Virus record (IMG/VR): IMGVR_UViG_3300005096_000100 | Coordinates: 1 to 48,083 of that record | Source: a virus | Length of the DNA stretch: 48,083 bases | Direction: 5' to 3' (one strand) | In this document: one piece after another, positions 1 through 48,083 of the stretch | Numbering within the stretch: position 1 is the first letter of the stretch | How the letters are laid out: the number at the start of each line of letters is the position of its first letter | Made by a program: the position numbers and the translations under genes | Notes under the pieces: generated by a model | Databases searched by the model: none | The model's input: only the letters and a program-made list of their open reading frames with translations | Told to the model about the DNA's origin: nothing

Positions 1-91
1 GGATAACGTCACTAAGGTTAAGAACGTATCCAGGATAACTACCATGTCTGCTAACGTTGTGGAGAGTTATAAAAAATTAGGCACAAGTGTT
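1..91. repeat. Terminal overlap: identical to 47993..48083 (circular closure or terminal redundancy)
   Basis: Base-by-base comparison of the first 91 nt with the last 91 nt shows identity. Confidence 0.95.
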
Positions 92-2062
92 AGTACAGTG
101 ATTTTAAATGCAGATAGTATCCTTCGAAATATGGACGGGTTTAAGTCGTTAGGGCCAGCTTATACGTTCATTAAGGGCGGCATAGATAGAGCTATGACGG
201 AAGGATATCTCAAGGGAAGTATCGGGTATACTGCACGCTTAAATAAAGAAGGTGCTAAGCTCAATAAGATATATGACATGTTTAACAAGCGGGAGAAACT
301 TAGAATTGGAACGGAACAAGATATCCCTGGTGTACGCACTAGGCTAACTAAAGAACAGCAGATTTCGGTTATACTAAATATGGGAAATGCTGATAATATT
401 GCTGCTCTATTAGACAGTAAGGTGTTCACCGAAGCAGAGCTAAATGCTATCGTGGACAACGCTAGTAAAAGAGATAAAGAATTTGTACAAGCTATTTGGG
501 ATTTCCTTGGGGAGTTTGCGCCAGAGATTAGAGCTACCGTACGTCGTAGACAGAACCGCAACCCTAAAATGGTTGAAGCTCAAGCAGTGGAAGGTTCGGA
601 TGGCGTACTTCGTGGAGGGTATTACCCTCTTATGTACGACAGCCAAAAAGCTGTGTTAGAAAGCGACGTAAATAACTTAGATGTAGCAGAGATGCAAAAA
701 GTTATGCTTCAAGGAGGTTTTACTTCAAGCCACACTAAAGACGGCCATACGCAGACGCGCAAGGGCTCTGGTGGTCGCCCGGTTAAGCTTGACATGTATG
801 TGCTTATGAACCACGTCAACCAAGTAGTGTATGATTTGGAAGTAGGGGACGCAGTATACGACTCCTACAAAGTGCTGCATCACAGAGATTTGAAGGAAGC
901 TTTTTCCGAACAAGGGCAGATAGATGTTTGGCAAGCGCTAGACCTATGGTTAGGCGACGTTATTACAGGTGAAATAAAACGCGGTGGCGCTGTTGAGTCC
1001 GCGTTTCGACATATCCGTACAGGCACGACTATATCTAAACTGGCTATCAACTTCAGCGTCGCTTTGATGCAGCCACTTGGTTTGCTTCAGACCGCAGTGC
1101 AAATAGGTAAAACTAATACTCTACTTGGACTGTTTGACTTAACGGCCAGTGGTTCTAGTCCGATGGCAACGTATAAATGGGTTACGGACCAATCTGGGTT
1201 TATGGCGAGTAGGGAACAAGCGTATAACAAGGATATCCACGATGCGCAGAGAGCTATTAAACTTGGGGCGCTGTCTAAGGTGCTGCCCGGAGACATTGCC
1301 AGTAATATATCTTCTTATCTGTTCCTGCCCATCACCAAGATGCAGCGATTTGTTGATATTGTAACTTGGCTGGGCGCAAAACGCCAAGGCTTAAAGATGT
1401 TCGACGGGGACGAAACTAAGTCCACCCTCCACGCGGATAGAATGGTGGCCCGAACTCAAGGCTCTGGTACTTTTTCAGAACGTACAGGGTTTGAACGCGG
1501 CACAATAAACAAGAACGTCAGGAACACGGAAGTAGTGCGGTCCTTTTCATTGTTCTTAAATTATTTTGCCGCTAAAGTAAACGTAGCTTACGAACGCACG
1601 GGTAGAACTAACTTCAAGAACCCAGCACAATTCGCTAATTGGGTCTCTGACATGATCTTGTTGTTTGCCGTAGAAGGCGTCATAGCCGCTTTAATACGAG
1701 AAGGCTTACCTGAAGATAGCGATGACGATGGGGAGCCTGATTGGATATTATTTGTCTTGTGGGAGACTGCTAAGAATGCTGCCGCCGGTATCCCGGTCCT
1801 TAGAGAAGTTGTAAGCGCGGCGGAAGGTTTCGACACAGGTGGTGCTATTGGTAGCTTCCTTGGCACTGTTGCTAGAGCGGGTAAACAGATATCTCAAGGT
1901 GAAGTTGACGCCGCAGCTTTAAAAAGTGTGAACAACATCGCAGGAACTTTATTCAAATACCCAACTAGCCAAATCCACAAAACAGGGCAAGCCGTCATGG
2001 ACAGTGTAGACGGTGAAGAGGTGGAGTGGTGGGAGTTTATCACTGGGCCACGCAGGGATTGA
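1..2062 (+). CDS. 3-prime part of the giant virion/ejection-type protein gene. It continues 44841..48083 across the junction; combined length about 1737 aa.
   Basis: The frame of the 44..2062 ORF is open back to base 2. Base 44 equals base 48036, and 48036-44841 = 3195, which is divisible by 3, so the two pieces are in frame. The position, after gp14/gp15-like genes and before the tail fibre, mirrors T7 gp16. Confidence 0.75.
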   Translation, partial: DNVTKVKNVSRITTMSANVVESYKKLGTSVSTVILNADSILRNMDGFKSLGPAYTFIKGGIDRAMTEGYLKGSIGYTARLNKEGAKLNKIYDMFNKREKLRIGTEQDIPGVRTRLTKEQQISVILNMGNADNIAALLDSKVFTEAELNAIVDNASKRDKEFVQAIWDFLGEFAPEIRATVRRRQNRNPKMVEAQAVEGSDGVLRGGYYPLMYDSQKAVLESDVNNLDVAEMQKVMLQGGFTSSHTKDGHTQTRKGSGGRPVKLDMYVLMNHVNQVVYDLEVGDAVYDSYKVLHHRDLKEAFSEQGQIDVWQALDLWLGDVITGEIKRGGAVESAFRHIRTGTTISKLAINFSVALMQPLGLLQTAVQIGKTNTLLGLFDLTASGSSPMATYKWVTDQSGFMASREQAYNKDIHDAQRAIKLGALSKVLPGDIASNISSYLFLPITKMQRFVDIVTWLGAKRQGLKMFDGDETKSTLHADRMVARTQGSGTFSERTGFERGTINKNVRNTEVVRSFSLFLNYFAAKVNVAYERTGRTNFKNPAQFANWVSDMILLFAVEGVIAALIREGLPEDSDDDGEPDWILFVLWETAKNAAAGIPVLREVVSAAEGFDTGGAIGSFLGTVARAGKQISQGEVDAAALKSVNNIAGTLFKYPTSQIHKTGQAVMDSVDGEEVEWWEFITGPRRD

Positions 2063-2066
2063 TAGC

Positions 2067-2095
2067 TTGCAAAGTTTAAGTTTATCTTCTATAAC
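2067..2095 (+). promoter_or_regulatory. Sigma70-like promoter candidate TTGCAA-17-TATAAC
   Basis: Hexamers read directly. The predicted start falls at the first bases of palindrome 2099..2114. Confidence 0.4.
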
Positions 2096-2098
2096 AGT

Positions 2099-2114
2099 GG
2101 TATCACGTGATACC
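2099..2114. repeat. Palindrome GGTATCACGTGATACC, perfect
   Basis: Intergenic, 17 nt upstream of the tail fibre ATG, immediately downstream of a sigma70-like -10. Confidence 0.95.
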
Positions 2115-2130
2115 TCCACGGAGACATTAG

Positions 2131-3621
2131 ATGACGGTAGTCAATCAGACTCTTAAGATAACAGGTACGGGAAACGGGTCTGCTTTTGCTTTCTCAATTT
2201 CCCCCATGGTACTGCTGTCGGCGGATGACTTAGTGGTCCTCCATGTGGATACCAACGCTAACCCTAGTGTCACAACAACGCTTATCCGAGGGACGGGTGC
2301 AGCTAACTATAGCGTGGCCGTCTCTTTATTCCCCGGCACCGGCACAGTAACGTACCCGGCAGATGAAGCTACACCTATGCCGGTTGGAGAGTTTATCTTC
2401 ATCAAGCGTCTGCTGACTATCGAACAGCAAGTGAACTTCGAAAACCAGGGAGGTAGTCTGGCAGAAGTTAGAGAGCAAGCTTTCGACCGTTTGACGATGA
2501 TCGCATTGCAGCAGCAGGAAGACATCGACAGGTCGATGAAAATACCCAGCACTTTTACGGGGGTGATTGGGGAACTAGACACGCCCGTAGGCAATAGGTA
2601 TGTGCGACGGAACTCCGCAAACACGGCTTGGGAACATGTAGCTATCGCCACTGCTGAAGCGAGCGCGGGTGACGCGACGCCGACAACATCTTCTCTAGTT
2701 GCTGCTGCTGCGGGAGCCGGTGCCGACTTCTCTCGTGAGGATCACCAGCATCTACTGCCTACTATAACGGTGGCCAAGGGCGGAACGGGGGCTATCACTG
2801 CCGCTGCTGCTCTAGTGGCGTTGGGTGCTGCTAGTTTGACCACTGTTAACACCTTCACTAAAACCCAGACTTTAGTTAAAGGTGCAGACCTTGCTTCAGC
2901 AGCTTCATTGGCGCTGGGTACAGATGGTAACTATTTCGATGTCACTGGCAATATGACAATTGGCACGATTACTGGTTTAGCCGGAACCGAATTTACGCTT
3001 CAGACCGACGACGTGCTAACGCTCACGGATAGTGCTACGCTGGATATGGGCGGGCTCGATATTGTTACAGCAGCCGGTGATCGTTTTAATTTTTACATGG
3101 TAACAGATTCTTTAGCGCAGTTAACGAGCGCAATGTTCGAAGGGATTGGAGCCCCCCGCATATTTGGCAAGATTTTACAAGTCGTCAACGCTCAAACTGG
3201 CGCAGTAGCCACTGGCACTACGACAGTACCAAAAGACGACACGATCCCGCAAAGTGGAGAAGGCGATGAGTATATAACGCTCGCCATCACGCCTGGGAAT
3301 GCTCTCAATACACTACTTGTTGAGGCAGAAATTAATTTATCCCATGCCGGCGGTGCGGGGACTACATTAGCCGTAGCTCTGTTTCAAGATAGCATCGCGG
3401 GTGCGATAGCCGCGTCGTTCGATAGTCAATCCGAGGGGGGCCGGCCGGGAGTCGTCACGCTATCTCATAAGATGGTAGCCGGAACGACTTCGGCGATCAC
3501 TTTCAAAATGCGAGCCGGCTCCGACACCGCTGGCACCATGACCTTCAACGGCCAGGGTGGCGCGCGGATATACGGCGGTGTCCTGGCCTCATCCATAACC
3601 ATTATGGAGATAGCGGCATGA
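2131..3621 (+). CDS. Tail fibre protein
   Basis: 496-aa ORF with a GGAG RBS. The N-terminal ~130 aa resemble the conserved virion-attachment domain of podovirus fibres. The distal part is Ala/Gly/Thr-rich and includes SREDHQH. The gene sits in the gp17-like position. Confidence 0.6.
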   Translation: MTVVNQTLKITGTGNGSAFAFSISPMVLLSADDLVVLHVDTNANPSVTTTLIRGTGAANYSVAVSLFPGTGTVTYPADEATPMPVGEFIFIKRLLTIEQQVNFENQGGSLAEVREQAFDRLTMIALQQQEDIDRSMKIPSTFTGVIGELDTPVGNRYVRRNSANTAWEHVAIATAEASAGDATPTTSSLVAAAAGAGADFSREDHQHLLPTITVAKGGTGAITAAAALVALGAASLTTVNTFTKTQTLVKGADLASAASLALGTDGNYFDVTGNMTIGTITGLAGTEFTLQTDDVLTLTDSATLDMGGLDIVTAAGDRFNFYMVTDSLAQLTSAMFEGIGAPRIFGKILQVVNAQTGAVATGTTTVPKDDTIPQSGEGDEYITLAITPGNALNTLLVEAEINLSHAGGAGTTLAVALFQDSIAGAIAASFDSQSEGGRPGVVTLSHKMVAGTTSAITFKMRAGSDTAGTMTFNGQGGARIYGGVLASSITIMEIAA

Positions 3622-3890
3622 GCAGCTTAGCCGAAGTCCTAGAATTCAAATTCCCTGCTGTCGAGGGTATTAGAACGCGGGAAAGCGAAAACGGTGGTAT
3701 GGAGATTTTCGACTGGCCCGGCCCTGGTCTGACGCCGACGCCGACACAAATAGCGGTATGGACAACCGAATACGATAGCCGCGTTATCACGCCTGACCCG
3801 ATCCAGGCTGCGACAACCTTAGATGAGCTAAAGACTGCACTGGTTGACCGCGTGACGCCACGTCGATTTAAGCAGGCGAATAGGTCATAA
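3618..3890 (+). CDS. Hypothetical protein (90 aa)
   Basis: ATGA start/stop overlap with the fibre gene suggests translational coupling. Confidence 0.5.
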   Translation: MSSLAEVLEFKFPAVEGIRTRESENGGMEIFDWPGPGLTPTPTQIAVWTTEYDSRVITPDPIQAATTLDELKTALVDRVTPRRFKQANRS

Positions 3891-3935
3891 GTTAACGTCG
3901 TGATATTTAGGCGTATCAACCTGGGAGTTATATTA

Positions 3936-4130
3936 ATGTCACAATACCCCGATGCACTGGTTACGGAACTACAGCAAGAATTGACTAATTCCATCGCTTC
4001 AAAGATATCGAAAGGCGCTCAACTACGTGAAGCTAAACAAGTCATCGAAGCGCAGGAAGCAGTCATAGCTGATCTGAAACAACAAGTGGAACGACTGTTG
4101 GCTCCACAGCTAGATGTTGGTATCACGTGA
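3936..4130 (+). CDS. Hypothetical coiled-coil protein (64 aa)
   Basis: ATG at 3936 is preceded by GGGAG, whereas the ORF-track start at 3900 is GTG without an RBS. The stop TGA lies inside the palindrome copy at 4119..4134 (protein ends ...GIT*). Confidence 0.45.
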   Translation: MSQYPDALVTELQQELTNSIASKISKGAQLREAKQVIEAQEAVIADLKQQVERLLAPQLDVGIT

Positions 4131-4134
4131 TACC
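4119..4134. repeat. Palindrome, perfect
   Basis: Straddles the stop of 3936..4130, 25 nt upstream of ATG 4159. Confidence 0.95.
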
Positions 4135-4158
4135 GATACAGCGTAGACAGAGGATTTC

Positions 4159-4503
4159 ATGGTGGACGCAGTAAGTATAGAAGTTGCGCAACTACGAACG
4201 GAAGTTGGTAGTTTGGGGAAGAAGCAAGCTGGCGTGTCCGCTACCTTGCAAAACCACATTGTCCACGACGATGATCGTTTCGGGATGCTTAGAGACGATC
4301 TAAGGACCACTTCAGATGACTTCAAAACGATGGCTACGAAACTATCTGAAAGTACGGGGAAGCTTCACGCGAAGATAGACACCTTCAAACATAGTGTGAT
4401 GACTGCTTCTCTGGTCATAACGGCCACCATGCTGCTTAGCGCGGCAGGCGTCATATGGGCGTTGCTGCAATACCAAATCATACATCCTGCGACGGGGGCA
4501 TGA
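4159..4503 (+). CDS. Hypothetical membrane-anchored protein (114 aa)
   Basis: Coiled-coil-like N-terminal part and one C-terminal hydrophobic helix (MTASLVITATMLLSAAGVIWALL). Confidence 0.5.
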   Translation: MVDAVSIEVAQLRTEVGSLGKKQAGVSATLQNHIVHDDDRFGMLRDDLRTTSDDFKTMATKLSESTGKLHAKIDTFKHSVMTASLVITATMLLSAAGVIWALLQYQIIHPATGA

Positions 4504-4506
4504 CCA

Positions 4507-4788
4507 ATGGCCGAGGTTTTTAAAACTCCCGTAACCGGGACTTTTACAAGTACGGGGGCGAGCGCCGCTTTCGTAACTCGTGAGGGCTTCAACATCTCAC
4601 TACGAGATTTTGGCGATGCTGAAGTGCAGCTACAACGGTCTTTCGACAAGGGCGTTAACTGGGGGGTTGTTGAAGCTTTCACGGCGAATGCAGAGAAGCG
4701 CGTGGACGATCCTGAAAGCGGAGTATACTACCGCTTCAATTGCTCGTCTTATACATCCGGCACGATAGTTTACAGACTTAGCAGTTAG
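4507..4788 (+). CDS. Hypothetical protein (93 aa)
   Basis: Compact ORF 3 nt after the previous stop, within the tail accessory region. Confidence 0.5.
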   Translation: MAEVFKTPVTGTFTSTGASAAFVTREGFNISLRDFGDAEVQLQRSFDKGVNWGVVEAFTANAEKRVDDPESGVYYRFNCSSYTSGTIVYRLSS

Positions 4789-4799
4789 GAGCAACTACT

Positions 4800-5795
4800 A
4801 TGAGAACCTTAGACGTATACACTCTAGAGAACGCTGCGAAGCATTACGCAGAGCAATTCACGATGGAAAGTGTGAAGGGTTTATTATCGGATAAATTCAT
4901 CGGCGGCTACGGTTACGTCCTACAAAACATGTTTGATCTCACTTTCAAAGATGAGTATGAACGTGTACTAGCTGCGCTTACTGACCAACTATCTCAAGAC
5001 GATCTTACGAAGTTCAAACGAAACTTCAGAGGGTACCACTACCCTCGCAGCGATGACGTTCTGGAAGAACTACTACTTGAACGTCTCGCCCTCAATCCGT
5101 TGGGGGAGCACGTTCATGGGTTTGTCGGAAAGACGCAGGTAGGTAATCGTCGCGTCGGCTCCACAATTGTAGAAAGCGAGCTACGTCGCAAACCTACCGG
5201 AGTGAAGAAATTTCTAGGTATGAAAGGTGAGTTGATCGAGAAAGTTTTCCGCGTCAAGCCTGAATACTGGCCAGTGTACGCTGGAGAGCTTACGGAACGT
5301 GCGGCGGGCAGTGATGCGGTCGATGAGCTGCCGAAGGGCGCAGAACCTTATACCGAGATGGTGTTGGCGCTAAACCCCCGTATCGCTAACGTTGCTGCTA
5401 TTGCTGCCGCCGATGCAATCGTTGACTTAATCGACGGGGGTACTTCGGCTGGTAATATCCGTGGGCGCACTGGAGCACAGCCAGCGGGTGCGGATGAAAC
5501 CGAAACAGGTACTCTGCTGTTTACGCTTGTCATGTCTGACCCAGCATTCGGTAACGCTGCGGACGGCACACCCGGCGGAGTAGCAACAGCATCCGCAATC
5601 ACGGACGATAGTTCCGCAGACGCCACAGGTACGTTAGGATATTGCAGAGTGGCCGCAGTTGGGACTTCACCGGACGACATTATGGATGGAGAAGCTGGTA
5701 CTAGCGGTGCTGACTTTAACTTTAGCACTTTGTCTATCGTATCTGGGGCTACCATATCCATGTCTTCATTTACTGTAACTATGCCGGAGAGTTAA
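4800..5795 (+). CDS. Hypothetical virion/tail accessory protein (331 aa)
   Basis: Long ORF with an RBS-like GGAG upstream and a Gly/Ala/Thr/Asp-rich C-terminal domain. No catalytic motif recognised. Confidence 0.55.
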   Translation: MRTLDVYTLENAAKHYAEQFTMESVKGLLSDKFIGGYGYVLQNMFDLTFKDEYERVLAALTDQLSQDDLTKFKRNFRGYHYPRSDDVLEELLLERLALNPLGEHVHGFVGKTQVGNRRVGSTIVESELRRKPTGVKKFLGMKGELIEKVFRVKPEYWPVYAGELTERAAGSDAVDELPKGAEPYTEMVLALNPRIANVAAIAAADAIVDLIDGGTSAGNIRGRTGAQPAGADETETGTLLFTLVMSDPAFGNAADGTPGGVATASAITDDSSADATGTLGYCRVAAVGTSPDDIMDGEAGTSGADFNFSTLSIVSGATISMSSFTVTMPES

Positions 5796-5808
5796 GGAAG
5801 TAAAAAAT

Positions 5809-6336
5809 ATGGCTAAGTTAATTTTCCGCAGCACTGACAGTCCTCTATCACAAGGATATAAAGACGGGGACCTTGTAGAGATATTTCCTGACGGACATGT
5901 CTTCGGGAGTTCAGAGACTGCTGAAAATTGGGTAAACAGTGGACGACTTTTAGAGGACTGGCACGCTAAACTTATCCTTGTTGACATCCCCGGCAGTGTG
6001 GAAGATTTATCCGCTCTACTATACGCAGGATTTACGGGGGCAGGAAAGCCTAGTGGCGCTAATGTGGTTCGGCGGCAGTTTAAGACAGACGTTAATCAAC
6101 TAGAAAGACGTGATGTATCTTTCTATTCCCAAGATGATCTTGTGAACCCCTCACGACCAACGGCTATGCGTTTGGGGGAAAGTAACCTGGAGAAACCCAT
6201 CCGACGAGACACGCTTAGAGCATATAATTTTGTGGAGCGGGTCGGCAGTACGCTGCTTTTGCCGTACAGGACGGTCAAGCCTGACACTGTAGAGTACTAT
6301 GAAGAGTCCGTGCCCGATCCAGAGATACCTCAATGA
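5809..6336 (+). CDS. Hypothetical protein (175 aa)
   Basis: ORF with an AGGAAG RBS. Its stop overlaps the next start. Confidence 0.55.
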   Translation: MAKLIFRSTDSPLSQGYKDGDLVEIFPDGHVFGSSETAENWVNSGRLLEDWHAKLILVDIPGSVEDLSALLYAGFTGAGKPSGANVVRRQFKTDVNQLERRDVSFYSQDDLVNPSRPTAMRLGESNLEKPIRRDTLRAYNFVERVGSTLLLPYRTVKPDTVEYYEESVPDPEIPQ

Positions 6337-7727
6337 CAGCTCACACTTTCGATATAGCCGCGACAGGAGGCGATTATTCTTCTCTGTCTACTTGGGAGGC
6401 TGCTGAACAATCGACCATTGCTGACGGAGATTTCTTCGTTTGCTATATATTCGAAAGCTACGCTAATACTACTAATTTAGCGATAGCAGGGTGGACCTTT
6501 ACAGGGGACGCTCACTTAGTTTTTACAAAAGACCCGTTGGCGACACACCATCAAGGAATCCCTGGTGTCGGGGCCACTATTAATCATAGAGTTATTATGC
6601 AGAATAGCTCTGGATATCTTCTCTGTACAGACTTATATTTTCTAAGCGTAAATCAATGTCTCGGTGCTAGTCATTGGGGAAACTCAGATGATGTTCGAGC
6701 ACATAGATGTATATTCAAATCGACGGCAAGTTACGCCTTCCCTTATTCTCACGCTGGCGGTGCGGGCGGGCATGATTACCAGCTATGGAATTGTCTATTT
6801 TGGGATAGTTATAGCTGGGGCGCAAGCATAGATAACGGAACAGGTGTACTTGGGACGGTAGATTGTCGTAACCTTACTCTAATTGGAGGTAACACCCAAG
6901 GCAGTATCTATACTGGGGGCTTCAGAATATCTGGGAGCCAACTGGGTTTCACCGGCACCGCCAACAATATCACAATATTTGATAATCCCGAAGGAAGTAA
7001 TACTGACGAGTTCACTGTAGACGAAGCCGACATTATTCCTTATGCCATCGGGGCAGAGGACGGCAGTGAAACTGGGACGAACTCTTTCGTATCTAGGAGC
7101 GCAGAGTTCACCGACCATGACAATAACGACTGGACAGTAGCGGATACAGACAGTCGAATGTATAATATAGGGTTCGATAACAGCGCCGTCTTCACAGACG
7201 ATATCCGAGGAATTACTCGCACCCAATGGGACAGCGGGGCTTTTGGGTTTGTAGCAGCTAGTGGTAATACAGCCGCGCTATCTTTAACAAATCTATCTAT
7301 GTCTGCTTCTGGCGTAGAGGAAATAGTATCTTCCGCAGCCGCAGCATTGTCTATGGCGATAGTGGCTGCTTCAGCAACTCAAGGGATACCTAGCACGGCC
7401 ACGGCCACATTAGCTGCTGCCCTAATGGTGGCCTCTGGGGCTTCGCTTGATGGGATATCCGGCACCGCAGTCGTTACTCTGGGGGCTCCTGCACTGGTGG
7501 CCTCTGGTGATGAGACTATGACGGCGACCGCTGCTTTAGCGCTGTCGTTTATAGTGCTGGATGGGTTAGGTATAGCCGGCATAACAACTTCAACAGGCGT
7601 CATAAACCTACCAGCCCTTAGTGTGATCGCGGGAAGACTTGAAAAGTTAGGTATCAAAAGTCCCGCCGTAATAAGAGCGTTAACTTCTAATTTAGTATCA
7701 AACCTCATAAGTAAACTGAATGGGTGA
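6333..7727 (+). CDS. Putative tail fibre/spike-like protein with a repeat-rich C-terminus (464 aa)
   Basis: ATGA overlap with the upstream gene. The central region looks beta-rich. The C-terminal ~130 aa form about six Ala/Ser/Thr/Gly-rich units of ~21 aa. Confidence 0.45.
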   Translation: MTAHTFDIAATGGDYSSLSTWEAAEQSTIADGDFFVCYIFESYANTTNLAIAGWTFTGDAHLVFTKDPLATHHQGIPGVGATINHRVIMQNSSGYLLCTDLYFLSVNQCLGASHWGNSDDVRAHRCIFKSTASYAFPYSHAGGAGGHDYQLWNCLFWDSYSWGASIDNGTGVLGTVDCRNLTLIGGNTQGSIYTGGFRISGSQLGFTGTANNITIFDNPEGSNTDEFTVDEADIIPYAIGAEDGSETGTNSFVSRSAEFTDHDNNDWTVADTDSRMYNIGFDNSAVFTDDIRGITRTQWDSGAFGFVAASGNTAALSLTNLSMSASGVEEIVSSAAAALSMAIVAASATQGIPSTATATLAAALMVASGASLDGISGTAVVTLGAPALVASGDETMTATAALALSFIVLDGLGIAGITTSTGVINLPALSVIAGRLEKLGIKSPAVIRALTSNLVSNLISKLNG

Positions 7728-8187
7728 TATCATGCGAATTGAAGTACAAAGAATAGTTGAAGACGGTGAAGCTACTCTTTCCACCATTAGCTTAGAAGGT
7801 TCTGTGTTTAGCTTCGGTCTGGAAGACCAGAGACAGGCTATCGCTAAAGTCATGGATGAAACCAGGGTGCCAGCGGGGAGCTACCGTACTTTGTTGCGAG
7901 ATGCGGGCGGCATGAATAAACGTTACCACGCGAAGTTCCCTCAAATACACAAGGGTATGCTCCATCTGCAAGGTGTGCTGGGGTTCACTTACATATACTT
8001 TCACATCGGGAACACAGACGACGATACGTCGGGCTGTATATTGGTGGGCAGAGGTGCCAGTATATTGCAGAAGGGGTTAACTGTACAGAGCAGCACACCG
8101 GCTTACTTAGAACTATATAGCGCGGTATCCGAAGCCGCATTCAGAGACGAATTAACCACGGAAATCTACGACATAGTGAGGAACTAA
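7720..8187 (+). CDS. YkuD/L,D-transpeptidase-fold-like protein (DUF5675-like); candidate cell-wall enzyme
   Basis: The motif FHIGNTDDDTSGCILVG resembles the His...SxGC catalytic signature. An alternative start is at 7732. It is the last-but-one gene of the late block. Confidence 0.4.
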   Translation: MGDIMRIEVQRIVEDGEATLSTISLEGSVFSFGLEDQRQAIAKVMDETRVPAGSYRTLLRDAGGMNKRYHAKFPQIHKGMLHLQGVLGFTYIYFHIGNTDDDTSGCILVGRGASILQKGLTVQSSTPAYLELYSAVSEAAFRDELTTEIYDIVRN

Positions 8188-8189
8188 CC

Positions 8190-8444
8190 ATGTATAAGGA
8201 ACTGCTAGACAAAGCTGAAGTAACCCGTAGCGAATTACTCATTGCTTACGAACAGTTGAACAAAGACCGTGACCGCTTCCAAGCAATACTGGGGGTCGAG
8301 GCCACTGGTGCAGAGGTGACAGGACTGCTTAAGAAGTATGGACCTATGGTGTTAAAATACACTACCGCAGGTGGGGCTGGAGCCGGTGTCCTAGCTGGAC
8401 TGGGGAACGTATTCCCCAGCATAGCTAAGATTTTTGGGGGCTAA
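8190..8444 (+). CDS. Small protein with a Gly-rich hydrophobic C-terminus (84 aa); holin-like candidate
   Basis: The C-terminal TTAGGAGAGVLAGLGNVFPSIAKIFGG segment and its position next to the candidate wall enzyme. Confidence 0.4.
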   Translation: MYKELLDKAEVTRSELLIAYEQLNKDRDRFQAILGVEATGAEVTGLLKKYGPMVLKYTTAGGAGAGVLAGLGNVFPSIAKIFGG

Positions 8445-9136
8445 ATCCTCATAGGGTGTGAGAATTCACATCCATTATTACTTTCTCTACACTCGTCGAT
8501 ATCCTCTATAGTTAGCCCGCGTTTGTTGCATGCGCTACAAGCGAATAGCATGGGCGGTGTTGTCGGCGGAAGAGGCGCATCGTCAGCATCCAAGATAGCC
8601 ATCATGGCTTGGTAATTTTTTAACATGTCCTTACAAGAGGCGTAAGGGCAATTAGCATTACTATCACTGCACTTCTCAATGTCTTCTATAGTCAGGTCAC
8701 GGCTACCACACGATAAGCAATTCGTCAACAAGTCGGAAGCACTCCGCCTCTCCACAGTAGGATAAGACATCTTCAAATAGTTCCTCATATGGCAGCGAGG
8801 GTCTTCGCATCGGGCGATACTTAGTAAACTGACATTGTTCCTACGACACATACGGCAATCCCATGACGACTCACTGTCCTCCGGTACCCCATCTTTTGTA
8901 TGCAGCATATTGATAGTTTCAGCGTAGCCTTTGATGTCGTCCACACTGTCTTGATGGTCTGGCGTCTGCACTAGCCGAGATACGTTAACTAGGATCATGT
9001 AGAGAGCGTGCTTGACCTTCGGATCAGAGCAAACTTCAAGGCTTCTAGCCATGGACGATATGCGCTCGAAGTCATCCCGAGGATGACCGTAGGTTTTGCC
9101 ACGTTCTTCTGTCAATTTCTTGCTGATGTCAGTCAT
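8441..9136 (-). CDS. DUF6378/MazG-like all-alpha N-domain fused to three Cys-rich modules (231 aa)
   Basis: The N-terminal pattern GKTYGHP...F..I......KHALYMILVNVSRL...HQDSVDDIKGYA matches my recollection of the phage DUF6378 family. The C-terminal half has three CxxC...LTIEDI(E/D)xC....C modules. Confidence 0.5.
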   Translation of the reverse strand: MTDISKKLTEERGKTYGHPRDDFERISSMARSLEVCSDPKVKHALYMILVNVSRLVQTPDHQDSVDDIKGYAETINMLHTKDGVPEDSESSWDCRMCRRNNVSLLSIARCEDPRCHMRNYLKMSYPTVERRSASDLLTNCLSCGSRDLTIEDIEKCSDSNANCPYASCKDMLKNYQAMMAILDADDAPLPPTTPPMLFACSACNKRGLTIEDIDECRESNNGCEFSHPMRI

Positions 9137-9639
9137 AGTTCTTCCTTATTTCGTCCATAAAAAGCTAGTAAAGCAGCTTCACATCGTCCATCTAATAGGC
9201 CACCGTTCGGACCAAACCACAGCGTTTCATTGTCGGGAAATAGTTCTAGGCATTTAAGCAATGCTGTTTCTTTATTCGCTCCTATGCCAAAGAAGTTTTT
9301 CCAGATCGTAGGACGGATTAACCTATACTCATACTCCAGCGCCGATAGTACGCCCCGGATAACTCCGAAAGATTGACCAAACGAAAACATCGAAGACACC
9401 CCCTGTCCAGGCATAGCACTGACACTTTCTAAATATACTGTACCGTTTAAACTATCCATTAAACTGACTAAAACTAGTTCATCAATCTCCCGACGTTTTT
9501 TACTTTTCCGAGATTTCGTAGCTACGTCGCGTACTGGAATATCCCACACCCGTAGAGCGCCGTCAGGTTTAAGGTGCGCGATAGCACCAGATACGCCAGG
9601 GTCTATACCTACCGTAGTACACTTAAATGTGCTAGTCAT
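9133..9639 (-). CDS. RuvC-like Holliday junction resolvase
   Basis: N-terminal VGIDPGVSGAIA (catalytic Asp motif), ESVSAMPGQG, and C-terminal DGRCEAALLA. Typical of the phage RuvC fold. Confidence 0.75.
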   Translation of the reverse strand: MTSTFKCTTVGIDPGVSGAIAHLKPDGALRVWDIPVRDVATKSRKSKKRREIDELVLVSLMDSLNGTVYLESVSAMPGQGVSSMFSFGQSFGVIRGVLSALEYEYRLIRPTIWKNFFGIGANKETALLKCLELFPDNETLWFGPNGGLLDGRCEAALLAFYGRNKEEL

Positions 9640-9836
9640 TCTACGTCCTTTAAGATGAGTAAGTATTTTCCATCGGCTCGGTCAAACGTACCGTCGATCA
9701 CTAGATACCGACCACACGTGTCTCCTATGTCGTTATCTTCGTAGGTATCACGTGATACCTCTCGCACGTGGTAGTTAGATAGTGGGCTTGTGCGCCTAGC
9801 TAACATATCTCTCCATCTGGTGAATTTTAGTATCAT
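9636..9836 (-). CDS. Hypothetical protein (66 aa)
   Basis: Overlaps both neighbours by 4 nt. Contains palindrome copy 9744..9759, read as VSRDT. Confidence 0.5.
   Translation of the reverse strand: MILKFTRWRDMLARRTSPLSNYHVREVSRDTYEDNDIGDTCGRYLVIDGTFDRADGKYLLILKDVE
9744..9759. repeat. Palindrome, perfect (intragenic)
   Basis: Inside 9636..9836, read as VSRDT. Confidence 0.95.
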
Positions 9837-11977
9837 TTCTTATATACCTTTCCTTCCCAAGCATCAACTTTAATAGGGTAGTCTGCGGACCACCCGCCAC
9901 GTTTAGCGTACTCCGCCATTATCTCCGTAACTTCCTTAACGCTGCCAAACTTCGCACTTTGTTCGGTCACGATTTCATCGTATACAGAAAATATTATTTT
10001 ATAGCCATGCTCCCGAAGACCGAACATCGCGGGTATTAGTATCTCCCTAGACGTGGCCTGTGTTGCGTTCTCCGCCAGCTTTCCGCCGTAGGTCCAAACC
10101 CGTATCCATTGCCCGGATTTCTGCGACATGTAAGTTAGTTGTAAGCGTTCTTGGCAGTAGCAAGTCCCGTCCGCGCAGTCTTGCCATTCTGATGGCTTAT
10201 GCCATTGCGGCATGGTTAACCGTAGCTCTGGTTTGAAATACCAGATACGCTTACCGTTAGGTAGGCGCATCGACAACCAATCGTCAATCATCTTGAAACT
10301 TATTTCGTTTACATACGTCTCTCTACCGGTGTTGAGACACTCAATAGCTGCTCGTTCTAAGGCATACCAAAAGTCTACGATAGCTGGATGCTTAGCTCTC
10401 CATGCTTGACAAATCTCTATGATACGTTCGTCCGTATGTGTGTCAGAGTTGTCGAATTTACGCCATGCTCCTAACGCGCCTTGGTACCCGAAAGCTAATT
10501 CCCCAGTTTTGCCATCGAAGCGTTCTGCTGGATATTTGTGTTTAAATAAATCTTTGTCACGTTTGGCTAACGCCACAGCGTCGGGAGGTAAGTTATGGAT
10601 AGAACAACCCATCAACTCATATATGGGGTCGCCGCGATGGAAAGCTTCTACTTTCCATTCTTCTTCCGCTAGGCACGCTAGAAGTACGGCTTCGATCGAT
10701 ACGAAATCTCCAGCGATTATCCTGTTACCTTTGTCGGCGACTATATGGTGTCGAGAGGCTTTACCGACGGCCTCCATCGCATCACCGTACATAATGTCAA
10801 GCCATACAGGGTCACGGTGCCGTAAATCTTTTATCAGTTGATCGGGCGGAACACCTTCGAAACCTTTAGATAGGTTTAGTATCTGAAAACCTTGCGCCGT
10901 CCATCGCCCTGTACTCGCCCCATGATATTTCGATTGGAACCTAGCACGCCCATCCCTACCTCGGTGCCGGATCATTGCGGCTAGTTTCTTAGTCGAAGCT
11001 TTATTATACTTCACCCGTATCTGTAATGCCCGAAGTGTTTCTCCCTCTGGCATAAAATTCTTTTCACCTTCCAGTACTTCCTCTATGTACTCCGCTTGGA
11101 GATTGTCCATAGGCACATCGCGATCTTCTAACCACTCCATAATTCTAGCGTGCTGCGTAGGAGCAAAGCCAGTTATCTCTTTGAATTCGTCGTAGAGTTC
11201 TGACGCTCTGACATCAACTATAGCCATCGCATCGTCAATACTGTTTTCGTTCAATAACAGCCCACGAATATTTATCTCTTGGTCAAGCCGAAACACTAGT
11301 AACTCTGTTTCAGGAAGATCGCCGAGATAGCTACTGATGCCTTGCTGCTGTCTTATGTCGTCCGCACAGTACTCTACAAACTTCATAAAATCTTCGCAGT
11401 AATATCCCCCATCCTCTCTAGCATCTGGGTTATTTTCCCGCTCGGTAGCCGTCATGTCCCCCCACTCTACCCATTCATGGTCTGGGATATGGTCCTTAGC
11501 GGTCTTAAGATGTAGCTTAGAGTACTTAGTGATGAGCCTACCACCTTCAGGGTTCTTCCCTGGTAGCCCAATCACTTTAGCCAACCTGTCCAGTCCTGGA
11601 GGCATTGAATAGTATGAAGCGGTGGCCATGGTGTCACGCCATTGGTGCGGGAGAACTTCGATCCAACCGTGCTTAGGTATGCAGATGTTAGTCCAGATAG
11701 CGTACTCGAAATGCGACCCGTGAACTTCAAGGCTGTCTCCATCCATTAACGCCACGTAAAGATCGCGCGGCATATCACGATCAATACTGCCACCGTTCAC
11801 CCAAGCTTGGATATCCGCCAGTTCTTTACCCGGCCACCAGGATTGGATATCCGCATCACCTATGCCATAAGCGCAGCAAATAACTTCCGTTGTTGGGTCT
11901 TCCGAATAGCACCACGACCCCACCTTCTTAAGGTCAGCGTAGCTCTTAGTCTCGAAATCGAAAGCGATGATCGCCAT
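9833..11977 (-). CDS. Family A DNA polymerase with 3-5 exonuclease domain
   Basis: 714 aa. Exo I FDFET at the N-terminus. Pol motifs GDFVSIEAVLLA (A), KTGELAFGYQGALG (B-like) and SVYDEIVTE (C). Confidence 0.9.
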   Translation of the reverse strand: MAIIAFDFETKSYADLKKVGSWCYSEDPTTEVICCAYGIGDADIQSWWPGKELADIQAWVNGGSIDRDMPRDLYVALMDGDSLEVHGSHFEYAIWTNICIPKHGWIEVLPHQWRDTMATASYYSMPPGLDRLAKVIGLPGKNPEGGRLITKYSKLHLKTAKDHIPDHEWVEWGDMTATERENNPDAREDGGYYCEDFMKFVEYCADDIRQQQGISSYLGDLPETELLVFRLDQEINIRGLLLNENSIDDAMAIVDVRASELYDEFKEITGFAPTQHARIMEWLEDRDVPMDNLQAEYIEEVLEGEKNFMPEGETLRALQIRVKYNKASTKKLAAMIRHRGRDGRARFQSKYHGASTGRWTAQGFQILNLSKGFEGVPPDQLIKDLRHRDPVWLDIMYGDAMEAVGKASRHHIVADKGNRIIAGDFVSIEAVLLACLAEEEWKVEAFHRGDPIYELMGCSIHNLPPDAVALAKRDKDLFKHKYPAERFDGKTGELAFGYQGALGAWRKFDNSDTHTDERIIEICQAWRAKHPAIVDFWYALERAAIECLNTGRETYVNEISFKMIDDWLSMRLPNGKRIWYFKPELRLTMPQWHKPSEWQDCADGTCYCQERLQLTYMSQKSGQWIRVWTYGGKLAENATQATSREILIPAMFGLREHGYKIIFSVYDEIVTEQSAKFGSVKEVTEIMAEYAKRGGWSADYPIKVDAWEGKVYKK

Positions 11978-12017
11978 GGTGCTACCCTTTTTTAGACTAG
12001 GTTACGGACGACCTGAA

Positions 12018-12575
<558 letters not shown>

Positions 12576-12598
12576 GGTTCTCTTCCTTCAAGTTGGGG

Positions 12599-12614
12599 GA
12601 TATCACGTGATACC
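12599..12614. repeat. Palindrome, 1 mismatch (GATATCACGTGATACC)
   Basis: Intergenic, 24 nt upstream of start 12575. Confidence 0.9.
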
Positions 12615-12621
12615 AGTTAAA

Positions 12622-13200
12622 CTATCTAGATTTGCCTTCTATTTTTTTAGCAGCTTGATTGATGGTCCGTTCGGGTGCTTCTTTTAAAACTTTGTACCAA
12701 GGTCTGTTCTCTACCGGCTTAAGGTCATGGCTACGAATGAGATAGTACGTTTTAGGTCTTAGGTGGTTCAACAAATCTGGGTTGGTTACAAACAACCTAA
12801 ACATTTCTGCGAACCACTCGGCGTCATTAGGGCAATACCCCGTCAACTTACGTTCTCCTGATTTAGCCCGTAACCCCACGCTAAATTCAGAATGATAACG
12901 GTCCTGTGTTTTACCTAGACCAAAATCGATAGCGTGGCCTAATTCGTGTGCTAAGACGCCATAAGGTGTGCGATCTATTACATATCCGGGGAATGACCAA
13001 GCCCTAGCTGCAAATCCTATGTTAGCGCATTTAGCTGGGCATACATGTATAGTATGGTACCTGTAGTAAGCGCATACTCCAAAACGCCAATCGTCAATGT
13101 GCGTTTTTTCTATAGAAGGACAACTCATGTTGTTTATTTGACAAAATTCTTCTATTAAATCTTGACCAGCCATAGTAAGCAAAGCTTTAGACATTCCCAT
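12622..13200 (-). CDS. HExxH zinc metallopeptidase-like protein (192 aa)
   Basis: The motif VLAHELGHAIDFG resembles ImmA/IrrE-type or other minimal zincins. A GGGAG RBS is present. Confidence 0.5.
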   Translation of the reverse strand: MGMSKALLTMAGQDLIEEFCQINNMSCPSIEKTHIDDWRFGVCAYYRYHTIHVCPAKCANIGFAARAWSFPGYVIDRTPYGVLAHELGHAIDFGLGKTQDRYHSEFSVGLRAKSGERKLTGYCPNDAEWFAEMFRLFVTNPDLLNHLRPKTYYLIRSHDLKPVENRPWYKVLKEAPERTINQAAKKIEGKSR

Positions 13201-13211
13201 AAGGTGTGCTC

Positions 13212-13255
13212 CCTAAAATTAACACCGCCACGGCACCCGAAGATACCGTGGCGGT
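13212..13255 (-). terminator. Rho-independent terminator after the DUF2815 gene
   Basis: Perfect 10-bp stem ACCGCCACGG/CCGTGGCGGT with a 12-nt loop, followed on the minus strand by GTTAATTTTA. Confidence 0.55.
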
Positions 13256-13262
13256 TGGTAGC

Positions 13263-13904
13263 TTAGTCGCGAGCTTTGCGGGACCGACGCTTACGAGTTG
13301 CGCCACCCGTACCTGTGCCGGTCTTGCTGAACAAGCTGGACCGATCCGCCGAACGGATCAACGGTTCGCCATCTCCCGTCTTCTGGAAAGCGGACAGGTA
13401 GAACTTCATAGCATTATTGCCATCGTCATCCTCGTAGTATCCGATGTTAGCGGCGACTTCACCATAGCAACCGGGGTAGACTGCGGCCTTACGAACAGGC
13501 TCAATGGGCTCGACTTCTTCATCGAACACTTGGATGCCTCCCGGCCCGTCAGAACCATCCAAACAATAGATTGTGTTTGCACGGATAACGACCATCTTAT
13601 CGTAAGCGTCACCATCCTTATTTTTCTTGCGGCGCTTCTTAGCAAGGCGATTACCGTCGAGAAGAGGGATAACCAAATCCTCATCATCCCCGGCACCCTC
13701 GCCCCAATGCTCGTCCGCCGCATCGAACAGCTTGTTTTCCAAATCGATCAACGCAGGATCATCTTCGGGGATCGCAATTTCGATCTTATACGAAGGTACT
13801 GCTTTATCGTTGAAAGCATCCTTAACAAACAGCGAGCAGTTAATCACCCGGCCACGGGGCAGGGTGAAGGTAGTGTCTTGATTGTCGTCTTTGTTCTTAG
13901 CCAT
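13263..13904 (-). CDS. DUF2815-type ssDNA-binding protein
   Basis: 213 aa, directly downstream of the DUF2800 gene as in the conserved DUF2800-DUF2815-PolA module. The N-terminal FTLPRGRV...SLF pattern fits. Confidence 0.6.
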   Translation of the reverse strand: MAKNKDDNQDTTFTLPRGRVINCSLFVKDAFNDKAVPSYKIEIAIPEDDPALIDLENKLFDAADEHWGEGAGDDEDLVIPLLDGNRLAKKRRKKNKDGDAYDKMVVIRANTIYCLDGSDGPGGIQVFDEEVEPIEPVRKAAVYPGCYGEVAANIGYYEDDDGNNAMKFYLSAFQKTGDGEPLIRSADRSSLFSKTGTGTGGATRKRRSRKARD

Positions 13905-13909
13905 GGTAG

Positions 13910-15127
13910 TTAGCCTTTCTTAATAGGTTTGAAGAGCGACTTAGCGTCCCTCTTAATGCGACGGCGAGGGTCGCCCTCGACCGCCACGGTGGTACTGCCT
14001 TTGGGTTTGAAGGCCCATCTAGCAGTGAATGCTTTACCTTCCGGTAGCGCATCCAATTGGGCAGGCGATAGAAACGTCGGTTTAGACATCATACGCTTGC
14101 CGAATTTCTTCTTAGCGGCAGTCTCCGCACCTTTCTTGTATTTGCGGTTGCTGCGAGAAGCTACCAGTTTTAACCCCGGTACTTCTTTACCGTTGGTTAG
14201 GAGTTGAAATGCTTTTGTGTTTGCCGCTTTGAAAGCAATCTTCGATAGAGACTGCAATTCAATAATGCGACCAAGCTGTGCGTTCGTTAGAGCGTCCGCA
14301 CCTTTCGTTCCTGAAGCCATCATCAATAATCCTTGTAGTTCTTCCATGGTTTCCATGATCGCGGGGCACTGGTGGCCACGTGCAGGACAGAACCGACAAT
14401 GTTCGCCGGCAACGGTATCACGTGATACCTCTGTGCGTTCCATAGCCGGTACACATTCATCGAACAGCCAAGCGTCTAAGTCATCTGGCGATATCTCCCA
14501 AGTCCTATGAGGCCCATCATGGTGCCAGCCTCGGGGCTGTATGATATGTAGAACAACCTTAGTCACAGTGTCCCAAATCATCAGGTCCTCGATGATGCCA
14601 GCAGCATAGTAAAGACATTGCGGGTTCTTCTCGACTTCAACTACGATGCCTGCGCCATGCTTGTAATCGTAGACATGTAGTACGTTTTCTTCCGAGAAGT
14701 ATGAAAAGTCCGACATGCTATAGAAATCAGGATGTATGCCAGGACAGTGGAACCTGCGTTCGACCCAAGAATTACCTTGGTTCCGGTCAGGGTGCCATTC
14801 ATTGACGATATGCAGGAAATACTGCACCGCGTCAGCCATCTCTTTAGTGACTGTAACAAGTAAACCACTGTTGTATTCTAATGGTACGTCGCCATCTTCG
14901 TAAATTTTGCCATCCGATGTTATGATGTGTCCGATTAACTCCCAAGGTTCATGACCGTGGGAGAGGCACAGTTCTGCAAGGACATGCGCAGCTTGGCCCT
15001 CACGAGTATAGTCTTCGCCGTCGTTAGTCAGCCCGTCACTCTGGTAGACGGAACCGGAACACACCATCCATCGATGTGCCCCGCTTCCGCCCAGAGGTGA
15101 GTGAGCTTTCAATTCACTCACTGCCAT
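13910..15127 (-). CDS. DUF2800-type PD-(D/E)XK (Cas4/RecB-like) nuclease
   Basis: 405 aa. N-terminal GGSGAHRWMVCSGS, central D..Y.YKHG, and a C-terminal Cys cluster CRFCPARGHQCP. Confidence 0.7.
   Translation of the reverse strand: MAVSELKAHSPLGGSGAHRWMVCSGSVYQSDGLTNDGEDYTREGQAAHVLAELCLSHGHEPWELIGHIITSDGKIYEDGDVPLEYNSGLLVTVTKEMADAVQYFLHIVNEWHPDRNQGNSWVERRFHCPGIHPDFYSMSDFSYFSEENVLHVYDYKHGAGIVVEVEKNPQCLYYAAGIIEDLMIWDTVTKVVLHIIQPRGWHHDGPHRTWEISPDDLDAWLFDECVPAMERTEVSRDTVAGEHCRFCPARGHQCPAIMETMEELQGLLMMASGTKGADALTNAQLGRIIELQSLSKIAFKAANTKAFQLLTNGKEVPGLKLVASRSNRKYKKGAETAAKKKFGKRMMSKPTFLSPAQLDALPEGKAFTARWAFKPKGSTTVAVEGDPRRRIKRDAKSLFKPIKKG
14414..14429. repeat. Palindrome, perfect (intragenic)
   Basis: Inside the DUF2800 nuclease gene, read as VSRDT. 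Confidence 0.95.
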
Positions 15128-15130
15128 TTC

Positions 15131-15667
15131 TTAGTCCCCATCTTCGAGTTCAAGGTTCACTTCATCGATGAACTTCTGACGCTCCTTCGCCGGGATATCG
15201 TCAAGCTTACCCGTCTTAGAATAGTCAGCGATGATCTGCCCAGTGAATTTAGCGCCCAAGACTTCAGCAGCGTCAGAAGCGACCTTTGCTACGTCTTCCT
15301 TGGTCGGACCATCGTCGTCACTGTCGTCCTTCTTCGAACGACGACGGCGCTTCGGCCTCTCTTCGGCCTCTTCCTCTTCCGGCTCTTCGTCCTTCTTCGA
15401 ACGACGACGGCGCTTCGGCCTCTCTTCGGCCTCTTCCTCTTCCGGCTCTTCGACCTTCTTCGAACGACGGCGTTGGCGTTTGGGCTTCTCCGGTTCCGCC
15501 TCTTCCTCTTCAGATGTCTCGCTACCGTTTGCTTCCTCCAGCAAATTAAGCAAGCGAGGGACATCATCGGGTTCGAGTTCCTCACCACGAGGCATTACAG
15601 CTTCGATAGAGACGTAACGTTCTCCACCGTCGCCAATCTCAACACTGATTTTCTTAATCTCTGGCAT
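15131..15667 (-). CDS. Highly charged repeat protein (178 aa)
   Basis: Contains 2.7 in-frame copies of a 21-aa unit (SKKDEEPEEEEAEERPKRRRR) encoded by the 63-bp tandem repeat. Confidence 0.6.
   Translation of the reverse strand: MPEIKKISVEIGDGGERYVSIEAVMPRGEELEPDDVPRLLNLLEEANGSETSEEEEAEPEKPKRQRRRSKKVEEPEEEEAEERPKRRRRSKKDEEPEEEEAEERPKRRRRSKKDDSDDDGPTKEDVAKVASDAAEVLGAKFTGQIIADYSKTGKLDDIPAKERQKFIDEVNLELEDGD
15326..15511. repeat. 63-bp tandem repeat, ~2.7 copies
   Basis: Units start at 15326, 15389 and 15452. The first two are near-identical. The repeat is in frame in 15131..15667. Confidence 0.9.
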
Positions 15668-15712
15668 AACGTCTTTCTCCTGGTTATGGGATCGTTTGAT
15701 CCCCGATTAAGG

Positions 15713-15952
15713 CTATTTCATGTGGACGTGTTTAGTCGCCCACATCAAAGCCTGTTCAGCGTTCGTTCTTGCGAGCGCTAACTCCCTACTTGTGCCTATG
15801 TTGGAACAAGTATCTATAAATTCCTTAATAATTTTGGACAACTCATGGGCTTGATTTATCGAAGACCTTGCCCTCGCATCAGCTTGCGCCGCTAAACCAT
15901 CTTCGATAATCTTACCAGCGACATCAACTTCTCTATCTCTAGTCTCATCCAT
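15713..15952 (-). CDS. Hypothetical protein (79 aa)
   Basis: ATG at 15952 has a GGGAGAAG RBS, whereas the track start at 15967 is TTG. A palindrome copy lies 21 nt upstream. Confidence 0.5.
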   Translation of the reverse strand: MDETRDREVDVAGKIIEDGLAAQADARARSSINQAHELSKIIKEFIDTCSNIGTSRELALARTNAEQALMWATKHVHMK

Positions 15953-15972
15953 AGCGTCTTCTCCCAAGTTGA

Positions 15973-15988
15973 GGTATCACGTGATACC
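15973..15988. repeat. Palindrome, perfect
   Basis: Intergenic, 21 nt upstream of start 15952. Confidence 0.95.
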
Positions 15989-16015
15989 TGGTAACGCCCG
16001 CATCATCGCGAACGA

Positions 16016-16044
16016 ATTCTACAAATTCTCTTGAGCCTTCTTAA
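16016..16044 (-). promoter_or_regulatory. Sigma70-like promoter candidate TTAAGA-17-TAGAAT
   Basis: Read on the minus strand inside the 3-prime end of 16019..16600. Palindrome 15973 would lie in the 5-prime UTR. Confidence 0.3.
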
Positions 16045-16600
16045 CCCATCGCCGCGCAGCTTCTCCCGCAGCAGCGGCACCGGTTAACGCGTAGTTATGT
16101 TTACCGACAGACAGCGTGTCGCAGCCTGCGATGAATTTCTCAATGTGACCTAAGAGAGTGCTTAAATCCTCACCTGGCTTTTCAGATAGATGACAGTCAC
16201 ACCATTGAATTGGGTAAGCTGGTTTATTGTGTAATATCGCACAATCGGAAGCATGCGCAGCCTCTTTAAGGACGCCATCTTCTTCCACTTTGGCAGTGAG
16301 TACCTCGTTCTTAAACTCATCCCAAGCTTCTTGCCACTCATCCATAAAGACTGAAGGCTCACATTTCTGTACAGAATGCGACGACATGGGCGAAGGAGGA
16401 AAAATTGATGCAGTAGCTATAACGGCTTCTCCAAGCAACACTTCTATAGTGCCCCTACCCTTACTCACTATTATATTTTCCAAATAGGTTAAATCCCGCC
16501 TATTGTACTTGAGGTTTCTAAACTTAACCAAGTAACCCTCGCGCATAGCCCAGCCAACTAAATGCCGAGCATCATCATAGTAGTGATCTAATTTAGTCAT
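16019..16600 (-). CDS. Hypothetical protein (193 aa)
   Basis: The ORF starts 2 nt after the SNF2 gene stop. No motif recognised. Confidence 0.55.
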   Translation of the reverse strand: MTKLDHYYDDARHLVGWAMREGYLVKFRNLKYNRRDLTYLENIIVSKGRGTIEVLLGEAVIATASIFPPSPMSSHSVQKCEPSVFMDEWQEAWDEFKNEVLTAKVEEDGVLKEAAHASDCAILHNKPAYPIQWCDCHLSEKPGEDLSTLLGHIEKFIAGCDTLSVGKHNYALTGAAAAGEAARRWVKKAQENL

Positions 16601-16601
16601 T

Positions 16602-18122
16602 TCAGATTTCCTTATCTAAGGTTGCGTGGATATGTCTATCTTTATTGACGGCAGTACCTATAACCCGTTCGTCCATACTCCCCGGCACTATAGGAACGTG
16701 GCCTATGACGTATTCACCCTCTTGGCCGCGTCTATGGAGCCTGTCTAGGAGTTGGTCGTTCTTCCCTGGCACCCAATAGAATTCAGCAAAGACCGCATCT
16801 TGAGCGGCTGATAAGGTCCAACCTTCCCCGACCGTTATTAGCTGTCCAAGTATGATCCTGACTTCCGGTAGATTTTGAAATTCATCGACAGCTTTCTGTT
16901 TGTTACGGGCGCTCGTAGTACCATCCATGTAGACCAAACCGTATTTGTCTAGCCGTTTACGGAGATAGTGAAGGACACTTAGACCAGAGTTGGCCACGCC
17001 ATCTTCAGTGTTCCGGTGCCACGCCCCTACAAGTATTTTATGGACGCCCGACCGCAGCAGTTCTTCAATATAGTCCGCAACTCCCGGTGCTTTAGCTTCA
17101 CCAAGCTCACGCAGCGCCGTAGCGATCTCGCCATCGATAGGTATGCCAACGTTGAACGCTTCCGGGTTCATCTGGTACAGCTTATTAACGTCCTCCCATC
17201 CAGGGTGCTTCAACGCCTTACGTATGGCGACAGTAGTCTCTAGCGGGAATGGATGCCATTGCTTAGGAGGAAGCTGCTTTAGAACATCCTCTTTGAGCCT
17301 GCGCACCATAACGTTCTTACGTAAACGGTATTGAAGGTCATCTAAGTTCACTGGTTTGTTTCGAACCGACGCGGAGTAGTGGAGTTTGTTTACGTAGTAT
17401 GGGTCATCTAGCTCATTACCGTCGTCGTCTTCCGTAACTAATACCGGACCCCTGACGAACCCACTGCCCTCTTCATAGTACTCGTTTCGGAAAGCCTCCA
17501 AAGACATGTTATCGATGGCGTCCCAAGAAAGCAGACGGACGGCGTTATAGCACTCGATTGGCTGATTTGGTAAAATCGTTCCACTAAGCATAGATATCCT
17601 ATCGACCGCGCCGGCCAGCATATCGGGGGCACATATGGCTCTTGTACGGGTGTTCCCCTTTGGGTCCTTCAAGGCGTGCGCCTCATCTAGTATGAGGTGG
17701 TCCCATCTTACGTCAAGCAGCGCCGCCACTAGATTTTTATTAGCTAAAAGAGAGTACGAAATGATTACAAAATTATGTTCGATACTTACGCCGTCTTTAG
17801 ACTTCAACACAGGGTAAGTGGTGGCCCCCTCAATAGTAGTCCACATCTTTACTTCGCGCTCCCAATTAAGCCGAAGCGCGGCAGGGCAAATTATCAGAGT
17901 GTAGTCTGCTTTGATAGCGTTACCGAACAACAGAGCCTCTGCCGACTTACCCAATCCAGGCGCGTCACCAAATAAAGCATGTCGTCGAGAGATACGGTAC
18001 TCCACCGCAGCGTGTTGGTATGGGTCAGGCACGTTATCGTTCCATTCCGGCGACGGAGCGTGAAAGAATAGAGGCTCGGTAGCCCGGCTCGCTATTACGT
18101 CAGGATGCTTACTGCGCTTCAT
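16602..18122 (-). CDS. SNF2-family helicase/ATPase
   Basis: Motif I GDAPGLGKS, motif II ILDEAHALK, and C-terminal helicase lobe motifs. Confidence 0.85.
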   Translation of the reverse strand: MKRSKHPDVIASRATEPLFFHAPSPEWNDNVPDPYQHAAVEYRISRRHALFGDAPGLGKSAEALLFGNAIKADYTLIICPAALRLNWEREVKMWTTIEGATTYPVLKSKDGVSIEHNFVIISYSLLANKNLVAALLDVRWDHLILDEAHALKDPKGNTRTRAICAPDMLAGAVDRISMLSGTILPNQPIECYNAVRLLSWDAIDNMSLEAFRNEYYEEGSGFVRGPVLVTEDDDGNELDDPYYVNKLHYSASVRNKPVNLDDLQYRLRKNVMVRRLKEDVLKQLPPKQWHPFPLETTVAIRKALKHPGWEDVNKLYQMNPEAFNVGIPIDGEIATALRELGEAKAPGVADYIEELLRSGVHKILVGAWHRNTEDGVANSGLSVLHYLRKRLDKYGLVYMDGTTSARNKQKAVDEFQNLPEVRIILGQLITVGEGWTLSAAQDAVFAEFYWVPGKNDQLLDRLHRRGQEGEYVIGHVPIVPGSMDERVIGTAVNKDRHIHATLDKEI

Positions 18123-18703
18123 GCAAGGTAGCCTTTACCACCACATATAGTGCAGCTACCATCAGTTCCTTGGCAACCTAAACACCCTGTAGGCGACTCC
18201 CCTTGTTCTTCGACTAAATTAAGGAAGTCTTCTTTATTCCCGTTAGGTCCAAATTTAATTATAACTTCGCTTTCGTTATCGTCCTTCTTAAACCTCACTT
18301 GACCGTGCGAACGAGTAGGTACTTTAAACCGAAGCATTTTGTTTTCGTACTTTTTCAGTTCATCGGCGTATCCGTCGGGGAAATCAAATCCAGCGTCGAG
18401 TAGCTGCATATCGACATCAGCTAGTTTGTCCCGAAGATATATAAGTAGGAATGACTGTATGGCCTTATCGTCGCCGTCAAGGAAGTGGATGCCTTGCTTT
18501 GGCTCAGCAGTGTGCCGAGCCTTCCAACCAAACAAGCCCATAAATTCAGAGGGCGTATCTACTACCTCTGGCTCTTCTTCTACGTTGTTGGTTACGAAGA
18601 TACGTAAGCTCTCCATGCCGAATACGTCGCGGATGAACTTAATTATCCCCGCGCGTGAATTCAGCAAGTTGGTTATAGCCGCAGCTTCATTGATCGAAGG
18701 CAT
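18119..18703 (-). CDS. Hypothetical protein with a C-terminal DnaJ-type CxxCxGxG zinc finger (194 aa)
   Basis: C-terminal CLGCQGTDGSCTICGGKGYLA. 4-nt overlap with the SNF2 gene. Confidence 0.55.
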   Translation of the reverse strand: MPSINEAAAITNLLNSRAGIIKFIRDVFGMESLRIFVTNNVEEEPEVVDTPSEFMGLFGWKARHTAEPKQGIHFLDGDDKAIQSFLLIYLRDKLADVDMQLLDAGFDFPDGYADELKKYENKMLRFKVPTRSHGQVRFKKDDNESEVIIKFGPNGNKEDFLNLVEEQGESPTGCLGCQGTDGSCTICGGKGYLA

Positions 18704-18707
18704 GTGC

Positions 18708-19016
18708 TTATCCTAGGTAGAATATTTGATACATGGTGCGGATGAACCCAGTAACGCTAGTGCCGATGCACAGTAGATCGAGGCTCCAGCTTATCGCCCT
18801 TCTACAGCCTGAAACACTAAGCGGAATAACCGTGCCGTCGCTATACCATATTTTTGAAGACACGGCGTAGAAAGCGCCTAAATAAGCTGCCGCCCAAGAG
18901 ACAAGTATCAGAGTGATACCGGTCTCATCACGGTCAGCAATGAACGCGAGGATCATCCCTAAGTTGATGAGGTTCCCAGCCAACAGTGCTTGAAGCACTA
19001 ATATTTTCCGTTCCAC
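18708..19016 (-). CDS. Small integral membrane protein (102 aa)
   Basis: GTG start with a GGAG RBS. Three hydrophobic segments. Confidence 0.5.
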   Translation of the reverse strand: MERKILVLQALLAGNLINLGMILAFIADRDETGITLILVSWAAAYLGAFYAVSSKIWYSDGTVIPLSVSGCRRAISWSLDLLCIGTSVTGFIRTMYQIFYLG

Positions 19017-19060
19017 GGTCTTTCTCCTAAGTATGTAGTAAGGTCAGATATAGCTACGCT

Positions 19061-19076
19061 GGTATCACGTGATACT
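19061..19076. repeat. Palindrome, 1 mismatch (GGTATCACGTGATACT)
   Basis: Straddles the stop of 19065..19544, 45 nt upstream of start 19016. Confidence 0.9.
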
Positions 19077-19544
19077 AACTACGCCACAATCACATCCCCC
19101 GGTATCATAAAATGAACACCCGGCGAAATGGACAGGAGACGTTGTTGCTTTACTAGCTACTTCACCTAGAGCATTTTCATGCGCGCCGCAGTCGCATACA
19201 TCCGTATTCTGGAACGAGCACCCAGCAGCATGAATGACCGCCGCCTTATTATCGATGTCGCCAACAGTGGTTGAGCTTGGGAATATGTCGCTCTCGTCCT
19301 CTAAATCTGAAGGCATATATTGGCCACAGATTAAATGGCAATTCGGAAACCCGGACTGCTTCAGCAGCTTAGGGGCGTTAGGCTGTGCGCCCACTAGCTT
19401 AGGAGCGTTACGCTGTGGCGCAATGGGGATCAGCGCTAGTGTAGGTGGCCAGTAGCGGCACTCCGTTAGGTCAGGGTTGCCAGGGCTAGGTGCGGGCGCG
19501 GAGTGGGCGCACTGGTGGCATGTGATGTCTTTGTCTATTTCCAT
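19065..19544 (-). CDS. Cys-rich protein with a duplicated AGCSFxxTxxCDCG motif (159 aa)
   Basis: ATG at 19544 has an AAGGA RBS, whereas the track start at 19562 is TTG. The stop TGA lies inside the palindrome copy at 19061 (protein ends ...SIT*). Confidence 0.5.
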   Translation of the reverse strand: MEIDKDITCHQCAHSAPAPSPGNPDLTECRYWPPTLALIPIAPQRNAPKLVGAQPNAPKLLKQSGFPNCHLICGQYMPSDLEDESDIFPSSTTVGDIDNKAAVIHAAGCSFQNTDVCDCGAHENALGEVASKATTSPVHFAGCSFYDTGGCDCGVVSIT

Positions 19545-19558
19545 GATGTTGGTTCCTT

Positions 19559-19819
19559 TCAAGGTTGGATGTAGCGGCGATGGTCAGGGCCGAGGACAAC
19601 GAAGTATCGTGGCGGTGACAGTCCTTCGTTTAAGGTGTTCCGCGCACGCTTGGCGGATATCTTATCTTCAAAGTACACCCCCTGACTCGCTACCGGACCC
19701 ACGACAATATCATCCACCACATCATCGTGGATGGCGAATAGCCGTAGAACTGCATTGCTCCGTGTTTGGGTCTTTGTCAGCTTCACGGCTTGAGCTTTGA
19801 GTTTACGCTTACTTGGCAT
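19559..19819 (-). CDS. Hypothetical basic protein (86 aa)
   Basis: ATG with a GAGGA RBS. Confidence 0.5.
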   Translation of the reverse strand: MPSKRKLKAQAVKLTKTQTRSNAVLRLFAIHDDVVDDIVVGPVASQGVYFEDKISAKRARNTLNEGLSPPRYFVVLGPDHRRYIQP

Positions 19820-20123
19820 TGTTTTCTTTCCTCAATTTTTCTAGCTGACTATCCATGCGGCGGACGGTTTGCAGTTTCTCGAAGATGTGCGCCGGCGGTG
19901 TTTCGAGGTTCGGATTATGGTTGCCATACCAGCGCTTAACCCGGATCGAACACAAGGAAGCATACTTCACCGCATCCAGGTCCGGGTTAGGTGCGACATA
20001 GTTCATTTCGTGTTTCCTAGAGCGCTGCCTGGATAAGCGTGCACGCTCGCTGGCGTTATTCAATCCCGCTGATGCTCCGTCGATCAGCGCCGCCAACATA
20101 TCATTCATATTATATCGTTTCAT
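19809..20123 (-). CDS. Hypothetical protein (104 aa)
   Basis: ORF starting 2 nt after the HTH gene stop. Confidence 0.5.
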   Translation of the reverse strand: MKRYNMNDMLAALIDGASAGLNNASERARLSRQRSRKHEMNYVAPNPDLDAVKYASLCSIRVKRWYGNHNPNLETPPAHIFEKLQTVRRMDSQLEKLRKENNAK

Positions 20124-20125
20124 AC

Positions 20126-20443
20126 CTACGCTCCCCCGTCCCTTGAACCCAATCGTACATTATCAATGCTTAACGCCGTGCAGAACGACACAAAAGCATC
20201 TAGCTCGTTGCCACTCTTCACAGTGACGACGAAAACTTCAGGTTGGTTGGATCGATTCTTAACGCGACGCCGCAATCCTTCGACCGCGATCAAAGTCCAC
20301 TTCGGGGCGTCATTGTTCTTCACCCACTTGCTGATAGCATTTGAGGATACGTGCAGCAGTTCAGCTAACGCTACCGTGGTAAGACCGAGGTCCTTCCTGA
20401 CGGCGACTAAGTGTGCGGTATCAGTTCTAAATGTCTTATACAT
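20126..20443 (-). CDS. Helix-turn-helix DNA-binding protein (105 aa)
   Basis: The segment LGLTTVALAELLHVSSNAISKWV is a classic HTH. ATG at 20443 has an AAGGAAG RBS. A perfect palindrome lies 22 nt upstream. Confidence 0.65.
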   Translation of the reverse strand: MYKTFRTDTAHLVAVRKDLGLTTVALAELLHVSSNAISKWVKNNDAPKWTLIAVEGLRRRVKNRSNQPEVFVVTVKSGNELDAFVSFCTALSIDNVRLGSRDGGA

Positions 20444-20464
20444 GTTTCGTCTTCCTTTCAATCT

Positions 20465-20480
20465 GGTATCACGTGATACC
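20465..20480. repeat. Palindrome, perfect
   Basis: 22 nt upstream of the HTH gene start at 20443. Confidence 0.95.
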
Positions 20481-20502
20481 ATCCAGTGAAGTAAATTCGG
20501 TC

Positions 20503-20534
20503 GCAGAAATGGGCCGCCTAATCAAAGGCGACCC
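20503..20534 (-). terminator. Terminator-like hairpin after 20555..21541
   Basis: 8-bp GC-rich stem (one G-U on the minus transcript) with an 8-nt loop, then ATTTCT. Confidence 0.35.
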
Positions 20535-20554
20535 GGCACTGAATAGTCTGCGTG

Positions 20555-21541
20555 CTACTTCTTGCTCTTCTTCTTTTTCTTCTTCGGCGCAGGACGTTGA
20601 AGCGCTTTCGGTATGGGAGGCATGTCGCCCGGCTCAAGGTTTTCGTCAGGAACATAGCCAGCGTCTTCCTTGACATCGGCACCGTCGGACACGTCCAGGC
20701 CAAGCTCTGCCGCCGCCCAACGAACGAACGTCATCTGCGCTTTAACAGACATGTTGTTAAAAGCATCAACCGTGGTATCGTACACGCTCTTACCCTTACG
20801 GCTCTTAACCGCTTTGGCTTCGGCATCCGTTACGACAGTCAATCCGTTGTTGCCGGCAATGCTCTTAATACTAAGCGCACGTTCTTCCGGCTTCATCGAC
20901 TTCAAAGCATTCTGCACTTGGTCAAAAGAACTTACCTTCGGCGCAGACGGCGCGGCACTGGGACCGGCACCCCGTCCATCGTCCGTACCCTTGGCGGCAC
21001 GGGACTTTTTATTCGCCGCTTTGTTACGGTTACGCAGGTCTTCAAGCATAAGCGCACCAGCGCCCTTGTCTTCGTTTTCCGCAACTCCGATGGCCACCAG
21101 CTTACGGGCAGTTTGCCATCCTTGGTCGATATTAGTTTCAACCCAATCCTGGAATTTGATACCAACATCAGTACACTGTTCTTTAGCGACCGCTAAGCGA
21201 CATGCAGCCGACAAGCGATGGTCGTCAGCTTGACCAGAGAGCTTCGATGCTTTCTTAAACCGGACATTGATTTCGGTCGCCGTCGCTTCAAGCTTGCGCT
21301 CGGTACGCTGCTTGGCGGCAACTTCCTTCAGTTCCTTGTTCGTCTTGTCCCGTTCGGCGTCAGCTTGGCGCTTAAACCGCTTGGCTTCCCGCTCGGCATC
21401 CCGTGCGCTGGCGTTGGCGGCTTTAGCCTTGTCCCTCGCTTGGGCAATCTTGGTGGCCGCGACCTGTTCCGCTTCGGACAGTTCGCGAGCCTTCTTCGGC
21501 TTGGCTTTGCTTTTGGTTTCCGCTTTCTTTTTCGTAGCCAT
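20555..21541 (-). CDS. Lys/Ala-rich, probably DNA-binding protein (328 aa)
   Basis: Start MATKKK at 21541 has an AAGGAAGAC RBS; the longer track ORF overlaps the upstream gene. Both termini are basic (the C-terminus ends KKKKKKSKK), and the central part is coiled-coil-like. Confidence 0.55.
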   Translation of the reverse strand: MATKKKAETKSKAKPKKARELSEAEQVAATKIAQARDKAKAANASARDAEREAKRFKRQADAERDKTNKELKEVAAKQRTERKLEATATEINVRFKKASKLSGQADDHRLSAACRLAVAKEQCTDVGIKFQDWVETNIDQGWQTARKLVAIGVAENEDKGAGALMLEDLRNRNKAANKKSRAAKGTDDGRGAGPSAAPSAPKVSSFDQVQNALKSMKPEERALSIKSIAGNNGLTVVTDAEAKAVKSRKGKSVYDTTVDAFNNMSVKAQMTFVRWAAAELGLDVSDGADVKEDAGYVPDENLEPGDMPPIPKALQRPAPKKKKKKSKK

Positions 21542-21581
21542 GATGTCTTCCTTTTTAAAGTTTGGTGTGTGGTGCGACGTT

Positions 21582-21597
21582 GGTATCACGTGATACC
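21582..21597. repeat. Palindrome, perfect (extends to a 20-bp palindrome, 21580..21599)
   Basis: Intergenic, 40 nt upstream of start 21541. A TTGACA hexamer (minus strand, 21604..21609) lies 6 nt away. Confidence 0.95.
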
Positions 21598-21605
21598 AAA
21601 GAATG

Positions 21606-22097
21606 TCAAACGTTATTTTTGATATCTCCGCAAATAGGAGGCACGGGGTCGTCAAAGCTCCAGCGCAAGTCGCATTTGACGCAGTACATTTCATCGGATT
21701 GCCGAATGGCTTGACAATCAGCACCTAGAATACCTTTAACCGGAACACACAAATCCCCGTCGTTCACATACGCCATAAGGCCGTCTCTAGCGTAGAGTTC
21801 CCCATCCGGCGTTATGGCAAGGCGAACGTCTTCGAATTCATCCCCAAGCGGATCGACAGGCTCTTGGCAAATGCGCTTAGGTAATTCCTCAATAGCGACT
21901 TCAACCGCTTCGTTAAGGAACCCCGGCAGAGATTGCACACCACGAGTAAACTCGATAGCAGGCCGCCACACTAGACCGCAGAACTGGCAAGCATGAGTAT
22001 GGTGGCCTCGATCCACCCATTCGCCGTCATCGATGTGGCGTTCACAGCACTGCGGACAGGATAAAATGAGGTCGATGGCTTTAGCTCGTCCAGGCAT
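21606..22097 (-). CDS. Cys/His-rich (zinc-ribbon-like) protein (163 aa)
   Basis: CPQCCERH...HTHACQFCG and C-terminal CVKCD...PPICG. Confidence 0.5.
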   Translation of the reverse strand: MPGRAKAIDLILSCPQCCERHIDDGEWVDRGHHTHACQFCGLVWRPAIEFTRGVQSLPGFLNEAVEVAIEELPKRICQEPVDPLGDEFEDVRLAITPDGELYARDGLMAYVNDGDLCVPVKGILGADCQAIRQSDEMYCVKCDLRWSFDDPVPPICGDIKNNV

Positions 22098-22774
22098 TAT
22101 TCTACCCTCCAGCCGCGTCGCTTAGCTTCAGCCTCGATCAAGTCAATCTTAAGATTAATTTCGGCGGGGTCGGCGCTACCTTCATAACTCACGCCCCAAT
22201 AAGCTTGCGCCTCGGCTATCGTAAAATCGTGACAGCCGCCGCGAATAGCAGTGACGCCTTTATTTAACCAGCCGATATGGCGGTAGCCTCGGGTGCTTTG
22301 GCCAGCGTCTATCAGATCAACGCCACGTAGATCAGCGTGATTTAGACTAGCGCCACGTAGATCAGCGCCACATAGATCAACGCCACGTAGATCAGCGTGA
22401 TTTAGACTAGCGCCACGTAGATCAGCGCCACATAGACTAGCGCCACGTAGATCAGCGCCACATAGATTAGCGACACTCAAATCAGCGTGATTTAGACTAG
22501 CGTGACTTAGATCAGCGTGACTTAGATTAGCGTCACTTAGATCAGCGTCACTCAAATCAGCGTCACTCAAATCAGCGTGACTTAGATCAGTGTTATTTAG
22601 ATCAGCGTCACTCAAATCAGCGCCACTCAAATTAGCACCAATCTCTAGCGCCCGCCCTACCGCTAGCCCTATCTTTACCCTTAAAGAAGTGTTTTCAGCG
22701 CACTCAATCTCGGCAGTAACCTGTGCTGCGCCAGTCCAGCGGTTAAAAATAACGCAGTTAATTAATGACATCAC
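22097..22774 (-). CDS. Pentapeptide-repeat protein (225 aa)
   Basis: About 22 consecutive A(D/N)LxX pentapeptides (ADLSDADLSDANLSHADL...ADLRGASL...). Confidence 0.85.
   Translation of the reverse strand: MMSLINCVIFNRWTGAAQVTAEIECAENTSLRVKIGLAVGRALEIGANLSGADLSDADLNNTDLSHADLSDADLSDADLSDANLSHADLSHASLNHADLSVANLCGADLRGASLCGADLRGASLNHADLRGVDLCGADLRGASLNHADLRGVDLIDAGQSTRGYRHIGWLNKGVTAIRGGCHDFTIAEAQAYWGVSYEGSADPAEINLKIDLIEAEAKRRGWRVE
22321..22440. repeat. 60-bp tandem duplication inside the pentapeptide-repeat gene
   Basis: 22321..22380 and 22381..22440 differ at only 3 positions. Confidence 0.9.
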
Positions 22775-23007
22775 ATCACCCTCCCCGTGCCTATGTCTTG
22801 GAGACTGTTAAGGAAGTCTAGGATTGTTAAGTGGTGTTCGACCGCACTACTTCGGACCGCAAAGAAATTAAATCCACCCCCATCTGAAAGCGCGATAAGT
22901 GTGCCAATACGCCAATCAGCTACAAGTACGAGGTACCTTTCCCCACCATCAGTTTCAGCTTTTTCAAGCGGACGGATTTCTACATTGCAAGATATTTGAA
23001 ACTTCAT
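22771..23007 (-). CDS. Hypothetical early protein (78 aa)
   Basis: ATG at 23007 has a GGAGAAG RBS, whereas the track start at 23025 is GTG. It is the first gene of the leftward block. Confidence 0.5.
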   Translation of the reverse strand: MKFQISCNVEIRPLEKAETDGGERYLVLVADWRIGTLIALSDGGGFNFFAVRSSAVEHHLTILDFLNSLQDIGTGRVM

Positions 23008-23127
23008 GTGCTTCTCCAATTCCACTACATGTTAGCTCGCCCCCGCCCCGGATTAGTTCACCGTACTGAAAAGCGACTCGGGAGTGACACAAGTCCCCTA
23101 CCTAATTCGAGACGGGAGCGAAACGCG

Positions 23128-23156
23128 TGTATATAGGAAATATTAGTATCTGTCAA
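23128..23156 (-). promoter_or_regulatory. Leftward early promoter candidate TTGACA-17-TATACA
   Basis: Perfect -35 and weak -10. It lies ~115 nt upstream of the first leftward gene. Confidence 0.35.
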
Positions 23157-23203
23157 CACCCCTAATAAACCAATGGCTTAGCTGAATTTTCTTAAGCAAT
23201 TTT

Positions 23204-23219
23204 GGTATCACGACACACC
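23204..23219. repeat. Degenerate palindrome copy (GGTATCACGACACACC, 3 mismatches; flanks TTT/AAA)
   Basis: Lies between the divergent early promoters. Confidence 0.5.
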
Positions 23220-23245
23220 AAATATCGCAAGTAAACAGAGTAACG

Positions 23246-23274
23246 TTGACAGGCGATTACTTCCAGCCTATAGT
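23246..23274 (+). promoter_or_regulatory. Rightward promoter TTGACA-17-TATAGT for the prim-pol/helicase gene
   Basis: Consensus -35, 17-nt spacer and good -10, 36 nt upstream of ATG 23310. Confidence 0.6.
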
Positions 23275-23309
23275 AAACGCCCCCAAAAATACTATTGAAC
23301 AGGACACCA

Positions 23310-25277
23310 ATGCCTAATATGAAGGATGAAGCACTCGCCTACGCGGCGAGGGGCTGGCCTATATTCCCCGCAAGGGCAAACAAGAAACCATATACCGACA
23401 GTGGTGTGTTAGACGCGACAACAAATAAAAAGCAAATAGCCGATTGGTGGACGCTGTGGCCACAGGCTAATATCGCCTTGGATGTTGGCGCGGCTGGTAT
23501 GGTAGTTTTAGACTTTGACCCTGGCTCCGAATGGGGCGAGGTAATTAAGAATGTCGGAAACTTACCTGACACTCATCTAATACAGAATACGCCTAGAGGT
23601 GGCGAACATCATTTCTATCGTAAAGATAGAGATGAAATAATACCACTATCCGCTGGCAAGATCGCAGACCACGTGGACATAAGATCGCACAACTCATACG
23701 TCCTTCTAGCACCTTCAAAAACAAAAGATGGCGTCTACACCTGGGAAGAAGAAGGGAAGCCAGCTTACCGCACTGATAGGTTGGTTGAGGTGGCCGGTAA
23801 AAAACGGGATGTAAGCGAAGACCGCGATGAGTGGATTATCGAACCTGACCTGCCTGAAAGTATAGCGGACTTAACCAAGTGGTTAAAAAAGAAAGCACAG
23901 ATCGCTGTCGATGGACGCAATGGCGATGAAATGGCTTATCGTACAGCGGCCATGTGCAAGTCTTACGGCGTATCACCTGAAACTGCTTTCGACCTTATGT
24001 GGGAGCACTGGAACCCCCGTTGCGATCCTCCCTGGTCTGACGAACAGATAGAACATTTAGAGCAGAAAATAGTCAATGGCTATACCTACAATACGAGCCC
24101 GCCCGGAAACCTGACTAAGGGCTACAAAGCCGCAAAGCGCAAGAAACTATTCAAACGGGTGAAGCAAGAAGCCGAAAGCGCTAAAGGCGACACGGCGCAA
24201 ATCACCGTTGGCCGGTTTCGTATTATCGACCGCGAAGGCATCAAAAATATAAAACCCCCGGAATGGTTGATTGAGGATGTCCTGCCCGAAGGCTCGTATT
24301 CAATGCTTATTGGCCCACGCTCCACTTACAAAACCTTTGTTGCCTTAGACATGGCCATGTCCATAGCTTGCGGCGGAGATAGGTACTACAGCGACGTGAA
24401 GGACTGGCGGGGCCTGTGGGGCTCGGTTAAGGACAAAGGCGCTGTACTGTACGCTGCGGGCGAAGGAAGGGGCGGTTTTAAGCACCGCATCGAAGCTTGG
24501 GAAAGCTACCACTTAGAAGGTGATGAAGTATCTAACTTCTTTTTAGCCGATCCCGTACCGCACCCGACCGAAGAAGACATTGAGGACTTCATAAATTACG
24601 CACTTTTGAAAGCCGACAAATATAAGCTTGTTGTTCTCGACACCGTGGCCCGGTCGATGCAGGGGTTAAATGAAAATAGCCAACAAGATGCGTCTGCTTT
24701 CACCTTACTAATCCAGACTATCCAGCAGGAACTTGGTTGTGCAGTCTTAACCGTTCACCATACAGGCCACGGGTCGGATGATAGAGCGCGTGGTAGTTCT
24801 GTATTCGGTGCGGACGTTGACACCGAATTTGTAATGGAGAAGCGCGATCCTCATTATGTACAGATATCGAATACCAAACAAAAAGACGCTTCCGAATGGG
24901 ACAAACCTAAACTAGTCCATGTCTTTGAACATAAACAAAGCTTAGTCGCATCGACACCACCGCGCAACACCAAAGCAACCGTACAGTCTATCGAAGATAA
25001 ACAACAATCGAAAGGTAAAAAGAAGCGCCGTAATAAGGTGGATAGCGAAGGGATTGACGAAATGATCCGCGATGTTGCTTATAGAGCTATAAAAAAGGTA
25101 CCAGTCAAGGATTGGTCACGCAGCCTATTATCGGCTGCAATTGCTAAGAATAAGATAATCAATTTAGCCGCATCCACCATAAGAACTAAACATATGGACT
25201 GTCTATTAATGGATAAAGACCACTTAATATGGGACTGTTATGATGAAAATAAAGGTGTTTGGCGTTATAATTCTTGA
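23310..25277 (+). CDS. Bifunctional primase-polymerase (prim-pol) fused to a RecA/DnaB-like (AAA_25-type) helicase domain
   Basis: The N-terminus AYAARGWPIFP...VLDFDP is typical of the prim-pol N-domain. The central part has GPRSTYKT (P-loop-like), LVVLDTVARS and VLTVHHTGHG..RARGSSVF. The track start at 23295 is TTG. Confidence 0.8.
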   Translation: MPNMKDEALAYAARGWPIFPARANKKPYTDSGVLDATTNKKQIADWWTLWPQANIALDVGAAGMVVLDFDPGSEWGEVIKNVGNLPDTHLIQNTPRGGEHHFYRKDRDEIIPLSAGKIADHVDIRSHNSYVLLAPSKTKDGVYTWEEEGKPAYRTDRLVEVAGKKRDVSEDRDEWIIEPDLPESIADLTKWLKKKAQIAVDGRNGDEMAYRTAAMCKSYGVSPETAFDLMWEHWNPRCDPPWSDEQIEHLEQKIVNGYTYNTSPPGNLTKGYKAAKRKKLFKRVKQEAESAKGDTAQITVGRFRIIDREGIKNIKPPEWLIEDVLPEGSYSMLIGPRSTYKTFVALDMAMSIACGGDRYYSDVKDWRGLWGSVKDKGAVLYAAGEGRGGFKHRIEAWESYHLEGDEVSNFFLADPVPHPTEEDIEDFINYALLKADKYKLVVLDTVARSMQGLNENSQQDASAFTLLIQTIQQELGCAVLTVHHTGHGSDDRARGSSVFGADVDTEFVMEKRDPHYVQISNTKQKDASEWDKPKLVHVFEHKQSLVASTPPRNTKATVQSIEDKQQSKGKKKRRNKVDSEGIDEMIRDVAYRAIKKVPVKDWSRSLLSAAIAKNKIINLAASTIRTKHMDCLLMDKDHLIWDCYDENKGVWRYNS

Positions 25278-25281
25278 TATT

Positions 25282-25462
25282 TAAGGCACAGCTAAAGCAC
25301 AGGTTTTTAGCACTTAAGGCACAGGTTAAGGCACAGGTCTTGGGCCATTTGGCATGTGCCTTAAGTTGAGCTTAACCTGTGCCTTAGATTAAGCTAAAGT
25401 GAGTTAAGTAGTTGATATTGTTACCTGTGCTTTAAAATATATAAGGCACAGCTAAAGCACAG
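25282..25462. repeat. Iteron cluster: ~10 copies of TAA(G/A)GCACAG in both orientations; candidate replication origin
   Basis: Direct copies at 25282, 25293, 25315, 25327, 25442 and 25453. Inverted copies at 25354 (1 mismatch), 25377 and 25425. The 21-mer TAAGGCACAGCTAAAGCACAG occurs twice (25282 and 25442). Confidence 0.6.
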
Positions 25463-25518
25463 AGAAGCATAAAAATTAGTGTGCTTGGGTTAAAGAGTAT
25501 GTAGTACTCTAACCAGCA

Positions 25519-25595
25519 CAAATAATGCAAGTGTTTATTTAAGGGTTTATTGTTGATTATTAGTCTTTTAAAAATGGTTAATTAAAATATGGTTT
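25519..25595. other. AT-rich segment adjacent to the iterons (possible unwinding element)
   Basis: Visibly AT-rich, non-coding stretch between the iterons and the palindrome copy at 25596. Confidence 0.4.
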
Positions 25596-25611
25596 GGTAT
25601 CACGTCATACC
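25596..25611. repeat. Palindrome, 1 mismatch (GGTATCACGTCATACC)
   Basis: At the edge of the AT-rich origin-like region. Confidence 0.85.
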
Positions 25612-25630
25612 ACTATTGAAAGGTTAAAGA

Positions 25631-25680
25631 AATGCTATGGAGTTTCGTACTCTACTTAAGAGAATGCTGCGGAGTTTCGT
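25631..25680. repeat. Direct repeat AATGCTNNGGAGTTTCGT x2
   Basis: Copies at 25631..25648 and 25663..25680, 32 bp apart. Confidence 0.7.
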
Positions 25681-25688
25681 TTTATGCT

Positions 25689-25725
25689 AAAGAAAATGCC
25701 CCCGCAATCATAAGACTGCGGAGGC
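25689..25725 (-). terminator. Rho-independent terminator ending the leftward small-gene cluster
   Basis: On the minus strand: GCCTCCGCA, a 10-nt loop, TGCGGGGGC, then ATTTTCTTT. It lies 38 nt after the stop at 25763. Confidence 0.55.
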
Positions 25726-25762
25726 ATGGCCCGGCTATTGCTTACCGGGAAGGAAGAGAAAC

Positions 25763-26020
25763 TTAATCCTTTCCGTCGGGCCAAGTAGGGAATGACATGC
25801 AGCGGTGCGTTCGCATGTCTAAGGTGCCGTCGATACGTGTTTTGAATAGGGTATTGTTGAGCCAGTCTAGGTCATCGACGAATTGTAGCTTGTATGGCTT
25901 GCCGTCTGGTCTGTTTATAGCGTACCAGCTAGGTATATGGTCACCAGTAAACCGATATACGTATGCCGCTAATACGTGGTCTTTGTCGGCTTGACATAGT
26001 TCGCTTCCATAACGTTCCAC
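25763..26020 (-). CDS. Hypothetical protein (85 aa)
   Basis: GTG at 26020 lies 4 nt after the upstream stop and has an AGAGGAG RBS. The longer track ORF overlaps the upstream gene. Confidence 0.45.
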   Translation of the reverse strand: MERYGSELCQADKDHVLAAYVYRFTGDHIPSWYAINRPDGKPYKLQFVDDLDWLNNTLFKTRIDGTLDMRTHRCMSFPTWPDGKD

Positions 26021-26024
26021 GGTT

Positions 26025-26216
26025 CTACTCCTCTTTGTAGCCGTCAAACCAAGCACCATTAGCGCGGCGCGTAATAGCCTTAGCACGGGCTGAATTGCTT
26101 GTGCTGGAACTATCAGGGTCTTGGCAGTGCGCTTGAGCCTCTTCTAAGGTTAAGCCGCGCTCTATGGTGCGGGTTGCGTGGTGTAGGTACATTCGTACGA
26201 TTTTATAGGTGGCCAT
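26025..26216 (-). CDS. Hypothetical small protein (63 aa)
   Basis: The pattern GLTLEEAQAHCQDPDSSS...GAWFDGY recalls a widespread small phage protein family of unknown function. Confidence 0.55.
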   Translation of the reverse strand: MATYKIVRMYLHHATRTIERGLTLEEAQAHCQDPDSSSTSNSARAKAITRRANGAWFDGYKEE

Positions 26217-26284
26217 GGTCTTGATCCTTCTATCGTTCTAAGGTGTTTACGAGCTAAACATAGGTTTAGCAGCTTCCAGGTATA

Positions 26285-26332
26285 CAAACGGTATCTTAAC
26301 AGCCCCTGGCATAGCGCCAAGGGCTGTACGGA
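26285..26332 (-). repeat. Conserved intercistronic hairpin element, copy A
   Basis: CAAACGGTATCTTAACAGCCCCTGGCA...CCAAGGGCTGTACGG. The 11-bp stem is ACAGCCC(C/T)TGG. Confidence 0.7.
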
Positions 26333-26350
26333 TATACTACGTGCTACCGT

Positions 26351-26854
26351 TTAGGTGCCGTGGTATACTGCGTGGTCGAAAGCGCAATGGATCGGAGTAA
26401 GGGCGAATATCTCGCCGTAACGGATGATAGACGCTTCAAGCTTCTTAGCTTGATCGATCCAGAAAGCTTGTCGCGTTCGCGCTCTGTCGGCTTTCACTAG
26501 CATGGCATCGCGACGCGCAATCATGTCCAGCTGATTGGCAACGTGCGCTTCATGATCGGTAGCGTCAACGTTAGGCACTTCATAAGTGTCTAGGCAATTA
26601 TACGCGCAAGCGTGGCGGACCATGCTTACGTGTTGTGTCGTGGGTACGCTGTAGGTCTGCGCTGTTAGAAGCATGATGCAGCGTGTTAATGAAGGGCATT
26701 CGCCTGGTAACTCTATGTTGATGCGCTTGGCAATCTTAAAGTGGTGGCCATGGCTGTAAATAGACTGCCCTTCGAAAAAGATATTGTAACCTCGCATTGA
26801 GTTGGCGGTTTTATTGACCCAAGCATTTACTACTTCTTTATGTGTCTTTGACAT
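26351..26854 (-). CDS. Hypothetical protein (167 aa)
   Basis: ORF whose start overlaps the stop of the upstream gene. Confidence 0.55.
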   Translation of the reverse strand: MSKTHKEVVNAWVNKTANSMRGYNIFFEGQSIYSHGHHFKIAKRINIELPGECPSLTRCIMLLTAQTYSVPTTQHVSMVRHACAYNCLDTYEVPNVDATDHEAHVANQLDMIARRDAMLVKADRARTRQAFWIDQAKKLEASIIRYGEIFALTPIHCAFDHAVYHGT

Positions 26855-27042
26855 TAGCTAAACCTTTCTTGGTTGTGCGCTTCACAAGCGCGGATTGCTT
26901 CACCTTGTGTCGAGTGACTTGACACGTATTCATCACAGAAACGGAACACTTGATGTTCTACCGTGTGCCCAGTCCATTCTAGGGATACGCGGTAGCGATA
27001 ATCGGGACAACCGTTAGCGTGCTTAATAGGGTAGATAGTCAT
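26854..27042 (-). CDS. Hypothetical small protein (62 aa)
   Basis: ORF preceded by a GAAAGGAATG RBS-like sequence. Confidence 0.5.
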   Translation of the reverse strand: MTIYPIKHANGCPDYRYRVSLEWTGHTVEHQVFRFCDEYVSSHSTQGEAIRACEAHNQERFS

Positions 27043-27073
27043 GGCTTCATTCCTTTCTATGGTGGTTGGTACT

Positions 27074-27138
27074 CAAACGATATCTTAACAGCCCCTAGCA
27101 CGTCGATAAAGCTATAGAAGCTGCCAAGGGCTGTACGG
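27074..27138 (-). repeat. Conserved intercistronic hairpin element, copy B
   Basis: CAAACGATATCTTAACAGCCCCTAGCA...CCAAGGGCTGTACGG. Same arms as copy A, with a longer loop. Confidence 0.7.
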
Positions 27139-27145
27139 CTATCGT

Positions 27146-27361
27146 CTAGCAGGGAAGGAATTGCTTAGCGCGGTTCACTGATAATAGATGCATTTGCCCG
27201 TGTTCGTTGGTTTCAAGTATCCCAAGGTTGGCGGTCGCACACACTAGCGCGACGGTCTCTTTGTTGTCATGGAATGAGTGCCAATCGTTAGGGTGCTTAA
27301 CCAAGAATTTGATAAGCTTGATTTGTTGCGCGTGGTTGGAAGCTTTGGCGGCGTAGGTCAT
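27146..27361 (-). CDS. Hypothetical small protein (71 aa)
   Basis: ATGA overlap with the upstream stop at 27358-27361. Confidence 0.5.
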   Translation of the reverse strand: MTYAAKASNHAQQIKLIKFLVKHPNDWHSFHDNKETVALVCATANLGILETNEHGQMHLLSVNRAKQFLPC

Positions 27362-27786
27362 ATCGCCACCCAATCGTATGCGCCGTTAGCGCGGCGATGA
27401 CTGGTCATGGTGCGAGCAACGGGTCGTATACGCTCGTAGTCGTTCAACCTTACCATGGCGCTAAATATTTGTGATTGGCTAGAACGTCCATGGTATTTAT
27501 GCGTTCTGACATGCCTGTATATCGCTTTAGCTGTTACGCCTTCGTTAAGGCGCTTACGACGCACGAAAGCTAAGACGATATCGTCTAGCGTGACGTTTAA
27601 TTCGCTAACGATTAAGTCAATTTCGCTTTGTACGCCGCTGCAAGCGATGACTTTGTAGATGTCATTCGAATAGGTGTCTTCAATTTCTTGCATGACGATT
27701 GCGCGGTCGTAGTCACCAAAGGCGATGGACCATGGGCTGGTCTCGGTGTCTTTGGTTAGCAGGGTGAAATAGCGTGGATAAGTCAT
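27358..27786 (-). CDS. Hypothetical protein (142 aa)
   Basis: 4-nt overlap with the upstream gene. Confidence 0.55.
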   Translation of the reverse strand: MTYPRYFTLLTKDTETSPWSIAFGDYDRAIVMQEIEDTYSNDIYKVIACSGVQSEIDLIVSELNVTLDDIVLAFVRRKRLNEGVTAKAIYRHVRTHKYHGRSSQSQIFSAMVRLNDYERIRPVARTMTSHRRANGAYDWVAI

Positions 27787-28004
27787 GACGCTTCACTCCC
27801 TTGGGCATCGGCGTAGAGCGCCAGCGCGTAGAATTCGGCGGCTTCAAGCGTATGCCAGCCGTTGTTATGCGCTCCGTCCATATGAACGGTCCAGGGCTTA
27901 AAGTTTTCGTTGGAATTGCGTTTTATCATAGCGACGACAATGCTGTCGCGGTCAGACAATTCAACGCCTTGTGTAGTTGGGCGGATGTTTAATTGAGTGA
28001 GCAT
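27783..28004 (-). CDS. Hypothetical small protein (73 aa; could extend to 28283)
   Basis: ATG at 28004 has an AAGGG RBS. The 93-aa N-terminal extension in the track ORF has no RBS and a low-quality composition. Confidence 0.4.
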   Translation of the reverse strand: MLTQLNIRPTTQGVELSDRDSIVVAMIKRNSNENFKPWTVHMDGAHNNGWHTLEAAEFYALALYADAQGSEAS

Positions 28005-28336
28005 GACGTTTACCCTTTCATTTGATATCCAGTGGTAACGTTCCGTTCTTAGCACGAGCATCGCACCAAGGCAACCGGTAAATAATGCGCGGCTGATATG
28101 GTGGCGATTGCTCGCTGAAGCTTTAGCCGATTCGCTACGGTTATTCCTTGGTTTGTCTAAGGCATAGCTAGGGATAATCGCGGCGCTAGATTGCTTTGGA
28201 TATAGCTGGGACAGAGTTAGTGCGGTGTTAGGGAGAATTTGATTGCGGTCGATATCTAAGGTGCCAAACCTAAATCCACACACTCATTTGCCGCCAAAGA
28301 CTGCGAGCTTCGACATTGCATTGCGTTAGTTAGGTG

Positions 28337-28369
28337 GTCGCTTAGCCGTCGCTTAGCCGTCGCTTATTC
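28337..28369. repeat. Three tandem 11-bp repeats (GTCGCTTAGCC x2, GTCGCTTATTC)
   Basis: Read directly. The period is about one helical turn. The region is non-coding. Confidence 0.8.
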
Positions 28370-28418
28370 TAGCTGGGCAGTGAGCCATGACGCATCAACG
28401 TACGTCCCAACTAGCCGA

Positions 28419-28434
28419 GGTATCACGTGATACC
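28419..28434. repeat. Palindrome, perfect
   Basis: In the divergent control region 28284..28897. Confidence 0.95.
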
Positions 28435-28648
28435 AATGCAGTTAGTAGCGGCCAGAGATTTCTCGCGAGCTTATTCTCTTTGAATTGGGTGGGGGGCCTT
28501 TACAGACATCGACTTCGGGGGTTCGTGGGGTCGCCTCGATTACGCACATCCTAGATCGCCAAGCCAGTTTTTGAAAAGTTAGCGATTAAATTTGAAAATC
28601 TAGACACCCGCCCCACTAAACCAAGGATAACCAACGCGATCAAAGGTA

Positions 28649-28677
28649 TTGACGAAGCTACTCCTAATATTTACTAT
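28649..28677 (+). promoter_or_regulatory. Promoter candidate TTGACG-17-TACTAT for the structural block
   Basis: Hexamers read directly. It would give a ~210-nt leader before the small terminase gene. Confidence 0.45.
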
Positions 28678-28897
28678 GCCAACTAGTGACGGACCTACGG
28701 CAAGCCGTTGCGAGGCTACACAAGGTACTGGACCTCCCCTCGACTGGTACCGTGGAGGTAGTCGCAGCGCTTAGCTTAGACGGGATGTGGTGTCTCTTGA
28801 CTAGGCTGGTGGAGGGCGGCGTTAGAAATAAAATAGCCCTCCACATTGAACGTAGAACATATTGTAGAGTTAGAAAATAAACGATAGGAGCTAAGCG

Positions 28898-29635
28898 GTG
28901 GCCAAGCGAGGAAGCAGACGAAAGAACGGCACTTTCATAGGGGCCGGTAACGGCATGGAGATGACGGAGAGAGAACGTCGTCTACTTAGTGCGCGTAATA
29001 CAGGACGGACACTGATAATAAAACGTCGGAAAGGCCGTCCCCAGAAAACCTACGGAAGTATGTTGAAGCAAAGTCACTTCAGGGCGGTGGAGTATTACAT
29101 ACAGGGGATGACTCAACAGCAGGCGCTCTTAAAAGCAGGCTATAGCGCTAGTGTCGCCGAGAAAGCTTCATGGACTGTCTTCGGCAGGGAGGATGTGCGT
29201 AGAGCTATTGAAGAACGGCGGAACAGTATACAGCGCCACGGTAAAGATATCGTGGCACGTATTCAGGAAGAGTTGGCGAGGATAGCTTTCTTCAATATTG
29301 GAAACATATTAAACATAACCGACGATGGAGAGTTCATATATGATTTTAGTGAAGCGACGATGGATGAGTTCGCGGCGCTAGGTGAAGTGACGGTAGAGAC
29401 TTACATGGAGGGAAAGGGGAAGGATGCAGAGCGGGTTAAGCGGGTAAAGATCAAACCGCATGATAAGAAGGCTGCGTTGGACAGCTTAGCCAGGATCAAC
29501 GGGATGTTCCAAGATAATTTGAATATCAATCCAGAAGGCGGGAGCATCGAAGAGCGGCTGATGGCTGGCCGGAACCGTGTCAAGAAGATAGAGGCTCCAA
29601 CAATCGAAGCTGAATTTGAAGAGGTGGAAAAATGA
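28898..29635 (+). CDS. Terminase small subunit
   Basis: GTG start with a TAGGAG RBS. The segment FRAVEYYIQGMTQQQALLKAGYSASVAEKASWTVFGREDVRRAIEER is typical of the Terminase_2-type small subunit. It lies directly upstream of the large subunit. Confidence 0.75.
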   Translation: MAKRGSRRKNGTFIGAGNGMEMTERERRLLSARNTGRTLIIKRRKGRPQKTYGSMLKQSHFRAVEYYIQGMTQQQALLKAGYSASVAEKASWTVFGREDVRRAIEERRNSIQRHGKDIVARIQEELARIAFFNIGNILNITDDGEFIYDFSEATMDEFAALGEVTVETYMEGKGKDAERVKRVKIKPHDKKAALDSLARINGMFQDNLNINPEGGSIEERLMAGRNRVKKIEAPTIEAEFEEVEK

Positions 29636-29680
29636 CCGACCGTCGGTTAGAAAAACAGTACGGAGAAAGAATAGTACTTC

Positions 29681-31411
29681 ATGCCTGAAAACAAAGATCT
29701 AGAGATAGAAGGCAAACTAGCGGACGCTATATCGGAGTTCTATGCGGACCCGTTAGGCTATGTCCTGTTTGCGTTCCCTTGGGACAGCGACCCAGCATTG
29801 CAAGTGGTGGATTGGGAAAGCGAAGACATCTTTGTCGATCCCGACACCGGAATGATGTATGACCTAAAACCAAACAGCATAGACACCATAACGTACAAAG
29901 AATGGATGACGGAATACCGGGAGCGGTTTAACTGTCGATATGGGCCGGATAAGTGGGCGTGCGAGTTTCTCGATGAGTTAGGTGAGGAAGTAAAGCTGCG
30001 AGGGTTTCGCGGCGGTAAAGCAGTTCGGCCTATACAGTGTGCTACATCTTCGGGACATGGGATCGGAAAGTCCACACTGGTGGCCTGGATCGTTAAATGG
30101 ATTATGGACACACGGCCCTACAGTAGGGGGACGGTGACGGCGAACACAGTTGAACAGCTTAGGACTAAAACTTGGGCGGAACTTGGGAAGTGGCACAAGC
30201 GATCCATAACGGCGCACTGGTTCCAATATACCAATGGCCGGGGAAACATGAGCTTCAAACACGTAGTCAGAGGGGAAGAATGGTACTGTACAGGGCAGAC
30301 GTGCCGTGAAGAGAATTCTGAAAGCTTCGCTGGGCAGCATTCCGCTAATGCAACATCCTTCTACATATTCGACGAAGCCAGTGCAGTGCCCGACAGTATC
30401 TATGAAGTGCGGGAGGGGGGAACGACAGATGGCGAACCTATGGTTTTTGACTTCGGAAACCCGACTAGAAATAGCGGGCGCTTCCACAAAGAATGTGAGG
30501 GCGATCTACGCAAGCGATACATAGTACGAAAGATTGACAGTCGCACGGTCGCGATCACGAATAAAGAGCGCATAAAAGAGTGGATCGAAGATTATGGCAT
30601 CGACAGTGACTTCGTAAAAGTACGGGTACTTGGTGAGTTCCCGTCGTCAGGGTCCCTTCAGTTCATGCCTGCATCTTGGGTACAGCGAGCCATGATGCGG
30701 CCAACGGTTAATGATAGGCATGCAGCGGTAACAATAGGTGTCGATGTGGCGAGGTTTGGCGTAGACAATAGCGTCATCTACCCTGTTGTAGGCCACGATG
30801 CTAGGACGTTCGCGCCGGTACTAGGAGACGGCATATACAATGGGCTGGATAACGTACAACTGGCGATGAAGGTGATTGAGAAAGTAGAGTTCTTCCGAAG
30901 CCTTGGGGTAGAAGTGTCGGCTGTGTTTGTCGATGTTGGCGGCACAGGGTCCGGTGTGGTGGATACTTTGAACCATTCAGGGTACCCGTGCATCGCCGTG
31001 AATTTCGGGACCACGCCAGTATTTGAGCCGGAAGTCTACCGATACCGGGGTGATGAAATGTGGGGCAGATGTAAGGAAGCAATTAAAACTAGCTTGATAT
31101 TACCAACACTGCCGGAGTTGGAAATAGCTACGGATGAGGGCATCGCCCGTATCCAACGTGAGACAGCTTCGAAGCTATTCTCCGACTTGACACAGCGAGA
31201 ATTCGGATATACTCTCGCCGGTGAAAAAATACATCTCGAAACGAAGAAAGATATGAAAGCTCGCGGTTTGAATTCTCCCGACATTGCTGACGGTCTAGTG
31301 TTGAATTTTGCGCAAGATGTAGCTCGGGTGGAAATGCCTCAAGGGTCGCAAGGTCAAGGCCACATGAGTGAGCATGATTTCGATCCTTTAGAGAGTGTTA
31401 ACGTAGCGTGA
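29681..31411 (+). CDS. Terminase large subunit
   Basis: Walker A SSGHGIGKST, Walker B FYIFDEAS, and a C-terminal nuclease-like region (GVDVARFG...). Confidence 0.85.
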   Translation: MPENKDLEIEGKLADAISEFYADPLGYVLFAFPWDSDPALQVVDWESEDIFVDPDTGMMYDLKPNSIDTITYKEWMTEYRERFNCRYGPDKWACEFLDELGEEVKLRGFRGGKAVRPIQCATSSGHGIGKSTLVAWIVKWIMDTRPYSRGTVTANTVEQLRTKTWAELGKWHKRSITAHWFQYTNGRGNMSFKHVVRGEEWYCTGQTCREENSESFAGQHSANATSFYIFDEASAVPDSIYEVREGGTTDGEPMVFDFGNPTRNSGRFHKECEGDLRKRYIVRKIDSRTVAITNKERIKEWIEDYGIDSDFVKVRVLGEFPSSGSLQFMPASWVQRAMMRPTVNDRHAAVTIGVDVARFGVDNSVIYPVVGHDARTFAPVLGDGIYNGLDNVQLAMKVIEKVEFFRSLGVEVSAVFVDVGGTGSGVVDTLNHSGYPCIAVNFGTTPVFEPEVYRYRGDEMWGRCKEAIKTSLILPTLPELEIATDEGIARIQRETASKLFSDLTQREFGYTLAGEKIHLETKKDMKARGLNSPDIADGLVLNFAQDVARVEMPQGSQGQGHMSEHDFDPLESVNVA

Positions 31412-31412
31412 T

Positions 31413-31643
31413 TTGAAAAGGATATACGATATGTGTCTTAGTTCTCCTTCCGCTCCCGCACCTCCGCCTCCGCCTCCGCCTCCGCTCGCACCCCCGAAGC
31501 GCGTTAACGAAAGTGTTAAGAAAGCCAAGGTCACTGCTAGGCAGACCGCAGCTTTGGCGCAGGGTAGGGACGGAACCATAGGCGTCGGCGCTCTCACCCT
31601 CGATCCTAAGAACCAACCTCGGAAGACACTGCTCGGCGGGTAG
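31413..31643 (+). CDS. Small Pro-rich protein (76 aa; possible start at 31431, MCLSS...)
   Basis: A PAPPPPPPPPLAPP tract followed by a basic region and C-terminal TLLGG. It lies between terminase and portal. Confidence 0.45.
   Translation: MKRIYDMCLSSPSAPAPPPPPPPPLAPPKRVNESVKKAKVTARQTAALAQGRDGTIGVGALTLDPKNQPRKTLLGG
31461..31484. repeat. (CCTCCG)4 microsatellite
   Basis: Encodes the poly-Pro tract of 31413..31643. Confidence 0.9.
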
Positions 31644-31657
31644 CGGCACGACTATAC

Positions 31658-31673
31658 GGTATCACGTGATACC
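31658..31673. repeat. Palindrome, perfect
   Basis: Intergenic, 17 nt upstream of the portal ATG. Confidence 0.95.
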
Positions 31674-31689
31674 TTACTAGGAGCGACTA

Positions 31690-33378
31690 ATGGCTGAAAA
31701 ATTACTACAGTCGGATAAGTTAAAAGACCGCGATCATCTCGACCACAGATTTGGTGAGATGCAGCGCGAGTATCAGACTTTCGAGCCTCACTATAAAGAC
31801 CTGTCGGAATTTGTCGATCCACGCCGAGGTAGGTTCTTCGTAGAAGACCGCAATAGAGGTGGTAAGCGCCATAAGAATATCATCAACAACACGGCTACGT
31901 TTGCACTAGCTAAAGCAACTGCTGGACTGCTGGCCGGAGCCGTGTCACCGAGCCGCCCATGGTTCGCATACGACATGATGGATAAAGATATCTTACGCGA
32001 TCCAGAAATAAAAGTGTGGATTGAACTTCTACGTAAGATCGTTTTACTAATTATGAATAAGAGCAATTTCTACAACATGGCGCCAACTATGTTGCGGGAG
32101 CTTATTTTATTTGGTACGGGGTGCATGACTCATGTCGATGACTTCGATGATGTGGCGCGTTTCTATACTCATACGGTGGGTAGCTATTATATATCTCAGA
32201 ACAGCCGGAAGATAGTAGACGGTTTGGCACGAAAATTCCAAATGACCGCATATCAGATGGTGCAGCAATTCGGCATTGGCAATGTCAGTATCGCCGTCAG
32301 GAATAACTTCAATAACCATAACAAAGGTAGCTGGCATACGGTTCGACATTTGATTGAGCTAAATCCTTTCAGGGATGAAGAGCGCGGGCAGATGAGTTCG
32401 GAGTTCATGAGATATCGATCCGTCTATTGGGAGCAAGGGCAAAAACACACTTTCTTACAGAAGAAAGGGTTTAAGGGTTTCCCAGGGTATGTGCCGCGAT
32501 GGGAAGTAACGGGAGAAGATATTTATGGCACTAGCTGCCCAGGTATGACGATCCTTGGGGATGTGAGACAGCTACAAGGCCAAGAGAGGGAGTTGGCGAA
32601 AGGTATCGCTAAGAATGTGACGCCTGTACTACAAGGGCCGCCTTCTCTGAAAAACCAACCCATTCGTAATCTGCCGGGCGGAGTAATAATCAACACGTCT
32701 ACCAACAATAAACTGGAAACGGTGTACGACGTAGACCCGCGCGTCAGTGAAATGATGGTAAGTATACAAAGTACAGAAGGACGTATTAAAGATGGGATGT
32801 ACCTCGATCTGTTTATGGCGATTACAGAGATGGACGGTATACAGCCTAAGAACCAGTTACAGCTTTCTCAGGTAAATGCGGAACGTATGTTACAGTTAGG
32901 TCCGGTTCTAGAGCAAGTTCACGGGGAATGGCTGTCTAGGGTAGTGGATCGTGTCACTAACCAAGTACTCGATGCGGGTATAATGCCTGATGCGCCGGAG
33001 AAGTTACAAGGTCGCCCCCTCGATATAGAGTTCATTTCCGCACTTGCGATGGCACAAAAATCCGTAGCCACCGGCGCTATCGAAAGGACCATCGGGTTCG
33101 CTGCCGAGATGGGGGCGGGCGGCTTAGACGTGTCGAATAAGATTGACGCTGATTTTGCTTTGGACGAATATTCTTCTCTAGTTGGCGCACCGCCGCGAAT
33201 GATAGTACCAACGACCGAAGCTGTACGTTTACGCCAGGAAACTCTACAGCAACAGCAGCAGCAACAGCAGCTAGAGATGGCGGGTCAAGCTGCTAATATA
33301 GCTAAAATGGCGTCCGACGCTAAACTAGGTGACGACAATGTATTGTCTTCGGCTATCGGAAGGGAGAGCCAGGGATGA
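31690..33378 (+). CDS. Portal (podovirus head-to-tail connector type)
   Basis: 562 aa. The N-terminal region (FEPHYKDLSEFVDPRRGRF...NIINNTA) resembles T7 gp8-type connectors. The position after terminase fits. Confidence 0.8.
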   Translation: MAEKLLQSDKLKDRDHLDHRFGEMQREYQTFEPHYKDLSEFVDPRRGRFFVEDRNRGGKRHKNIINNTATFALAKATAGLLAGAVSPSRPWFAYDMMDKDILRDPEIKVWIELLRKIVLLIMNKSNFYNMAPTMLRELILFGTGCMTHVDDFDDVARFYTHTVGSYYISQNSRKIVDGLARKFQMTAYQMVQQFGIGNVSIAVRNNFNNHNKGSWHTVRHLIELNPFRDEERGQMSSEFMRYRSVYWEQGQKHTFLQKKGFKGFPGYVPRWEVTGEDIYGTSCPGMTILGDVRQLQGQERELAKGIAKNVTPVLQGPPSLKNQPIRNLPGGVIINTSTNNKLETVYDVDPRVSEMMVSIQSTEGRIKDGMYLDLFMAITEMDGIQPKNQLQLSQVNAERMLQLGPVLEQVHGEWLSRVVDRVTNQVLDAGIMPDAPEKLQGRPLDIEFISALAMAQKSVATGAIERTIGFAAEMGAGGLDVSNKIDADFALDEYSSLVGAPPRMIVPTTEAVRLRQETLQQQQQQQQLEMAGQAANIAKMASDAKLGDDNVLSSAIGRESQG

Positions 33379-33797
33379 GGTATAAACGAGGATTTAAATA
33401 CCAACTTAACGAAGAGTTTACTCTCACTACGCCTATTCGTCCAGCTAAGCCGATCTACACTAGCTTCATTGATTTGAATGAAGAAGGATGGTTGGTGATA
33501 CGAGCGGGGTATGCTTGGGATGGTGCGTCAGGTCCGACAATAGATACGGACAATTCAATGGTGGCTAGTCTCGTACATGACAGCTTGTACCAGCTTATTC
33601 GCATGGAGATGCTGGATAGAACCTGGCGTACCACTGCGGATACGGTGCTTTACGAACTATGCGTGAGCGCGGGCATGTATCAGTGGCGGGCGAAACTTTG
33701 GTACAGAAGTGTATCCAGCTTCGCAAAAGGTGCAGCGGACCCTAAAAACGCTAAAAAGGTGTTCCAGGTTCCGAATGTAAAATTGGGGAGTACCTAG
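33375..33797 (+). CDS. DUF1353-like protein (140 aa)
   Basis: The pattern GYAWDGASGP...SLVHDSLYQL matches the DUF1353 signature as I recall it. Confidence 0.55.
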   Translation: MRYKRGFKYQLNEEFTLTTPIRPAKPIYTSFIDLNEEGWLVIRAGYAWDGASGPTIDTDNSMVASLVHDSLYQLIRMEMLDRTWRTTADTVLYELCVSAGMYQWRAKLWYRSVSSFAKGAADPKNAKKVFQVPNVKLGST

Positions 33798-33798
33798 T

Positions 33799-34167
33799 AT
33801 GGTATCACGTGATACCTCTGACGCGAAACTCGTTAAGACCCAGGAAGAGATGCACGAAGTTCGGACCACTCTACATAGAGAGATGATGGCTAAAGTGCTC
33901 GGCACTTATGAGGGGCGACATATTCTGTATAACGTTCTGGCATTGGGGGATATATATGAGCAAAGAGACAGTATGTCTTATGGTTTGGCGGAAAGCCAAC
34001 GGGCTATAGGGCGTAGGGAAATGTCGCTGGATTTGCTTAAAGACATATTGACAGCCGATCCGAACGCTTATATTGTCATGCAACAAGAGGTTGGGGCCTT
34101 CGAGGAAAAGTTTGAAGTTGTAGAAGACGCACCGGAAGAGGATGAAGATGATGACGATCATGAATGA
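33799..34167 (+). CDS. Hypothetical acidic protein (122 aa)
   Basis: ATG with a GGGGAG RBS 8 nt upstream. Codons 2-6 (VSRDT) are the palindrome copy at 33801. Confidence 0.5.
   Translation: MVSRDTSDAKLVKTQEEMHEVRTTLHREMMAKVLGTYEGRHILYNVLALGDIYEQRDSMSYGLAESQRAIGRREMSLDLLKDILTADPNAYIVMQQEVGAFEEKFEVVEDAPEEDEDDDDHE
33801..33816. repeat. Palindrome, perfect
   Basis: Begins with the G of ATG 33799. Read as codons 2-6 (VSRDT). Confidence 0.95.
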
Positions 34168-34876
34168 TGACACCGAGAATACTGACACTGGCAACAGTGG
34201 CAGTGACGACGATAGCGGAGAAGAAGCCGTTGTCAAAAACGAAGACCAGGAAGCCGATGACAAGTCTGACGATAAGCCCGATGACAAGTCTGACGACGCG
34301 AAGAAAGATGAGGACAAGGGCGACGATGATAAGCCCGATGACAAGTCTGACGACGCGAAGAAAGATGAGGACAAGGGCGATGATGAAGATAAGCCGGAAG
34401 GTGCTCCTGAAAGCTATACCGACTTTACGATCCCTGAAGGATTTGATGTCGATGAAACACGTTTGGAACGCTTCCAGAAATACGGGAAAGATAACAATCT
34501 GACCCAGGACGCGGCCCAAGAGTTAATTGACTTGCATGCTGAAGTGGTGACTGAAGTTGCTACTAGCAATCAAGATCGCTGGGATGTTATTAGGGACGGC
34601 TGGAAAAAGGATAGTCTCGCTGACAAAGAACTGCACGACGAGAAAGGCGACGCCAAAGCTGGTATTGCTCTTGCTAAGACTGCGGCCATTGCTCTGGGCG
34701 GCGAAGAATTGATCGCTGCTTTTGATCTTACTGGTGTCGGCGACCATCCTGCCGTTACGAAAGCGTTTCATAAATTGGGTAAGGCTATGGAAGAAGATAA
34801 GTTCGTATTCGGAAACGCTAGTTCGAAAGAGCTTTCTGCTGCCCAAGTCCTTTACCCTTCAATGAAGGATAAATAG
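34160..34876 (+). CDS. Scaffolding protein (start ambiguous, 34142-34160)
   Basis: Very acidic N-terminus with a 19-aa tandem repeat. The C-terminal part is alpha-helical. It lies immediately upstream of the major capsid gene. Confidence 0.6.
   Translation: MNDDTENTDTGNSGSDDDSGEEAVVKNEDQEADDKSDDKPDDKSDDAKKDEDKGDDDKPDDKSDDAKKDEDKGDDEDKPEGAPESYTDFTIPEGFDVDETRLERFQKYGKDNNLTQDAAQELIDLHAEVVTEVATSNQDRWDVIRDGWKKDSLADKELHDEKGDAKAGIALAKTAAIALGGEELIAAFDLTGVGDHPAVTKAFHKLGKAMEEDKFVFGNASSKELSAAQVLYPSMKDK
34253..34384. repeat. 57-bp tandem repeat (2 copies plus a partial) in the scaffold gene
   Basis: Units at 34271 and 34328, encoding DKPDDKSDDAKKDEDKGDD. Confidence 0.9.
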
Positions 34877-34887
34877 GAGTTACCTCG

Positions 34888-35904
34888 ATGGCTGTCAAAG
34901 CTGTTACCAACCCCACTCTTCTCGATCTCGCCAACCGTACCGACCCCGATGGTAATATTGCCGTTGTCATTGAAATTCTGAATGAGACTTCGGAAATTCT
35001 GGACGATATGACTTGGGTCGAAGGCAATATGACGACCGGCCACAAGTCCACTATCCGTACGGGTCTTCCCGCGCCGACTTGGCGTAAGCTTTATGCTGGT
35101 GTTCAGCCTACCAAATCCCGCACCAGCCAGGTCGTCGATACGACGGGTATGCTGGAAGCGTTTGCCGAAGTCGATGTCGCTCTGGCGCAGCTATCCGGAA
35201 ACGTGGCCGACTTTCGTTTGTCTGAAGACCGTCCACACATGGAGGGTATTCACCAAGAACTTACGGATACTATCTTCTACGGTAACGAAGCAACGGAGCC
35301 GGAAGCCTTTACTGGTCTGTCTCCCCGCTATAATAGCTTGAGCGCTGAAAATGCTGACAACATTATCGACGCTGGTGGTACTGGTTCTGATAATGGTTCG
35401 ATCTGGCTTATTGGCTGGGGCGAATTGTCTTGCCACGGTATTATCCCTAAAGGTTCTGTCGCCGGTTTGCAGCAGAAAGATATGGGCGAAGTCGTCATCG
35501 AAAACGTCGATGGTAACAACGGTCGCATGGTTGCGTATCGCACGCACTATCGTCTTGATGCCGGTATTGTTGTGCGGGATTGGCGTTTCATCGTTCGCAT
35601 CTGCAACATCGACAAGTCGTTGCTCTCGACCGTCTTCACTTCTGGTGCTTTTGCTAGTGGTGCGCATTTGCCGGAATTGATGTTTCAGGCGATGGAGCTA
35701 CTTCCGAACATGGGTTCTGGTCAACGTTTGGCATTCTACATGTCTCGTGGTATCCGCACCAAAGTTCGGCAGCAGTTTGCGGCAGCGGTACAGGGCTCGA
35801 CTTTGGAGACGGAACAGGTCGGCGGTAAGCTGGTTGAGTTCTTTCACGGTATCCCGCTCCGCCGTGTCGATGCGCTGGCGGCTGACGAAACTCGCGTAGT
35901 CTAG
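34888..35904 (+). CDS. Major capsid protein
   Basis: 338 aa with a strong TAGGAG RBS. The position after the scaffold gene, before a terminator-bounded unit, fits. Confidence 0.75.
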   Translation: MAVKAVTNPTLLDLANRTDPDGNIAVVIEILNETSEILDDMTWVEGNMTTGHKSTIRTGLPAPTWRKLYAGVQPTKSRTSQVVDTTGMLEAFAEVDVALAQLSGNVADFRLSEDRPHMEGIHQELTDTIFYGNEATEPEAFTGLSPRYNSLSAENADNIIDAGGTGSDNGSIWLIGWGELSCHGIIPKGSVAGLQQKDMGEVVIENVDGNNGRMVAYRTHYRLDAGIVVRDWRFIVRICNIDKSLLSTVFTSGAFASGAHLPELMFQAMELLPNMGSGQRLAFYMSRGIRTKVRQQFAAAVQGSTLETEQVGGKLVEFFHGIPLRRVDALAADETRVV

Positions 35905-35938
35905 TTCTACGTAAATTCATAAGGAAGGACAAAACATC

Positions 35939-36412
35939 ATGGCTATTCTCGATGTACTTACCGAGTTCGCTGACGGAGTATCTGTCGCTAATGCGGCAGG
36001 CACAGACTTGATTGGGGATGTTATCGACATCTCCGAAAGCCGAGACTTGGGTAATAGCGGCCCGATCTACCTGGTCATCCAGTGCGCTACCTCAATCATT
36101 ACTGGTGGGGCCGCTGGTACGATCCAGTTTATCCTGGCATCGGACGCTCAAGCCGCCATTGCTACTGACGGTACGGCCACGGAGCATTTCTTGACGCAGG
36201 CTTTCGTGACGGATGATGCTGCTTTGAACGATCTTGACGCGGGCACTTACATTGCTCGTGTCGTGCTACCCATGGAAGCGCTTGATGCTTACGAGCGGTT
36301 CCTTGGTATCCTTGCGGTGGTCGGGACTACGACTGTCACTGCGGGGGCTATCGACGCATTCCTGACGCTTACTCCGCCTAACTGGCGTAGTTTGCCGGAT
36401 GCAGTGAACTAG
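35939..36412 (+). CDS. Head decoration/cement-like protein (Bbp16-like)
   Basis: 157 aa with an AAGGAAGG RBS, directly after the capsid gene and followed by a terminator. The sequence pattern recalls the BPP-1 Bbp16 family. Confidence 0.45.
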   Translation: MAILDVLTEFADGVSVANAAGTDLIGDVIDISESRDLGNSGPIYLVIQCATSIITGGAAGTIQFILASDAQAAIATDGTATEHFLTQAFVTDDAALNDLDAGTYIARVVLPMEALDAYERFLGILAVVGTTTVTAGAIDAFLTLTPPNWRSLPDAVN

Positions 36413-36436
36413 GTAGCGCTAGTGAAGCTATGTCGC

Positions 36437-36473
36437 CCTGGTATGACGTGATACCAGGGCGGCGTTTTCTTTT
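36437..36473 (+). terminator. Rho-independent terminator after the capsid/decoration genes
   Basis: Stem CCCTGGTATGAC/GTGATACCAGGG (contains the palindrome variant), followed by CGGCGTTTTCTTTT. Confidence 0.6.
36440..36455. repeat. Palindrome, 1 mismatch (GGTATGACGTGATACC), embedded in a terminator stem
   Basis: Flanks CCCT/AGGG extend the stem. A T-run follows. Confidence 0.9.
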
Positions 36474-36487
36474 AGGAGGGTTTGAAC

Positions 36488-36823
36488 GTGGCACATGAAC
36501 TAGTATCCATGAAGCGCACCAAGAAAGAAAAACAAAAAGATGCTGACTTAAACAGCTATGAAGACAATCCGTATCCTTGGGGACTTACTGTTTCGCTAGA
36601 TAACGACTCTGCCGGTAAGTTGGATGTCGGAACGTTCGAAGTAGGCGATGAGTTGATTATGGTTTCCCGCGTCACCGTAAAATCTGTCAACGTCAGTTCT
36701 TCGCAGCATGACGGCGGCAAAGTACATAGAAATATGGAACTGCAAATTACCGATATGTCTTTAGAGGAAGAAGAGGGTAAGACATCGGAAGAGAAAGCAA
36801 AGACCCTCTACCCAACGTCTTAA
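36488..36823 (+). CDS. Hypothetical virion-associated protein (111 aa)
   Basis: GTG at 36488 lies 8 nt after AGGAGGG. The track start, TTG at 36482, is too close to the RBS. Confidence 0.45.
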   Translation: MAHELVSMKRTKKEKQKDADLNSYEDNPYPWGLTVSLDNDSAGKLDVGTFEVGDELIMVSRVTVKSVNVSSSQHDGGKVHRNMELQITDMSLEEEEGKTSEEKAKTLYPTS

Positions 36824-36839
36824 CACCGGAGATAAGATT

Positions 36840-37556
36840 ATGGCTAAACGAGTAATATTGAAACGAGCTTGGCGCACCCCGCTGGGCAGGTTTGATCGCG
36901 CGATGGACGGCGTTCCCGTGGATATTCCTGAACGGGTTATCCGGCGCTACCCTCTACCTTCTGACGCAGAAATTGTTTCGAAAGACTATATTCCGCCCCT
37001 TGACCGAGAAGACGTGTCGGACGGAGATATGGACCGCGACGGCAGCATGACCGAAGCAGAAATGCAGAGGGAAATTCAACAGCGCGTTGATGCTGCGTTG
37101 GCACTTAAAGAGGCTGAAGCCCGTGGCCTGAAGTCAGAAGGTGTCGCCAAAAAGGCGAACGAACTTCTCGACAAAGAAGAGAAAGCGTCTACGCCAATGC
37201 CTTGCCCTGAAGGCGTTCCCGAAAGCTGCTGGGATGCGGAGAATGGTTGCGTGGACCCTGACGCTTTGGTGGCTTACATGGTTCAAACAGGGTCGATGCT
37301 AGAGAAAGGCAATGATGCTGGCACTGATAAGGGCGCTGGTGATGCTACCAGTGATGAGGAAGAAGACACCGAAGAAGACGAAGACGCTCACAAGGTTGAT
37401 TTGTCCATCTTGAGTAGGCCCACCACGGAAGTGATGGGTTTGCTGGATGAAATGTCTTTCGAGGGCCTTGAAGCCTTGCTGGAAGTGGAGAAGGCGGATA
37501 AGAAACGCAAGGGCCTCATCATCCACATCGAAGCTGCGATGGCGGATTTTGAATAG
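36840..37556 (+). CDS. Hypothetical acidic protein (238 aa)
   Basis: ORF with a GGAG RBS, followed by a strong terminator. Confidence 0.55.
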   Translation: MAKRVILKRAWRTPLGRFDRAMDGVPVDIPERVIRRYPLPSDAEIVSKDYIPPLDREDVSDGDMDRDGSMTEAEMQREIQQRVDAALALKEAEARGLKSEGVAKKANELLDKEEKASTPMPCPEGVPESCWDAENGCVDPDALVAYMVQTGSMLEKGNDAGTDKGAGDATSDEEEDTEEDEDAHKVDLSILSRPTTEVMGLLDEMSFEGLEALLEVEKADKKRKGLIIHIEAAMADFE

Positions 37557-37585
37557 CAGCAGTCCGCCCCTATTTGAATGACAAA

Positions 37586-37618
37586 GGGCGGGCAAATATC
37601 TGCCCGCCCATCATTTTT
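37586..37618 (+). terminator. Rho-independent terminator
   Basis: Perfect 9-bp stem GGGCGGGCA/TGCCCGCCC with a 6-nt loop, then ATCATTTTT. Confidence 0.75.
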
Positions 37619-37629
37619 GGAGACGATAG

Positions 37630-38235
37630 ATGCCTATTGGATTTGATAAAGTGGTTATTTCGAATATGGCACTATCTCGTATTGGGTCAAAGAGTACTAT
37701 CGAGAGCTTAACGGAAGAGACGGTTGCCGCTCGCGTATGTAGGCTCTGGTACGATGCCGCTAGACGAGCCTCGCTCGAAGCATTCAATTGGTCGTTTGCT
37801 CGAAAGAGTGGTCTACTCGCTCCACACAGTGTCGCTGCGCCTTCTAACCGGTGGGTCTATCGGTACATCTATCCCTCTGACTGCGTGGCCCCTCGATTAA
37901 TAGAGAACCCGCTTGGGGTGGAAGCCGACGCGGTGTCTTATGAGGTTGAGACGGCAGGGAATGAGACCCTATCTATCGTCACCGATCAAGAGACGCCGTA
38001 CTTGATCTATACTTTTGATTTGACGAATACTGATCTGTTCTCACTGCATTTCGTTGCTATGGTGTCTACGAAGCTAGGTGAGTTAATTAATTCAGAACTA
38101 TCCGGCAAGACAAGCGTGGCGGGTCGGCTGGAGAAGAGATTTTCGGAGTTAAGGTTGGAAGCTCCTACCATGGATGCCTCTGGTCAGATAGCTAAAAAAG
38201 AACGCGACGCTTCGTGGATAAGGGAACGTGTCTAA
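37630..38235 (+). CDS. Tail adaptor / tail tubular protein A-like (T7 gp11-like)
   Basis: 201 aa. The size, the position directly before the nozzle gene, and the N-terminal pattern (NMALSRIG...WYDAARRASLEAFNWSFA) fit. Confidence 0.55.
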   Translation: MPIGFDKVVISNMALSRIGSKSTIESLTEETVAARVCRLWYDAARRASLEAFNWSFARKSGLLAPHSVAAPSNRWVYRYIYPSDCVAPRLIENPLGVEADAVSYEVETAGNETLSIVTDQETPYLIYTFDLTNTDLFSLHFVAMVSTKLGELINSELSGKTSVAGRLEKRFSELRLEAPTMDASGQIAKKERDASWIRERV

Positions 38236-41200
38236 ATGCCTCGCCTTATACAGCCGTCTTTTGCTCGTGGTGAACTAGGGCCGGAGTTATACGGTCGTGT
38301 CGATGTAGCTGCTTACGCGGTGTCCCTACGCACCGCGCTAAACCTAATCATCCATGCTTATGGTGGCGCAAGCAACAGGGCGGGACTTCTGTATGTAGGC
38401 CCTTGCGCTAGCAGTACGCACGCCAGTACGCCTCCAAACATCATTGAGTTTAAGTTCAATGTACAGGATACTTACATCTTGGAATTTGGCGGGCTGTACA
38501 TGCGCGTCATTAGAAACGACGCCCACGTATTGAACGCCGCTGTAGTTATATCGGGAGCGTCGGCGGCTAATCCAGCCGTCCTTACGGCCACTGGGCATGG
38601 CTATTCAAATGGTACCGACGTGTACGTAGACAACGTAGTCGGCATGACGGAGTTAAATGGGCGTTGGTTTACTGTCGCTAATGCCACCGCTAATACGTTT
38701 GAATTGACCAGCCAACAGACCGGAGTTGCCATAGATAGCTCTAGTTACGCTGCGTATGGTTCGGCTGGCATTGTTTCGTCCGTATACGAAATAGTTACAC
38801 CATACACACTGGCTGAAGTCACGGATTTGAGGCACGTGCAGTCCGCGAATGTAATGACTTTTGTGCATCCTAGCCATCCTCCACAGGAATTAACCAGGAC
38901 AGATCACGATGCCTGGACATTAGTAGAGGTTGATTTCAAACCGGAGCAAGTTCCGCCATCAGCTATCGGTGCGATAGTGAATAGTGCAGGCGCGGTAACG
39001 TACAAATATAAAGTAGCGTCAGTTAATGAAGAGAGCGGGGAAGAGAGCCTCCCCGGTGCCAGCGACATCAAGTTCGATATCAATTCCATAACTAGGGCGA
39101 ACCCCTGCGTGGTAGAGACTACTGCTGCGAACACTTACGACGATGGGGACGAAATAGAGATATCACTTGTAGTAGGGATGACGGAACTTAACGGCAGACG
39201 GTTCACTGTCGATAGATTAACGGCAACTACTTTCGCCCTAGAAGGCGAGGATAGCACAGCGTACACATTGTATTCTTCCGGAGGTGAAACTCGCGCCACA
39301 TTCATTAGGGTGCCCAGTGCCGCTGCTACAGCTAATAACACGGTTGACTGGACAGGTGCCGCAGAGGCAGGACGGTATTCGGTGTACCGAGAAGACAATG
39401 GACTGTATGGTTTCTTAGGCAATACGGAACTTCTGCTGTTCGATGACGAAAACATCTCTCCTGACCTAGCCATAACTCCACCCAAAACTCGTAACCCTTT
39501 CTTCGGCAGCGGGAATTCTCCAAGCGTAGTTAGCTACTACGAACAGCGTAGGGTGTTCGGCGGGTCAGACAATAAACCAGATACTAAGGACTATTCGGTG
39601 ACTGGTAGCCAAGGTAATATGAGCCGGTCATCCCCCTTACAAGCTGATGACGCAATCACTGCTACGTTGAATTCGCTTGAAGTTAACGTGATTAGGGCGT
39701 TCGTCCCAATGAACGATCTGTTGGTTTTTACTTCCGGCAGTGAGTGGCGTATAAATTCAGGAACGGAACTAGCTTTTAGTGCCGAGAACTTAAGACAAAA
39801 ACCTCAAAGTAATTGGGGTTCGGCGTTGCTGGACCCAATCGTAGTGGGGGATAAAGTACTCTATGTGACGGAAAACTCTGCCTACGTGCGGAGTACCGGC
39901 TACGAGCTATCGATAGATGGATATAGGGGTAACGATATGACGGTGTTTTCTCCGCATATCTTTCGTAATGATACTATAGTCGATTGGGCATTTACCCGGT
40001 GGCCTGACCCGATCATCAACACGGTGAGGTCCGATGGGTATGCTCCAGCACTGACATTCAACCCGGAACAGGAAGTAGTTGCGTGGAGTGTTTGGAAGAC
40101 AGACGGGAAGTTCAAACACGTCGCCTCTACTCGACCTAACTCTGACGATGTAGATACGCAACCTTATTTCGTTGTCCAACGTAAGATAGGCGGGAGCAAT
40201 GTCTACTATATAGAACGGACACACAGTCGCAGGTTCACAGATGTAAAGGACTGCTTCTTCGTAGATAGTGGTCTTTCTCTCGATCTACCTAAAACCATAA
40301 CTAACGTAACGTCTGTTTACCCGGCAGTCGTAACGTCGGTTGCGCACGGTTTCGCTTACGGGGATGAAGTTGATCTATCGGATATAGTTTGGGAGCCTGA
40401 CGTAGATAAAGTGTTTAACGAGACGCAACCTGAACAACTCAACAAAGGTAGATTTTTCGTCGCTGAAGCCTTGGCTAACAGTTTTGAGTTGGTTAGTATA
40501 GATGGTCGTAGAGATATTACGGCAGTTACTCAAGCTAACCCTGCCGTAGTTACTTCAGCCGCTCATGGGCTGTCGAACGGAGATGTTGTTGGCGTATTCA
40601 ATACTAAAGGCATGGTGGAGCTAAATGGTAATACTTACAAAATCGCCAACAAAACTGACGATACATATGAATTGAATACTCTAGCTGACGCGAACGTGGA
40701 TAGCACTCCATACACTGCCTATGTCGTGGGGGGTAACACTTATCCAGCTATAGACGGAAGTGCTTTCAACGATTACGTGGAAGGCGGCACCGCTAGGCTG
40801 ACCACTCTTACGGTATCTGGCGCGTGGCATCTCGAAGGTCGGGCGGTCGTCATACTAGCTGATGGTAATGTCGTCACTGATAGGACGGTAGTCAACGGAC
40901 AGGTGACACTACCTTATAAAGCTAGTCGAGTTCACATAGGTTTGAGGTACATCGCGGACCTTGAGACATTAGACCCGGAGCCTCCCGTAGCAGGCACCGT
41001 ACAAGGTTCGTCCATACGGGTTCCCTATATCACTGTCAGGGTTAAAGATACCCGTGGCATACATATAGGGCCGAACAAATACGACTTAGTGGAAATCCCT
41101 CAGAGAGAATTCGAGAAAGACGGAGAACCTACCGATCTTCTCACGGGCGATAAAGAGTTAGAAATACCTGCTGACTGGAACGGCGGAGGTAGGGCCTTCT

Positions 41201-41280
41201 TACGACAGATATACCCGCTGCCGATGACTGTATCCGCTTTGATACCCTATCTTGACGTGGGCGACACCGATGAAGAATAA
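38236..41280 (+). CDS. Tail nozzle / tail tubular protein B-like, with four inserted FCCH-like modules
   Basis: 1014 aa. Gene order is as for T7 gp12. Four modules of ~70 aa carry the motif GM(T/V)ELNG...(T/S)FEL. Confidence 0.6.
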   Translation: MPRLIQPSFARGELGPELYGRVDVAAYAVSLRTALNLIIHAYGGASNRAGLLYVGPCASSTHASTPPNIIEFKFNVQDTYILEFGGLYMRVIRNDAHVLNAAVVISGASAANPAVLTATGHGYSNGTDVYVDNVVGMTELNGRWFTVANATANTFELTSQQTGVAIDSSSYAAYGSAGIVSSVYEIVTPYTLAEVTDLRHVQSANVMTFVHPSHPPQELTRTDHDAWTLVEVDFKPEQVPPSAIGAIVNSAGAVTYKYKVASVNEESGEESLPGASDIKFDINSITRANPCVVETTAANTYDDGDEIEISLVVGMTELNGRRFTVDRLTATTFALEGEDSTAYTLYSSGGETRATFIRVPSAAATANNTVDWTGAAEAGRYSVYREDNGLYGFLGNTELLLFDDENISPDLAITPPKTRNPFFGSGNSPSVVSYYEQRRVFGGSDNKPDTKDYSVTGSQGNMSRSSPLQADDAITATLNSLEVNVIRAFVPMNDLLVFTSGSEWRINSGTELAFSAENLRQKPQSNWGSALLDPIVVGDKVLYVTENSAYVRSTGYELSIDGYRGNDMTVFSPHIFRNDTIVDWAFTRWPDPIINTVRSDGYAPALTFNPEQEVVAWSVWKTDGKFKHVASTRPNSDDVDTQPYFVVQRKIGGSNVYYIERTHSRRFTDVKDCFFVDSGLSLDLPKTITNVTSVYPAVVTSVAHGFAYGDEVDLSDIVWEPDVDKVFNETQPEQLNKGRFFVAEALANSFELVSIDGRRDITAVTQANPAVVTSAAHGLSNGDVVGVFNTKGMVELNGNTYKIANKTDDTYELNTLADANVDSTPYTAYVVGGNTYPAIDGSAFNDYVEGGTARLTTLTVSGAWHLEGRAVVILADGNVVTDRTVVNGQVTLPYKASRVHIGLRYIADLETLDPEPPVAGTVQGSSIRVPYITVRVKDTRGIHIGPNKYDLVEIPQREFEKDGEPTDLLTGDKELEIPADWNGGGRAFLRQIYPLPMTVSALIPYLDVGDTDEE

Positions 41281-41743
41281 GTATGAAATTGGGCCAGCAA
41301 ATCTAGACGATGTAAAGTATGTGTCTGCGAACTTGCGCCAGGGAGATAAGGATGAATTACAGGCTATGGTGCTAGGCGATGTAAGTCCTAGTTGCGCTGT
41401 GCTGTCGAGCTATATGGTATCACGTCATACCACTTATATCGGATACGCAAACGGCACTCCTGTAATCGTGTTTGGCGTCAAACCTCCTACCTTAATGGGT
41501 GAGGTGGCCACACCTTGGCTAGTAGGAACCGATGAAGTGCAGAAATATTCGAAAGCTTTCCTTCGGCACAGTTTAGGCGTGGTAGAACTTTGGAAGAAAC
41601 AATATCCGTTCATGCGGAACTATGTAGACGTGCGGAATACTTTCTCTATAAGGTGGTTGCAGTGGTTGAAATTTTCGGTATACTACCCAGAGCCTTATGG
41701 ACCTAGAAATTTACCATTCCATATGTTTGAAATGAGGACGTAA
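41270..41743 (+). CDS. Internal virion protein A-like (DUF2833/gp13-position)
   Basis: ATG at 41270 overlaps the nozzle gene stop. The pattern ANLRQGDKDEL...PWLVGT...IRWLQWLKF fits. Confidence 0.5.
   Translation: MKNKYEIGPANLDDVKYVSANLRQGDKDELQAMVLGDVSPSCAVLSSYMVSRHTTYIGYANGTPVIVFGVKPPTLMGEVATPWLVGTDEVQKYSKAFLRHSLGVVELWKKQYPFMRNYVDVRNTFSIRWLQWLKFSVYYPEPYGPRNLPFHMFEMRT
41416..41431. repeat. Palindrome, 1 mismatch (GGTATCACGTCATACC; same variant as 25596), intragenic
   Basis: Inside the gp13-like gene, read as VSRHT. Confidence 0.85.
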
Positions 41744-41744
41744 C

Positions 41745-42275
41745 ATGTGCGGTCTAGCTGAAGCTTCTATAGCAGCATCCGTTATCGGCGGGGTGGTGCA
41801 AGCCTATGGACAATTCCAACAAGGGCAGAGCCAGAAAGCTGAAGCAGAGTACCGCGCTGCACTAGAGCGCAACAACTCAATAAGGGCAAACCAACTAGCG
41901 GCGGATGCCCTTGACCGAGGCGAAGAAGATACGCGGGAAGAAGCTTTACGAGGCCGTTTACTTATAGGCCAGATGCGTGCTGTGTTAGCTGGGTCAGGCC
42001 AGGTTGTAGACGAAGGTACTGCCGGACAGTTAGTCATAGACCAAACTGAAACTAACGCACTCGACGAAGCTAAAGTGAGGAATAATGCTGCGCGGGAAGC
42101 GCAAGAGTTTCGAATTCAAGCTAGTCAGTTTAGCCAAAGCGCAGAGCTTCTGCAATTTTCCGGAGACAACGCCGCTCGTGCTGGAGCGTTTGCAGCAGGG
42201 GGTACTCTTCTTTCTACGGTGGGCAAAGTATCAGGTAAGTGGTATCAGTTTAGGAAAGAGGGAGCTTTACCCTAA
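41745..42275 (+). CDS. Internal virion protein (gp14-position, 176 aa)
   Basis: N-terminal hydrophobic MCGLAEASIAASVIGGVV, then a helical Ala/Gln/Glu-rich region. Gene order fits. Confidence 0.5.
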   Translation: MCGLAEASIAASVIGGVVQAYGQFQQGQSQKAEAEYRAALERNNSIRANQLAADALDRGEEDTREEALRGRLLIGQMRAVLAGSGQVVDEGTAGQLVIDQTETNALDEAKVRNNAAREAQEFRIQASQFSQSAELLQFSGDNAARAGAFAAGGTLLSTVGKVSGKWYQFRKEGALP

Positions 42276-44833
42276 TGGTCACAGTCCCTTTAAGCCGCAT
42301 TAAGACCAATGCAGCACGTCCCGTGTTCGATCAGGGGAATGTCCCTAGTGGCGTATTCGATACGGGCGGCACTGCGTTAGTGAAAGCTGGGCAACAGATC
42401 GAAGGTTTTGGTAACACCATCGGCGACTTCAAGCTTAAGATGATTAAGGAAGACAACGAGGCGGAAGCCAAAGATGCTGATACGAGAGTGTCTCAAGCTA
42501 TTCGAAACATTGTCTTTGGCGATCCTTCGAACAATGTACAAGGGTACCTATCTCAAAAAGGTAAAAACGCTACGGACAATTTCAGCATAACCGAACAAGC
42601 GTTGAACAAGTCTGTCGAAGATATAATTGGTGGCGCATCGAATGATGCCGTTAAGTTAATGATTAAACAGGCCAGTGATCGTAGGTTAGGTACTGCATTC
42701 GACAGTGTTGTCAAACATGCTGGCGCAGAGCGAGACGCTTCTTTTATACAAACTAGCCTGGCGAGGGAAGCGCAAGCCTTAGCTGACGTGTCTGCCGATT
42801 TTTCGAACCCGGAAACTTTGAGGCAAGGGTTAGGCGTGGCCCGTGTTGAGGTTCTGGAGAGGGCTAACCAGCAAGGGTGGTCTGACGAGCAAGCGGAAGC
42901 TGCACTTAGACAAAGCCAGAGCGTAATCGTTAAGGGAGCTTTTGACGCTGCGCTAGTATCTGAGGATGTTGATACCGCCACTCGTATCTTTTCCGCTAAC
43001 GCTGACTTACTGGATGGGCCGACGCGAACAACCATGGCACAGTCGCTCGCGAAAGATACGTTGTCTACAGGTTCTCAAAGGTTAGCAGAAGAAGCTATCT
43101 CTAAGTTCCCCAGTGATCCAGCAGCACAGCGCGACTACATAAGAAGTGTGTCGTCGGGGGGTGCCGAGAGCGCAGCTATAAAAGAACTGAAAGAGCGTAT
43201 AGCCGAGGTGCGAAGAGATAAGACCGTAGAGCGAGGCAAGAAAGCTGAAGCTCGGGCTGTTGCTGGAGAGAGGCGCTCTGTTAGGGCGGCGGAAGTTGCC
43301 ATGCAAAACGCTATGCGACAGGAACTGGATAGAGGTCGTCCGGCCCGTGCGCAAGCTGCCGTGGAAAATGCCATAGATACTCTAGGACCGAACGCTACGG
43401 ATGCTCAAGTTCGGGAACTGCTTCAAGATGAACTAGAAGGGCAAGACGAGGAAGCCGCTCTATCGCTGTACCAGACTAGGGTTGATCGTGACCGAGGTGA
43501 CACTAGCGTTAACCGAGGCGACGATAGGGCCAGTTTGCCGGATCGGGCGAGCGAGGCTTTAAAAAGAATTGTAGCCGAAGGTAAAAGCGCGCAGGATATA
43601 CGTGAAGAGATCGCAGCTTTAGGAGGCGGTGAGCTTCAAGAAGCGGTGTTTAGTTTGTATGAAGCGGGTAAGGCTGCGGAACGCCGGGACGCTGGCGACG
43701 AACGACTAATCGTAAGCCAAGAACGTGCTGCTAAAGTACAAAGTATTGTTACGGATATTCAGAGCCGTGGCCTAACTCCGCCTCAAGAACGGGAAGCTAT
43801 CTTAGCGGAAGTTGATCCAGGTAAAGACACTGACTACGCGCTTTCGATCTACGCCCGTGATCTTGACGCTGCTCGCGGCGACGATGCGTTAGTACGCACA
43901 GTGCAATCTGACGCCAGAGCTAAGCAAAACAACATGAACACTGTTGCTAGGCTTGAACGGGAGCGAGTTGTCCGGGAAGCTAGAGAAGACATCTACAATT
44001 TCCTTTACAATACGGATGGCGGCGATGGTGAACGTACTGTCGCGGAGTTCCGTAAAGCAAACCCAGAGGCGTTTAACACTCTCGCGCAGAGTAGAGACAT
44101 AGATGCAGCTATTAACACGCAGCGCAATATTAAAGAGGGCCAAATATTCGCCACTGTGTCGGACGGCGTTACTTTGCCAAAAGATATAGTTGGGATTAGT
44201 ATCGCGGAGCGAGCTAAACTCGACCCGATTGTATACCGCAGCCGTCTCACTCGTACTGAATTTAATTCCGCTGTACGATCTATCGAAAGTGCTAAGAGGG
44301 AATTACGTGGCGATGCACGGGATAGAAGTGTATTTAGCGCTGGCCGTGCTGCTGTTATGCGAATGTTGCCGCAGCAGATAGCGAAAGCTAGAACTGACTC
44401 TAAGTTAGGTAGGCAACGCTTGACGACTATGAACGAAATGAATAATTGGGTCGATAACCGCATTGCTGAAGATAACTACCCCACACCTCAAGAAATCGAA
44501 CGTGAAGCAGCGCGTTTAAGCATGGTTGTTGAAGCTGACCCTGCCGGCTTTATTGATCGCGTTAACCGTGGGTTCGATGGACTGGCTTCTCAACGTAGGT
44601 CTATGTCGCCAGAACAGCGAGCGGTAGCAGTAGTCGATATCGAAGTAATACCTGAAATCATTATGCAAAATATCTTAAACGCTTTAGCGATTGGCAGAGT
44701 GCCGGAGAATGATGATTTGGTTGAAAACCTCGCAGGTGCGTTAGCCATGAAAGACAAAGCAAGGTACGATAAACTCATTGAAGACTCTTATAGAAAAGAA
44801 AGAGCAAAAGAAAATAAAGCGAGGGGGCGGTAA
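42275..44833 (+). CDS. Internal virion/ejection protein (gp15-position, 852 aa)
   Basis: Long, helical, Ala/Arg/Glu-rich ORF. ATGA-type overlap with the upstream gene. Confidence 0.6.
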   Translation: MVTVPLSRIKTNAARPVFDQGNVPSGVFDTGGTALVKAGQQIEGFGNTIGDFKLKMIKEDNEAEAKDADTRVSQAIRNIVFGDPSNNVQGYLSQKGKNATDNFSITEQALNKSVEDIIGGASNDAVKLMIKQASDRRLGTAFDSVVKHAGAERDASFIQTSLAREAQALADVSADFSNPETLRQGLGVARVEVLERANQQGWSDEQAEAALRQSQSVIVKGAFDAALVSEDVDTATRIFSANADLLDGPTRTTMAQSLAKDTLSTGSQRLAEEAISKFPSDPAAQRDYIRSVSSGGAESAAIKELKERIAEVRRDKTVERGKKAEARAVAGERRSVRAAEVAMQNAMRQELDRGRPARAQAAVENAIDTLGPNATDAQVRELLQDELEGQDEEAALSLYQTRVDRDRGDTSVNRGDDRASLPDRASEALKRIVAEGKSAQDIREEIAALGGGELQEAVFSLYEAGKAAERRDAGDERLIVSQERAAKVQSIVTDIQSRGLTPPQEREAILAEVDPGKDTDYALSIYARDLDAARGDDALVRTVQSDARAKQNNMNTVARLERERVVREAREDIYNFLYNTDGGDGERTVAEFRKANPEAFNTLAQSRDIDAAINTQRNIKEGQIFATVSDGVTLPKDIVGISIAERAKLDPIVYRSRLTRTEFNSAVRSIESAKRELRGDARDRSVFSAGRAAVMRMLPQQIAKARTDSKLGRQRLTTMNEMNNWVDNRIAEDNYPTPQEIEREAARLSMVVEADPAGFIDRVNRGFDGLASQRRSMSPEQRAVAVVDIEVIPEIIMQNILNALAIGRVPENDDLVENLAGALAMKDKARYDKLIEDSYRKERAKENKARGR

Positions 44834-44840
44834 ATAAATT

Positions 44841-47800
44841 ATGGCTGAAAATGTCTTTGGAGTGCCTTCTTCAGATACCAGTTTGCGCGATGATTTCGTT
44901 AGTGGTCCGGACCCATTAGAATTACAGCGGTTTAAGAAAGCTGCTTCTGACTTGTTTGGAGATACACCAGACGTTATAAATAACGCACCCGAAGATACAG
45001 AATTACAGCGGTTTAAGAAAGCTGCTTCTGACTTGTTTGGGGATGCGCCGGACACTAAAAAAGCGGAAGCATCGGTCGAGGTATCACGTGATACCGACCC
45101 AGACACGTTCGCTAAGCAGGTTGACACTGCTAATGAACTAAACATACCCGTAGAAGCGGTCGAAGCTGCGCCCGAAGAAGCGGAATTACAACGGTTTAAG
45201 AAAGCTGCTGCTGAACTATTTAGCGACAGTCCGGCCACTGCTAAGTTCATGGAGAACCCTGCTAACGCTAAGTTGGCTAACGACAGCCTTGAAGAGCTTG
45301 GCTTTATAGAAGCTACGGTAAACTCCGTTAAGCGAAGCATGCTGGGTATTGGGCAAGCGTATCAGCAAGTCTTGACGGAGGAAAACCTTGAACAGAGCTT
45401 AGATAGCAGGCGAACTTTTGGAGAAATCCTCGACACTTACGCCGCCCGCAACCCAGGAGCCGTAACTAACCCAATTGATTTAATGTTGTCTTTAGAGCGC
45501 TACGCCAGTTCTAGGATATTTGGAGATGCGGACGAAGGTTTCCGTGGACGCGCGGCAAAGGTTGGGGCGTTAGCCGAAGAGCGCATGAAACTCCCTATGT
45601 CGGACGGCGCTAAAGACTTCATGAAAGGTGTTGAAGATGCCGAAGGTATTTTAGCTAAACTAGCCGCAGTCGCACTGGACCCAGTAGGTATGAGCGCCTT
45701 CGCTGCTGAAGTAGGTATAGAATTCATACCGCAGCTTCTGTTAGCTTCCGCTGCTACCTTAGCTACACGCAGCCCTGCCGTAGGTTCCGCAGCTTTGGGC
45801 TCTCTGTCTTTTGGCACGGAACGTTTTCGTTCCCCGCAGGAATTCCTTCAAGCGGCTGGAGTAGATTTAACTGATCCAGAACAAGTTAATGCTTTGTTGG
45901 CGGACCCGAAGACATTTGAAGAAGCTAAGAAGTTCGGCTTTGACAGAGGCATTGTGATCGGCGCTGTTGATGCTCTGTCCGGTGGCCTAGCCGGTAAAGC
46001 ACTAGCTAATAATCCTCTAGCTAATCTAGTCCTTCAAACCGCTGTGCAAGGCGTTATGGGTGGCGCTGGTGAAGCGGGCGCGGGCTTAGTTACTAAAGGC
46101 GAGATTGATATAAATGAAGTGATCTTCGAAGCTATCGGAGAGTTTGCTACTACGCCTATCGAAGTGGCGGGCATAGGCGGTAGGCCGCTATTCAGAAAGT
46201 TGAAAGAAACGGTTGACCAGAACCGCGCGGAGCAAAGCAAAGTTGCGATGGATGCGCTATCTAAAGCTTTGATCGACTCTCCGCTAACCGAACGCTCGCC
46301 TGAAGCAGCGGCGGAACATGCGGCAGCTAGTTTCCAGGAAGCCGGTGTAGAAGAAATCTATATCCCTATCGAAGCGTTGAATGTAGCGCTTGAAACGAAC
46401 GAAACGCTATTGAACGATTTAGAAGTTCTGGATCAAGTGGCGGATGCTGAAGCGTTTGGCGGGGACATAACGATAACTTCTAAATTGTTTTCGCAATTCG
46501 TATTGCAGAACCCAGAAGTATATACTTTGCTGAAAGACCACATTCGCGCGGACCCTGACGCTGTGACTGTTTCTGAAAGCCAAGAAATTCTAGGAGATAT
46601 CGAGGGGGCCACGGTTGTAGAGGACTTCGCCGGTACTACGGAAGAAGAGGTGTCACGTGATACCCCGTTGGAAGGTACCGTAGAAGAGACAACTAACCCA
46701 GAAGATGTGGCTGTCGTGGAGTTGGCTGAATTCGAAGCGGGCCGTCAAGCGTTGTACTCTACGGCAGAGGAAGCGGGTCTGTCGGAAGCGCTGTTCACGA
46801 CCTATGTTGAAGCTATCCAGAACCGACGTTCGGAAGCCGTCAAGGGCGTAGAGAGGAAGCGTCTGAGACGCATACAGAAACGTAACACTGCGAAGTACCA
46901 GGAAGCTAGGGAAGGACTACGGCAGGGCGTTGAAGAGACCGTAGCCCAACAACCTCTATATCAAGTGCTTTTATCCATAGGCCGTGACAGGCTAAACTAC
47001 GACGCCGTACTGGAGATATTCCAGGGAAACGTAGAAGCCATGAAGCGCTTGCCTAAGCTCAACGGCAGGACGATATACTCCACCAAAACTGATCCAGGCA
47101 TCGATCCAGAGATATTTGCCGATATCCAGGGTTTCGAAGGCGGGGCTGATGTATTCTTATTCAGTTTGTTAGACAGTCCTACGTTCGAACAAGCGGTCGA
47201 GAATGAAATCAACAAACGGATGGAAGAGAAATTCCCGACCATCTTGAGTATTGGGCAACAGGTGGCCGAAGCTTTAGAAACTTTGAACACGCCTGATGCA
47301 CACGGGTTAGTGCTGACTTTTGAGTTAGCAGCTATTAGGAAAGCTAAAGGTGAGAAACGTCTTAAGCGTTCTCTGTTGCGTGTTCGCGCATTGGACATAC
47401 TGGCTAAGTATAGAGTTAGTCAGATCAATCCTCGTAAGCTGGAGACGATGCAGAAACGTGAAGCTGTTCTCGCTCGTAAGGCTCTTAAGGCTGGTGACTT
47501 AGATGCAGCGGGAGTGCATAAGCTCAACCAAATCACTGCTTATGAGATGACGCGGGAAAGCTACAAAATAAAACGTGAACTGGAGATAGGTAACAGGTTC
47601 ATGCGTCGGTTCATCGGGCGCAACAAGAAACATAAAACTCTACCCATCGACCATCTCGACATGATAAAGCAGGTGCTAGATGACTATGACTTTGGTGCCG
47701 GTTCTAAAGCTTCGAGAGATTTGCAAAGCTGGATCGATGCCAAGCAGCAGGACGAAGGCATCGTCATGGACGTTGCGTCAGAGGTCATAGAGAACGACGG

Positions 47801-48083
47801 GAAACGCAACTGGAAAAATATGACGTTGGATGAGTGGCGTGCCTTAAAAAACTCTATTAAAGAAATCCATAAAGCAGGACTAGACGCAAACAAACTCCGC
47901 AACGATTTAGAAAAAGCTGGAGTGCAGGAAATCGTAGATACGATAATCCCTGGCTTGAAAGACAACTTAGATTTGAGGAGTGTACGTCAGGCGGATAACG
48001 TCACTAAGGTTAAGAACGTATCCAGGATAACTACCATGTCTGCTAACGTTGTGGAGAGTTATAAAAAATTAGGCACAAGTGTT
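44841..48083 (+). CDS. 5-prime part of the giant virion/ejection-type protein gene (continues at 92..2062 after the 91-bp overlap)
   Basis: My manual translation from ATG 44841 found no stop up to the window end. It is absent from the ORF track only because it has no stop inside the window. Confidence 0.75.
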   Translation, partial: MAENVFGVPSSDTSLRDDFVSGPDPLELQRFKKAASDLFGDTPDVINNAPEDTELQRFKKAASDLFGDAPDTKKAEASVEVSRDTDPDTFAKQVDTANELNIPVEAVEAAPEEAELQRFKKAAAELFSDSPATAKFMENPANAKLANDSLEELGFIEATVNSVKRSMLGIGQAYQQVLTEENLEQSLDSRRTFGEILDTYAARNPGAVTNPIDLMLSLERYASSRIFGDADEGFRGRAAKVGALAEERMKLPMSDGAKDFMKGVEDAEGILAKLAAVALDPVGMSAFAAEVGIEFIPQLLLASAATLATRSPAVGSAALGSLSFGTERFRSPQEFLQAAGVDLTDPEQVNALLADPKTFEEAKKFGFDRGIVIGAVDALSGGLAGKALANNPLANLVLQTAVQGVMGGAGEAGAGLVTKGEIDINEVIFEAIGEFATTPIEVAGIGGRPLFRKLKETVDQNRAEQSKVAMDALSKALIDSPLTERSPEAAAEHAAASFQEAGVEEIYIPIEALNVALETNETLLNDLEVLDQVADAEAFGGDITITSKLFSQFVLQNPEVYTLLKDHIRADPDAVTVSESQEILGDIEGATVVEDFAGTTEEEVSRDTPLEGTVEETTNPEDVAVVELAEFEAGRQALYSTAEEAGLSEALFTTYVEAIQNRRSEAVKGVERKRLRRIQKRNTAKYQEAREGLRQGVEETVAQQPLYQVLLSIGRDRLNYDAVLEIFQGNVEAMKRLPKLNGRTIYSTKTDPGIDPEIFADIQGFEGGADVFLFSLLDSPTFEQAVENEINKRMEEKFPTILSIGQQVAEALETLNTPDAHGLVLTFELAAIRKAKGEKRLKRSLLRVRALDILAKYRVSQINPRKLETMQKREAVLARKALKAGDLDAAGVHKLNQITAYEMTRESYKIKRELEIGNRFMRRFIGRNKKHKTLPIDHLDMIKQVLDDYDFGAGSKASRDLQSWIDAKQQDEGIVMDVASEVIENDGKRNWKNMTLDEWRALKNSIKEIHKAGLDANKLRNDLEKAGVQEIVDTIIPGLKDNLDLRSVRQADNVTKVKNVSRITTMSANVVESYKKLGTSV
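44919..45224. repeat. Three copies of a ~42-bp unit (GAATTACAGCGGTTTAAGAAAGCTGCTTCTGACTTGTTTGG) in the giant gene
   Basis: The copies at 44919 and 45000 are identical over 41 nt. A diverged copy lies at 45183. The unit encodes ELQRFKKAA(S/A)(D/E)LF. Confidence 0.9.
45080..45095. repeat. Palindrome, perfect (intragenic)
   Basis: Inside the giant gene, read as VSRDT. Confidence 0.95.
46649..46664. repeat. Palindrome, 1 mismatch (GGTGTCACGTGATACC), intragenic
   Basis: Inside the giant gene, read as VSRDT. Confidence 0.85.
47993..48083. repeat. Terminal overlap: identical to 1..91
   Basis: Same as above. The unique genome length is therefore 47,992 bp. Confidence 0.95.

What the first reader, a model, noticed from the sequence alone, without database searches (positions are those of the whole stretch)
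2099..46664. Genome-wide array of the 16-bp perfect palindrome GGTATCACGTGATACC (11 perfect, 6 one-mismatch, 1 degenerate copy)
Perfect copies start at 2099, 4119, 9744, 14414, 15973, 20465, 21582, 28419, 31658, 33801 and 45080. One-mismatch copies start at 12599, 19061, 25596, 36440, 41416 and 46649. A 3-mismatch copy starts at 23204. A given 16-mer is expected about 1e-5 times in this genome (47992/4^16), so chance is excluded. Copies occur on average every ~2.7 kb (gaps 1.1-5.6 kb) around the whole circle and in all four transcription blocks. Thirteen of the 18 sit in the very short intergenic gaps. There they lie typically 15-45 nt upstream of an RBS/start, or straddle the preceding stop (4119, 19061) or a start (33801). 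Copies also mark both divergent control regions and the origin-like region. No consensus extends beyond the 16 bp. The dyad symmetry fits a dimeric DNA-binding protein; as RNA the motif is a 6-bp stem with an ACGT tetraloop. Known genome-wide phage site families, such as cluster A mycobacteriophage stoperators and cluster K start-associated sequences, are asymmetric and unrelated in sequence. I do not recognise this motif from any described phage regulon.
Basis: partly seen in the sequence, partly recalled or inferred. Interest (0 to 1): 0.92.

Follow-up and report, generated by a model that had tools for sequence, protein, structure and literature searches.

The report
Evenly spaced palindrome array in phage
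A 16-letter DNA palindrome occurs 18 times at unusually regular intervals around this uncultivated marine phage genome and is kept, letter for letter and often place for place, in distant relatives, which marks it as the docking site of a still unidentified two-part DNA-binding protein that acts on the whole genome.

Summary
In detail: 18 copies of GGTATCACGTGATACC (11 perfect) against 0.15 expected by chance. It is a real, selected feature. The same 16-mer recurs many times in dozens of uncultivated viral contigs whose proteins are only 30-75% identical to the window's. It often sits at the same gene junctions, and even at the same codon inside two genes, where every synonymous position is frozen. 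Sites are strongly non-coding (P=2e-10) and much more evenly spaced than chance (P=3e-4; reproduced in a complete relative). Half-sites never occur alone. Within a genome they vary independently, so base pairing is not selected. Between lineages both halves switch together (GGTCTC..GAGACC, GGGATC..GATCCC). That pattern fits a two-fold symmetric DNA-binding protein, not an RNA hairpin, terminator, Chi site, origin iteron or phage-polymerase promoter. The reader protein is not identified. The Lys-rich early protein is universal and syntenic, belongs to an orphan family, and its core domain is fused to an HNH nuclease elsewhere, but one relative has it without the array. The motif is also enriched in Rhodospirillales genomes, so a host factor remains possible. 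The closest precedents are the Cluster O mycobacteriophage dyad repeats and the KorB sites of plasmid RK2.

The parts
2099..2114 (.). perfect site, intergenic. 36 nt after the stop of the 1738-aa ORF and 16 nt before the start of 2131-3621
4119..4134 (.). perfect site. Contains the TGA stop of 3900-4130 and lies 24 nt before the next start
9744..9759 (.). perfect site, 73 nt downstream of the PolA gene (minus strand)
12599..12614 (.). one-mismatch site (GATATC...), intergenic
14414..14429 (.). perfect site inside the DUF2800 nuclease gene, read as V-S-R-D-T at aa ~233. It is at the same codon in at least 8 relatives, with all synonymous positions frozen
15973..15988 (.). perfect site, intergenic
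19061..19076 (.). one-mismatch site overlapping the stop of 19065-19562 (minus strand)
20465..20480 (.). perfect site, 74 nt downstream of the Lys-rich gene and 21 nt upstream of the HTH gene start
21582..21597 (.). perfect site, 40 nt upstream of the Lys-rich gene start
23204..23219 (.). degenerate site (3 mismatches) in the divergent early control region, 27 nt upstream of the -35 of the best sigma-70-like promoter (23246-23274)
25596..25611 (.). variant site GGTATCACGTCATACC, just beyond the iteron and AT-rich origin-like region
28419..28434 (.). perfect site in the divergent region upstream of the packaging and structural genes
31658..31673 (.). perfect site, intergenic, 16 nt upstream of the portal gene
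33801..33816 (.). perfect site beginning at the third base of the ATG of 33799-34167
36440..36455 (.). variant site at the apex of a 15-pair intrinsic terminator (36430-36465 plus T-run) after the head genes
41416..41431 (.). variant site inside the gp13-like gene 41252-41743, read as V-S-R-H-T at aa ~55. The position is conserved in 5 relatives
45080..45095 (.). perfect site inside the 1738-aa internal virion protein ORF
46649..46664 (.). one-mismatch site inside the same 1738-aa ORF
20555..21541 (-). Lys-rich early protein (328 aa), the best phage-encoded candidate for the protein that reads the sites. This is inferred, not shown. The conserved central domain is encoded by 20957-21292

Best explanation
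The 18 palindromes are high-affinity binding sites on double-stranded DNA for a two-fold symmetric (homodimeric) sequence-specific protein. They form a genome-wide, evenly spaced array that is a hallmark of an uncultivated family of marine podoviruses. Shown here: the sites are under strong purifying selection as DNA, they are kept at orthologous places, the whole palindrome is the functional unit, and base pairing between the arms is not what is selected. That protein has basic tails, a long coiled coil, an invariant helical core domain, and a core domain that is fused to an HNH nuclease in other elements. Further inferred: a dimer docks at each site and then spreads, oligomerises or bridges over about 1-3 kb, so that an array with no gap longer than about 5 kb lets one protein act on the entire chromosome. 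The most likely action is global control of host-RNAP transcription (roadblock or silencing and timing). Alternatively it coats or organises the phage DNA. In this it works like KorB on the OB sites of plasmid RK2, or the repressor on cluster A stoperators, but with an unrelated protein.
For: The sites are real and non-random. The exact 16-mer is multi-copy in many IMG/VR contigs that are protein-level relatives at 30-75% identity, and also in relatives fetched independently of the motif. Positions are conserved: the DUF2800 site at aa ~229-233 in 8 relatives and the gp13-like site in 5, plus recurrent TerS|TerL, PrimPol-adjacent and Lys-rich-adjacent junctions. In DUF2800, GTA TCA CGT GAT ACC is frozen at all synonymous positions while flanking codons vary, and in the GGTCTC lineage the motif switch forces D->E. 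Non-coding enrichment gives P=1.9e-10, and junctions are expanded to hold a site. The even spacing (CV 0.44, P~3e-4) is reproduced in the complete relative 22745_58 (CV 0.52, P=8e-4). The largest site-free gap, 4135-9743, is lineage-specific accessory DNA. Half-sites are never isolated. Within a genome the half-site variants are independent: 9 one-arm and 1 double against 8.5 and 1.3 expected. Lineage-specific symmetric variants are used throughout a genome, for example GGTCTCACGTGAGACC 14 times in 14.5 kb. The Lys-rich family is the only protein shared by all 13 lineages, apart from the low-complexity g15131, that is neither enzymatic nor structural. It is syntenic and often duplicated. Its central domain has invariant N, R, D and W residues. 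That domain is fused to an HNH/EndoVII nuclease in P0009 and P0010. The family has 404 representatives, all metagenomic.
Against: No binding has been shown. The Lys-rich protein has no Pfam, NCBIfam, PDB-sequence or Foldseek match to any DNA-binding fold. Its putative recognition helix does not co-vary cleanly with motif positions 3 and 4. L198 has a Lys-rich homologue and every other universal protein but no array. The canonical motif is unchanged across lineages whose Lys-rich core is only 40-58% identical. It is also over-represented, mostly in intergenic DNA, in Rhodospirillales-type bacterial genomes that have no detectable Lys-rich homologue. Both facts fit a host-encoded reader. The proposed spreading or roadblock action is argued by analogy and from the spacing alone.
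Confidence: 0.5

Rival explanations
1. The sites are read by a host protein: a dimeric regulator or chromosome-organising factor of the alphaproteobacterial (Rhodospirillales-like) host. The phage family has accumulated the sites either to recruit that factor or to titrate it away from host targets. Lineage-specific motif variants would then reflect hosts whose orthologue has a slightly different specificity.
For: That is far above the ~139 chance hits expected for the whole 596-Gb collection spread over all taxa. The sites are mostly intergenic, and some are conserved between species. The motif is identical across very divergent phages. L198 has all the conserved phage proteins but no array. 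An unrelated 221-kb viral contig also carries the motif. L196 has a GTA-type holin, which points to alphaproteobacterial hosts.
Against: No transcription factor or any other gene family recurs next to the host sites. There is no ParB or ParA nearby. Only about 1-2 exact copies were seen per genome. The host genes next to the sites form no coherent regulon. Two motif classes coexist in one phage genome (22719_26), together with two Lys-rich paralogues. The taxon enrichment comes from a capped scan and was not tested on whole genomes.
Confidence: 0.3
2. The motif works as RNA or single-stranded DNA: a 6-bp stem with an ACGU loop that acts as a terminator, a processing or stabilising hairpin, or the target of an RNA-binding translational regulator just upstream of ribosome-binding sites.
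For: Intergenic sites lie 5-44 nt upstream of start codons. Site 36440 is the apex of a genuine terminator, and several relatives place the motif at the tip of the equivalent hairpin. A palindrome gives the same RNA on either strand.
Against: Only 1 of the 18 sites has an extended stem and a T-run, and the bare hairpin has a free energy of only -6.2 kcal/mol. One-arm variants that break pairing are common: 106 unpaired against 44 'compensated' cells, and the compensated ones are lineage-fixed. Within 22745_58 the arms vary independently. The loop is invariant and self-complementary. Sites also lie in divergent promoter regions and inside genes.
Confidence: 0.06
3. The sites are recombination linkers: short identical sequences at module boundaries that promote exchange of gene blocks between co-infecting relatives. 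No dedicated binding protein is involved.
For: Identical 16-mers lie at gene junctions in genomes that have otherwise diverged beyond DNA similarity. The phages encode a DUF2800 nuclease plus SSB recombination module. In Cluster O phages, recombination between such repeats has produced indels.
Against: This does not explain the palindromy, the even spacing, the conserved intragenic sites with frozen codons, or the concerted switch of every site in a genome to a new symmetric variant. Sixteen bp is short for homologous exchange.
Confidence: 0.06
4. The sites are replication elements: binding or priming sites for the Prim-Pol/helicase, giving many origins or lagging-strand priming signals.
For: The spacing is even. 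Sites recur next to Prim-Pol in relatives. A site lies beside the origin-like region.
Against: The window has a separate classical iteron cluster (TAAGGCACAG-type, at least 9 copies, 25278-25470) plus an AT-rich tract right after Prim-Pol. L198 has its own iterons in the equivalent place without any palindrome array. The hairpin-dependent versions are disfavoured.
Confidence: 0.04

Closest known systems
Cluster O mycobacteriophage 17-bp dyad repeats (TGTTCGGNNNCCGAACA; Corndog and relatives; PMC4351075)
   Same: A short dyad-symmetric sequence is repeated tens of times throughout a phage genome. About 40% of copies are in short intergenic gaps and the rest are in or at the edge of genes. It is conserved in position among relatives and absent from other phages. 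The authors suggested it binds a dimeric protein, and its function is unknown.
   Different: The sequence, phage group and host (Mycobacterium siphoviruses) are unrelated. It has a 3-bp variable spacer rather than a fully specified 16-mer. It is known only in five nearly identical genomes, so there is no evidence there for deep conservation, motif switching, frozen codons or regular spacing, all of which are seen here.
KorB and its OB operators on IncP plasmid RK2 (ParB-family CTP-dependent sliding clamp; PMC11790492)
   Same: One palindromic site type is dispersed over a ~50-60 kb mobile genome (12 OB sites, from memory). A dimer loads at the sites and acts up to 1.5 kb away to silence promoters globally. 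This is the best functional analogy for evenly spaced sites with kb-scale reach.
   Different: No ParB/Srx CTPase domain protein is detectable in the window. The OB sequence (TTTAGCGGCTAAA) is unrelated. The candidate reader has no known fold. This element is a virus, not a plasmid.
Chromosomal parS / ParB (TGTTNCACGTGAAACA; consensus from memory)
   Same: It is a 16-bp perfect palindrome with the same central CACGTG, and 12 of 16 positions are identical to the motif. The differences are symmetric (positions 1/16 and 4/13).
   Different: parS sites cluster near the origin next to parAB. Here the sites are dispersed, no ParB is encoded, and the host copies are not next to parAB.
Cluster A mycobacteriophage stoperators
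   Same: About 25-30 copies of one short site lie in small intergenic gaps across the whole genome and are bound by one phage protein that blocks transcription through them.
   Different: Stoperators are asymmetric 13-mers, oriented with transcription, and bound by the immunity repressor of temperate phages. Here the site is a perfect palindrome, and no integrase or repressor module was found.
phiC31 conserved inverted repeats bound by the c repressor (from memory, not checked here)
   Same: A set of roughly 17-bp inverted repeats is scattered through a phage genome and bound by one phage regulator.
   Different: phiC31 is a temperate Streptomyces phage. The sites are associated with early promoters, the sequence is unrelated, and no regular spacing is reported.

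Membership tests
ParB-parS / KorB-OB type system | A ParB/Srx-fold CTPase protein with an HTH is encoded by the element | tested here: not met
   Pfam and PHROGs scans of essentially all window proteins found no ParBc or HTH_ParB domain. The Lys-rich protein has no GxxR box and no fold match.
ParB-parS / KorB-OB type system | Palindromic 13-16-bp loading site | tested here: met
   The motif is a 16-bp perfect palindrome. 12 of 16 positions are identical to the parS consensus, which I recalled from memory.
ParB-parS / KorB-OB type system | Protein spreads or slides from the site (CTP-dependent) | not testable with these tools
   This needs ChIP-seq or single-molecule assays. Only the even ~2.7-kb spacing is suggestive.
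Cluster O-type genome-wide dyad repeats | A dyad-symmetric short sequence repeated tens of times across the genome, in intergenic and coding DNA, and conserved in position among relatives | tested here: met
   compared with PMC4351075. This is a resemblance in kind only. The sequences and phages are unrelated, so it is not homology.
Cluster A stoperators | Asymmetric site with an orientation tied to the direction of transcription | tested here: not met
   The site is a perfect palindrome, and the flanks show no oriented signal.
Cluster A stoperators | Temperate phage with an immunity repressor and integrase | tested here: not met
   There is no integrase or repressor family in the window. The only weak HTH protein is not conserved in relatives.
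Intrinsic terminators | GC-rich stem-loop followed by a T-run | tested here: not met
   Only site 36440 qualifies. The other 17 have no stem extension and no T-run.
Structured RNA or DNA hairpin element | Base pairing maintained by compensatory change | tested here: not met
   Within genomes the arms vary independently, and unpaired one-arm variants are common.
Chi-like recombination hotspot | An asymmetric 5-8-mer that is active alone and over-represented in the host | tested here: not met
   There is 1 isolated half-site in the window against ~1.5 expected, and 4 in 374 kb of host loci against 11 expected.
Phage RNA polymerase promoters (T7-like) | The phage encodes its own RNA polymerase, and the conserved motif is oriented | tested here: not met
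   No RNAP domain is present in any large ORF, and the motif is symmetric.
CRP/FNR/NtcA-type activator sites (GTA-N8-TAC) | Site centred at a fixed distance upstream of a -10 element | tested here: not met
   The flanks carry no information at any fixed distance. Start codons lie only 16-44 nt downstream.
REP / MITE repeats | Conserved flanks or terminal inverted repeats, many copies in the host chromosome, and mobility | tested here: not met
   Conservation ends at 16-18 bp. Positions are orthologous rather than mobile. Host loci carry single copies.
Replication origin iterons | Clustered direct repeats next to the initiator gene, with an AT-rich tract | tested here: not met
   That description fits a different repeat at 25278-25470, not the dispersed palindrome.

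The most novel reading that the evidence does not exclude
The array is the cis half of a new genome-marking system that is unrelated to ParB. In this reading an orphan family of Lys-rich coiled-coil proteins (about 400 sequence clusters, all from marine metagenomes) nucleates at evenly spaced palindromes to coat or organise the whole phage chromosome. Specificity switches symmetrically between lineages. Integrative satellite or island elements such as L194 have captured the same DNA-recognition domain and fused it to an HNH nuclease. That would let them cut this phage family at its own indispensable sites, which would be a defence aimed at a conserved cis-element.
Probability: 0.12. Interest if true: 0.9.

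Novelty: new variant of a known kind. Interest (0 to 1): 0.66.

Why it matters
Genome-wide arrays of a single short site are known in a few phages and plasmids. Their purpose is understood only where the reader protein is known, as with KorB and the cluster A repressor. This case offers unusually rich comparative material. The array is conserved across a deep, abundant and uncultivated marine phage family. Its codons are frozen inside genes, its spacing is regular, and natural 'specificity switches' affect both half-sites together. That makes the question of what such arrays are for directly testable with a handful of proteins and oligonucleotides. It also gives a simple sequence signature for recognising this phage family, and perhaps its hosts, in metagenomes.

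Tried and rejected
- **Close cultured relatives:** megablast against GenBank phages found nothing. Protein searches reach only ~31-56% identity, to BPP-1/epsilon15-like capsid and terminase genes and to PaMx/Xp12-like PolA.
- **Phage-encoded ParB:** rejected, because no such domain is present.
- **Host parS next to parAB:** rejected.
- **Autoregulated host transcription factor beside the host sites:** no recurrent family was found.
- **HTH protein 20126-20443 as reader:** rejected, because it is absent from relatives.
- **g15131 as reader:** unlikely. It is an acidic, low-complexity protein with RRRR repeats.
- **Prim-Pol as reader:** unlikely, because it has its own iterons.
- **Fold assignment of the Lys-rich protein:** two AlphaFold models were confident (pLDDT 83 and 85), but Foldseek against the PDB gave nothing below E=0.28. 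Profile and sequence searches of the PDB, Pfam, NCBIfam, PHROGs and plasmids also gave nothing.
- **Co-variation screen across six universal proteins:** no clean signal.
- **The search for related loci with the SNF2 helicase:** returned nothing.
- **Chi-like half-site model:** rejected.
- **Terminator or hairpin model:** rejected for 17 of 18 sites.
- **Phage-RNAP promoter model:** rejected.
- **NtcA/CRP-like activator model:** rejected.
- **Literature search for the sequence:** only eukaryotic E-box or CLEAR-box hits and primers were found.

Full report
**Observation.** Dinucleotide shuffles give a mean of 0.15. The window carries a 91-bp terminal direct repeat, so it is a circular assembly of 47,992 unique bases. 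Three of the one-mismatch copies are the same variant, GGTATCACGTCATACC. With a conservative gene set, only 5.2% of the genome is non-coding. Even so, 11 sites lie wholly in non-coding DNA (P=1.9e-10), three straddle a stop or start codon, and four are intragenic. Junctions that hold a site are 28-111 nt long, whereas junctions without one are mostly -29 to +17 nt. The gaps therefore appear to exist in order to hold the site. A new property is that the sites are far more evenly spaced than chance. The CV of the gaps is 0.44 against ~0.93 expected, with P=2.5e-4 under a uniform null and 3e-4 when positions are restricted to gene junctions.

**What the genome is.** There is no DNA-level match in GenBank phages. 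The capsid and terminase are 40-56% identical to BPP-1/epsilon15-like podoviruses. The late region encodes T7-like internal virion proteins (gp13-like, gp14-like and a 1738-aa LPD22 protein that wraps across the window ends) and a tail protein. The replication module has DUF2800 nuclease, Enc34-type SSB, PolA, SNF2 helicase and Prim-Pol/AAA_25. No RNA polymerase, integrase, ParB or tRNA was found.

**The motif is a family feature under selection.**
- The exact 16-mer occurs in 60 stretches of IMG/VR. Several contigs carry it 5-20 times, and nearly all of them encode proteins 30-75% identical to the window's.
- Relatives fetched through a protein rather than through the motif also carry it.
- Site positions are conserved. 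The intragenic DUF2800 site falls at aa ~229-233 in eight relatives, and the site in the gp13-like gene falls at aa ~53-60 in five. Junctions such as TerS|TerL and those flanking Prim-Pol and the Lys-rich gene recur.
- At codon level the DUF2800 peptide V-S-R-D-T is encoded by GTA TCA CGT GAT ACC, with every synonymous position frozen, in lineages only ~50% identical in protein. Neighbouring codons vary freely. In the lineage that uses GGTCTCACGTGAGACC, the same place reads V-S-R-E-T, so the DNA motif dictates the protein there. The second intragenic site uses the same frame.
- The largest site-free stretch, 4135-9743, is lineage-specific accessory DNA with no homologues in the relatives.
- The even spacing is reproduced in the complete relative 22745_58, with 22 sites, CV 0.52 and P=8e-4.

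**What kind of element it is.**
- Half-sites almost never occur alone: 1 isolated against ~1.5 expected. The unit is therefore the whole palindrome, which excludes a Chi-like signal.
- The flanks carry no information at any fixed distance beyond a weak T/A extension. That excludes a composite promoter and a class II activator geometry.
- Only site 36440 has an extended stem and a T-run. There the motif sits at the apex of the terminator after the head genes, as it does in some relatives, while other relatives have the hairpin without the motif.
- Within a genome the two arms vary independently. In 22745_58 there are 9 one-arm and 1 two-arm variants, against 8.5 and 1.3 expected. Across 218 unique sites, unpaired one-arm variants are common. 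Pairing is therefore not selected, which disfavours RNA or cruciform models.
- Between lineages both arms change together and throughout the genome. Examples are GGTCTCACGTGAGACC (14 copies in 14.5 kb of L182), GGGATCACGTGATCCC (L189-L193), GRTATCACGTGATAYC (L195), and a minor class GCTATCACGTGATAGC in 22719_26.
- Lineages with the canonical motif are as far from each other as from the variant lineages, so the canonical form is ancestral.
- This is the signature of a two-fold symmetric, sequence-specific DNA-binding protein whose specificity occasionally shifts.

**Who reads it.**
- Six families are universal across 13 lineages: Prim-Pol, SNF2, SSB, DUF2800, the acidic low-complexity g15131, and the Lys-rich protein 20555-21541.
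- Prim-Pol has its own candidate sites: a classical iteron cluster (TAAGGCACAG-type, at least 9 copies, 25278-25470) followed by an AT-rich tract. This parallels the iterons of L198.
- The Lys-rich protein has Lys/Ala-rich tails, a long predicted coiled coil and a strongly conserved helical core with invariant N92, R94, D106, D107, R109 and W133. It is syntenic and flanked by sites in most genomes, and it is duplicated in several.
- The core domain defines an orphan family of 404 cluster representatives, all metagenomic and including TARA viral-fraction samples.
- In two members the core domain is fused to an HNH/endonuclease VII-type nuclease (phrog_3322, E=1.6e-29 and 8e-32). This argues that the core domain targets DNA. 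One of these fusions lies in an integrase/primase island (L194) that itself has no copy of the motif.
- Against this candidate: it has no match to any known family or fold and no clean residue-motif co-variation. L198 has a Lys-rich homologue and all the other universal proteins but no array. L198 has only one related palindrome, GGTATTAGCTAATACC, inside its own Lys-rich gene.

**A host factor remains possible.** About 45-50 of these come from Rhodospirillales-type alphaproteobacteria, mostly in intergenic DNA, and some are conserved between Thalassospira species. No neighbouring gene family recurs, there is no ParB or ParA nearby, and there is no Lys-rich homologue. I could not count whole genomes. 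This enrichment probably names the host clade, and L196's GTA-type holin agrees with that. It leaves a host-encoded reader at roughly 0.3.

**Mechanism proposed.**
- Shown: the array is a selected, positionally conserved and evenly spaced set of sites for a symmetric DNA binder.
- Inferred: - Inferred from spacing and architecture only: dimers docked at sites no more than ~5 kb apart spread, oligomerise or bridge, so that one protein controls or coats the entire chromosome. The most likely action is on host-RNAP transcription, because the phage has no polymerase of its own. The strongest sigma-70-like promoter (23246-23274) has a degenerate site just upstream.

**Comparison with known systems.** The closest in kind are the Cluster O mycobacteriophage 17-bp dyad repeats, with 34 copies and unknown function. 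The closest in proposed action is KorB on the OB sites of RK2, which slides up to 1.5 kb. The motif resembles parS (12 of 16 positions, from memory), but the ParB membership tests fail. It is not a stoperator, terminator, REP/MITE, Chi site, iteron or phage-RNAP promoter. The held literature has no bacterial or phage mention of the sequence.

**Verdict.** The feature is real and is a new variant of a known kind. The reader protein and the function are still undetermined.

Noticed in passing
window 1-91 and 47993-48083: There is a 91-bp exact terminal direct repeat, which is the overlap of a circular assembly. The unique genome is 47,992 bp, and a 1738-aa ORF (44838 -> wrap -> 2062, LPD22 domain) crosses the junction.
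   Followed up: yes
window 25278-25595: Immediately downstream of the Prim-Pol/helicase gene there is a dense iteron cluster (TTAAGGCACAG / TAAAGCACAGGT, at least 9 copies in both orientations, 25278-25470), followed by an AT-rich tract (25540-25595). This is a classical origin-like architecture and is distinct from the palindrome.
   Followed up: partly
window 28337-28369: Three tandem copies of the 11-mer GTCGCTTAGCC lie in the divergent control region upstream of the packaging and structural genes. They may be the site of another regulator.
   Followed up: no
L194 (Logan SRR22387960 contig, 10.7 kb), gene 8397-9476: The conserved core domain of the Lys-rich family is fused to an HNH/endonuclease VII-like nuclease. 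The gene lies next to a tyrosine integrase, a Prim-Pol/PriCT/D5_N primase and small HTH genes, which looks like a satellite or island. The element has no copy of the palindrome. It could be a defence that targets the phage's sites.
   Followed up: partly
L198 (ENA ERZ23499028 scaffold_2387), 1-17326: This syntenic relative has all the universal proteins but no palindrome array. It has 7 direct iterons (CTGCATTTAC, in the 2770-3168 gap) next to Prim-Pol, and a single palindrome GGTATTAGCTAATACC at 6915 inside its Lys-rich gene.
   Followed up: partly
L061-L180 (bacterial genome loci): The exact 16-mer is over-represented in Rhodospirillales, Thalassospira, Kiloniella and Magnetospirillum genomes and in alphaproteobacterial MAGs. 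It is mostly intergenic and sometimes lies in multi-copy homologous contexts. One example is directly after the stop of a ~70-aa gene in L065, L168, L140 and L165. The cause is unknown.
   Followed up: partly
L014 3400-3450 and 9790-9840 (IMGVR_UViG_3300024054_000362, 221 kb): An unrelated large viral contig carries the motif twice, inside a ~55-bp repeat with an extended stem (tcaggtccGGTATCACGTGATACCagacctga).
   Followed up: partly
L199 43, 926/958, 1473/1501: Hybrid sites (GGTCACACGTGATACC, GGGCACACGTGATACC) occur in pairs about 30 bp apart near the Lys-rich gene of a TARA contig that otherwise has 10 canonical sites in 10 kb. L189-L191 likewise cluster GGGATAACGTGATCCC hybrids in their early region.
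   Followed up: no
window 3618-9136: The genes in this block have no homologues in the relatives, so it is lineage-specific accessory DNA. It coincides with the largest site-free gap (4135-9743).
   Followed up: partly
window, whole: Outside the motif, the hexamer CACGTG occurs only 5 times against ~11.7 expected. This is a mild depletion of the bare core.
   Followed up: no
window 22097-22774 (-): A pentapeptide-repeat protein (Pfam E=2e-36) is encoded in the early leftward operon. It may be a DNA mimic.
   Followed up: no
window 15131-15667 (-): This universal small acidic protein has repeated PKRRRRSKK / RRGR motifs and a conserved C-terminal helical domain. Its function is unknown.
   Followed up: partly

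What the first reader, a model, noticed from the sequence alone, without database searches (positions are those of the whole stretch)
14414..14429. Coding copies of the palindrome are all read in one frame (V-S-R-D-T), and two genes use its internal TGA as their stop
The palindrome contains TGA in one frame on both strands, leaving two open frames (VSRDT and YHVI). Every copy inside a credible gene uses gta-tca-cgt-gat-acc. These are the 66-aa ORF (EVSRDTYED, 9744), the DUF2800 nuclease (TEVSRDTVAGEHC, 14414), the giant protein (VEVSRDTDPD at 45080; EEVSRDTPLEG at 46649), the gp13-like protein (MVSRHTTY, 41416) and the 33799 ORF (M-VSRDTSD). Two genes end on the motif's TGA: 3936..4130 ends ...GIT* and 19065..19544 ends ...SIT*. 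Keeping a 16-bp palindrome inside essential genes points to selection at the DNA or RNA level. The pentapeptide is then a passenger, or it was placed in tolerant linkers; the flanks are acidic and linker-like in the giant protein.
Basis: seen in the sequence. Interest (0 to 1): 0.7.

Follow-up and report, generated by a model that had tools for sequence, protein, structure and literature searches.

The report
Genome-wide 16-bp palindrome in phage
A 16-base palindrome is scattered about every 2.8 kb around this uncultured phage genome, mostly between genes, is kept at the DNA level even inside genes (always read as Val-Ser-Arg-Asp-Thr), and related phages carry their own symmetric variants of it, so it is most likely the binding site of a still unidentified DNA-binding protein.

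Summary
GGTATCACGTGATACC occurs 11 times exactly and 6 times with one mismatch in the 48-kb window (0.15 expected). The window is a complete circular podophage genome.

All six copies inside genes are read G|GTA|TCA|CGT|GAT|ACC (VSRDT or VSRHT). Two ORFs stop on the internal TGA. Two details are wrong. The gp13-like gene starts about 50 codons upstream, so its copy is internal. The coding copies are also the minority: 9 of 17 lie in the 5% of non-coding DNA (P=6e-9).

DNA-level selection is shown. In 8 DUF2800 orthologues (46-87% aa identity), 33 of 35 motif codons match the window's, against 43% at other invariant residues (P=1e-10). Relatives carry their own perfect palindromes (GGGATCACGTGATCCC, GGTCTCACGTGAGACC, GGTGTCACGTGACACC, GGTGTGACGTCACACC), each repeated within its genome.

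Sites are syntenic and evenly spaced. They bracket a conserved, unannotated 328-aa basic protein gene.

Best reading: operator-like double-stranded DNA sites for a co-evolving dimeric protein. This resembles mycobacteriophage stoperators but is not homologous to them. The reader protein and its function are inferred, not shown. An RNA-hairpin role is disfavoured.

The parts
2099..2114 (.). exact copy. Intergenic, between the end of the giant gene (2062) and the tail-fibre gene ATG at 2131.
4119..4134 (.). exact copy. Its TGA (4128-4130) ends ORF 3900/3936..4130 (...GIT*). It lies 24 nt before the ATG at 4159.
   Evidence: The ORF was not found among IMG calls.
9744..9759 (.). exact copy inside the 66-aa gene 9636..9836 (minus strand), read EVSRDTYED.
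   Evidence: The gene is called by IMG.
12599..12614 (.). one-mismatch copy (GATATC...). Intergenic, between 12622..13200 and 12018..12575 (minus strand).
14414..14429 (.). exact copy inside the DUF2800 / Cas4-like exonuclease gene 13910..15127 (minus strand), read VSRDT just before the HCRFCPAR...CP cysteine cluster. The site is orthologous in relatives.
15973..15988 (.). exact copy. Intergenic, between 16019..16600 and 15713..15952 (minus strand).
19061..19076 (.). one-mismatch copy. On the minus strand its TGA (19067-19065) ends the gene ...VVSIT*.
   Evidence: IMG calls an 83-aa product with this end.
20465..20480 (.). exact copy, 21 nt upstream of the ATG (20443) of the 105-aa HTH gene and just downstream of the P1 gene.
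21582..21597 (.). exact copy, 40 nt upstream of the P1 gene ATG (21541) and 8 nt after the stop of 21606..22097.
25596..25611 (.). one-mismatch copy in the 486-bp AT-rich non-coding region downstream of the prim-pol gene.
28419..28434 (.). exact copy in the divergent non-coding region 28284..28685, upstream of the packaging and structural operon.
   Evidence: The 55-aa ORF over it is not an IMG call.
31658..31673 (.). exact copy. Intergenic, 16 nt before the portal gene ATG at 31690.
33801..33816 (.). exact copy forming codons 2-6 (M-VSRDT) of gene 33799..34167 (phrog_528).
36440..36455 (.). one-mismatch copy at the apex of an intrinsic-terminator hairpin (36430-36465 plus a T run), -27.4 kcal/mol.
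41416..41431 (.). one-mismatch copy inside the internal virion protein gene 41270..41743 (phrog_308), residues 50-54, read VSRHT. The site is orthologous in relatives.
45080..45095 (.). exact copy in the giant virion protein, residues 81-85, read VSRDT. The same site is present in L003.
46649..46664 (.). one-mismatch copy in the giant virion protein, residues 604-608, read VSRDT. The same site is present in L003.
20555..21541 (-). P1: a 328-aa basic, all-helical protein with no known family. Its gene is bracketed by motif copies here and in relatives. It is the best (but weak) candidate for the protein that reads the motif.
23310..25277 (+). Prim-Pol / AAA_25 primase-helicase. In relatives a motif copy abuts the 3' end of this gene. 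It is an alternative candidate reader, through its C-terminal domain.
20126..20443 (-). 105-aa helix-turn-helix protein with a motif copy directly upstream. It is not conserved in relatives.

Best explanation
The palindrome is a recognition site on double-stranded DNA for a sequence-specific protein that binds as a symmetric dimer. That protein is most likely encoded by the phage.

The site has been installed roughly once every 1-3 kb around the whole genome, preferentially in the short spacers between genes. Where there is no spacer it is fitted into coding sequence in the only harmless way. Either its TGA supplies the stop codon (GIT*/SIT*), or it is read as the hydrophilic peptide V-S-R-D-T in a linker, an N-terminus, or a spot where the protein already tolerates that peptide.

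Site and reader co-evolve, so related phages carry different symmetric variants.

By analogy with stoperators and KorB/ParB-type systems, the bound protein most plausibly acts genome-wide. It could be a roadblock or insulator for transcription, or a nucleation point for organising the phage chromosome.

Shown:
- selection at the DNA level;
- the bias towards non-coding DNA and gene boundaries;
- synteny of the sites;
- even spacing;
- genome-specific symmetric variants and hybrid half-sites.

Inferred:
- that a protein dimer reads the site;
- what binding achieves.
For: - Over-representation: 17 copies against 0.15 expected.
- Position: 9 of 17 copies lie fully in the 5% non-coding DNA (P=6e-9); 11 of 17 are non-coding or on a gene end (P=5e-10).
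- Spacing is even: CV 0.43, minimum gap 1117 bp, P=2e-4 even against a null restricted to gene boundaries. In relatives, gaps under 500 bp number 10 against 33 expected.
- The exact motif is shared by phage contigs only 64-70% identical in their conserved genes, with G+C from 43 to 66%.
- Codons are invariant inside DUF2800, P=1.3e-10.
- Each genome has its own perfect palindrome (extended). L066 has GGTCTCACGTGAGACC 10 times in 11.5 kb.
- Half-site logic: hybrid sites such as GGGATCACGTGATACC are common. One-mismatch copies show no excess of G-U over A-C on the sense strand (14 against 12, plus 17 transversion-type changes).
- The central ACGT, which would be a hairpin loop, is itself invariant and palindromic.
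- The isolated RNA hairpin is only -6.2 kcal/mol.
- Motif copies bracket the P1 gene in the window and in L062, L063, L066, L069 and L085.
- P1 is confined to the motif-bearing clade.
- Cluster A stoperators show the same logic of cognate motif variants and sites around the regulator gene (PMC6550527).
Against: - No protein with a recognisable DNA-binding fold is conserved with the motif.
- P1 has no Pfam, PHROG, PDB or Foldseek relative.
- P1's most HTH-like helix does not covary with the motif variant.
- No integrase or CI-type repressor was found, so a lysogeny stoperator role is unlikely.
- Symmetric changes are equally what a hairpin stem would show.
- Some relatives keep only one copy.
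Confidence: 0.55

Rival explanations
1. RNA element. The motif acts in the transcripts as a small hairpin (6-bp stem, ACGU loop) that marks gene boundaries in polycistronic mRNA. It would be a processing, stability or translation signal read by an RNA-binding protein or nuclease, comparable in layout to the RNase III sites of T7.
For: - Most non-coding copies sit 16-44 nt upstream of a start codon within co-directional gene strings.
- All between-genome changes keep stem pairing, and the loop ACGT is invariant.
- One copy forms the apex of a real terminator.
Against: - The hairpin is weak (-6.2 kcal/mol) and in context often no better than shuffled sequence.
- There is no preference for G-U over A-C on the sense strand, and many stem-breaking or hybrid copies exist.
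- Copies lie in divergent and convergent non-coding regions that are probably not transcribed through (28419, 25596).
- Every copy in a genome has the same stem sequence. A structure alone does not require this.
Confidence: 0.13
2. Host-factor site. The palindrome is the operator of a host protein, probably of a Rhodospirillales-type alphaproteobacterium. The phage either exploits that protein or soaks it up.
For: 50 of the 120 listed bacterial hits to the exact 16-mer come from Rhodospirillales, Thalassospira, Kiloniella or unclassified alphaproteobacterial MAGs. They are single, mostly intergenic copies, with only 4 of 120 loci phage-like. The T...A flank is enriched as in the phage copies.
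Against: - Closely related phages use different variants.
- Carriers span 43-66% G+C.
- No conserved neighbouring gene was found at the bacterial sites.
- About 139 chance hits are expected in 596 Gb, and the scan was truncated, so copy numbers per genome are unknown.
Confidence: 0.15
3. Replication signal. The palindromes are single-strand initiation or priming signals, or secondary origins, read by the phage Prim-Pol helicase and spaced at about Okazaki-fragment length.
For: - Spacing is even, at 1-3 kb.
- Palindromy makes the signal strand-independent.
- In relatives a copy abuts the 3' end of the prim-pol gene, and in the window one lies in the AT-rich region after it.
- By eye, the C-terminal 85 aa of Prim-Pol look like a winged helix.
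Against: - There is no direct evidence.
- No covariation is visible between the Prim-Pol C-terminus and the motif variant.
- Some relatives have one copy only.
Confidence: 0.1
4. Protein-level selection. VSRDT is a functional peptide, and the DNA identity is a by-product of that.
For: The DUF2800 subfamily column reads [V/T/I]-S-x-[D/E]-T. L080 keeps VSRDT with other codons.
Against: - Nine of 17 copies are non-coding.
- Codons are invariant where synonymous sites elsewhere are scrambled.
- The host proteins are unrelated to one another.
- Variant palindromes change the peptide (GSRDP, VSRET).
Confidence: 0.02
5. Mobile or recombination element. The motif is a miniature mobile repeat, or a hotspot for module exchange.
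For: It sits at gene boundaries and is shared by mosaic relatives.
Against: - It is only 16-18 bp, with no flanking repeat structure.
- Sites are syntenic across relatives 33-60% identical in protein, which points to ancient fixed positions rather than recent insertions.
- No recombinase is associated with it.
Confidence: 0.05

Closest known systems
Stoperators and operators of Cluster A mycobacteriophages (L5 gp71, Bxb1, TipsytheTRex repressors)
   Same: - Tens of copies of one short site are spread over the whole phage genome. Most are not in promoters, and many lie in short intergenic spaces or at gene ends.
- Sites flank the regulator gene.
- Related phages have similar but distinct cognate motifs (PMC6550527; PMC9283540).
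   Different: - Stoperators are 13-bp asymmetric sites oriented with transcription and bound by a monomeric repressor of a temperate actinophage.
- Here the site is a perfect 16-bp palindrome.
- The phage shows no integrase or repressor.
- The host is probably an alphaproteobacterium.
- No reader protein is identified.
Conserved inverted repeats (CIRs) bound by the phiC31 repressor (from my own knowledge; no paper retrieved)
   Same: A palindromic site of about 17 bp is present at many positions throughout a phage genome, mostly intergenic.
   Different: phiC31 is a temperate Streptomyces siphovirus with a known repressor gene. Homology was not tested. In-frame coding copies and lineage-specific symmetric variants are not part of what I know of that system.
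ParB-parS / KorB-OB (palindromic sites read by a dimeric clamp that nucleates and spreads or acts at a distance)
   Same: - A 16-bp perfect palindrome with the core TCACGTGA.
- 12 of 16 positions are identical to the canonical parS TGTTTCACGTGAAACA (from memory).
- A few to tens of dispersed copies.
- Specificity changes by symmetric base changes.
   Different: No ParB/KorB N-terminal domain was found in any window protein scanned. The sites are not clustered near a par locus. The resemblance is in logic only.
RNase III processing sites of T7-like phages
   Same: Elements placed between genes at intervals of 1-5 kb in a lytic podovirus.
   Different: Those are long, imperfect RNA hairpins of diverse sequence. 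Here a short identical sequence is used, with no sign of RNA-level constraint.

Membership tests
Cluster A mycobacteriophage stoperator system | Many copies of one short site dispersed through the genome, mostly outside promoters | tested here: met
   There are 17 copies, 9 in non-coding spacers. Only one sigma70-like promoter stands out in the 11-30 kb stretch scanned, and it is not at a copy.
Cluster A mycobacteriophage stoperator system | [quoted passage not shown] | tested here: not met
   The site is a perfect 16-bp palindrome and has no orientation.
Cluster A mycobacteriophage stoperator system | Cognate immunity repressor and temperate life style (integrase or parABS) | tested here: not met
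   Pfam and PHROG scans of 38 window proteins found no integrase, ParA/B or CI-type repressor. They found only a weak 105-aa HTH that is not conserved in relatives.
Cluster A mycobacteriophage stoperator system | Motif variants differ between related phages (cognate specificity) | tested here: met
   Five further symmetric variants besides GGTATCACGTGATACC, most repeated within their own genome.
ParB-parS / KorB-OB | ParB-type N-terminal (CTPase) domain protein encoded with the sites | tested here: not met
   No PF02195-type hit in the proteins scanned. P1 has no hit at all.
ParB-parS / KorB-OB | 16-bp palindromic site bound by a dimer | tested here: inconclusive
   Palindromy and half-site behaviour are shown. 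Binding cannot be tested with these tools.
Intrinsic terminator / structured RNA element | Stable stem-loop, followed by a U tract for terminators, with covariation that tolerates G-U | tested here: not met
   Only copy 36440 lies in a strong hairpin with a T run. The bare motif folds at -6.2 kcal/mol. G-U against A-C is 14:12.
DUF2800 (PF10926) PD-(D/E)XK / Cas4-like exonuclease (the gene that holds the reported copy) | Match to the family profile over the full length | tested here: met
   phrog_69 exonuclease at 9e-71. PF10926 is precomputed for P0027 and its homologues.
phiC31 CIR-repressor system | Homologue of the phiC31 repressor c | not tested
   No reference sequence was at hand. The comparison rests on memory.

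The most novel reading that the evidence does not exclude
The palindromes are nucleation or loading sites for a new family of phage DNA-organising proteins. P1 would be that family: a basic tail, a 78-residue helix and two helical domains, with no known fold relative. Its specificity would co-evolve with the sites, giving a ParB/KorB-like or H-NS-like system invented independently in an uncultured clade of alphaproteobacterial podophages. Alternatively, the sites are priming signals for the Prim-Pol helicase, set at Okazaki-fragment spacing.
Probability: 0.2. Interest if true: 0.8.

Novelty: new variant of a known kind. Interest (0 to 1): 0.6.

Why it matters
The finding defines a sequence family (consensus T-GG-N-N-T-[C/G]-ACGT-[G/C]-A-N-N-CC-A) that marks a whole clade of uncultured aquatic podophages. 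These phages have a BPP-1/epsilon15-like head and a PolA / DUF2800 / Prim-Pol replication module, and no cultured relative carries the P1 protein.

The case shows cleanly how a DNA signal is threaded through protein-coding sequence. One frame is tolerated, one frame supplies stop codons, and one is avoided.

It gives a directly testable pairing problem: which protein reads the site, and how specificity switches between GGTA, GGGA, GGTC and GGTG half-sites.

It offers a practical marker for host assignment (Rhodospirillales-type genomes carry the same 16-mer) and for gene-boundary annotation in these phages.

Tried and rejected
- Near-identical phage search: nothing found. No cultured phage carries P1.
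- Literature search for the 16-mer and the 12-mer: no relevant paper. A generic search for 'palindromic repeat' returned only CRISPR papers.
- ParB idea: the motif resembles parS, but no ParB-like domain was found.
- P1 identification all came back empty:
  - Pfam, on full length and on the conserved domain;
  - PHROGs;
  - PDB sequence profiles;
  - two AlphaFold models, pLDDT 83 and 86, with Foldseek against PDB;
  - a profile search of 5.8 billion proteins.
- Covariation between the motif variant and the P1 helix or the Prim-Pol C-terminus: none visible.
- Link to sigma70 promoters: none.
- First gene callers: length-greedy and codon-usage versions were too crude. The crude frame count of 69 to 20 was inflated by ORFs that read through upstream copies. 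It was replaced by a homology-supported count.
- The look-up of encoding contigs holds no record for this contig. IMG gene calls were recovered instead by exact-sequence look-up.
- Conserved neighbour gene at the bacterial sites: none found for the Rhodospirillales loci.
Full report
**1. What is there**

The sequence at 14414-14429 is GGTATCACGTGATACC, a perfect 16-bp palindrome. The window holds 11 exact copies and 6 with one mismatch, plus a doubtful three-mismatch match at 23204. Dinucleotide-preserving shuffles give 0.15 matches and never reach 18. The 12-bp core gives the same sites.

The window is a complete circular assembly. Its last 91 nt repeat its first 91 nt, which leaves 47,992 unique bases.

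It is a podophage:
- The head is BPP-1/epsilon15-like; the major capsid protein is 56% identical to that of BPP-1.
- The replication module holds PolA, a DUF2800 exonuclease, an Enc34-type SSB, a helicase and a Prim-Pol/AAA_25 primase-helicase.
- A giant virion protein of about 1737 aa runs across the contig junction.
- No near relative exists among deposited phages.
- No integrase or CI-type repressor was found.

**2.

GGT-ATC-ACG-TGA is closed on both strands. G-GTA-TCA-CGT-GAT-ACC gives VSRDT. GG-TAT-CAC-GTG-ATA-CC gives YHVIP.

I curated the gene map from the ORF list, ribosome-binding sites and profile matches. I then checked it against the JGI/IMG gene products of this same contig by exact-sequence look-up.

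The six copies inside genes all use the VSRDT frame:
- 9744, in the 66-aa gene;
- 14414, in DUF2800;
- 33801, as M-VSRDT of a phrog_528 gene;
- 41416, as VSRHT in the phrog_308 internal virion protein;
- 45080 and 46649, in the giant protein.

Two ORFs stop on the motif's TGA. One ends at 4130 (...GIT*). The other ends at 19065 on the minus strand (...SIT*). IMG calls an 83-aa product with the second end. I found no IMG product for the first.

Two details in the finding are wrong:
- The gp13-like gene starts at 41270, not at the ATG fused to the motif. The phrog_308 profile aligns from residue 11 of the long ORF, and IMG calls the 157-aa form.
- Copy 20465 can also be read as M-VSRDT. The real start of that HTH gene is the ATG at 20443, which follows an AAGGAAG ribosome-binding site.

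**3.

The coding copies are the minority. Only 5.0% of the genome is non-coding, yet 9 of 17 copies lie wholly in it (P=6e-9). Eleven of 17 are non-coding or overlap a gene end (P=5e-10). A twelfth starts at the second codon of a gene.

Most non-coding copies sit 16-44 nt before the next start codon. One (36440) forms the apex of a -27.4 kcal/mol terminator hairpin.

The copies are also evenly spread. The coefficient of variation of the gaps is 0.43 and the smallest gap is 1117 bp. P is about 2e-4, even when the null places 12 sites only at gene boundaries.

**4. Relatives**

The exact 16-mer occurs in 60 stretches of IMG/VR contigs.
- Some contigs carry many copies: 20 exact in a 48.8-kb contig and 14 in a 44.6-kb contig.
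- These contigs are only 64-70% identical to the window, and only within the most conserved genes.
- Their G+C ranges from 43 to 66%.

A second, motif-blind sample came from 79 loci that encode DUF2800 relatives.
- The clade with at least 41% DUF2800 identity has the palindromes or at least their core.
- The clade below 38% identity has none.

**5. DNA-level selection**

In 8 DUF2800 orthologues (46-87% aa identity) the site reads G|GTA|TCA|CGT|GAT|ACC.
- GTA, TCA and CGT are invariant; GAT and ACC are each kept in 7 of 8.
- The base before the motif is always G although that residue is L, E or M.
- Of 83 other invariant, degenerate residues only 6 keep a single codon in all sequences.
- Codon identity to the window is 33/35 inside the motif and 248/581 outside it (P=1.3e-10).

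It is met only superficially.
- L078 encodes VSRDT with GTG TCA CGT GAC ACC, and L066 encodes VSRET with GTC TCA CGT GAG ACC.
- Both changes are symmetric. They recreate the palindrome that is repeated in that phage's own genome.
- L080 alone keeps VSRDT with non-palindromic codons.

There is some constraint at the protein level. In 120 homologues of the subfamily the column reads [V/T/I]-S-x-[D/E]-T, with VSRDT in 41 and VSRET in 12. The site therefore lies where a compatible peptide is tolerated.

**6. A family of palindromes**

Perfect 16-mers with a CACGTG core, counted across all loci:

| Palindrome | Count | Where |
|---|---|---|
| GGTATCACGTGATACC | 139 | window and many relatives |
| GGGATCACGTGATCCC | 30 | L069-L073, L085 and others |
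| GGTCTCACGTGAGACC | 10 | all in the 11.5 kb of L066 |
| GGTGTCACGTGACACC | 5 | L078, L057 |
| GCTATCACGTGATAGC | 4 | L032, L062 |
| GGCATCACGTGATGCC | 2 | L016, L061 (overlapping stretches of one contig) |

L079 and L081 use GGTGTGACGTCACACC instead.

All differences between variants are symmetric: positions 2/15, 3/14, 4/13 and 6/11. The central ACGT, T5/A12 and G1/C16 never change.

Relatives that seemed to lack the motif still have 1-3 sites with the TCACGTGA core. Some of these have hybrid half-sites.

A weak T...A preference just outside the motif extends it to 18 bp.

**7. Frame bias and stop use in the family**

I counted only exact copies that lie at least 25 residues deep in alignments to non-identical homologues. 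Twenty-four use the VSRDT-type frame (VSRDT, GSRDP or VSRET). One weakly supported case uses YHVIP. Several of the 24 are orthologous, so they are not independent events.

Orthologous coding sites:
- DUF2800;
- two positions in the giant protein, which are identity islands in acidic, indel-rich stretches shared with L003;
- the phrog_308 protein, reading VSRDT, VSRGT, VSRDP or GSRDT in relatives;
- the N-terminus of the phrog_528 protein;
- a linker of the primase in two relatives.

At least five homology-supported genes in relatives also end on the motif's TGA.

The simplest account is purifying selection. The hydrophilic VSRDT is tolerated in linkers. YHVIP, which includes an ATA codon and a proline, is not.

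**8. DNA or RNA?**

The bare hairpin has a 6-bp stem and an ACGU loop and folds at only -6.2 kcal/mol. In context it is often no better than shuffled sequence.

Among 43 one-mismatch copies whose flanking genes give the sense strand, the broken pair is:
- G-U in 14;
- A-C in 12;

A structure under RNA-level selection should favour G-U. Independent half-sites are what a dimeric DNA-binding protein predicts.

Two further points favour DNA. Every copy in a genome shares one stem sequence, and the would-be loop is itself palindromic and invariant. Copies also lie in a divergent and a convergent non-coding region (28419, 25596) that may not be transcribed through.

I therefore favour recognition of double-stranded DNA. 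Symmetric covariation alone cannot exclude a hairpin.

**9. Who reads it?**

The only non-enzymatic protein conserved with the motif is the product of 20555..21541 on the minus strand, which I call P1.
- It is 328 aa and lysine-rich at both ends.
- The AlphaFold model predicts a 78-residue helix followed by two helical domains (pLDDT 83).
- Its gene is bracketed by motif copies in the window and in L062, L063, L066, L069 and L085.
- The family occurs in the motif-bearing clade only.
- Several members carry VSRDT in their own linker.

- It has no relative in Pfam, PHROGs or the PDB, by sequence or by fold.
- Its most HTH-like helix (QSYETVRKL) does not covary with the motif variant.

Other candidates are also weak.
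- In relatives the Prim-Pol gene ends right at a copy. Its C-terminal 85 aa look like a winged helix by eye, but no covariation with the motif variant is visible.
- The 105-aa HTH next to P1 has a copy upstream but no homologue in relatives.

I put P1 at about 25%.

**10. A host connection**

About 139 chance hits are expected in 596 Gb.

Fifty of the 120 hits come from Rhodospirillales, Thalassospira, Kiloniella, Magnetospirillum or unclassified alphaproteobacterial MAGs. Four of those genomes contribute two hits each.
- The sites are single and mostly intergenic, and they lie in unrelated contexts.
- Only 4 of the 120 loci carry phage-like genes.
- No neighbouring gene family is shared among them.

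This points to the host clade and keeps a host-encoded reader in play. A GcrA-like gene in L066, judged by eye, fits an alphaproteobacterial host.

**11. Comparison with known systems**

The closest analogue in logic is the stoperator system of Cluster A mycobacteriophages. It has many dispersed sites, sites around the regulator gene, and cognate motif variants between relatives (PMC6550527; PMC9283540).

Membership fails on three defining features. Stoperators are asymmetric and oriented with transcription. They are bound by a known repressor. They belong to temperate phages.

The phiC31 conserved inverted repeats and the KorB/ParB systems are further analogues. The first comparison rests on my own knowledge. 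The resemblance to parS (12 of 16 positions, core TCACGTGA, from memory) is not backed by any ParB-like protein in the window.

**12. Verdict**

- The larger finding is a lineage-specific family of evenly spaced, syntenic palindromes that marks an uncultured phage clade.
- The mechanism I commit to is operator-like double-stranded DNA sites for a co-evolving dimeric reader with a genome-wide role in regulation or organisation (confidence 0.55).

Noticed in passing
window 1-91 and 47993-48083: The last 91 nt are identical to the first 91 nt, so the contig is a complete circular assembly of 47,992 bp. The giant virion protein (phrog_9880) runs across the junction as 44841..48083 plus 92..2062, about 1737 aa.
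   Followed up: yes
L139-L258 (bacterial genome loci): Fifty of the 120 listed bacterial hits to the exact 16-mer are from Rhodospirillales, Thalassospira, Kiloniella, Magnetospirillum or unclassified alphaproteobacterial MAGs. They are single, mostly intergenic copies in unrelated contexts, and only 4 loci are phage-like. This suggests the host clade and possibly a host-encoded reader.
   Followed up: partly
window 20555-21541 (-): A 328-aa basic, all-helical protein family (26 full-length members plus shorter ones) has no Pfam, PHROG, PDB or Foldseek relative. It is confined to this phage clade, and several members carry VSRDT in their own linker.
   Followed up: yes
window 25278-25762: This 486-bp AT-rich non-coding stretch lies between the convergent prim-pol gene and 25763..26086. 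It holds copy 25596 and a strong minus-strand terminator at 25727-25696, and is a candidate replication origin.
   Followed up: no
window 22097-22774 (-): The early region encodes a pentapeptide-repeat protein (PF00805, 2e-36). It could be a DNA mimic or a gyrase-interacting protein.
   Followed up: no
window 23246-23274 (+): A near-consensus sigma70 promoter (TTGACA-17-TATAGT) lies in front of the prim-pol gene. The degenerate three-mismatch motif copy at 23204 lies about 27 bp upstream of its -35 element.
   Followed up: no
window 36430-36465; L179, L155, L158: Copy 36440 is the apex of a longer terminator hairpin. In Thalassospira sp. HJ and in Actinomyces/Trueperella genomes the same 16-mer also sits at the apex of a longer perfect hairpin between convergent genes.
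   Followed up: no
window 25596, 36440, 41416: Three of the six one-mismatch copies carry the same change (GGTATGACGTGATACC, in either orientation). That gives one half-site with G at position 6, the state that variant E (GGTGTGACGTCACACC, in L079 and L081) has on both halves.
   Followed up: partly
L065, L067, L084: These relatives keep only one exact copy in 17-21 kb, and it is the copy inside DUF2800. That site may be the ancestral or most important one.
   Followed up: partly
window 31413-31643 (+): A small ORF between the large terminase and portal genes contains a run of prolines (SSPSAPAPPPPPPPPLAPP). Its C-terminal part is conserved in L024 and L007.
   Followed up: no
L066 4336-4716 (+): A 126-aa ORF upstream of the prim-pol gene looks like a GcrA-type HTH by eye (...GVSANTVIGLSHRGG...). 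This would fit an alphaproteobacterial host.
   Followed up: no

Follow-up and report, generated by a model that had tools for sequence, protein, structure and literature searches.

An evenly spaced array of 16-bp palindromes in an uncultured podophage genome and a candidate phage-encoded partner

The window, by which we mean the whole 48,083-nucleotide stretch of viral DNA analysed here (IMG/VR record IMGVR_UViG_3300005096_000100), is the complete, circular genome of an uncultured podophage and carries about 17 copies of a 16-bp palindrome, GGTATCACGTGATACC. We favour, at a probability of roughly 45%, a reading in which each palindrome is the site of a phage-encoded dimeric DNA-binding protein, likeliest a 328-aa protein of the replication module, and in which the array would gate host RNA polymerase and/or organise the DNA. 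That a protein binds the sites, which protein this is and what its binding does are points that we infer. Three signs of function are present in this podophage family: even spacing of the sites, selection on the DNA of a coding region and symmetric variants that differ between lineages.

The terminal 91 bases are identical at both ends of the window, which is therefore complete and assembled as a circle, with 47,992 unique bp. Its structural genes encode a T7-type portal, the large terminase, a Terminase_2 small subunit, the capsid, a Bbp16-like protein, gp13/gp14-like proteins and a 1,737-aa internal 'large polyvalent' protein (the internal virion protein, from a 5.2-kb gene) that spans the window junction. 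The replication module consists of a prim-pol/AAA_25 helicase, an SNF2 helicase, a DUF2800 exonuclease, an Enc34-type SSB, a family A polymerase and a RuvC-like resolvase. Capsid identity to Bordetella phage BPP-1 is 56%, and the portal is 36% identical to portals of BPP-1-like phages. Megablast returned no close isolated-phage relative of the window, the DUF2800 exonuclease is less than 30% identical to that of any isolate, and the 328-aa protein has no match among GenBank phages. Domain scans covered 60 ORFs with Pfam, 30 with PHROGs and 10 with NCBIfam; among the 60 there is no RNA polymerase, sigma factor, integrase, other lysogeny gene or L5-type repressor. The gene map suggests two long operons and few host-type promoters, the best promoter-like matches lying in divergent regions at ~23.2 kb and ~28.6 kb.

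Positions 21580-21599 read ttGGTATCACGTGATACCaa, a perfect 20-bp palindrome with the 16-mer at its centre (21582-21597), as the first-pass annotation had reported. All 16 positions of the 16-mer are self-complementary, centre included. Allowing up to three mismatches, the window holds 18 matches, of which 11 are exact, six have one mismatch and one has three (Table 1). The annotation had also spoken of many dispersed copies, and the excess is indeed large: ~17 copies are observed, against an expectation of 0.15 and a maximum of 3 in 100 dinucleotide shuffles. Every one of the 14 TCACGTGA cores in the window falls within a palindrome site, and lone half-sites occur at chance level (2 seen, ~1.5 expected). 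Besides the 16-mer the window contains no other dispersed repeat. The half-site can be written GG[T/G/C][A/C]TCAC and the full unit as a 16-18-bp palindrome, tGG..CCa. A literature string search for the three palindromes found in the family returned nothing relevant.

Table 1. Palindrome copies and candidate binding proteins in the window
Feature	Position	Strand	Context
Exact site	2099..2114		Between internal virion protein gene (end 2062) and tail-fibre gene; 17 nt upstream of ATG 2131, upstream of SD
Exact site	4119..4134		24 nt upstream of ATG 4159; its internal TGA is the stop of ORF 3900-4130
Exact site	9744..9759		Just downstream of polA (9833-11977, minus strand); in/at small ORF 9636-9836
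One-mismatch site (GATATC...)	12599..12614		Intergenic; 23 nt upstream of ATG 12575 (minus strand)
Exact site	14414..14429		Within DUF2800 exonuclease gene; xxG GTA TCA CGT GAT ACC = VSRDT
Exact site	15973..15988		Intergenic; 20 nt upstream of ATG of Acb2/Tad1-like ORF (minus strand)
One-mismatch site	19061..19076		Internal TGA is the stop of ORF 19065-19562 (minus strand); 44 nt upstream of start 19016
Xre/DicA-type HTH ORF, weak	20126..20443	-	Orphan; excluded as family-wide binder
Exact site	20465..20480		Between 328-aa gene and orphan HTH ORF; 21 nt upstream of ATG 20443 (minus strand)
328-aa protein, best candidate binder (putative)	20555..21541	-	Conserved; replication module; flanked by sites
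20-bp palindrome TTGGTATCACGTGATACCAA	21580..21599		40 nt upstream of ATG 21541 of 328-aa gene
Degenerate copy, one half-site intact (GGTATCACGACACACC)	23204..23219		Divergent region, upstream of prim-pol promoter
Prim-pol/AAA_25 helicase, alternative candidate binder	23295..25277	+	C-terminal region of ~100 aa, uncharacterised
One-mismatch site (..GTCATACC)	25596..25611		AT-rich intergenic region
Exact site	28419..28434		Divergent region between minus-strand block (end 28283) and packaging/structural operon
Exact site	31658..31673		16 nt upstream of portal gene ATG 31690
Exact site	33801..33816		Starts one base past A of start codon, ORF 33799-34167 (ATG GTA TCA CGT GAT ACC)
One-mismatch site 36440-36455	36430..36465	+	Tip of intrinsic terminator, 13-15-bp stem then T-run; downstream of Bbp16-like gene
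One-mismatch site	41416..41431		Within gp13-like gene 41270-41743; same reading frame (MVSRHT)
Exact site	45080..45095		Within 5.2-kb internal virion protein gene; in frame VSRDT
One-mismatch site (GGTGTC...)	46649..46664		Within internal virion protein gene, same frame

The sites follow gene boundaries and are evenly spread. Some 13 of the 17 are in or at intergenic DNA, which makes up 5.1% of the genome, and 4-5 are intragenic, the genes concerned being those for the DUF2800 exonuclease, the gp13-like protein and the internal virion protein (twice). They occur in both plus- and minus-strand gene blocks. The typical intergenic order is stop codon, site, SD, with the next start 16-45 nt from the site, and in two cases a TGA within the palindrome doubles as the stop codon of a gene. 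Gaps between sites range from 1,117 to 5,625 bp with a coefficient of variation (CV) of 0.43, a regularity that has P ~1e-4 against uniform placement, and the same value against a null model in which most sites must fall at gene boundaries. Spacing in a relative whose contig is complete (c22745) is also even (CV 0.52, P ~1e-3). We infer that function may need coverage along the DNA, gaps between genes being used since a fixed 16-mer costs least in them, and in-frame copies being placed in long genes.

Relatives of the window carry similar arrays. A scan of IMG/VR for the exact 16-mer gave 60 stretches, and further relatives were found through the conserved 328-aa protein. Multi-copy relatives, whose proteins are 40-75% identical to those of the window, have, for instance, 20 exact and seven near-exact sites (a 48.8-kb contig) or 14 and eight (a complete 44.6-kb contig). 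In the logo of 151 unique family sites, 16 positions hardly vary; a weak T precedes them at -1 and a weak A follows at +16, beyond which the flanks are not conserved. Other relatives carry symmetric variants of the palindrome, GGTCTCACGTGAGACC, of which a 35-kb contig holds at least 25 copies, and GGGATCACGTGATCCC; the variants are abbreviated GGTCTC..GAGACC and GGGATC..GATCCC. The GGTATC and GGGATC forms are mixed in one phage. In another phage (L184) nearly all sites, that at the DUF2800 position included, are asymmetric hybrids of two half-sites, and in a third (L233) the 12-bp core is kept while the outer bases are loose or unpaired. The lineage-specific variants argue for a partner that would co-evolve with the phage.

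Nine related loci, apart from the window, have the intragenic copy of the DUF2800 exonuclease gene at the same codons, and the GGTATC form is present there in frame eight times in all. Where the encoded amino acid is the same, 95% of pairs share the codon within the site and 48% do so in its flanks. The GGTCTC lineage encodes VSRET at this place, not VSRDT. As judged from codon identity, this comparison shows nucleotide-level selection on the DUF2800 site across the clade. The DUF2800 copy is also the sole one found in ~20 kb of each of two loci (L185 and L188) and in an 8-kb stretch of a 450-kb alphaproteobacterial MAG contig (L166), and it may be ancestral.

A further question is whether the palindrome acts as DNA or as RNA. 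Transcribed, it would form a hairpin with a 6-bp stem and an ACGU loop at intercistronic junctions, where it might control RNA processing, stability or translation. Such an element would yield the same RNA whichever way it is transcribed, most copies follow a stop codon and precede the next SD, the symmetric forms are predicted to fold at -6.2 to -8.4 kcal/mol, and the two main variants amount to compensatory double changes. The copy at 36440 is the tip of a genuine terminator; it is the sole copy with an extended stem and T-run. Against an RNA role, the hybrid sites of L184 and the loose outer bases of L233 break the stem and keep the sequence, a hybrid RNA reaching only -2.1 kcal/mol, and the one-mismatch copies of the window have no compensating change in the opposite half. 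The hairpin loop is itself self-complementary, the conserved in-frame intragenic copies are hard to fit as intercistronic signals, the palindrome has no match in Rfam, and a 6-bp stem is too short for RNase III. Half-sites that vary independently fit a dimeric protein on duplex DNA, since an RNA hairpin predicts paired changes only. Hence the asymmetric hybrids favour a dimeric protein that would act on DNA over an RNA hairpin, to which we give little credence.

We also considered the palindrome as a promoter or as the site of a known class of activator. As a promoter it was rejected: there is no phage RNA polymerase or sigma factor in the 60 ORFs and no asymmetric flank, and sigma-70-like promoters are neither enriched in the window nor consistently positioned relative to the sites. 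The best sigma-70-like promoter of the prim-pol gene is at 23246-23274. A TTGACA hexamer stands 6 nt upstream of the 21580..21599 site on the minus strand. An NtcA/CRP-type site was suggested by the fit of the motif to GTA-N8-TAC and by a pentapeptide-repeat ORF that hinted at a cyanophage. When 82 sites were oriented by their downstream gene, no -35/-10 element appeared in a fixed register. Moreover, the sites lie 16-45 nt from starts with an SD between, so an activator at -41.5 cannot fit, and the NtcA/CRP reading was dropped.

The first-pass annotation had drawn attention to the likeness of the palindrome to the canonical chromosomal parS consensus, TGTTTCACGTGAAACA. Aligned by hand, the two agree at positions 2, 3, 5-12, 14 and 15 (12 of 16), the whole TCACGTGA core included, and differ symmetrically at 1/16 and 4/13, exactly as it had described. 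The chance that a random palindrome agrees with a single chosen comparator at 6 or more of its 8 half-site positions is P ~0.004, and we regard the resemblance as suggestive but post hoc. From it the annotation had proposed that the sites recruit or titrate host chromosomal ParB, or else are bound by a phage protein with a ParB/KorB-like HTH.

As mimics of parS the palindromes would have the shared core in their favour, together with a dispersed arrangement that suits clamp loading. The 16-mer moreover keeps G2 and A7, the bases that separate parS from the Noc-binding site, NBS (PMC7383237 and the two site sequences). The distances are less favourable. No match to parS (TGTTNCACGTGAAACA) within three mismatches exists in the window, and every exact copy of the 16-mer has four. 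Natural parS sites deviate by ~0-2 bases, and chromosomal parS is highly conserved across bacteria. Of 448 half-sites in the family, 430 have G at position 1 and 2 have T; at position 4 there are 378 with A, 59 with C, 10 with G and one with T. The family thus avoids the optimal parS bases instead of sampling them. Different symmetric variants have become fixed in related phages although parS is so highly conserved, and a motif that changes between sister lineages is not explained by a partner as invariant as chromosomal ParB. Among the bacterial matches listed, exact 16-mers are single, stand in unrelated contexts and do not lie beside shared neighbour genes such as parAB.

The annotation's remark that the change is on the scale separating parS from NBS is fair, since parS and NBS are two bases apart in each half-site (PMC7383237), but this counts against ParB. 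ParB and Noc tell parS and NBS apart with 'exquisite specificity' (PMC7383237), and because two bases per half-site suffice for that complete discrimination, the two changes per half-site seen here argue against canonical ParB binding. The same paper cites Livny et al. 2007 only for the wide distribution of ParB-parS (PMC7383237). The first-pass annotation had seen no ParB N-domain by eye, and the HMM scans bear this out over 60 ORFs: ParBc, KorB and HTH_ParB are absent (Pfam on 60 ORFs, PHROGs on 30, NCBIfam on 10), and the same scans gave no match to a ParA/CbiA/AAA_31-type ATPase. The ParB interpretation of the palindrome is largely not supported, and recruitment or titration of host ParB seems to us very improbable. 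What survives of the annotation's proposal is a putative phage protein in general; neither a ParB/KorB-like HTH protein nor host ParB is supported.

A different host protein could be the partner, namely a palindrome-binding transcription factor of the host, possibly an alphaproteobacterium, whose sites the phage exploits. The exact 16-mer does occur singly, and mostly in intergenic DNA, in at least 120 bacterial genome stretches, and ~40% of the bacterial matches listed are from Rhodospirillales or unclassified Alphaproteobacteria. No recognisable phage regulator was found in the ORFs scanned, which also suits a host factor. The alphaproteobacterial enrichment is nevertheless unproven, resting as it does on the matches listed, among which non-alphaproteobacterial ones are equally often intergenic and the copies share no common neighbour gene or regulon theme. 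Some bacterial copies are ordinary terminator hairpin tips or lie in phage-derived contigs. Variants that differ between lineages, and hybrids within one phage, are more easily explained by a phage-encoded partner, and we consider a host transcription factor improbable.

Among phage proteins, the best candidate is the 328-aa protein. Its gene has the prim-pol gene on one side and the SNF2 helicase gene on the other, and palindrome sites flank it in the window and in four related loci (L182, L184, L191 and L231). Every multi-site relative that is adequately covered encodes the protein, and its family is the only conserved early gene in motif-bearing genomes that is neither enzyme nor structural. 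It has Lys-rich N- and C-terminal tails, a predicted long coiled coil (residues 23-100), a conserved helical core (~84-181) with an invariant DDxRL, W133 and R170, and a C-terminal helical domain. The long helix is modelled with pLDDT >90 (AlphaFold models, full-length and domain-only, pLDDT ~83) and would be suited to dimerisation. In two homologues the core is fused to an HNH nuclease, as might be expected of a DNA-targeting module.

The candidate has its difficulties. It has no Pfam family and no recognisable DNA-binding fold, and Foldseek searches of its model against PDB and BFVD gave E-values of 0.3 or worse and no ParB/KorB match; with no ParB/KorB-like protein found by Pfam, PHROGs or NCBIfam either, that part of the annotation's proposal is not supported. 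A DUF3102-like domain was considered for this protein and dropped, Pfam giving no support. Neither the core nor its putative recognition helix covaries visibly with the motif variant in the few lineages compared; a phage with GGTATC sites has ESYENVRKL there, and one with GGGATC sites has ESYENARKL. Co-occurrence of protein and motif is confounded by shared ancestry. L185 and L188 encode the protein yet have one site each in ~20 kb, and an HNH-fused homologue resides in an element without the motif.

Two other proteins were weighed. The C-terminal region of the prim-pol makes it an alternative candidate; no DNA-binding domain was detected there, and across lineages, too few for a firm comparison, there is no clear covariation with the motif variant. 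The ORF at 20126-20443, which the first-pass annotation had singled out, encodes a weak Xre-type HTH and was rejected as binder. It is an orphan with no homologue among 5.8 billion proteins, and an ORF unique to the window genome cannot bind a motif common to the whole phage family.

In the reading we favour, a dimeric, sequence-specific phage protein would dock on each palindrome, likeliest the coiled-coil, lysine-tailed protein encoded at 20555-21541. Copies of the site would be maintained every 1-5 kb around the genome, in intercistronic gaps where possible and otherwise in frame within long genes, such that the bound protein would form a genome-wide array over two long polycistronic operons. 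There it may gate the host's RNA polymerase or stop it altogether, and/or give order to the DNA, nucleating a protein coat from regularly spaced points. Such an array would work in the manner of the KorB operators of RK2 or the stoperators of cluster A mycobacteriophages, with a protein that is neither of the ParB family nor a known repressor. The transcriptional role is conjecture, since promoters are neither enriched nor consistently placed relative to the sites, and with no integrase or lysogeny gene an immunity role in the style of stoperators has no lifestyle context.

A bolder version, which we hold as tentative and on the whole doubtful, makes the array a ParB-independent 'nucleation-site array', in which the 328-aa proteins, as a hitherto undescribed family of lysine-tailed dimeric coiled coils, would act on 16-bp palindromes ~2-3 kb apart and organise, silence or replicate the genome. 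Specificity would then diversify by lineage (GGTATC, GGTCTC, GGGATC) like immunity or incompatibility groups, and the likeness to the parS core would be convergence or a very remote ancestry of the recognition mode.

The main rival to a gating or organising array is a role in replication, the sites serving for recognition, loading or priming by the C-terminal domain of the prim-pol/helicase or by the 328-aa protein as initiator. The copy in the exonuclease gene would then be ancestral and origin-like, and the window lineage would have multiplied it into evenly spaced bidirectional starts. The most conserved copy lies within a gene of the replication module and is the only one found in L185, L188 (~20 kb each) and L166 (8 kb), and origins inside replication genes are classical, as with lambda ori in gene O. 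The position of the 328-aa gene between those of the prim-pol and the SNF2 helicase, the uncharacterised C-terminal region of the prim-pol, and the even spacing and symmetry of the sites, which suit bidirectional events, are all in keeping with this. The sites themselves look less like origins. Neither AT-rich DNA nor iterons surround them, their flanking sequence is not conserved, GC skew in the window tracks gene orientation only, and the prim-pol C-terminus lacks a detected DNA-binding domain. We know of no precedent for 17-27 origins in a genome of 45-48 kb, and judge a replication role unlikely.

As a genome-wide set of binding sites on a mobile element, the array is of a known kind; the protein that would bind it may be of a new type. 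To our knowledge, few mobile elements have a single protein-binding site repeated across the whole genome, the examples being the KorB operators of RK2, the stoperators of cluster A mycobacteriophages and the Sop sites of N15. The KorB operators (OB) of the IncP-1 plasmid RK2 are, like the sites here, short palindromes dispersed over a replicon of 45-60 kb, in promoter-proximal, distal and intragenic positions; the window has 17 sites, 4-5 of them intragenic. Together the OB sites serve global control. KorB belongs to the ParB-family CTPases, none of which was found among the 60 ORFs of the window; the OB core, TTTAGCGGCTAAA, is unrelated in sequence to the 16-mer. Unlike OB, the window sites are strikingly evenly spaced, with copies at nearly every other gene junction. 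KorB loads at OB, slides and silences distant promoters (PMC11790492).

Stoperators of cluster A mycobacteriophages (L5, Bxb1) resemble the window sites in their many copies in short intergenic spaces genome-wide. There are more than 20 of these short repressor sites, mostly in short intergenic spaces, and they block transcription across the genome (PMC9283540). The stoperator consensus is reported to differ between related phages, which defines specificity groups (PMC6550527). Stoperators are however asymmetric, and their orientation follows the direction of transcription (PMC9283540): they are 13-bp, monomer-bound sites, whereas the window sites are palindromes with symmetric flanks (T at -1, A at +16) and no orientation. 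The window also lacks a homologous repressor and an integrase, its sole HTH being the orphan Xre-like ORF.

Chromosomal parS/ParB (Spo0J) and NBS/Noc share with the array a 16-bp palindrome and the TCACGTGA core. Unlike parS, the window sites always differ at positions 1/16 and 4/13, are dispersed rather than clustered near an origin, and come with no ParB or ParA. In the linear plasmid-prophage N15, SopB-site palindromes are scattered through the phage genome, some near phage promoters; N15 has four such sites and encodes SopA and SopB, whereas the window has at least 17 and no partition genes. Each known array revealed unusual long-range control. Identifying the binder here would give a function to a protein family without annotation or structural relatives, and would show whether phages own a second, ParB-independent way to mark and manage their DNA. 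The motif is also a practical marker of this podophage family in metagenomes.

Finally, the intragenic copies all read G GTA TCA CGT GAT ACC. We treat this frame bias as a coding constraint and not a signal, since one of the other frames contains TGA and the other needs the codon ATA.

The exact 16-base palindrome occurs as a single copy, mostly intergenic, in at least 120 bacterial genome stretches (L061–L180). Rhodospirillales or unclassified Alphaproteobacteria, with Thalassospira, Kiloniella and Magnetospirillum among them, make up about 40% of the matches listed, a possible enrichment, and no neighbouring gene common to the bacterial copies was found among these listed matches. Homologues of the podophage family's genes are present in three bacterial stretches (L154, L160 and L166). 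At 5780–7744 (−) in L166, a contig of an alphaproteobacterial MAG, the DUF2800 exonuclease gene with its conserved site adjoins a Type ISP restriction-modification enzyme, an arrangement that points to a remnant prophage or to a defence island.

All in-gene copies of the palindrome are read in a single frame, G GTA TCA CGT GAT ACC. Two ORFs, 3900–4130 (+) and 19065–19562 (−), terminate at a TGA lying within a copy, so that the palindrome also supplies their stop codon. Another copy is found immediately upstream of a small ORF whose product has an Acb2/Tad1 hairpin domain and is likely to be a sponge for cyclic-nucleotide defence signals. A Tad2-like protein is encoded beside the DUF2800 gene in a relative, L231.

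In two metagenomic proteins (P0009 and P0010; L230, 8397–9476) an HNH nuclease is joined to the core that is conserved in the 328-aa family, the coiled-coil candidate binder of the palindrome. The 10.7-kb element that carries one of these fusions is devoid of the palindrome; an integrase and a P4-like prim-pol/D5 primase are encoded beside the fusion there.

Further features of the window are collected in the table. The HTH ORF matched only itself among 5.8 billion proteins. The pentapeptide-repeat gene has a tandem periodicity of 15 nt (18 copies), and homologues of its product are encoded on two related contigs. The FCCH matches in the tail protein probably reflect a repeated beta-rich fold.

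Other features of the window
Feature	Position	Strand	Details
In-gene tandem repeat	12054–12101		eight GTTTTC units
In-gene tandem repeat	15324–15512		three 63-nt units; ORF 15131–15667
Acb2/Tad1 hairpin domain, small ORF	15713–15952	−	Pfam E = 9e-11
Xre/DicA/RstR-like HTH ORF	20126–20443	−	weak match
Pentapeptide-repeat protein	22097–22774	−	Pfam E = 2e-36
In-gene tandem repeat	34254–34381		two 57-nt acidic units; scaffold-like gene
Tail protein	38236–41280	+	1,014 aa; ubiquitin-E1 FCCH domain ×3, Pfam E = 3e-26
In-gene tandem repeat	44918–45244		three 63-nt units (ELQRFKKAA..); start of internal virion protein
Internal virion protein gene	44841..48083, on to 2062		1,737 aa; LPD22 domain

An identical 91-bp repeat lies at both ends of the window (1–91 = 47993–48083), which is therefore a complete circular assembly of 47,992 unique bases. 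The circular junction is crossed by the internal virion protein gene.

Follow-up and report, generated by a model that had tools for sequence, protein, structure and literature searches.

In this study, we performed a computational analysis of a phage gene whose product combines a long pentapeptide-repeat rod with a previously undescribed C-terminal domain (C-domain), and we recognized a family that is defined by this domain and whose rods are hypervariable and interchangeable. Our preferred reading, to which we give a probability of about 40%, is that the protein is an accessory, immediate-early counter-defence or host-takeover factor that would neutralize a host protein. This reading is based on the architecture and acidity of the protein, its membership of the C-domain family, its early-operon context and its patchy distribution. 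An earlier sequence-only reading had proposed a possible DNA-mimicking anti-defence or host-takeover factor by analogy with Qnr-type proteins and T7 Ocr; the functional half of that proposal is retained on circumstantial evidence (early operons, ral, Lar and Acb2-Tad1 neighbors, accessory status, hypervariability and the gp60 precedent), but its Qnr-type basis is not supported.

The repeat gene and its three-gene unit

The window (the whole stretch of DNA analyzed, 48,083 nucleotides) represents a complete, podovirus-like genome of ~48 kb. The following features define the unit in which the repeat gene lies:

22771..23007, minus strand: first gene, 78 aa, ATG at 23007, ribosome-binding site GGAGAAG
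22097..22774, minus strand: pentapeptide-repeat protein gene (224/225 aa), from the ORF, Pfam PF00805 and a structural model
21606..22097, minus strand: third gene, 163 aa, Cys-rich, translationally coupled (ORF, TAATG overlap)
21581..21598, no strand assigned: perfect copy of the 18-bp palindrome TGGTATCACGTGATACCA, directly downstream of the third gene
23128..23156, minus strand: leftward sigma-70-like promoter candidate, TTGACA-17 nt-TATACA, 10/12 match
23246..23274, plus strand: rightward sigma-70-like promoter, TTGACA-17 nt-TATAGT, 11/12, the genome's best match

The repeat gene starts either at GTG 22774 (225 aa) or at ATG 22771 (224 aa); the latter codon has GGAGG 8 nt upstream and gives the length of the database protein P0001. 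The ATG at 23007, the end coordinate given in the sequence-only reading, is most plausibly the start of the first gene, and an alternative GTG start at 23025 would lengthen that product to 84 aa. Stop and start codons overlap at both junctions of the unit, as TGATG between the first gene and the repeat gene and as TAATG between the repeat gene and the third gene; these overlaps and the leftward promoter candidate bear out the earlier placement of the repeat gene as second in a leftward unit. The palindrome recurs genome-wide, and its copy at 21581..21598 marks the end of the unit.

The coupled genes offered few clues of their own. The 78-aa first gene had no match in Pfam, PHROG or NCBIfam, nor by tblastn among GenBank phages. 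The third gene encodes two zinc-ribbon-like motifs with a weak match to Zn_Ribbon_TF (E 0.004, under the cut-off), and its residues 7-63 share 53-54% identity with Citromicrobium and Erythrobacter phage proteins. PADLOC returned no defence-model match for the repeat protein or either coupled neighbor, and megablast of the 6-kb region against GenBank phages gave no match. A conserved system of these three genes was considered and rejected, because the two neighbor genes are common to no relative.

Both promoter matches lie inside a 269-bp divergent intergenic region. The rightward match is the only one in the genome to reach 11/12, and the ORF downstream of it (23295-25277) carries Prim-Pol and AAA_25 domains, i.e., a PrimPol-helicase gene. 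The leftward candidate, 90 bp away on the opposite strand, is among eight matches of at least 10/12 in the whole genome; a stricter promoter scan missed it because position 6 of its -10 hexamer is A. This candidate would drive the three-gene unit. The sigma-70-like matches thus support the claimed position just behind an early promoter, and since promoters rather than measurement are the basis here, we infer rather than observe that the repeat gene is immediately early.

Predicted architecture of the repeat protein

Structural modeling predicted that the protein consists of three parts, an N-terminal cap, the repeat rod and a 70-aa C-terminal alpha/beta domain:

22637..22774, minus strand: N-terminal cap, residues 1-46 (AlphaFold2, pLDDT 96-98)
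22307..22636, minus strand: repeat rod, residues 47-156, 22 pentapeptides, 5.5 coils (register, Tandem Repeats Finder and model)
22314..22433, no strand assigned: perfect tandem duplication of 2 x 60 bp, CGADLRGASLNHADLRGVDL twice (60/60 identity, Tandem Repeats Finder period 60)
22100..22306, minus strand: C-terminal domain, residues 157-225 (models, alignments A2 and A3)

The protein matched Pfam PF00805 at E 2.1e-36 (123.5 bits, cut-off 20.2). Membership of the PF00805 superfamily calls for at least eight contiguous A(D/N)LXX pentapeptides, and the rod has 22, in agreement with the ~22 counted earlier, in a register unbroken over 110 residues and with a central L in every repeat; position i-2 is occupied by A in 19 repeats, by V in two and by T in one. 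Repeats 1-11 are of the ADLSD type, and repeats 12-22 carry D/R pairs (ADLRG, ASLNH, VDLCG). Over 22303-22627, Tandem Repeats Finder reported both period 15 with 21.7 copies (75% match) and period 60 with 5.2 copies (84%). The AlphaFold2 model (mean pLDDT 90.4) shows a beta-bridge every five residues along the rod, where pLDDT reaches 94-98, and the Foldseek matches of the model include pentapeptide proteins of solved structure (E 3e-10 to 1e-6). The rod is therefore, as a predicted structure, a quadrilateral beta-helix of the Rfr fold, and the ~5-turn helix expected from the sequence corresponds to its 5.5 coils.

The near-perfect 60-bp duplication reported at 22321-22440 is identical there at 57 of 60 positions and becomes perfect when the register is shifted: 22314-22373 and 22374-22433 agree at 60/60, and the offsets 22314-22317 all give the same result. 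The duplicated 60 bp encode 20 aa, i.e., four pentapeptides or exactly one full coil, which supports the proposed recent expansion of the helix as growth by one coil.

In the model, the cap consists of a beta-hairpin at residues 2-24 and a helix at residues 30-43. Its residues R11, Q17, A20, I22 and C24 are kept in relatives, and the same cap type is found on pentapeptide proteins with different C-terminal domains. The C-domain is modeled as four strands followed by two helices (pLDDT 88.7). Searched alone against Pfam, neither cap nor C-domain gave anything meaningful even at E 10; the C-domain profile found nothing below E 0.85 among PDB sequences, and the best Foldseek hit of the C-domain model in the PDB, at E 1.5, was not credible. 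We also considered a catalytic Cys-His pair in the C-domain and dismissed it, since several members, the window protein among them, have Tyr in place of the His.

A viral family with a conserved C-domain and a variable rod

The family profile of the C-domain covers ~70 aa, RSDGYxF...IxAGCRxFTxxEARxHW...E... (alignments A2 and A3), with invariant G, GC, W and E and near-invariant arginines. The window domain keeps the invariant residues and is a divergent member, with GCH for GCR, AYW for AHW and no TRxGTPLGDET stretch. In an exhaustive search of 1.84 billion representatives, residues 148-223 of P0001 matched the profile at E 1.8e-23, and 2,099 protein clusters, nearly all of small phage proteins, contained the domain. 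A word-indexed search with the C-domain reported nothing longer than 154 aa and is biased to short or fragmentary members, a bias that the exhaustive search corrected. Giant proteins (1,273-2,832 aa, with 11-17 matched stretches) were rejected as spurious matches to 'GYRFxxW' hairpin repeats. On viral contigs, 99 family loci were found, vs. four in 185,579 species genomes scanned with strict patterns, a pattern-limited scan in which four loci say little about absence. Relatives possessing cap, rod and C-domain together lie on phage-sized contigs. These alignments and searches indicate that the family is defined by the C-domain and not by the rod, and that it is coherent, very large and almost purely viral.

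The rod, on the other hand, varies greatly. Comparison of repeat number in relatives, as had been suggested, revealed a range from a few to ~30 repeats; the C-domain also occurs behind only 2-4 pentapeptides, behind YdcK-type solenoids, which can replace the pentapeptide solenoid, and possibly alone. Rod lengths differ among members by 5, 20, 25, 40 and 45 aa, i.e., not only by whole coils, and in two allele pairs the array accounts for the only difference, of 45 aa in one pair and 20 aa in the other. In 26 of the 31 relatives, the DNA of the repeat units shows 80-93% identity. The repeat-array DNA thus behaves like a hypervariable VNTR.

The gp60 precedent and the relative roles of rod and C-domain

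In the literature, the sole characterized phage pentapeptide protein that we found was gp60 of Vibrio phage 24 (SBVc24_0060), which has been proposed to inhibit Sucellos, an abortive-infection system of the RexAB-like kind (10.1101/2024.07.02.601686). Deletion of gp60 sensitizes phage 24, and phages escaping Sucellos carry rod-surface mutations in gp60, whose array was resolved by PCR and Sanger sequencing (10.1101/2024.07.02.601686). In our reading, the escape mutations Y112R and N115D (ANLYGAN motif) face outward on the rod, and therefore the rod surface matters in gp60.

The Salmonella homolog of gp60 is orf19 of the P22-like phage ST104, located directly after ral in a P22-type PL operon and upstream of 17, c3, kil, erf, abc1 and abc2. 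Many other Salmonella homologs of gp60 are listed as 'partial'. Several features are shared by gp60, orf19 and the window protein: all are small and phage-encoded, they have an N-cap ahead of a pentapeptide rod without interruptions, and their rod DNA is highly repetitive; their C-terminal region of ~80 aa begins with beta-strands and contains (V/I)(R/K)AGC(R/Q)xxT(I/V)xE, and their genes are accessory members of an early or replication operon. The two proteins gp60 and orf19 differ in cap type (HxxW...GxxGxxANL) and in having Y/R-rich, near-neutral rods, whereas the window rod is acidic. Their C-terminal likeness to the window family is at motif level only: hhalign gave a match of probability 51.6% (E 1.5e-4), and the family HMM scored 10.6-14.3 bits over 22-26 residues, 10 bits being attained by one of 2,000 shuffles. 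No Vibrio or Salmonella phage was recovered by tblastn with the C-domain consensus, and a large search with the gp60 C-terminus yielded close Salmonella relatives only, with no bridging sequences.

These observations bear on an explanation centered on the other end of the protein, in which the C-domain is the active module that binds a conserved host protein or nucleic acid and the solenoid is an inert spacer or scaffold without mimicry. The C-domain alone is conserved across the ~2,100 clusters, its partners range from very short arrays to other solenoids or possibly nothing, rod charge is unconstrained in the family, and, since length changes are not confined to whole coils, cap and C-domain need no fixed relative geometry. 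Against this, the gp60 escape mutations sit on the rod surface, the very short arrays may be assembly collapses, short-read assembly being unreliable for such arrays, and the window C-domain is itself divergent in lacking the TRxGTPLGDET stretch. We consider this explanation unlikely, but to be taken seriously.

Charge and DNA mimicry

The sequence-only reading had named a neutral or basic surface as incompatible with DNA mimicry, and the repeat protein proved to be acidic, with a pI of 4.77 and a net charge of -15, of which the rod has -14. The negative charge lies almost wholly in repeats 1-11, with 13 surface Asp and not one basic residue, and repeats 12-22 are near-neutral. This rod ranks third most acidic among 274 family members. 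The median rod charge of the family is -2; only 12% of long rods are at -10 or below, and 52% are at -2 or above.

Assuming ~4.8 Å per coil, the predicted 5.5-coil monomer would be ~27 Å long, a modest length for a DNA mimic if the protein does not dimerize. Searches of Pfam, PHROG and NCBIfam matched pentapeptide families only and revealed no homology to Ocr or ArdA. Since rod length, charge and solenoid type vary, DNA mimicry cannot be the conserved mechanism of the family. Of the DNA-mimic proposal, the acidic surface is upheld; mimicry by this unusually acidic allele is possible.

Genomic context and distribution in relatives

Family genes tend to lie near the start of early units. In four relatives (L002, L003, L005 and L006) the gene is the first to fourth after a divergent promoter or a Cro/CI switch, with ERF and SSB genes just downstream in L002 and L006, and in L004 its operon includes Acb2_Tad1_hairpin and Lar_restr_allev genes. 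The commonest neighbor is ERF, present at 8 of 31 loci, and next come SSB and a YqaJ-like exonuclease. At 11 of the 31 loci at least nine same-strand genes precede it, by the crude counts of a dynamic-programming gene caller that penalizes strand switches, so the near-start position is common, not universal. In the window, the recombination genes are 7-9 kb further down the operon. The association with defence and recombination genes in phage early regions weakly suggests a counter-defence or host-takeover role.

The distribution is patchy. Among phages whose PrimPol is 43-51% identical only one (L091) has a family gene, in a different slot and with a different cap but the same C-domain. This patchy presence among the relatives of the phage shows that the gene is accessory.

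An accessory distribution and a hypervariable array would also suit a superinfection-exclusion or defence gene, or a lysogenic-conversion moron, guarding the infected or lysogenic cell, and some relatives do reside in temperate phages (with integrase or CI/Cro). However, the repeat protein had no PADLOC match; family genes occupy lytic early operons, in the same orientation as the replication and recombination genes, rather than lysogeny-expressed slots, and are abundant in viral contigs but scarcely found in bacterial genomes, within the pattern-limited scan. In addition, no integrase or repressor was present among the window genes examined, and the gp60 phenotype is one of anti-defence, not defence. 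Such a guarding function is therefore very improbable.

Proposed mode of action and implications

Under the preferred counter-defence or host-takeover reading, host RNA polymerase would transcribe the 78-aa, repeat and 163-aa genes from the leftward promoter upon DNA entry, and the non-enzymatic repeat protein would bind a host DNA-handling defence or repair component. The acidic N-terminal half of the rod may serve as a nucleic-acid-like decoy surface, and the conserved C-domain may supply docking or oligomerization. The array would evolve by slippage or unequal recombination, by one repeat to one coil per step, and such changes would retune the length and surface of the rod. A bolder version, which we regard as improbable, makes the C-domain the docking module of a widespread counter-defence platform and the VNTR-encoded rod, swappable between the pentapeptide and YdcK types, a phage contingency locus that retunes decoys against host sensors (RexA-like, DNA-end-binding), the window allele being an acidic, DNA-like extreme just after a one-coil expansion.

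Hundreds of sequenced phages have annotated pentapeptide-repeat genes, and 262 of 50,697 GenBank records match the window gene. With a family defined by its C-domain, the question shifts from whether such a protein is a Qnr-like DNA mimic to what the C-domain docks on and what the length and charge of the rod tune. Culturable phages in which such genes can be studied include ST104 (orf19) and Caulobacter phage RW/RLK, whose gp016 has the same C-domain as the window family. If the counter-defence reading is true, the family would represent a new and substantial class of immune-evasion proteins in phages, and caution would be needed in reporting phage pentapeptide genes as quinolone-resistance genes; one phage survey did report a phage-borne SmQnr-family pentapeptide protein in this way.

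Comparison with known systems

[quoted passage not shown] It differs in having no Qnr-type loops interrupting the helix, in its conserved cap and C-domain, the 70-aa domain taking the place of the C-terminal tail-to-tail dimerization helix of Qnr and MfpA, and in an array that is a VNTR at the DNA level; moreover, the genes of these proteins are chromosomal or plasmid-borne, whereas the window gene is phage-borne and, we infer, early. Its NCBIfam scores are far under the cut-offs (penta_rpt_Qnr 47.0/240, MfpA 45.0/360 and QnrB 46.9/460 bits), and in PDB sequence and fold searches cyanobacterial and designed solenoids rank well above MfpA and Qnr. The claimed kinship with Qnr, MfpA and AlbG was thus not upheld.

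The same comparison weighs on a topoisomerase-directed mechanism, in which the protein mimics a DNA segment, binds gyrase or topoisomerase IV and either inhibits the host or protects the enzyme for the phage. Bacterial pentapeptide proteins of similar size with a characterized mechanism all act on gyrase (PMC8145042, PMC10886550), phage-encoded gyrase inhibitors are known (Igy, Gip), the rod is acidic and the gene lies in a replication operon. Nevertheless, the low family scores, the lack of loops and of the dimerization helix, and the higher rank of other solenoids all speak against it, and the variable length and charge of family rods fit poorly with a fixed docking site on an enzyme. We consider this mechanism improbable.

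Second, Ocr (T7 gene 0.3) and ArdA resemble the window protein in their position at the start of an early unit, strong negative charge, small size and lack of an enzymatic motif. They are helical, whereas the window protein is a predicted beta-solenoid, and its acidity is not kept among its relatives. The parallel with gene 0.3 drawn from the sequence alone holds for position only and extends to neither sequence nor fold.

Third, lambda Gam, P22 Abc2 and T7 gp5.9 are RecBCD inhibitors encoded beside phage recombinases. They have no homology to the window protein, but in its relatives the gene precedes ERF/SSB or RecT/exonuclease genes by a few positions, in the usual slot of such inhibitors. 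In ST104, abc1 and abc2 are present alongside the pentapeptide gene, which therefore does not simply stand in for them.

Genome setting and the leftward unit

The window starts and ends with the same 91 nt (1-91 and 47993-48083) and thus represents a closed, complete genome of ~47,992 bp. The genome codes for terminase, portal and tail proteins, and its major capsid protein is 56% identical to the counterparts of Bordetella phage BPP-1 and Burkholderia phage BcepC6B. A single ORF of ~1,738 aa spans the junction (44838-48083, on to 2062); its C-terminal part matches phrog_9880, a family of unknown function with a profile of 2,231 positions. The minus strand between 23025 and 8441 encodes a helicase, an exonuclease, a gp2.5-like SSB, a DNA polymerase and a resolvase, and a PrimPol-AAA_25 gene is divergent from these replication genes.

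Features around the 269-bp divergent intergenic region, and copies of the 18-bp palindrome
23246-23274, rightward: sigma-70-like site within the intergenic region, 11/12 match, top in the whole genome
23156-23128, leftward: TTGACA-17-TATACA within the intergenic region, 10/12 match
ATG 23007, leftward: 78-aa gene
22097-22774 (-): pentapeptide-repeat ORF (repeat gene)
21606-22097 (-): 163-aa Cys-rich gene
20555-21724 (-), probable true start ~21540: Lys/Ala-rich protein
Palindrome copies, each 18 bp: 2098, 4118, 9743, 12598, 14413, 15972, 19060, 20464, 21581, 23203, 25595, 28418, 31657, 33800, 36439, 41415, 45079, 46648

The sequence-only reading had placed the repeat gene second in an early leftward operon. 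This is a fair description, as the 78-aa gene, the repeat gene and the 163-aa gene follow each other in this order and are linked by TGATG and TAATG overlaps, with "early" taken from promoter logic alone. The 163-aa protein has two zinc-ribbon-like Cys clusters, and its first 60 residues show 53-54% identity to Citromicrobium and Erythrobacter phage proteins, one of them annotated as an HTH regulator.

With up to three mismatches allowed, the window has 18 copies of the perfect palindrome TGGTATCACGTGATACCA (core CACGTG), against 0.03 expected. Most of the remaining genes of the genome have it in front of them; the majority of copies lie 15-40 nt 5' of gene starts in both operon directions, and as RNA the element forms an 8-bp hairpin (-9.4 kcal/mol). 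Candidate roles are a promoter or regulator site specific to the phage, or a 5' RNA hairpin. It is absent within the three-gene unit, which has a degenerate copy upstream and a perfect copy directly after it. Behind this perfect copy sits the Lys/Ala-rich protein, which ends in KKKKKKSKK and has no family match; homologues are present in four related phages (L087, L090, L091 and L093), and an early role in DNA binding or as a histone-like protein is possible.

The repeat gene and its array

The repeat gene exists as previously described, with 225 aa when read from GTG 22774. Translation more probably starts at ATG 22771, where GGAGG lies 8 nt upstream, giving the 224-aa form found in the public protein collection (P0001). 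The product fits the definition of a pentapeptide-repeat protein (PF00805, E 2.1e-36 in Pfam). Residues 47-156 hold 22 pentapeptides without interruption and with Leu at each central position, a count which, like other exact copy numbers and very short arrays, may be an under-estimate, since such arrays are hard to assemble. Tandem Repeats Finder gave two periods, one of 15 bp (21.7 copies, 75% match) and a higher-order one of 60 bp (5.2 copies, 84%). The 60-bp duplication noticed earlier is 57/60 identical at 22321-22440 and 60/60 in the register 22314-22373 / 22374-22433, and its unit codes for exactly four repeats, or one coil.

An AlphaFold2 model based on 21 relatives (mean pLDDT 90.4) predicted three parts, namely a cap (beta-hairpin 2-24, helix 30-43), the beta-helix or rod, and a C-terminal domain (C-domain, residues 157-225) of four strands and two helices; all three are common to homologues with 94-100% coverage. 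The protein is acidic (pI 4.77, net charge -15), and the charge is polarised: repeats 1-11 (ADLSD, ADLSH) carry ~13 surface Asp and zero basic residues, and in repeats 12-22 (ADLRG, ASLNH, VDLCG) Asp is paired with Arg.

The window protein most likely serves counter-defence or host takeover, as an accessory, immediately-early product acting through binding, and we put the probability of such a role at about 0.6. As for mechanism, we tentatively favour, at somewhat less than even odds, that the acidic half-rod of this allele would serve as a nucleic-acid-like decoy and the C-domain would dock or oligomerise; promoter position, acidity and gene neighbourhood all fit.

The C-terminal domain and variation across the family

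A phage pentapeptide gene as such is no surprise; among the new points we count the C-domain, which is undescribed and very widespread. Modelled by itself it reached pLDDT 88.7. It had zero Pfam matches even at E 10, a PDB sequence search returned no match, and neither did Foldseek comparison of the model with the PDB (best E 1.5). An exhaustive search of 1.84 billion representative proteins with the C-domain profile gave 2,099 clusters at E <=1e-3, 761 of them at <=1e-10; for the window protein itself the match had E 1.8e-23. Nearly all the C-domain-bearing hits have 66-300 aa with the domain C-terminal; giant proteins in the hit list were rejected as spurious repeat matches. Its consensus reads RSDGYxF...IxAGCRxFTxxEARxHWxxTRxGTPLGDET..ILDH.E..A.IRG, in which G, GC, W and E are invariant; the copy in the window protein diverges from it (GCH, AYW, without TRxGTPLGDET).

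A modular, VNTR-like rod is also counted among the new points. The C-domain is found behind arrays of ~2 to ~30 pentapeptides and behind different caps, and may occur alone. In P0163, P0198, P0222, P0228 and P0233 its partner is another beta-solenoid, of the YdcK type (GDAWVxGDARV; PF18836 in P0198), which points to an interchangeable rod module. The window's cap type in turn is shared by pentapeptide proteins whose C-terminal domains are unrelated, e.g., DUF5758. The DNA of the arrays is itself tandemly repeated, with 15-bp units 80-93% identical in 26 of 31 relatives, and the comparison of repeat number that had been proposed turned up alleles, otherwise identical, whose arrays are 45 aa and 20 aa apart. 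In addition, L001, a 39-kb phage contig, has two paralogous cap-rod-C-domain genes (6611-7342 and 8482-9225), three genes apart in one early operon.

The part of the protein before the C-domain has a median net charge of -1 in 274 family members, of which the window protein ranks third in acidity; for the 77 members with at least 12 in-register repeats the median is -2, with 12% at <=-10 and 52% at >=-2. As a family-wide mechanism, therefore, the DNA mimicry of the sequence-only reading is ruled out, since rod charge, length and solenoid type all vary freely. The main rival to the decoy is consequently that function resides in the C-domain, with the rod as a tunable spacer. The same free variation of the rod speaks for this explanation, which we regard as rather unlikely for the window protein.

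Distribution and context in other phages

The family is overwhelmingly viral, with 99 loci in viral contigs; strict patterns found four loci in bacterial one-genome-per-species data. GenBank phages with the C-domain form are Caulobacter phages RW, RLK, KcrB and GB2A (gp016) and EBPR siphovirus 2. Relatives are carried by culturable phages and are open to experiment.

Position of the repeat-type gene in six phage loci (from database gene calls)
L001: duplicated; operon with DUF551, RusA, Dam and helicase
L002: second after the divergent junction, then ERF and SSB
L003, L005: third and fourth after Cro/CI-type HTH genes
L004: between RecT and integrase in a long early operon with Acb2_Tad1_hairpin and Lar_restr_allev genes
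L006: first, with ERF and SSB downstream

Across 31 clustered loci, the commonest neighbours were ERF (8), SSB (5) and a YqaJ-like exonuclease (4), mostly 2-8 genes downstream. By a crude gene caller, the gene lies within three genes of a strand switch in 10 of the 18 loci with a visible switch, and 11 further loci have at least nine co-directional genes upstream. This consistent placement in early and recombination regions is a further new point.

Among relatives of the window phage (PrimPol 43-51% and helicase 57-59% identical), only L091 carries a C-domain-type gene, in another slot and with another cap, a near-neutral rod and a C-domain as in the window protein. The 78-aa and 163-aa neighbours have zero homologues at any related locus. 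We therefore infer that the repeat gene is a mobile accessory cassette acting alone.

Comparison with known systems

Membership of Qnr or MfpA was not borne out, as the window protein scored 47 bits against a curated threshold of 240 (Qnr) and 45 against 360 (MfpA). Unlike Qnr-type proteins it is without loops and without the terminal dimerisation helix, and it is nearest by sequence and fold to cyanobacterial Np275/276, HetL and designed solenoids, whereas MfpA, Qnr and AlbG are further off. Qnr-like action on gyrase, for all the shared repeat, is accordingly improbable. A defence or exclusion role is ranked lower still, as very improbable, and PADLOC gave no match to the window protein. In one phage survey (bioRxiv 10.64898/2026.05.02.722434), an "SmQnr family pentapeptide repeat protein" carried by a phage is counted among the genes for quinolone resistance; such calls on phage pentapeptide genes may be over-interpretations.

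For the counter-defence or takeover role, the literature yielded a single functional precedent for a phage pentapeptide protein, gene 24_60 of Vibrio phage 24. All escapers of Sucellos, a RexAB-like abortive-infection system, carried Y112R and N115D in 24_60, its deletion made the phage far more sensitive, and the authors proposed an anti-defence role for the product; the array needed PCR and Sanger sequencing (bioRxiv 10.1101/2024.07.02.601686). The deposited product, gp60 (L105, KJ572844, 12900-13322), has 140 aa, and the published mutations are numbered 110-115 in a rod motif, which implies that the array in the record is collapsed by ~14 repeats. Dozens of Salmonella homologues (P0376-P0470) are likewise "partial", with contig breaks inside the array, and short-read assemblies are no reliable guide to the repeat number of such genes. 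The Salmonella homologue ST104 orf19 lies directly after ral in a P22-type PL operon, ahead of 17, c3, kil, erf, abc1 and abc2.

As deposited in GenBank, gp60 consists of a cap and a pentapeptide rod followed by a C-terminal region that holds the motif TVRAGCQSYTIEEW, and the escape residues would fit an ANLYGAN rod motif, facing outward. Likeness of the gp60-type C-terminal region to the window C-domain is at motif level (hhalign probability 52%, E 1.5e-4; 10.6-14.3 bits with a 274-member HMM, where one in 2,000 shuffles reaches 10 bits). Because this likeness is confined to motifs, we place gp60 outside the family, as the nearest analogue of the window protein and perhaps distantly related to it.
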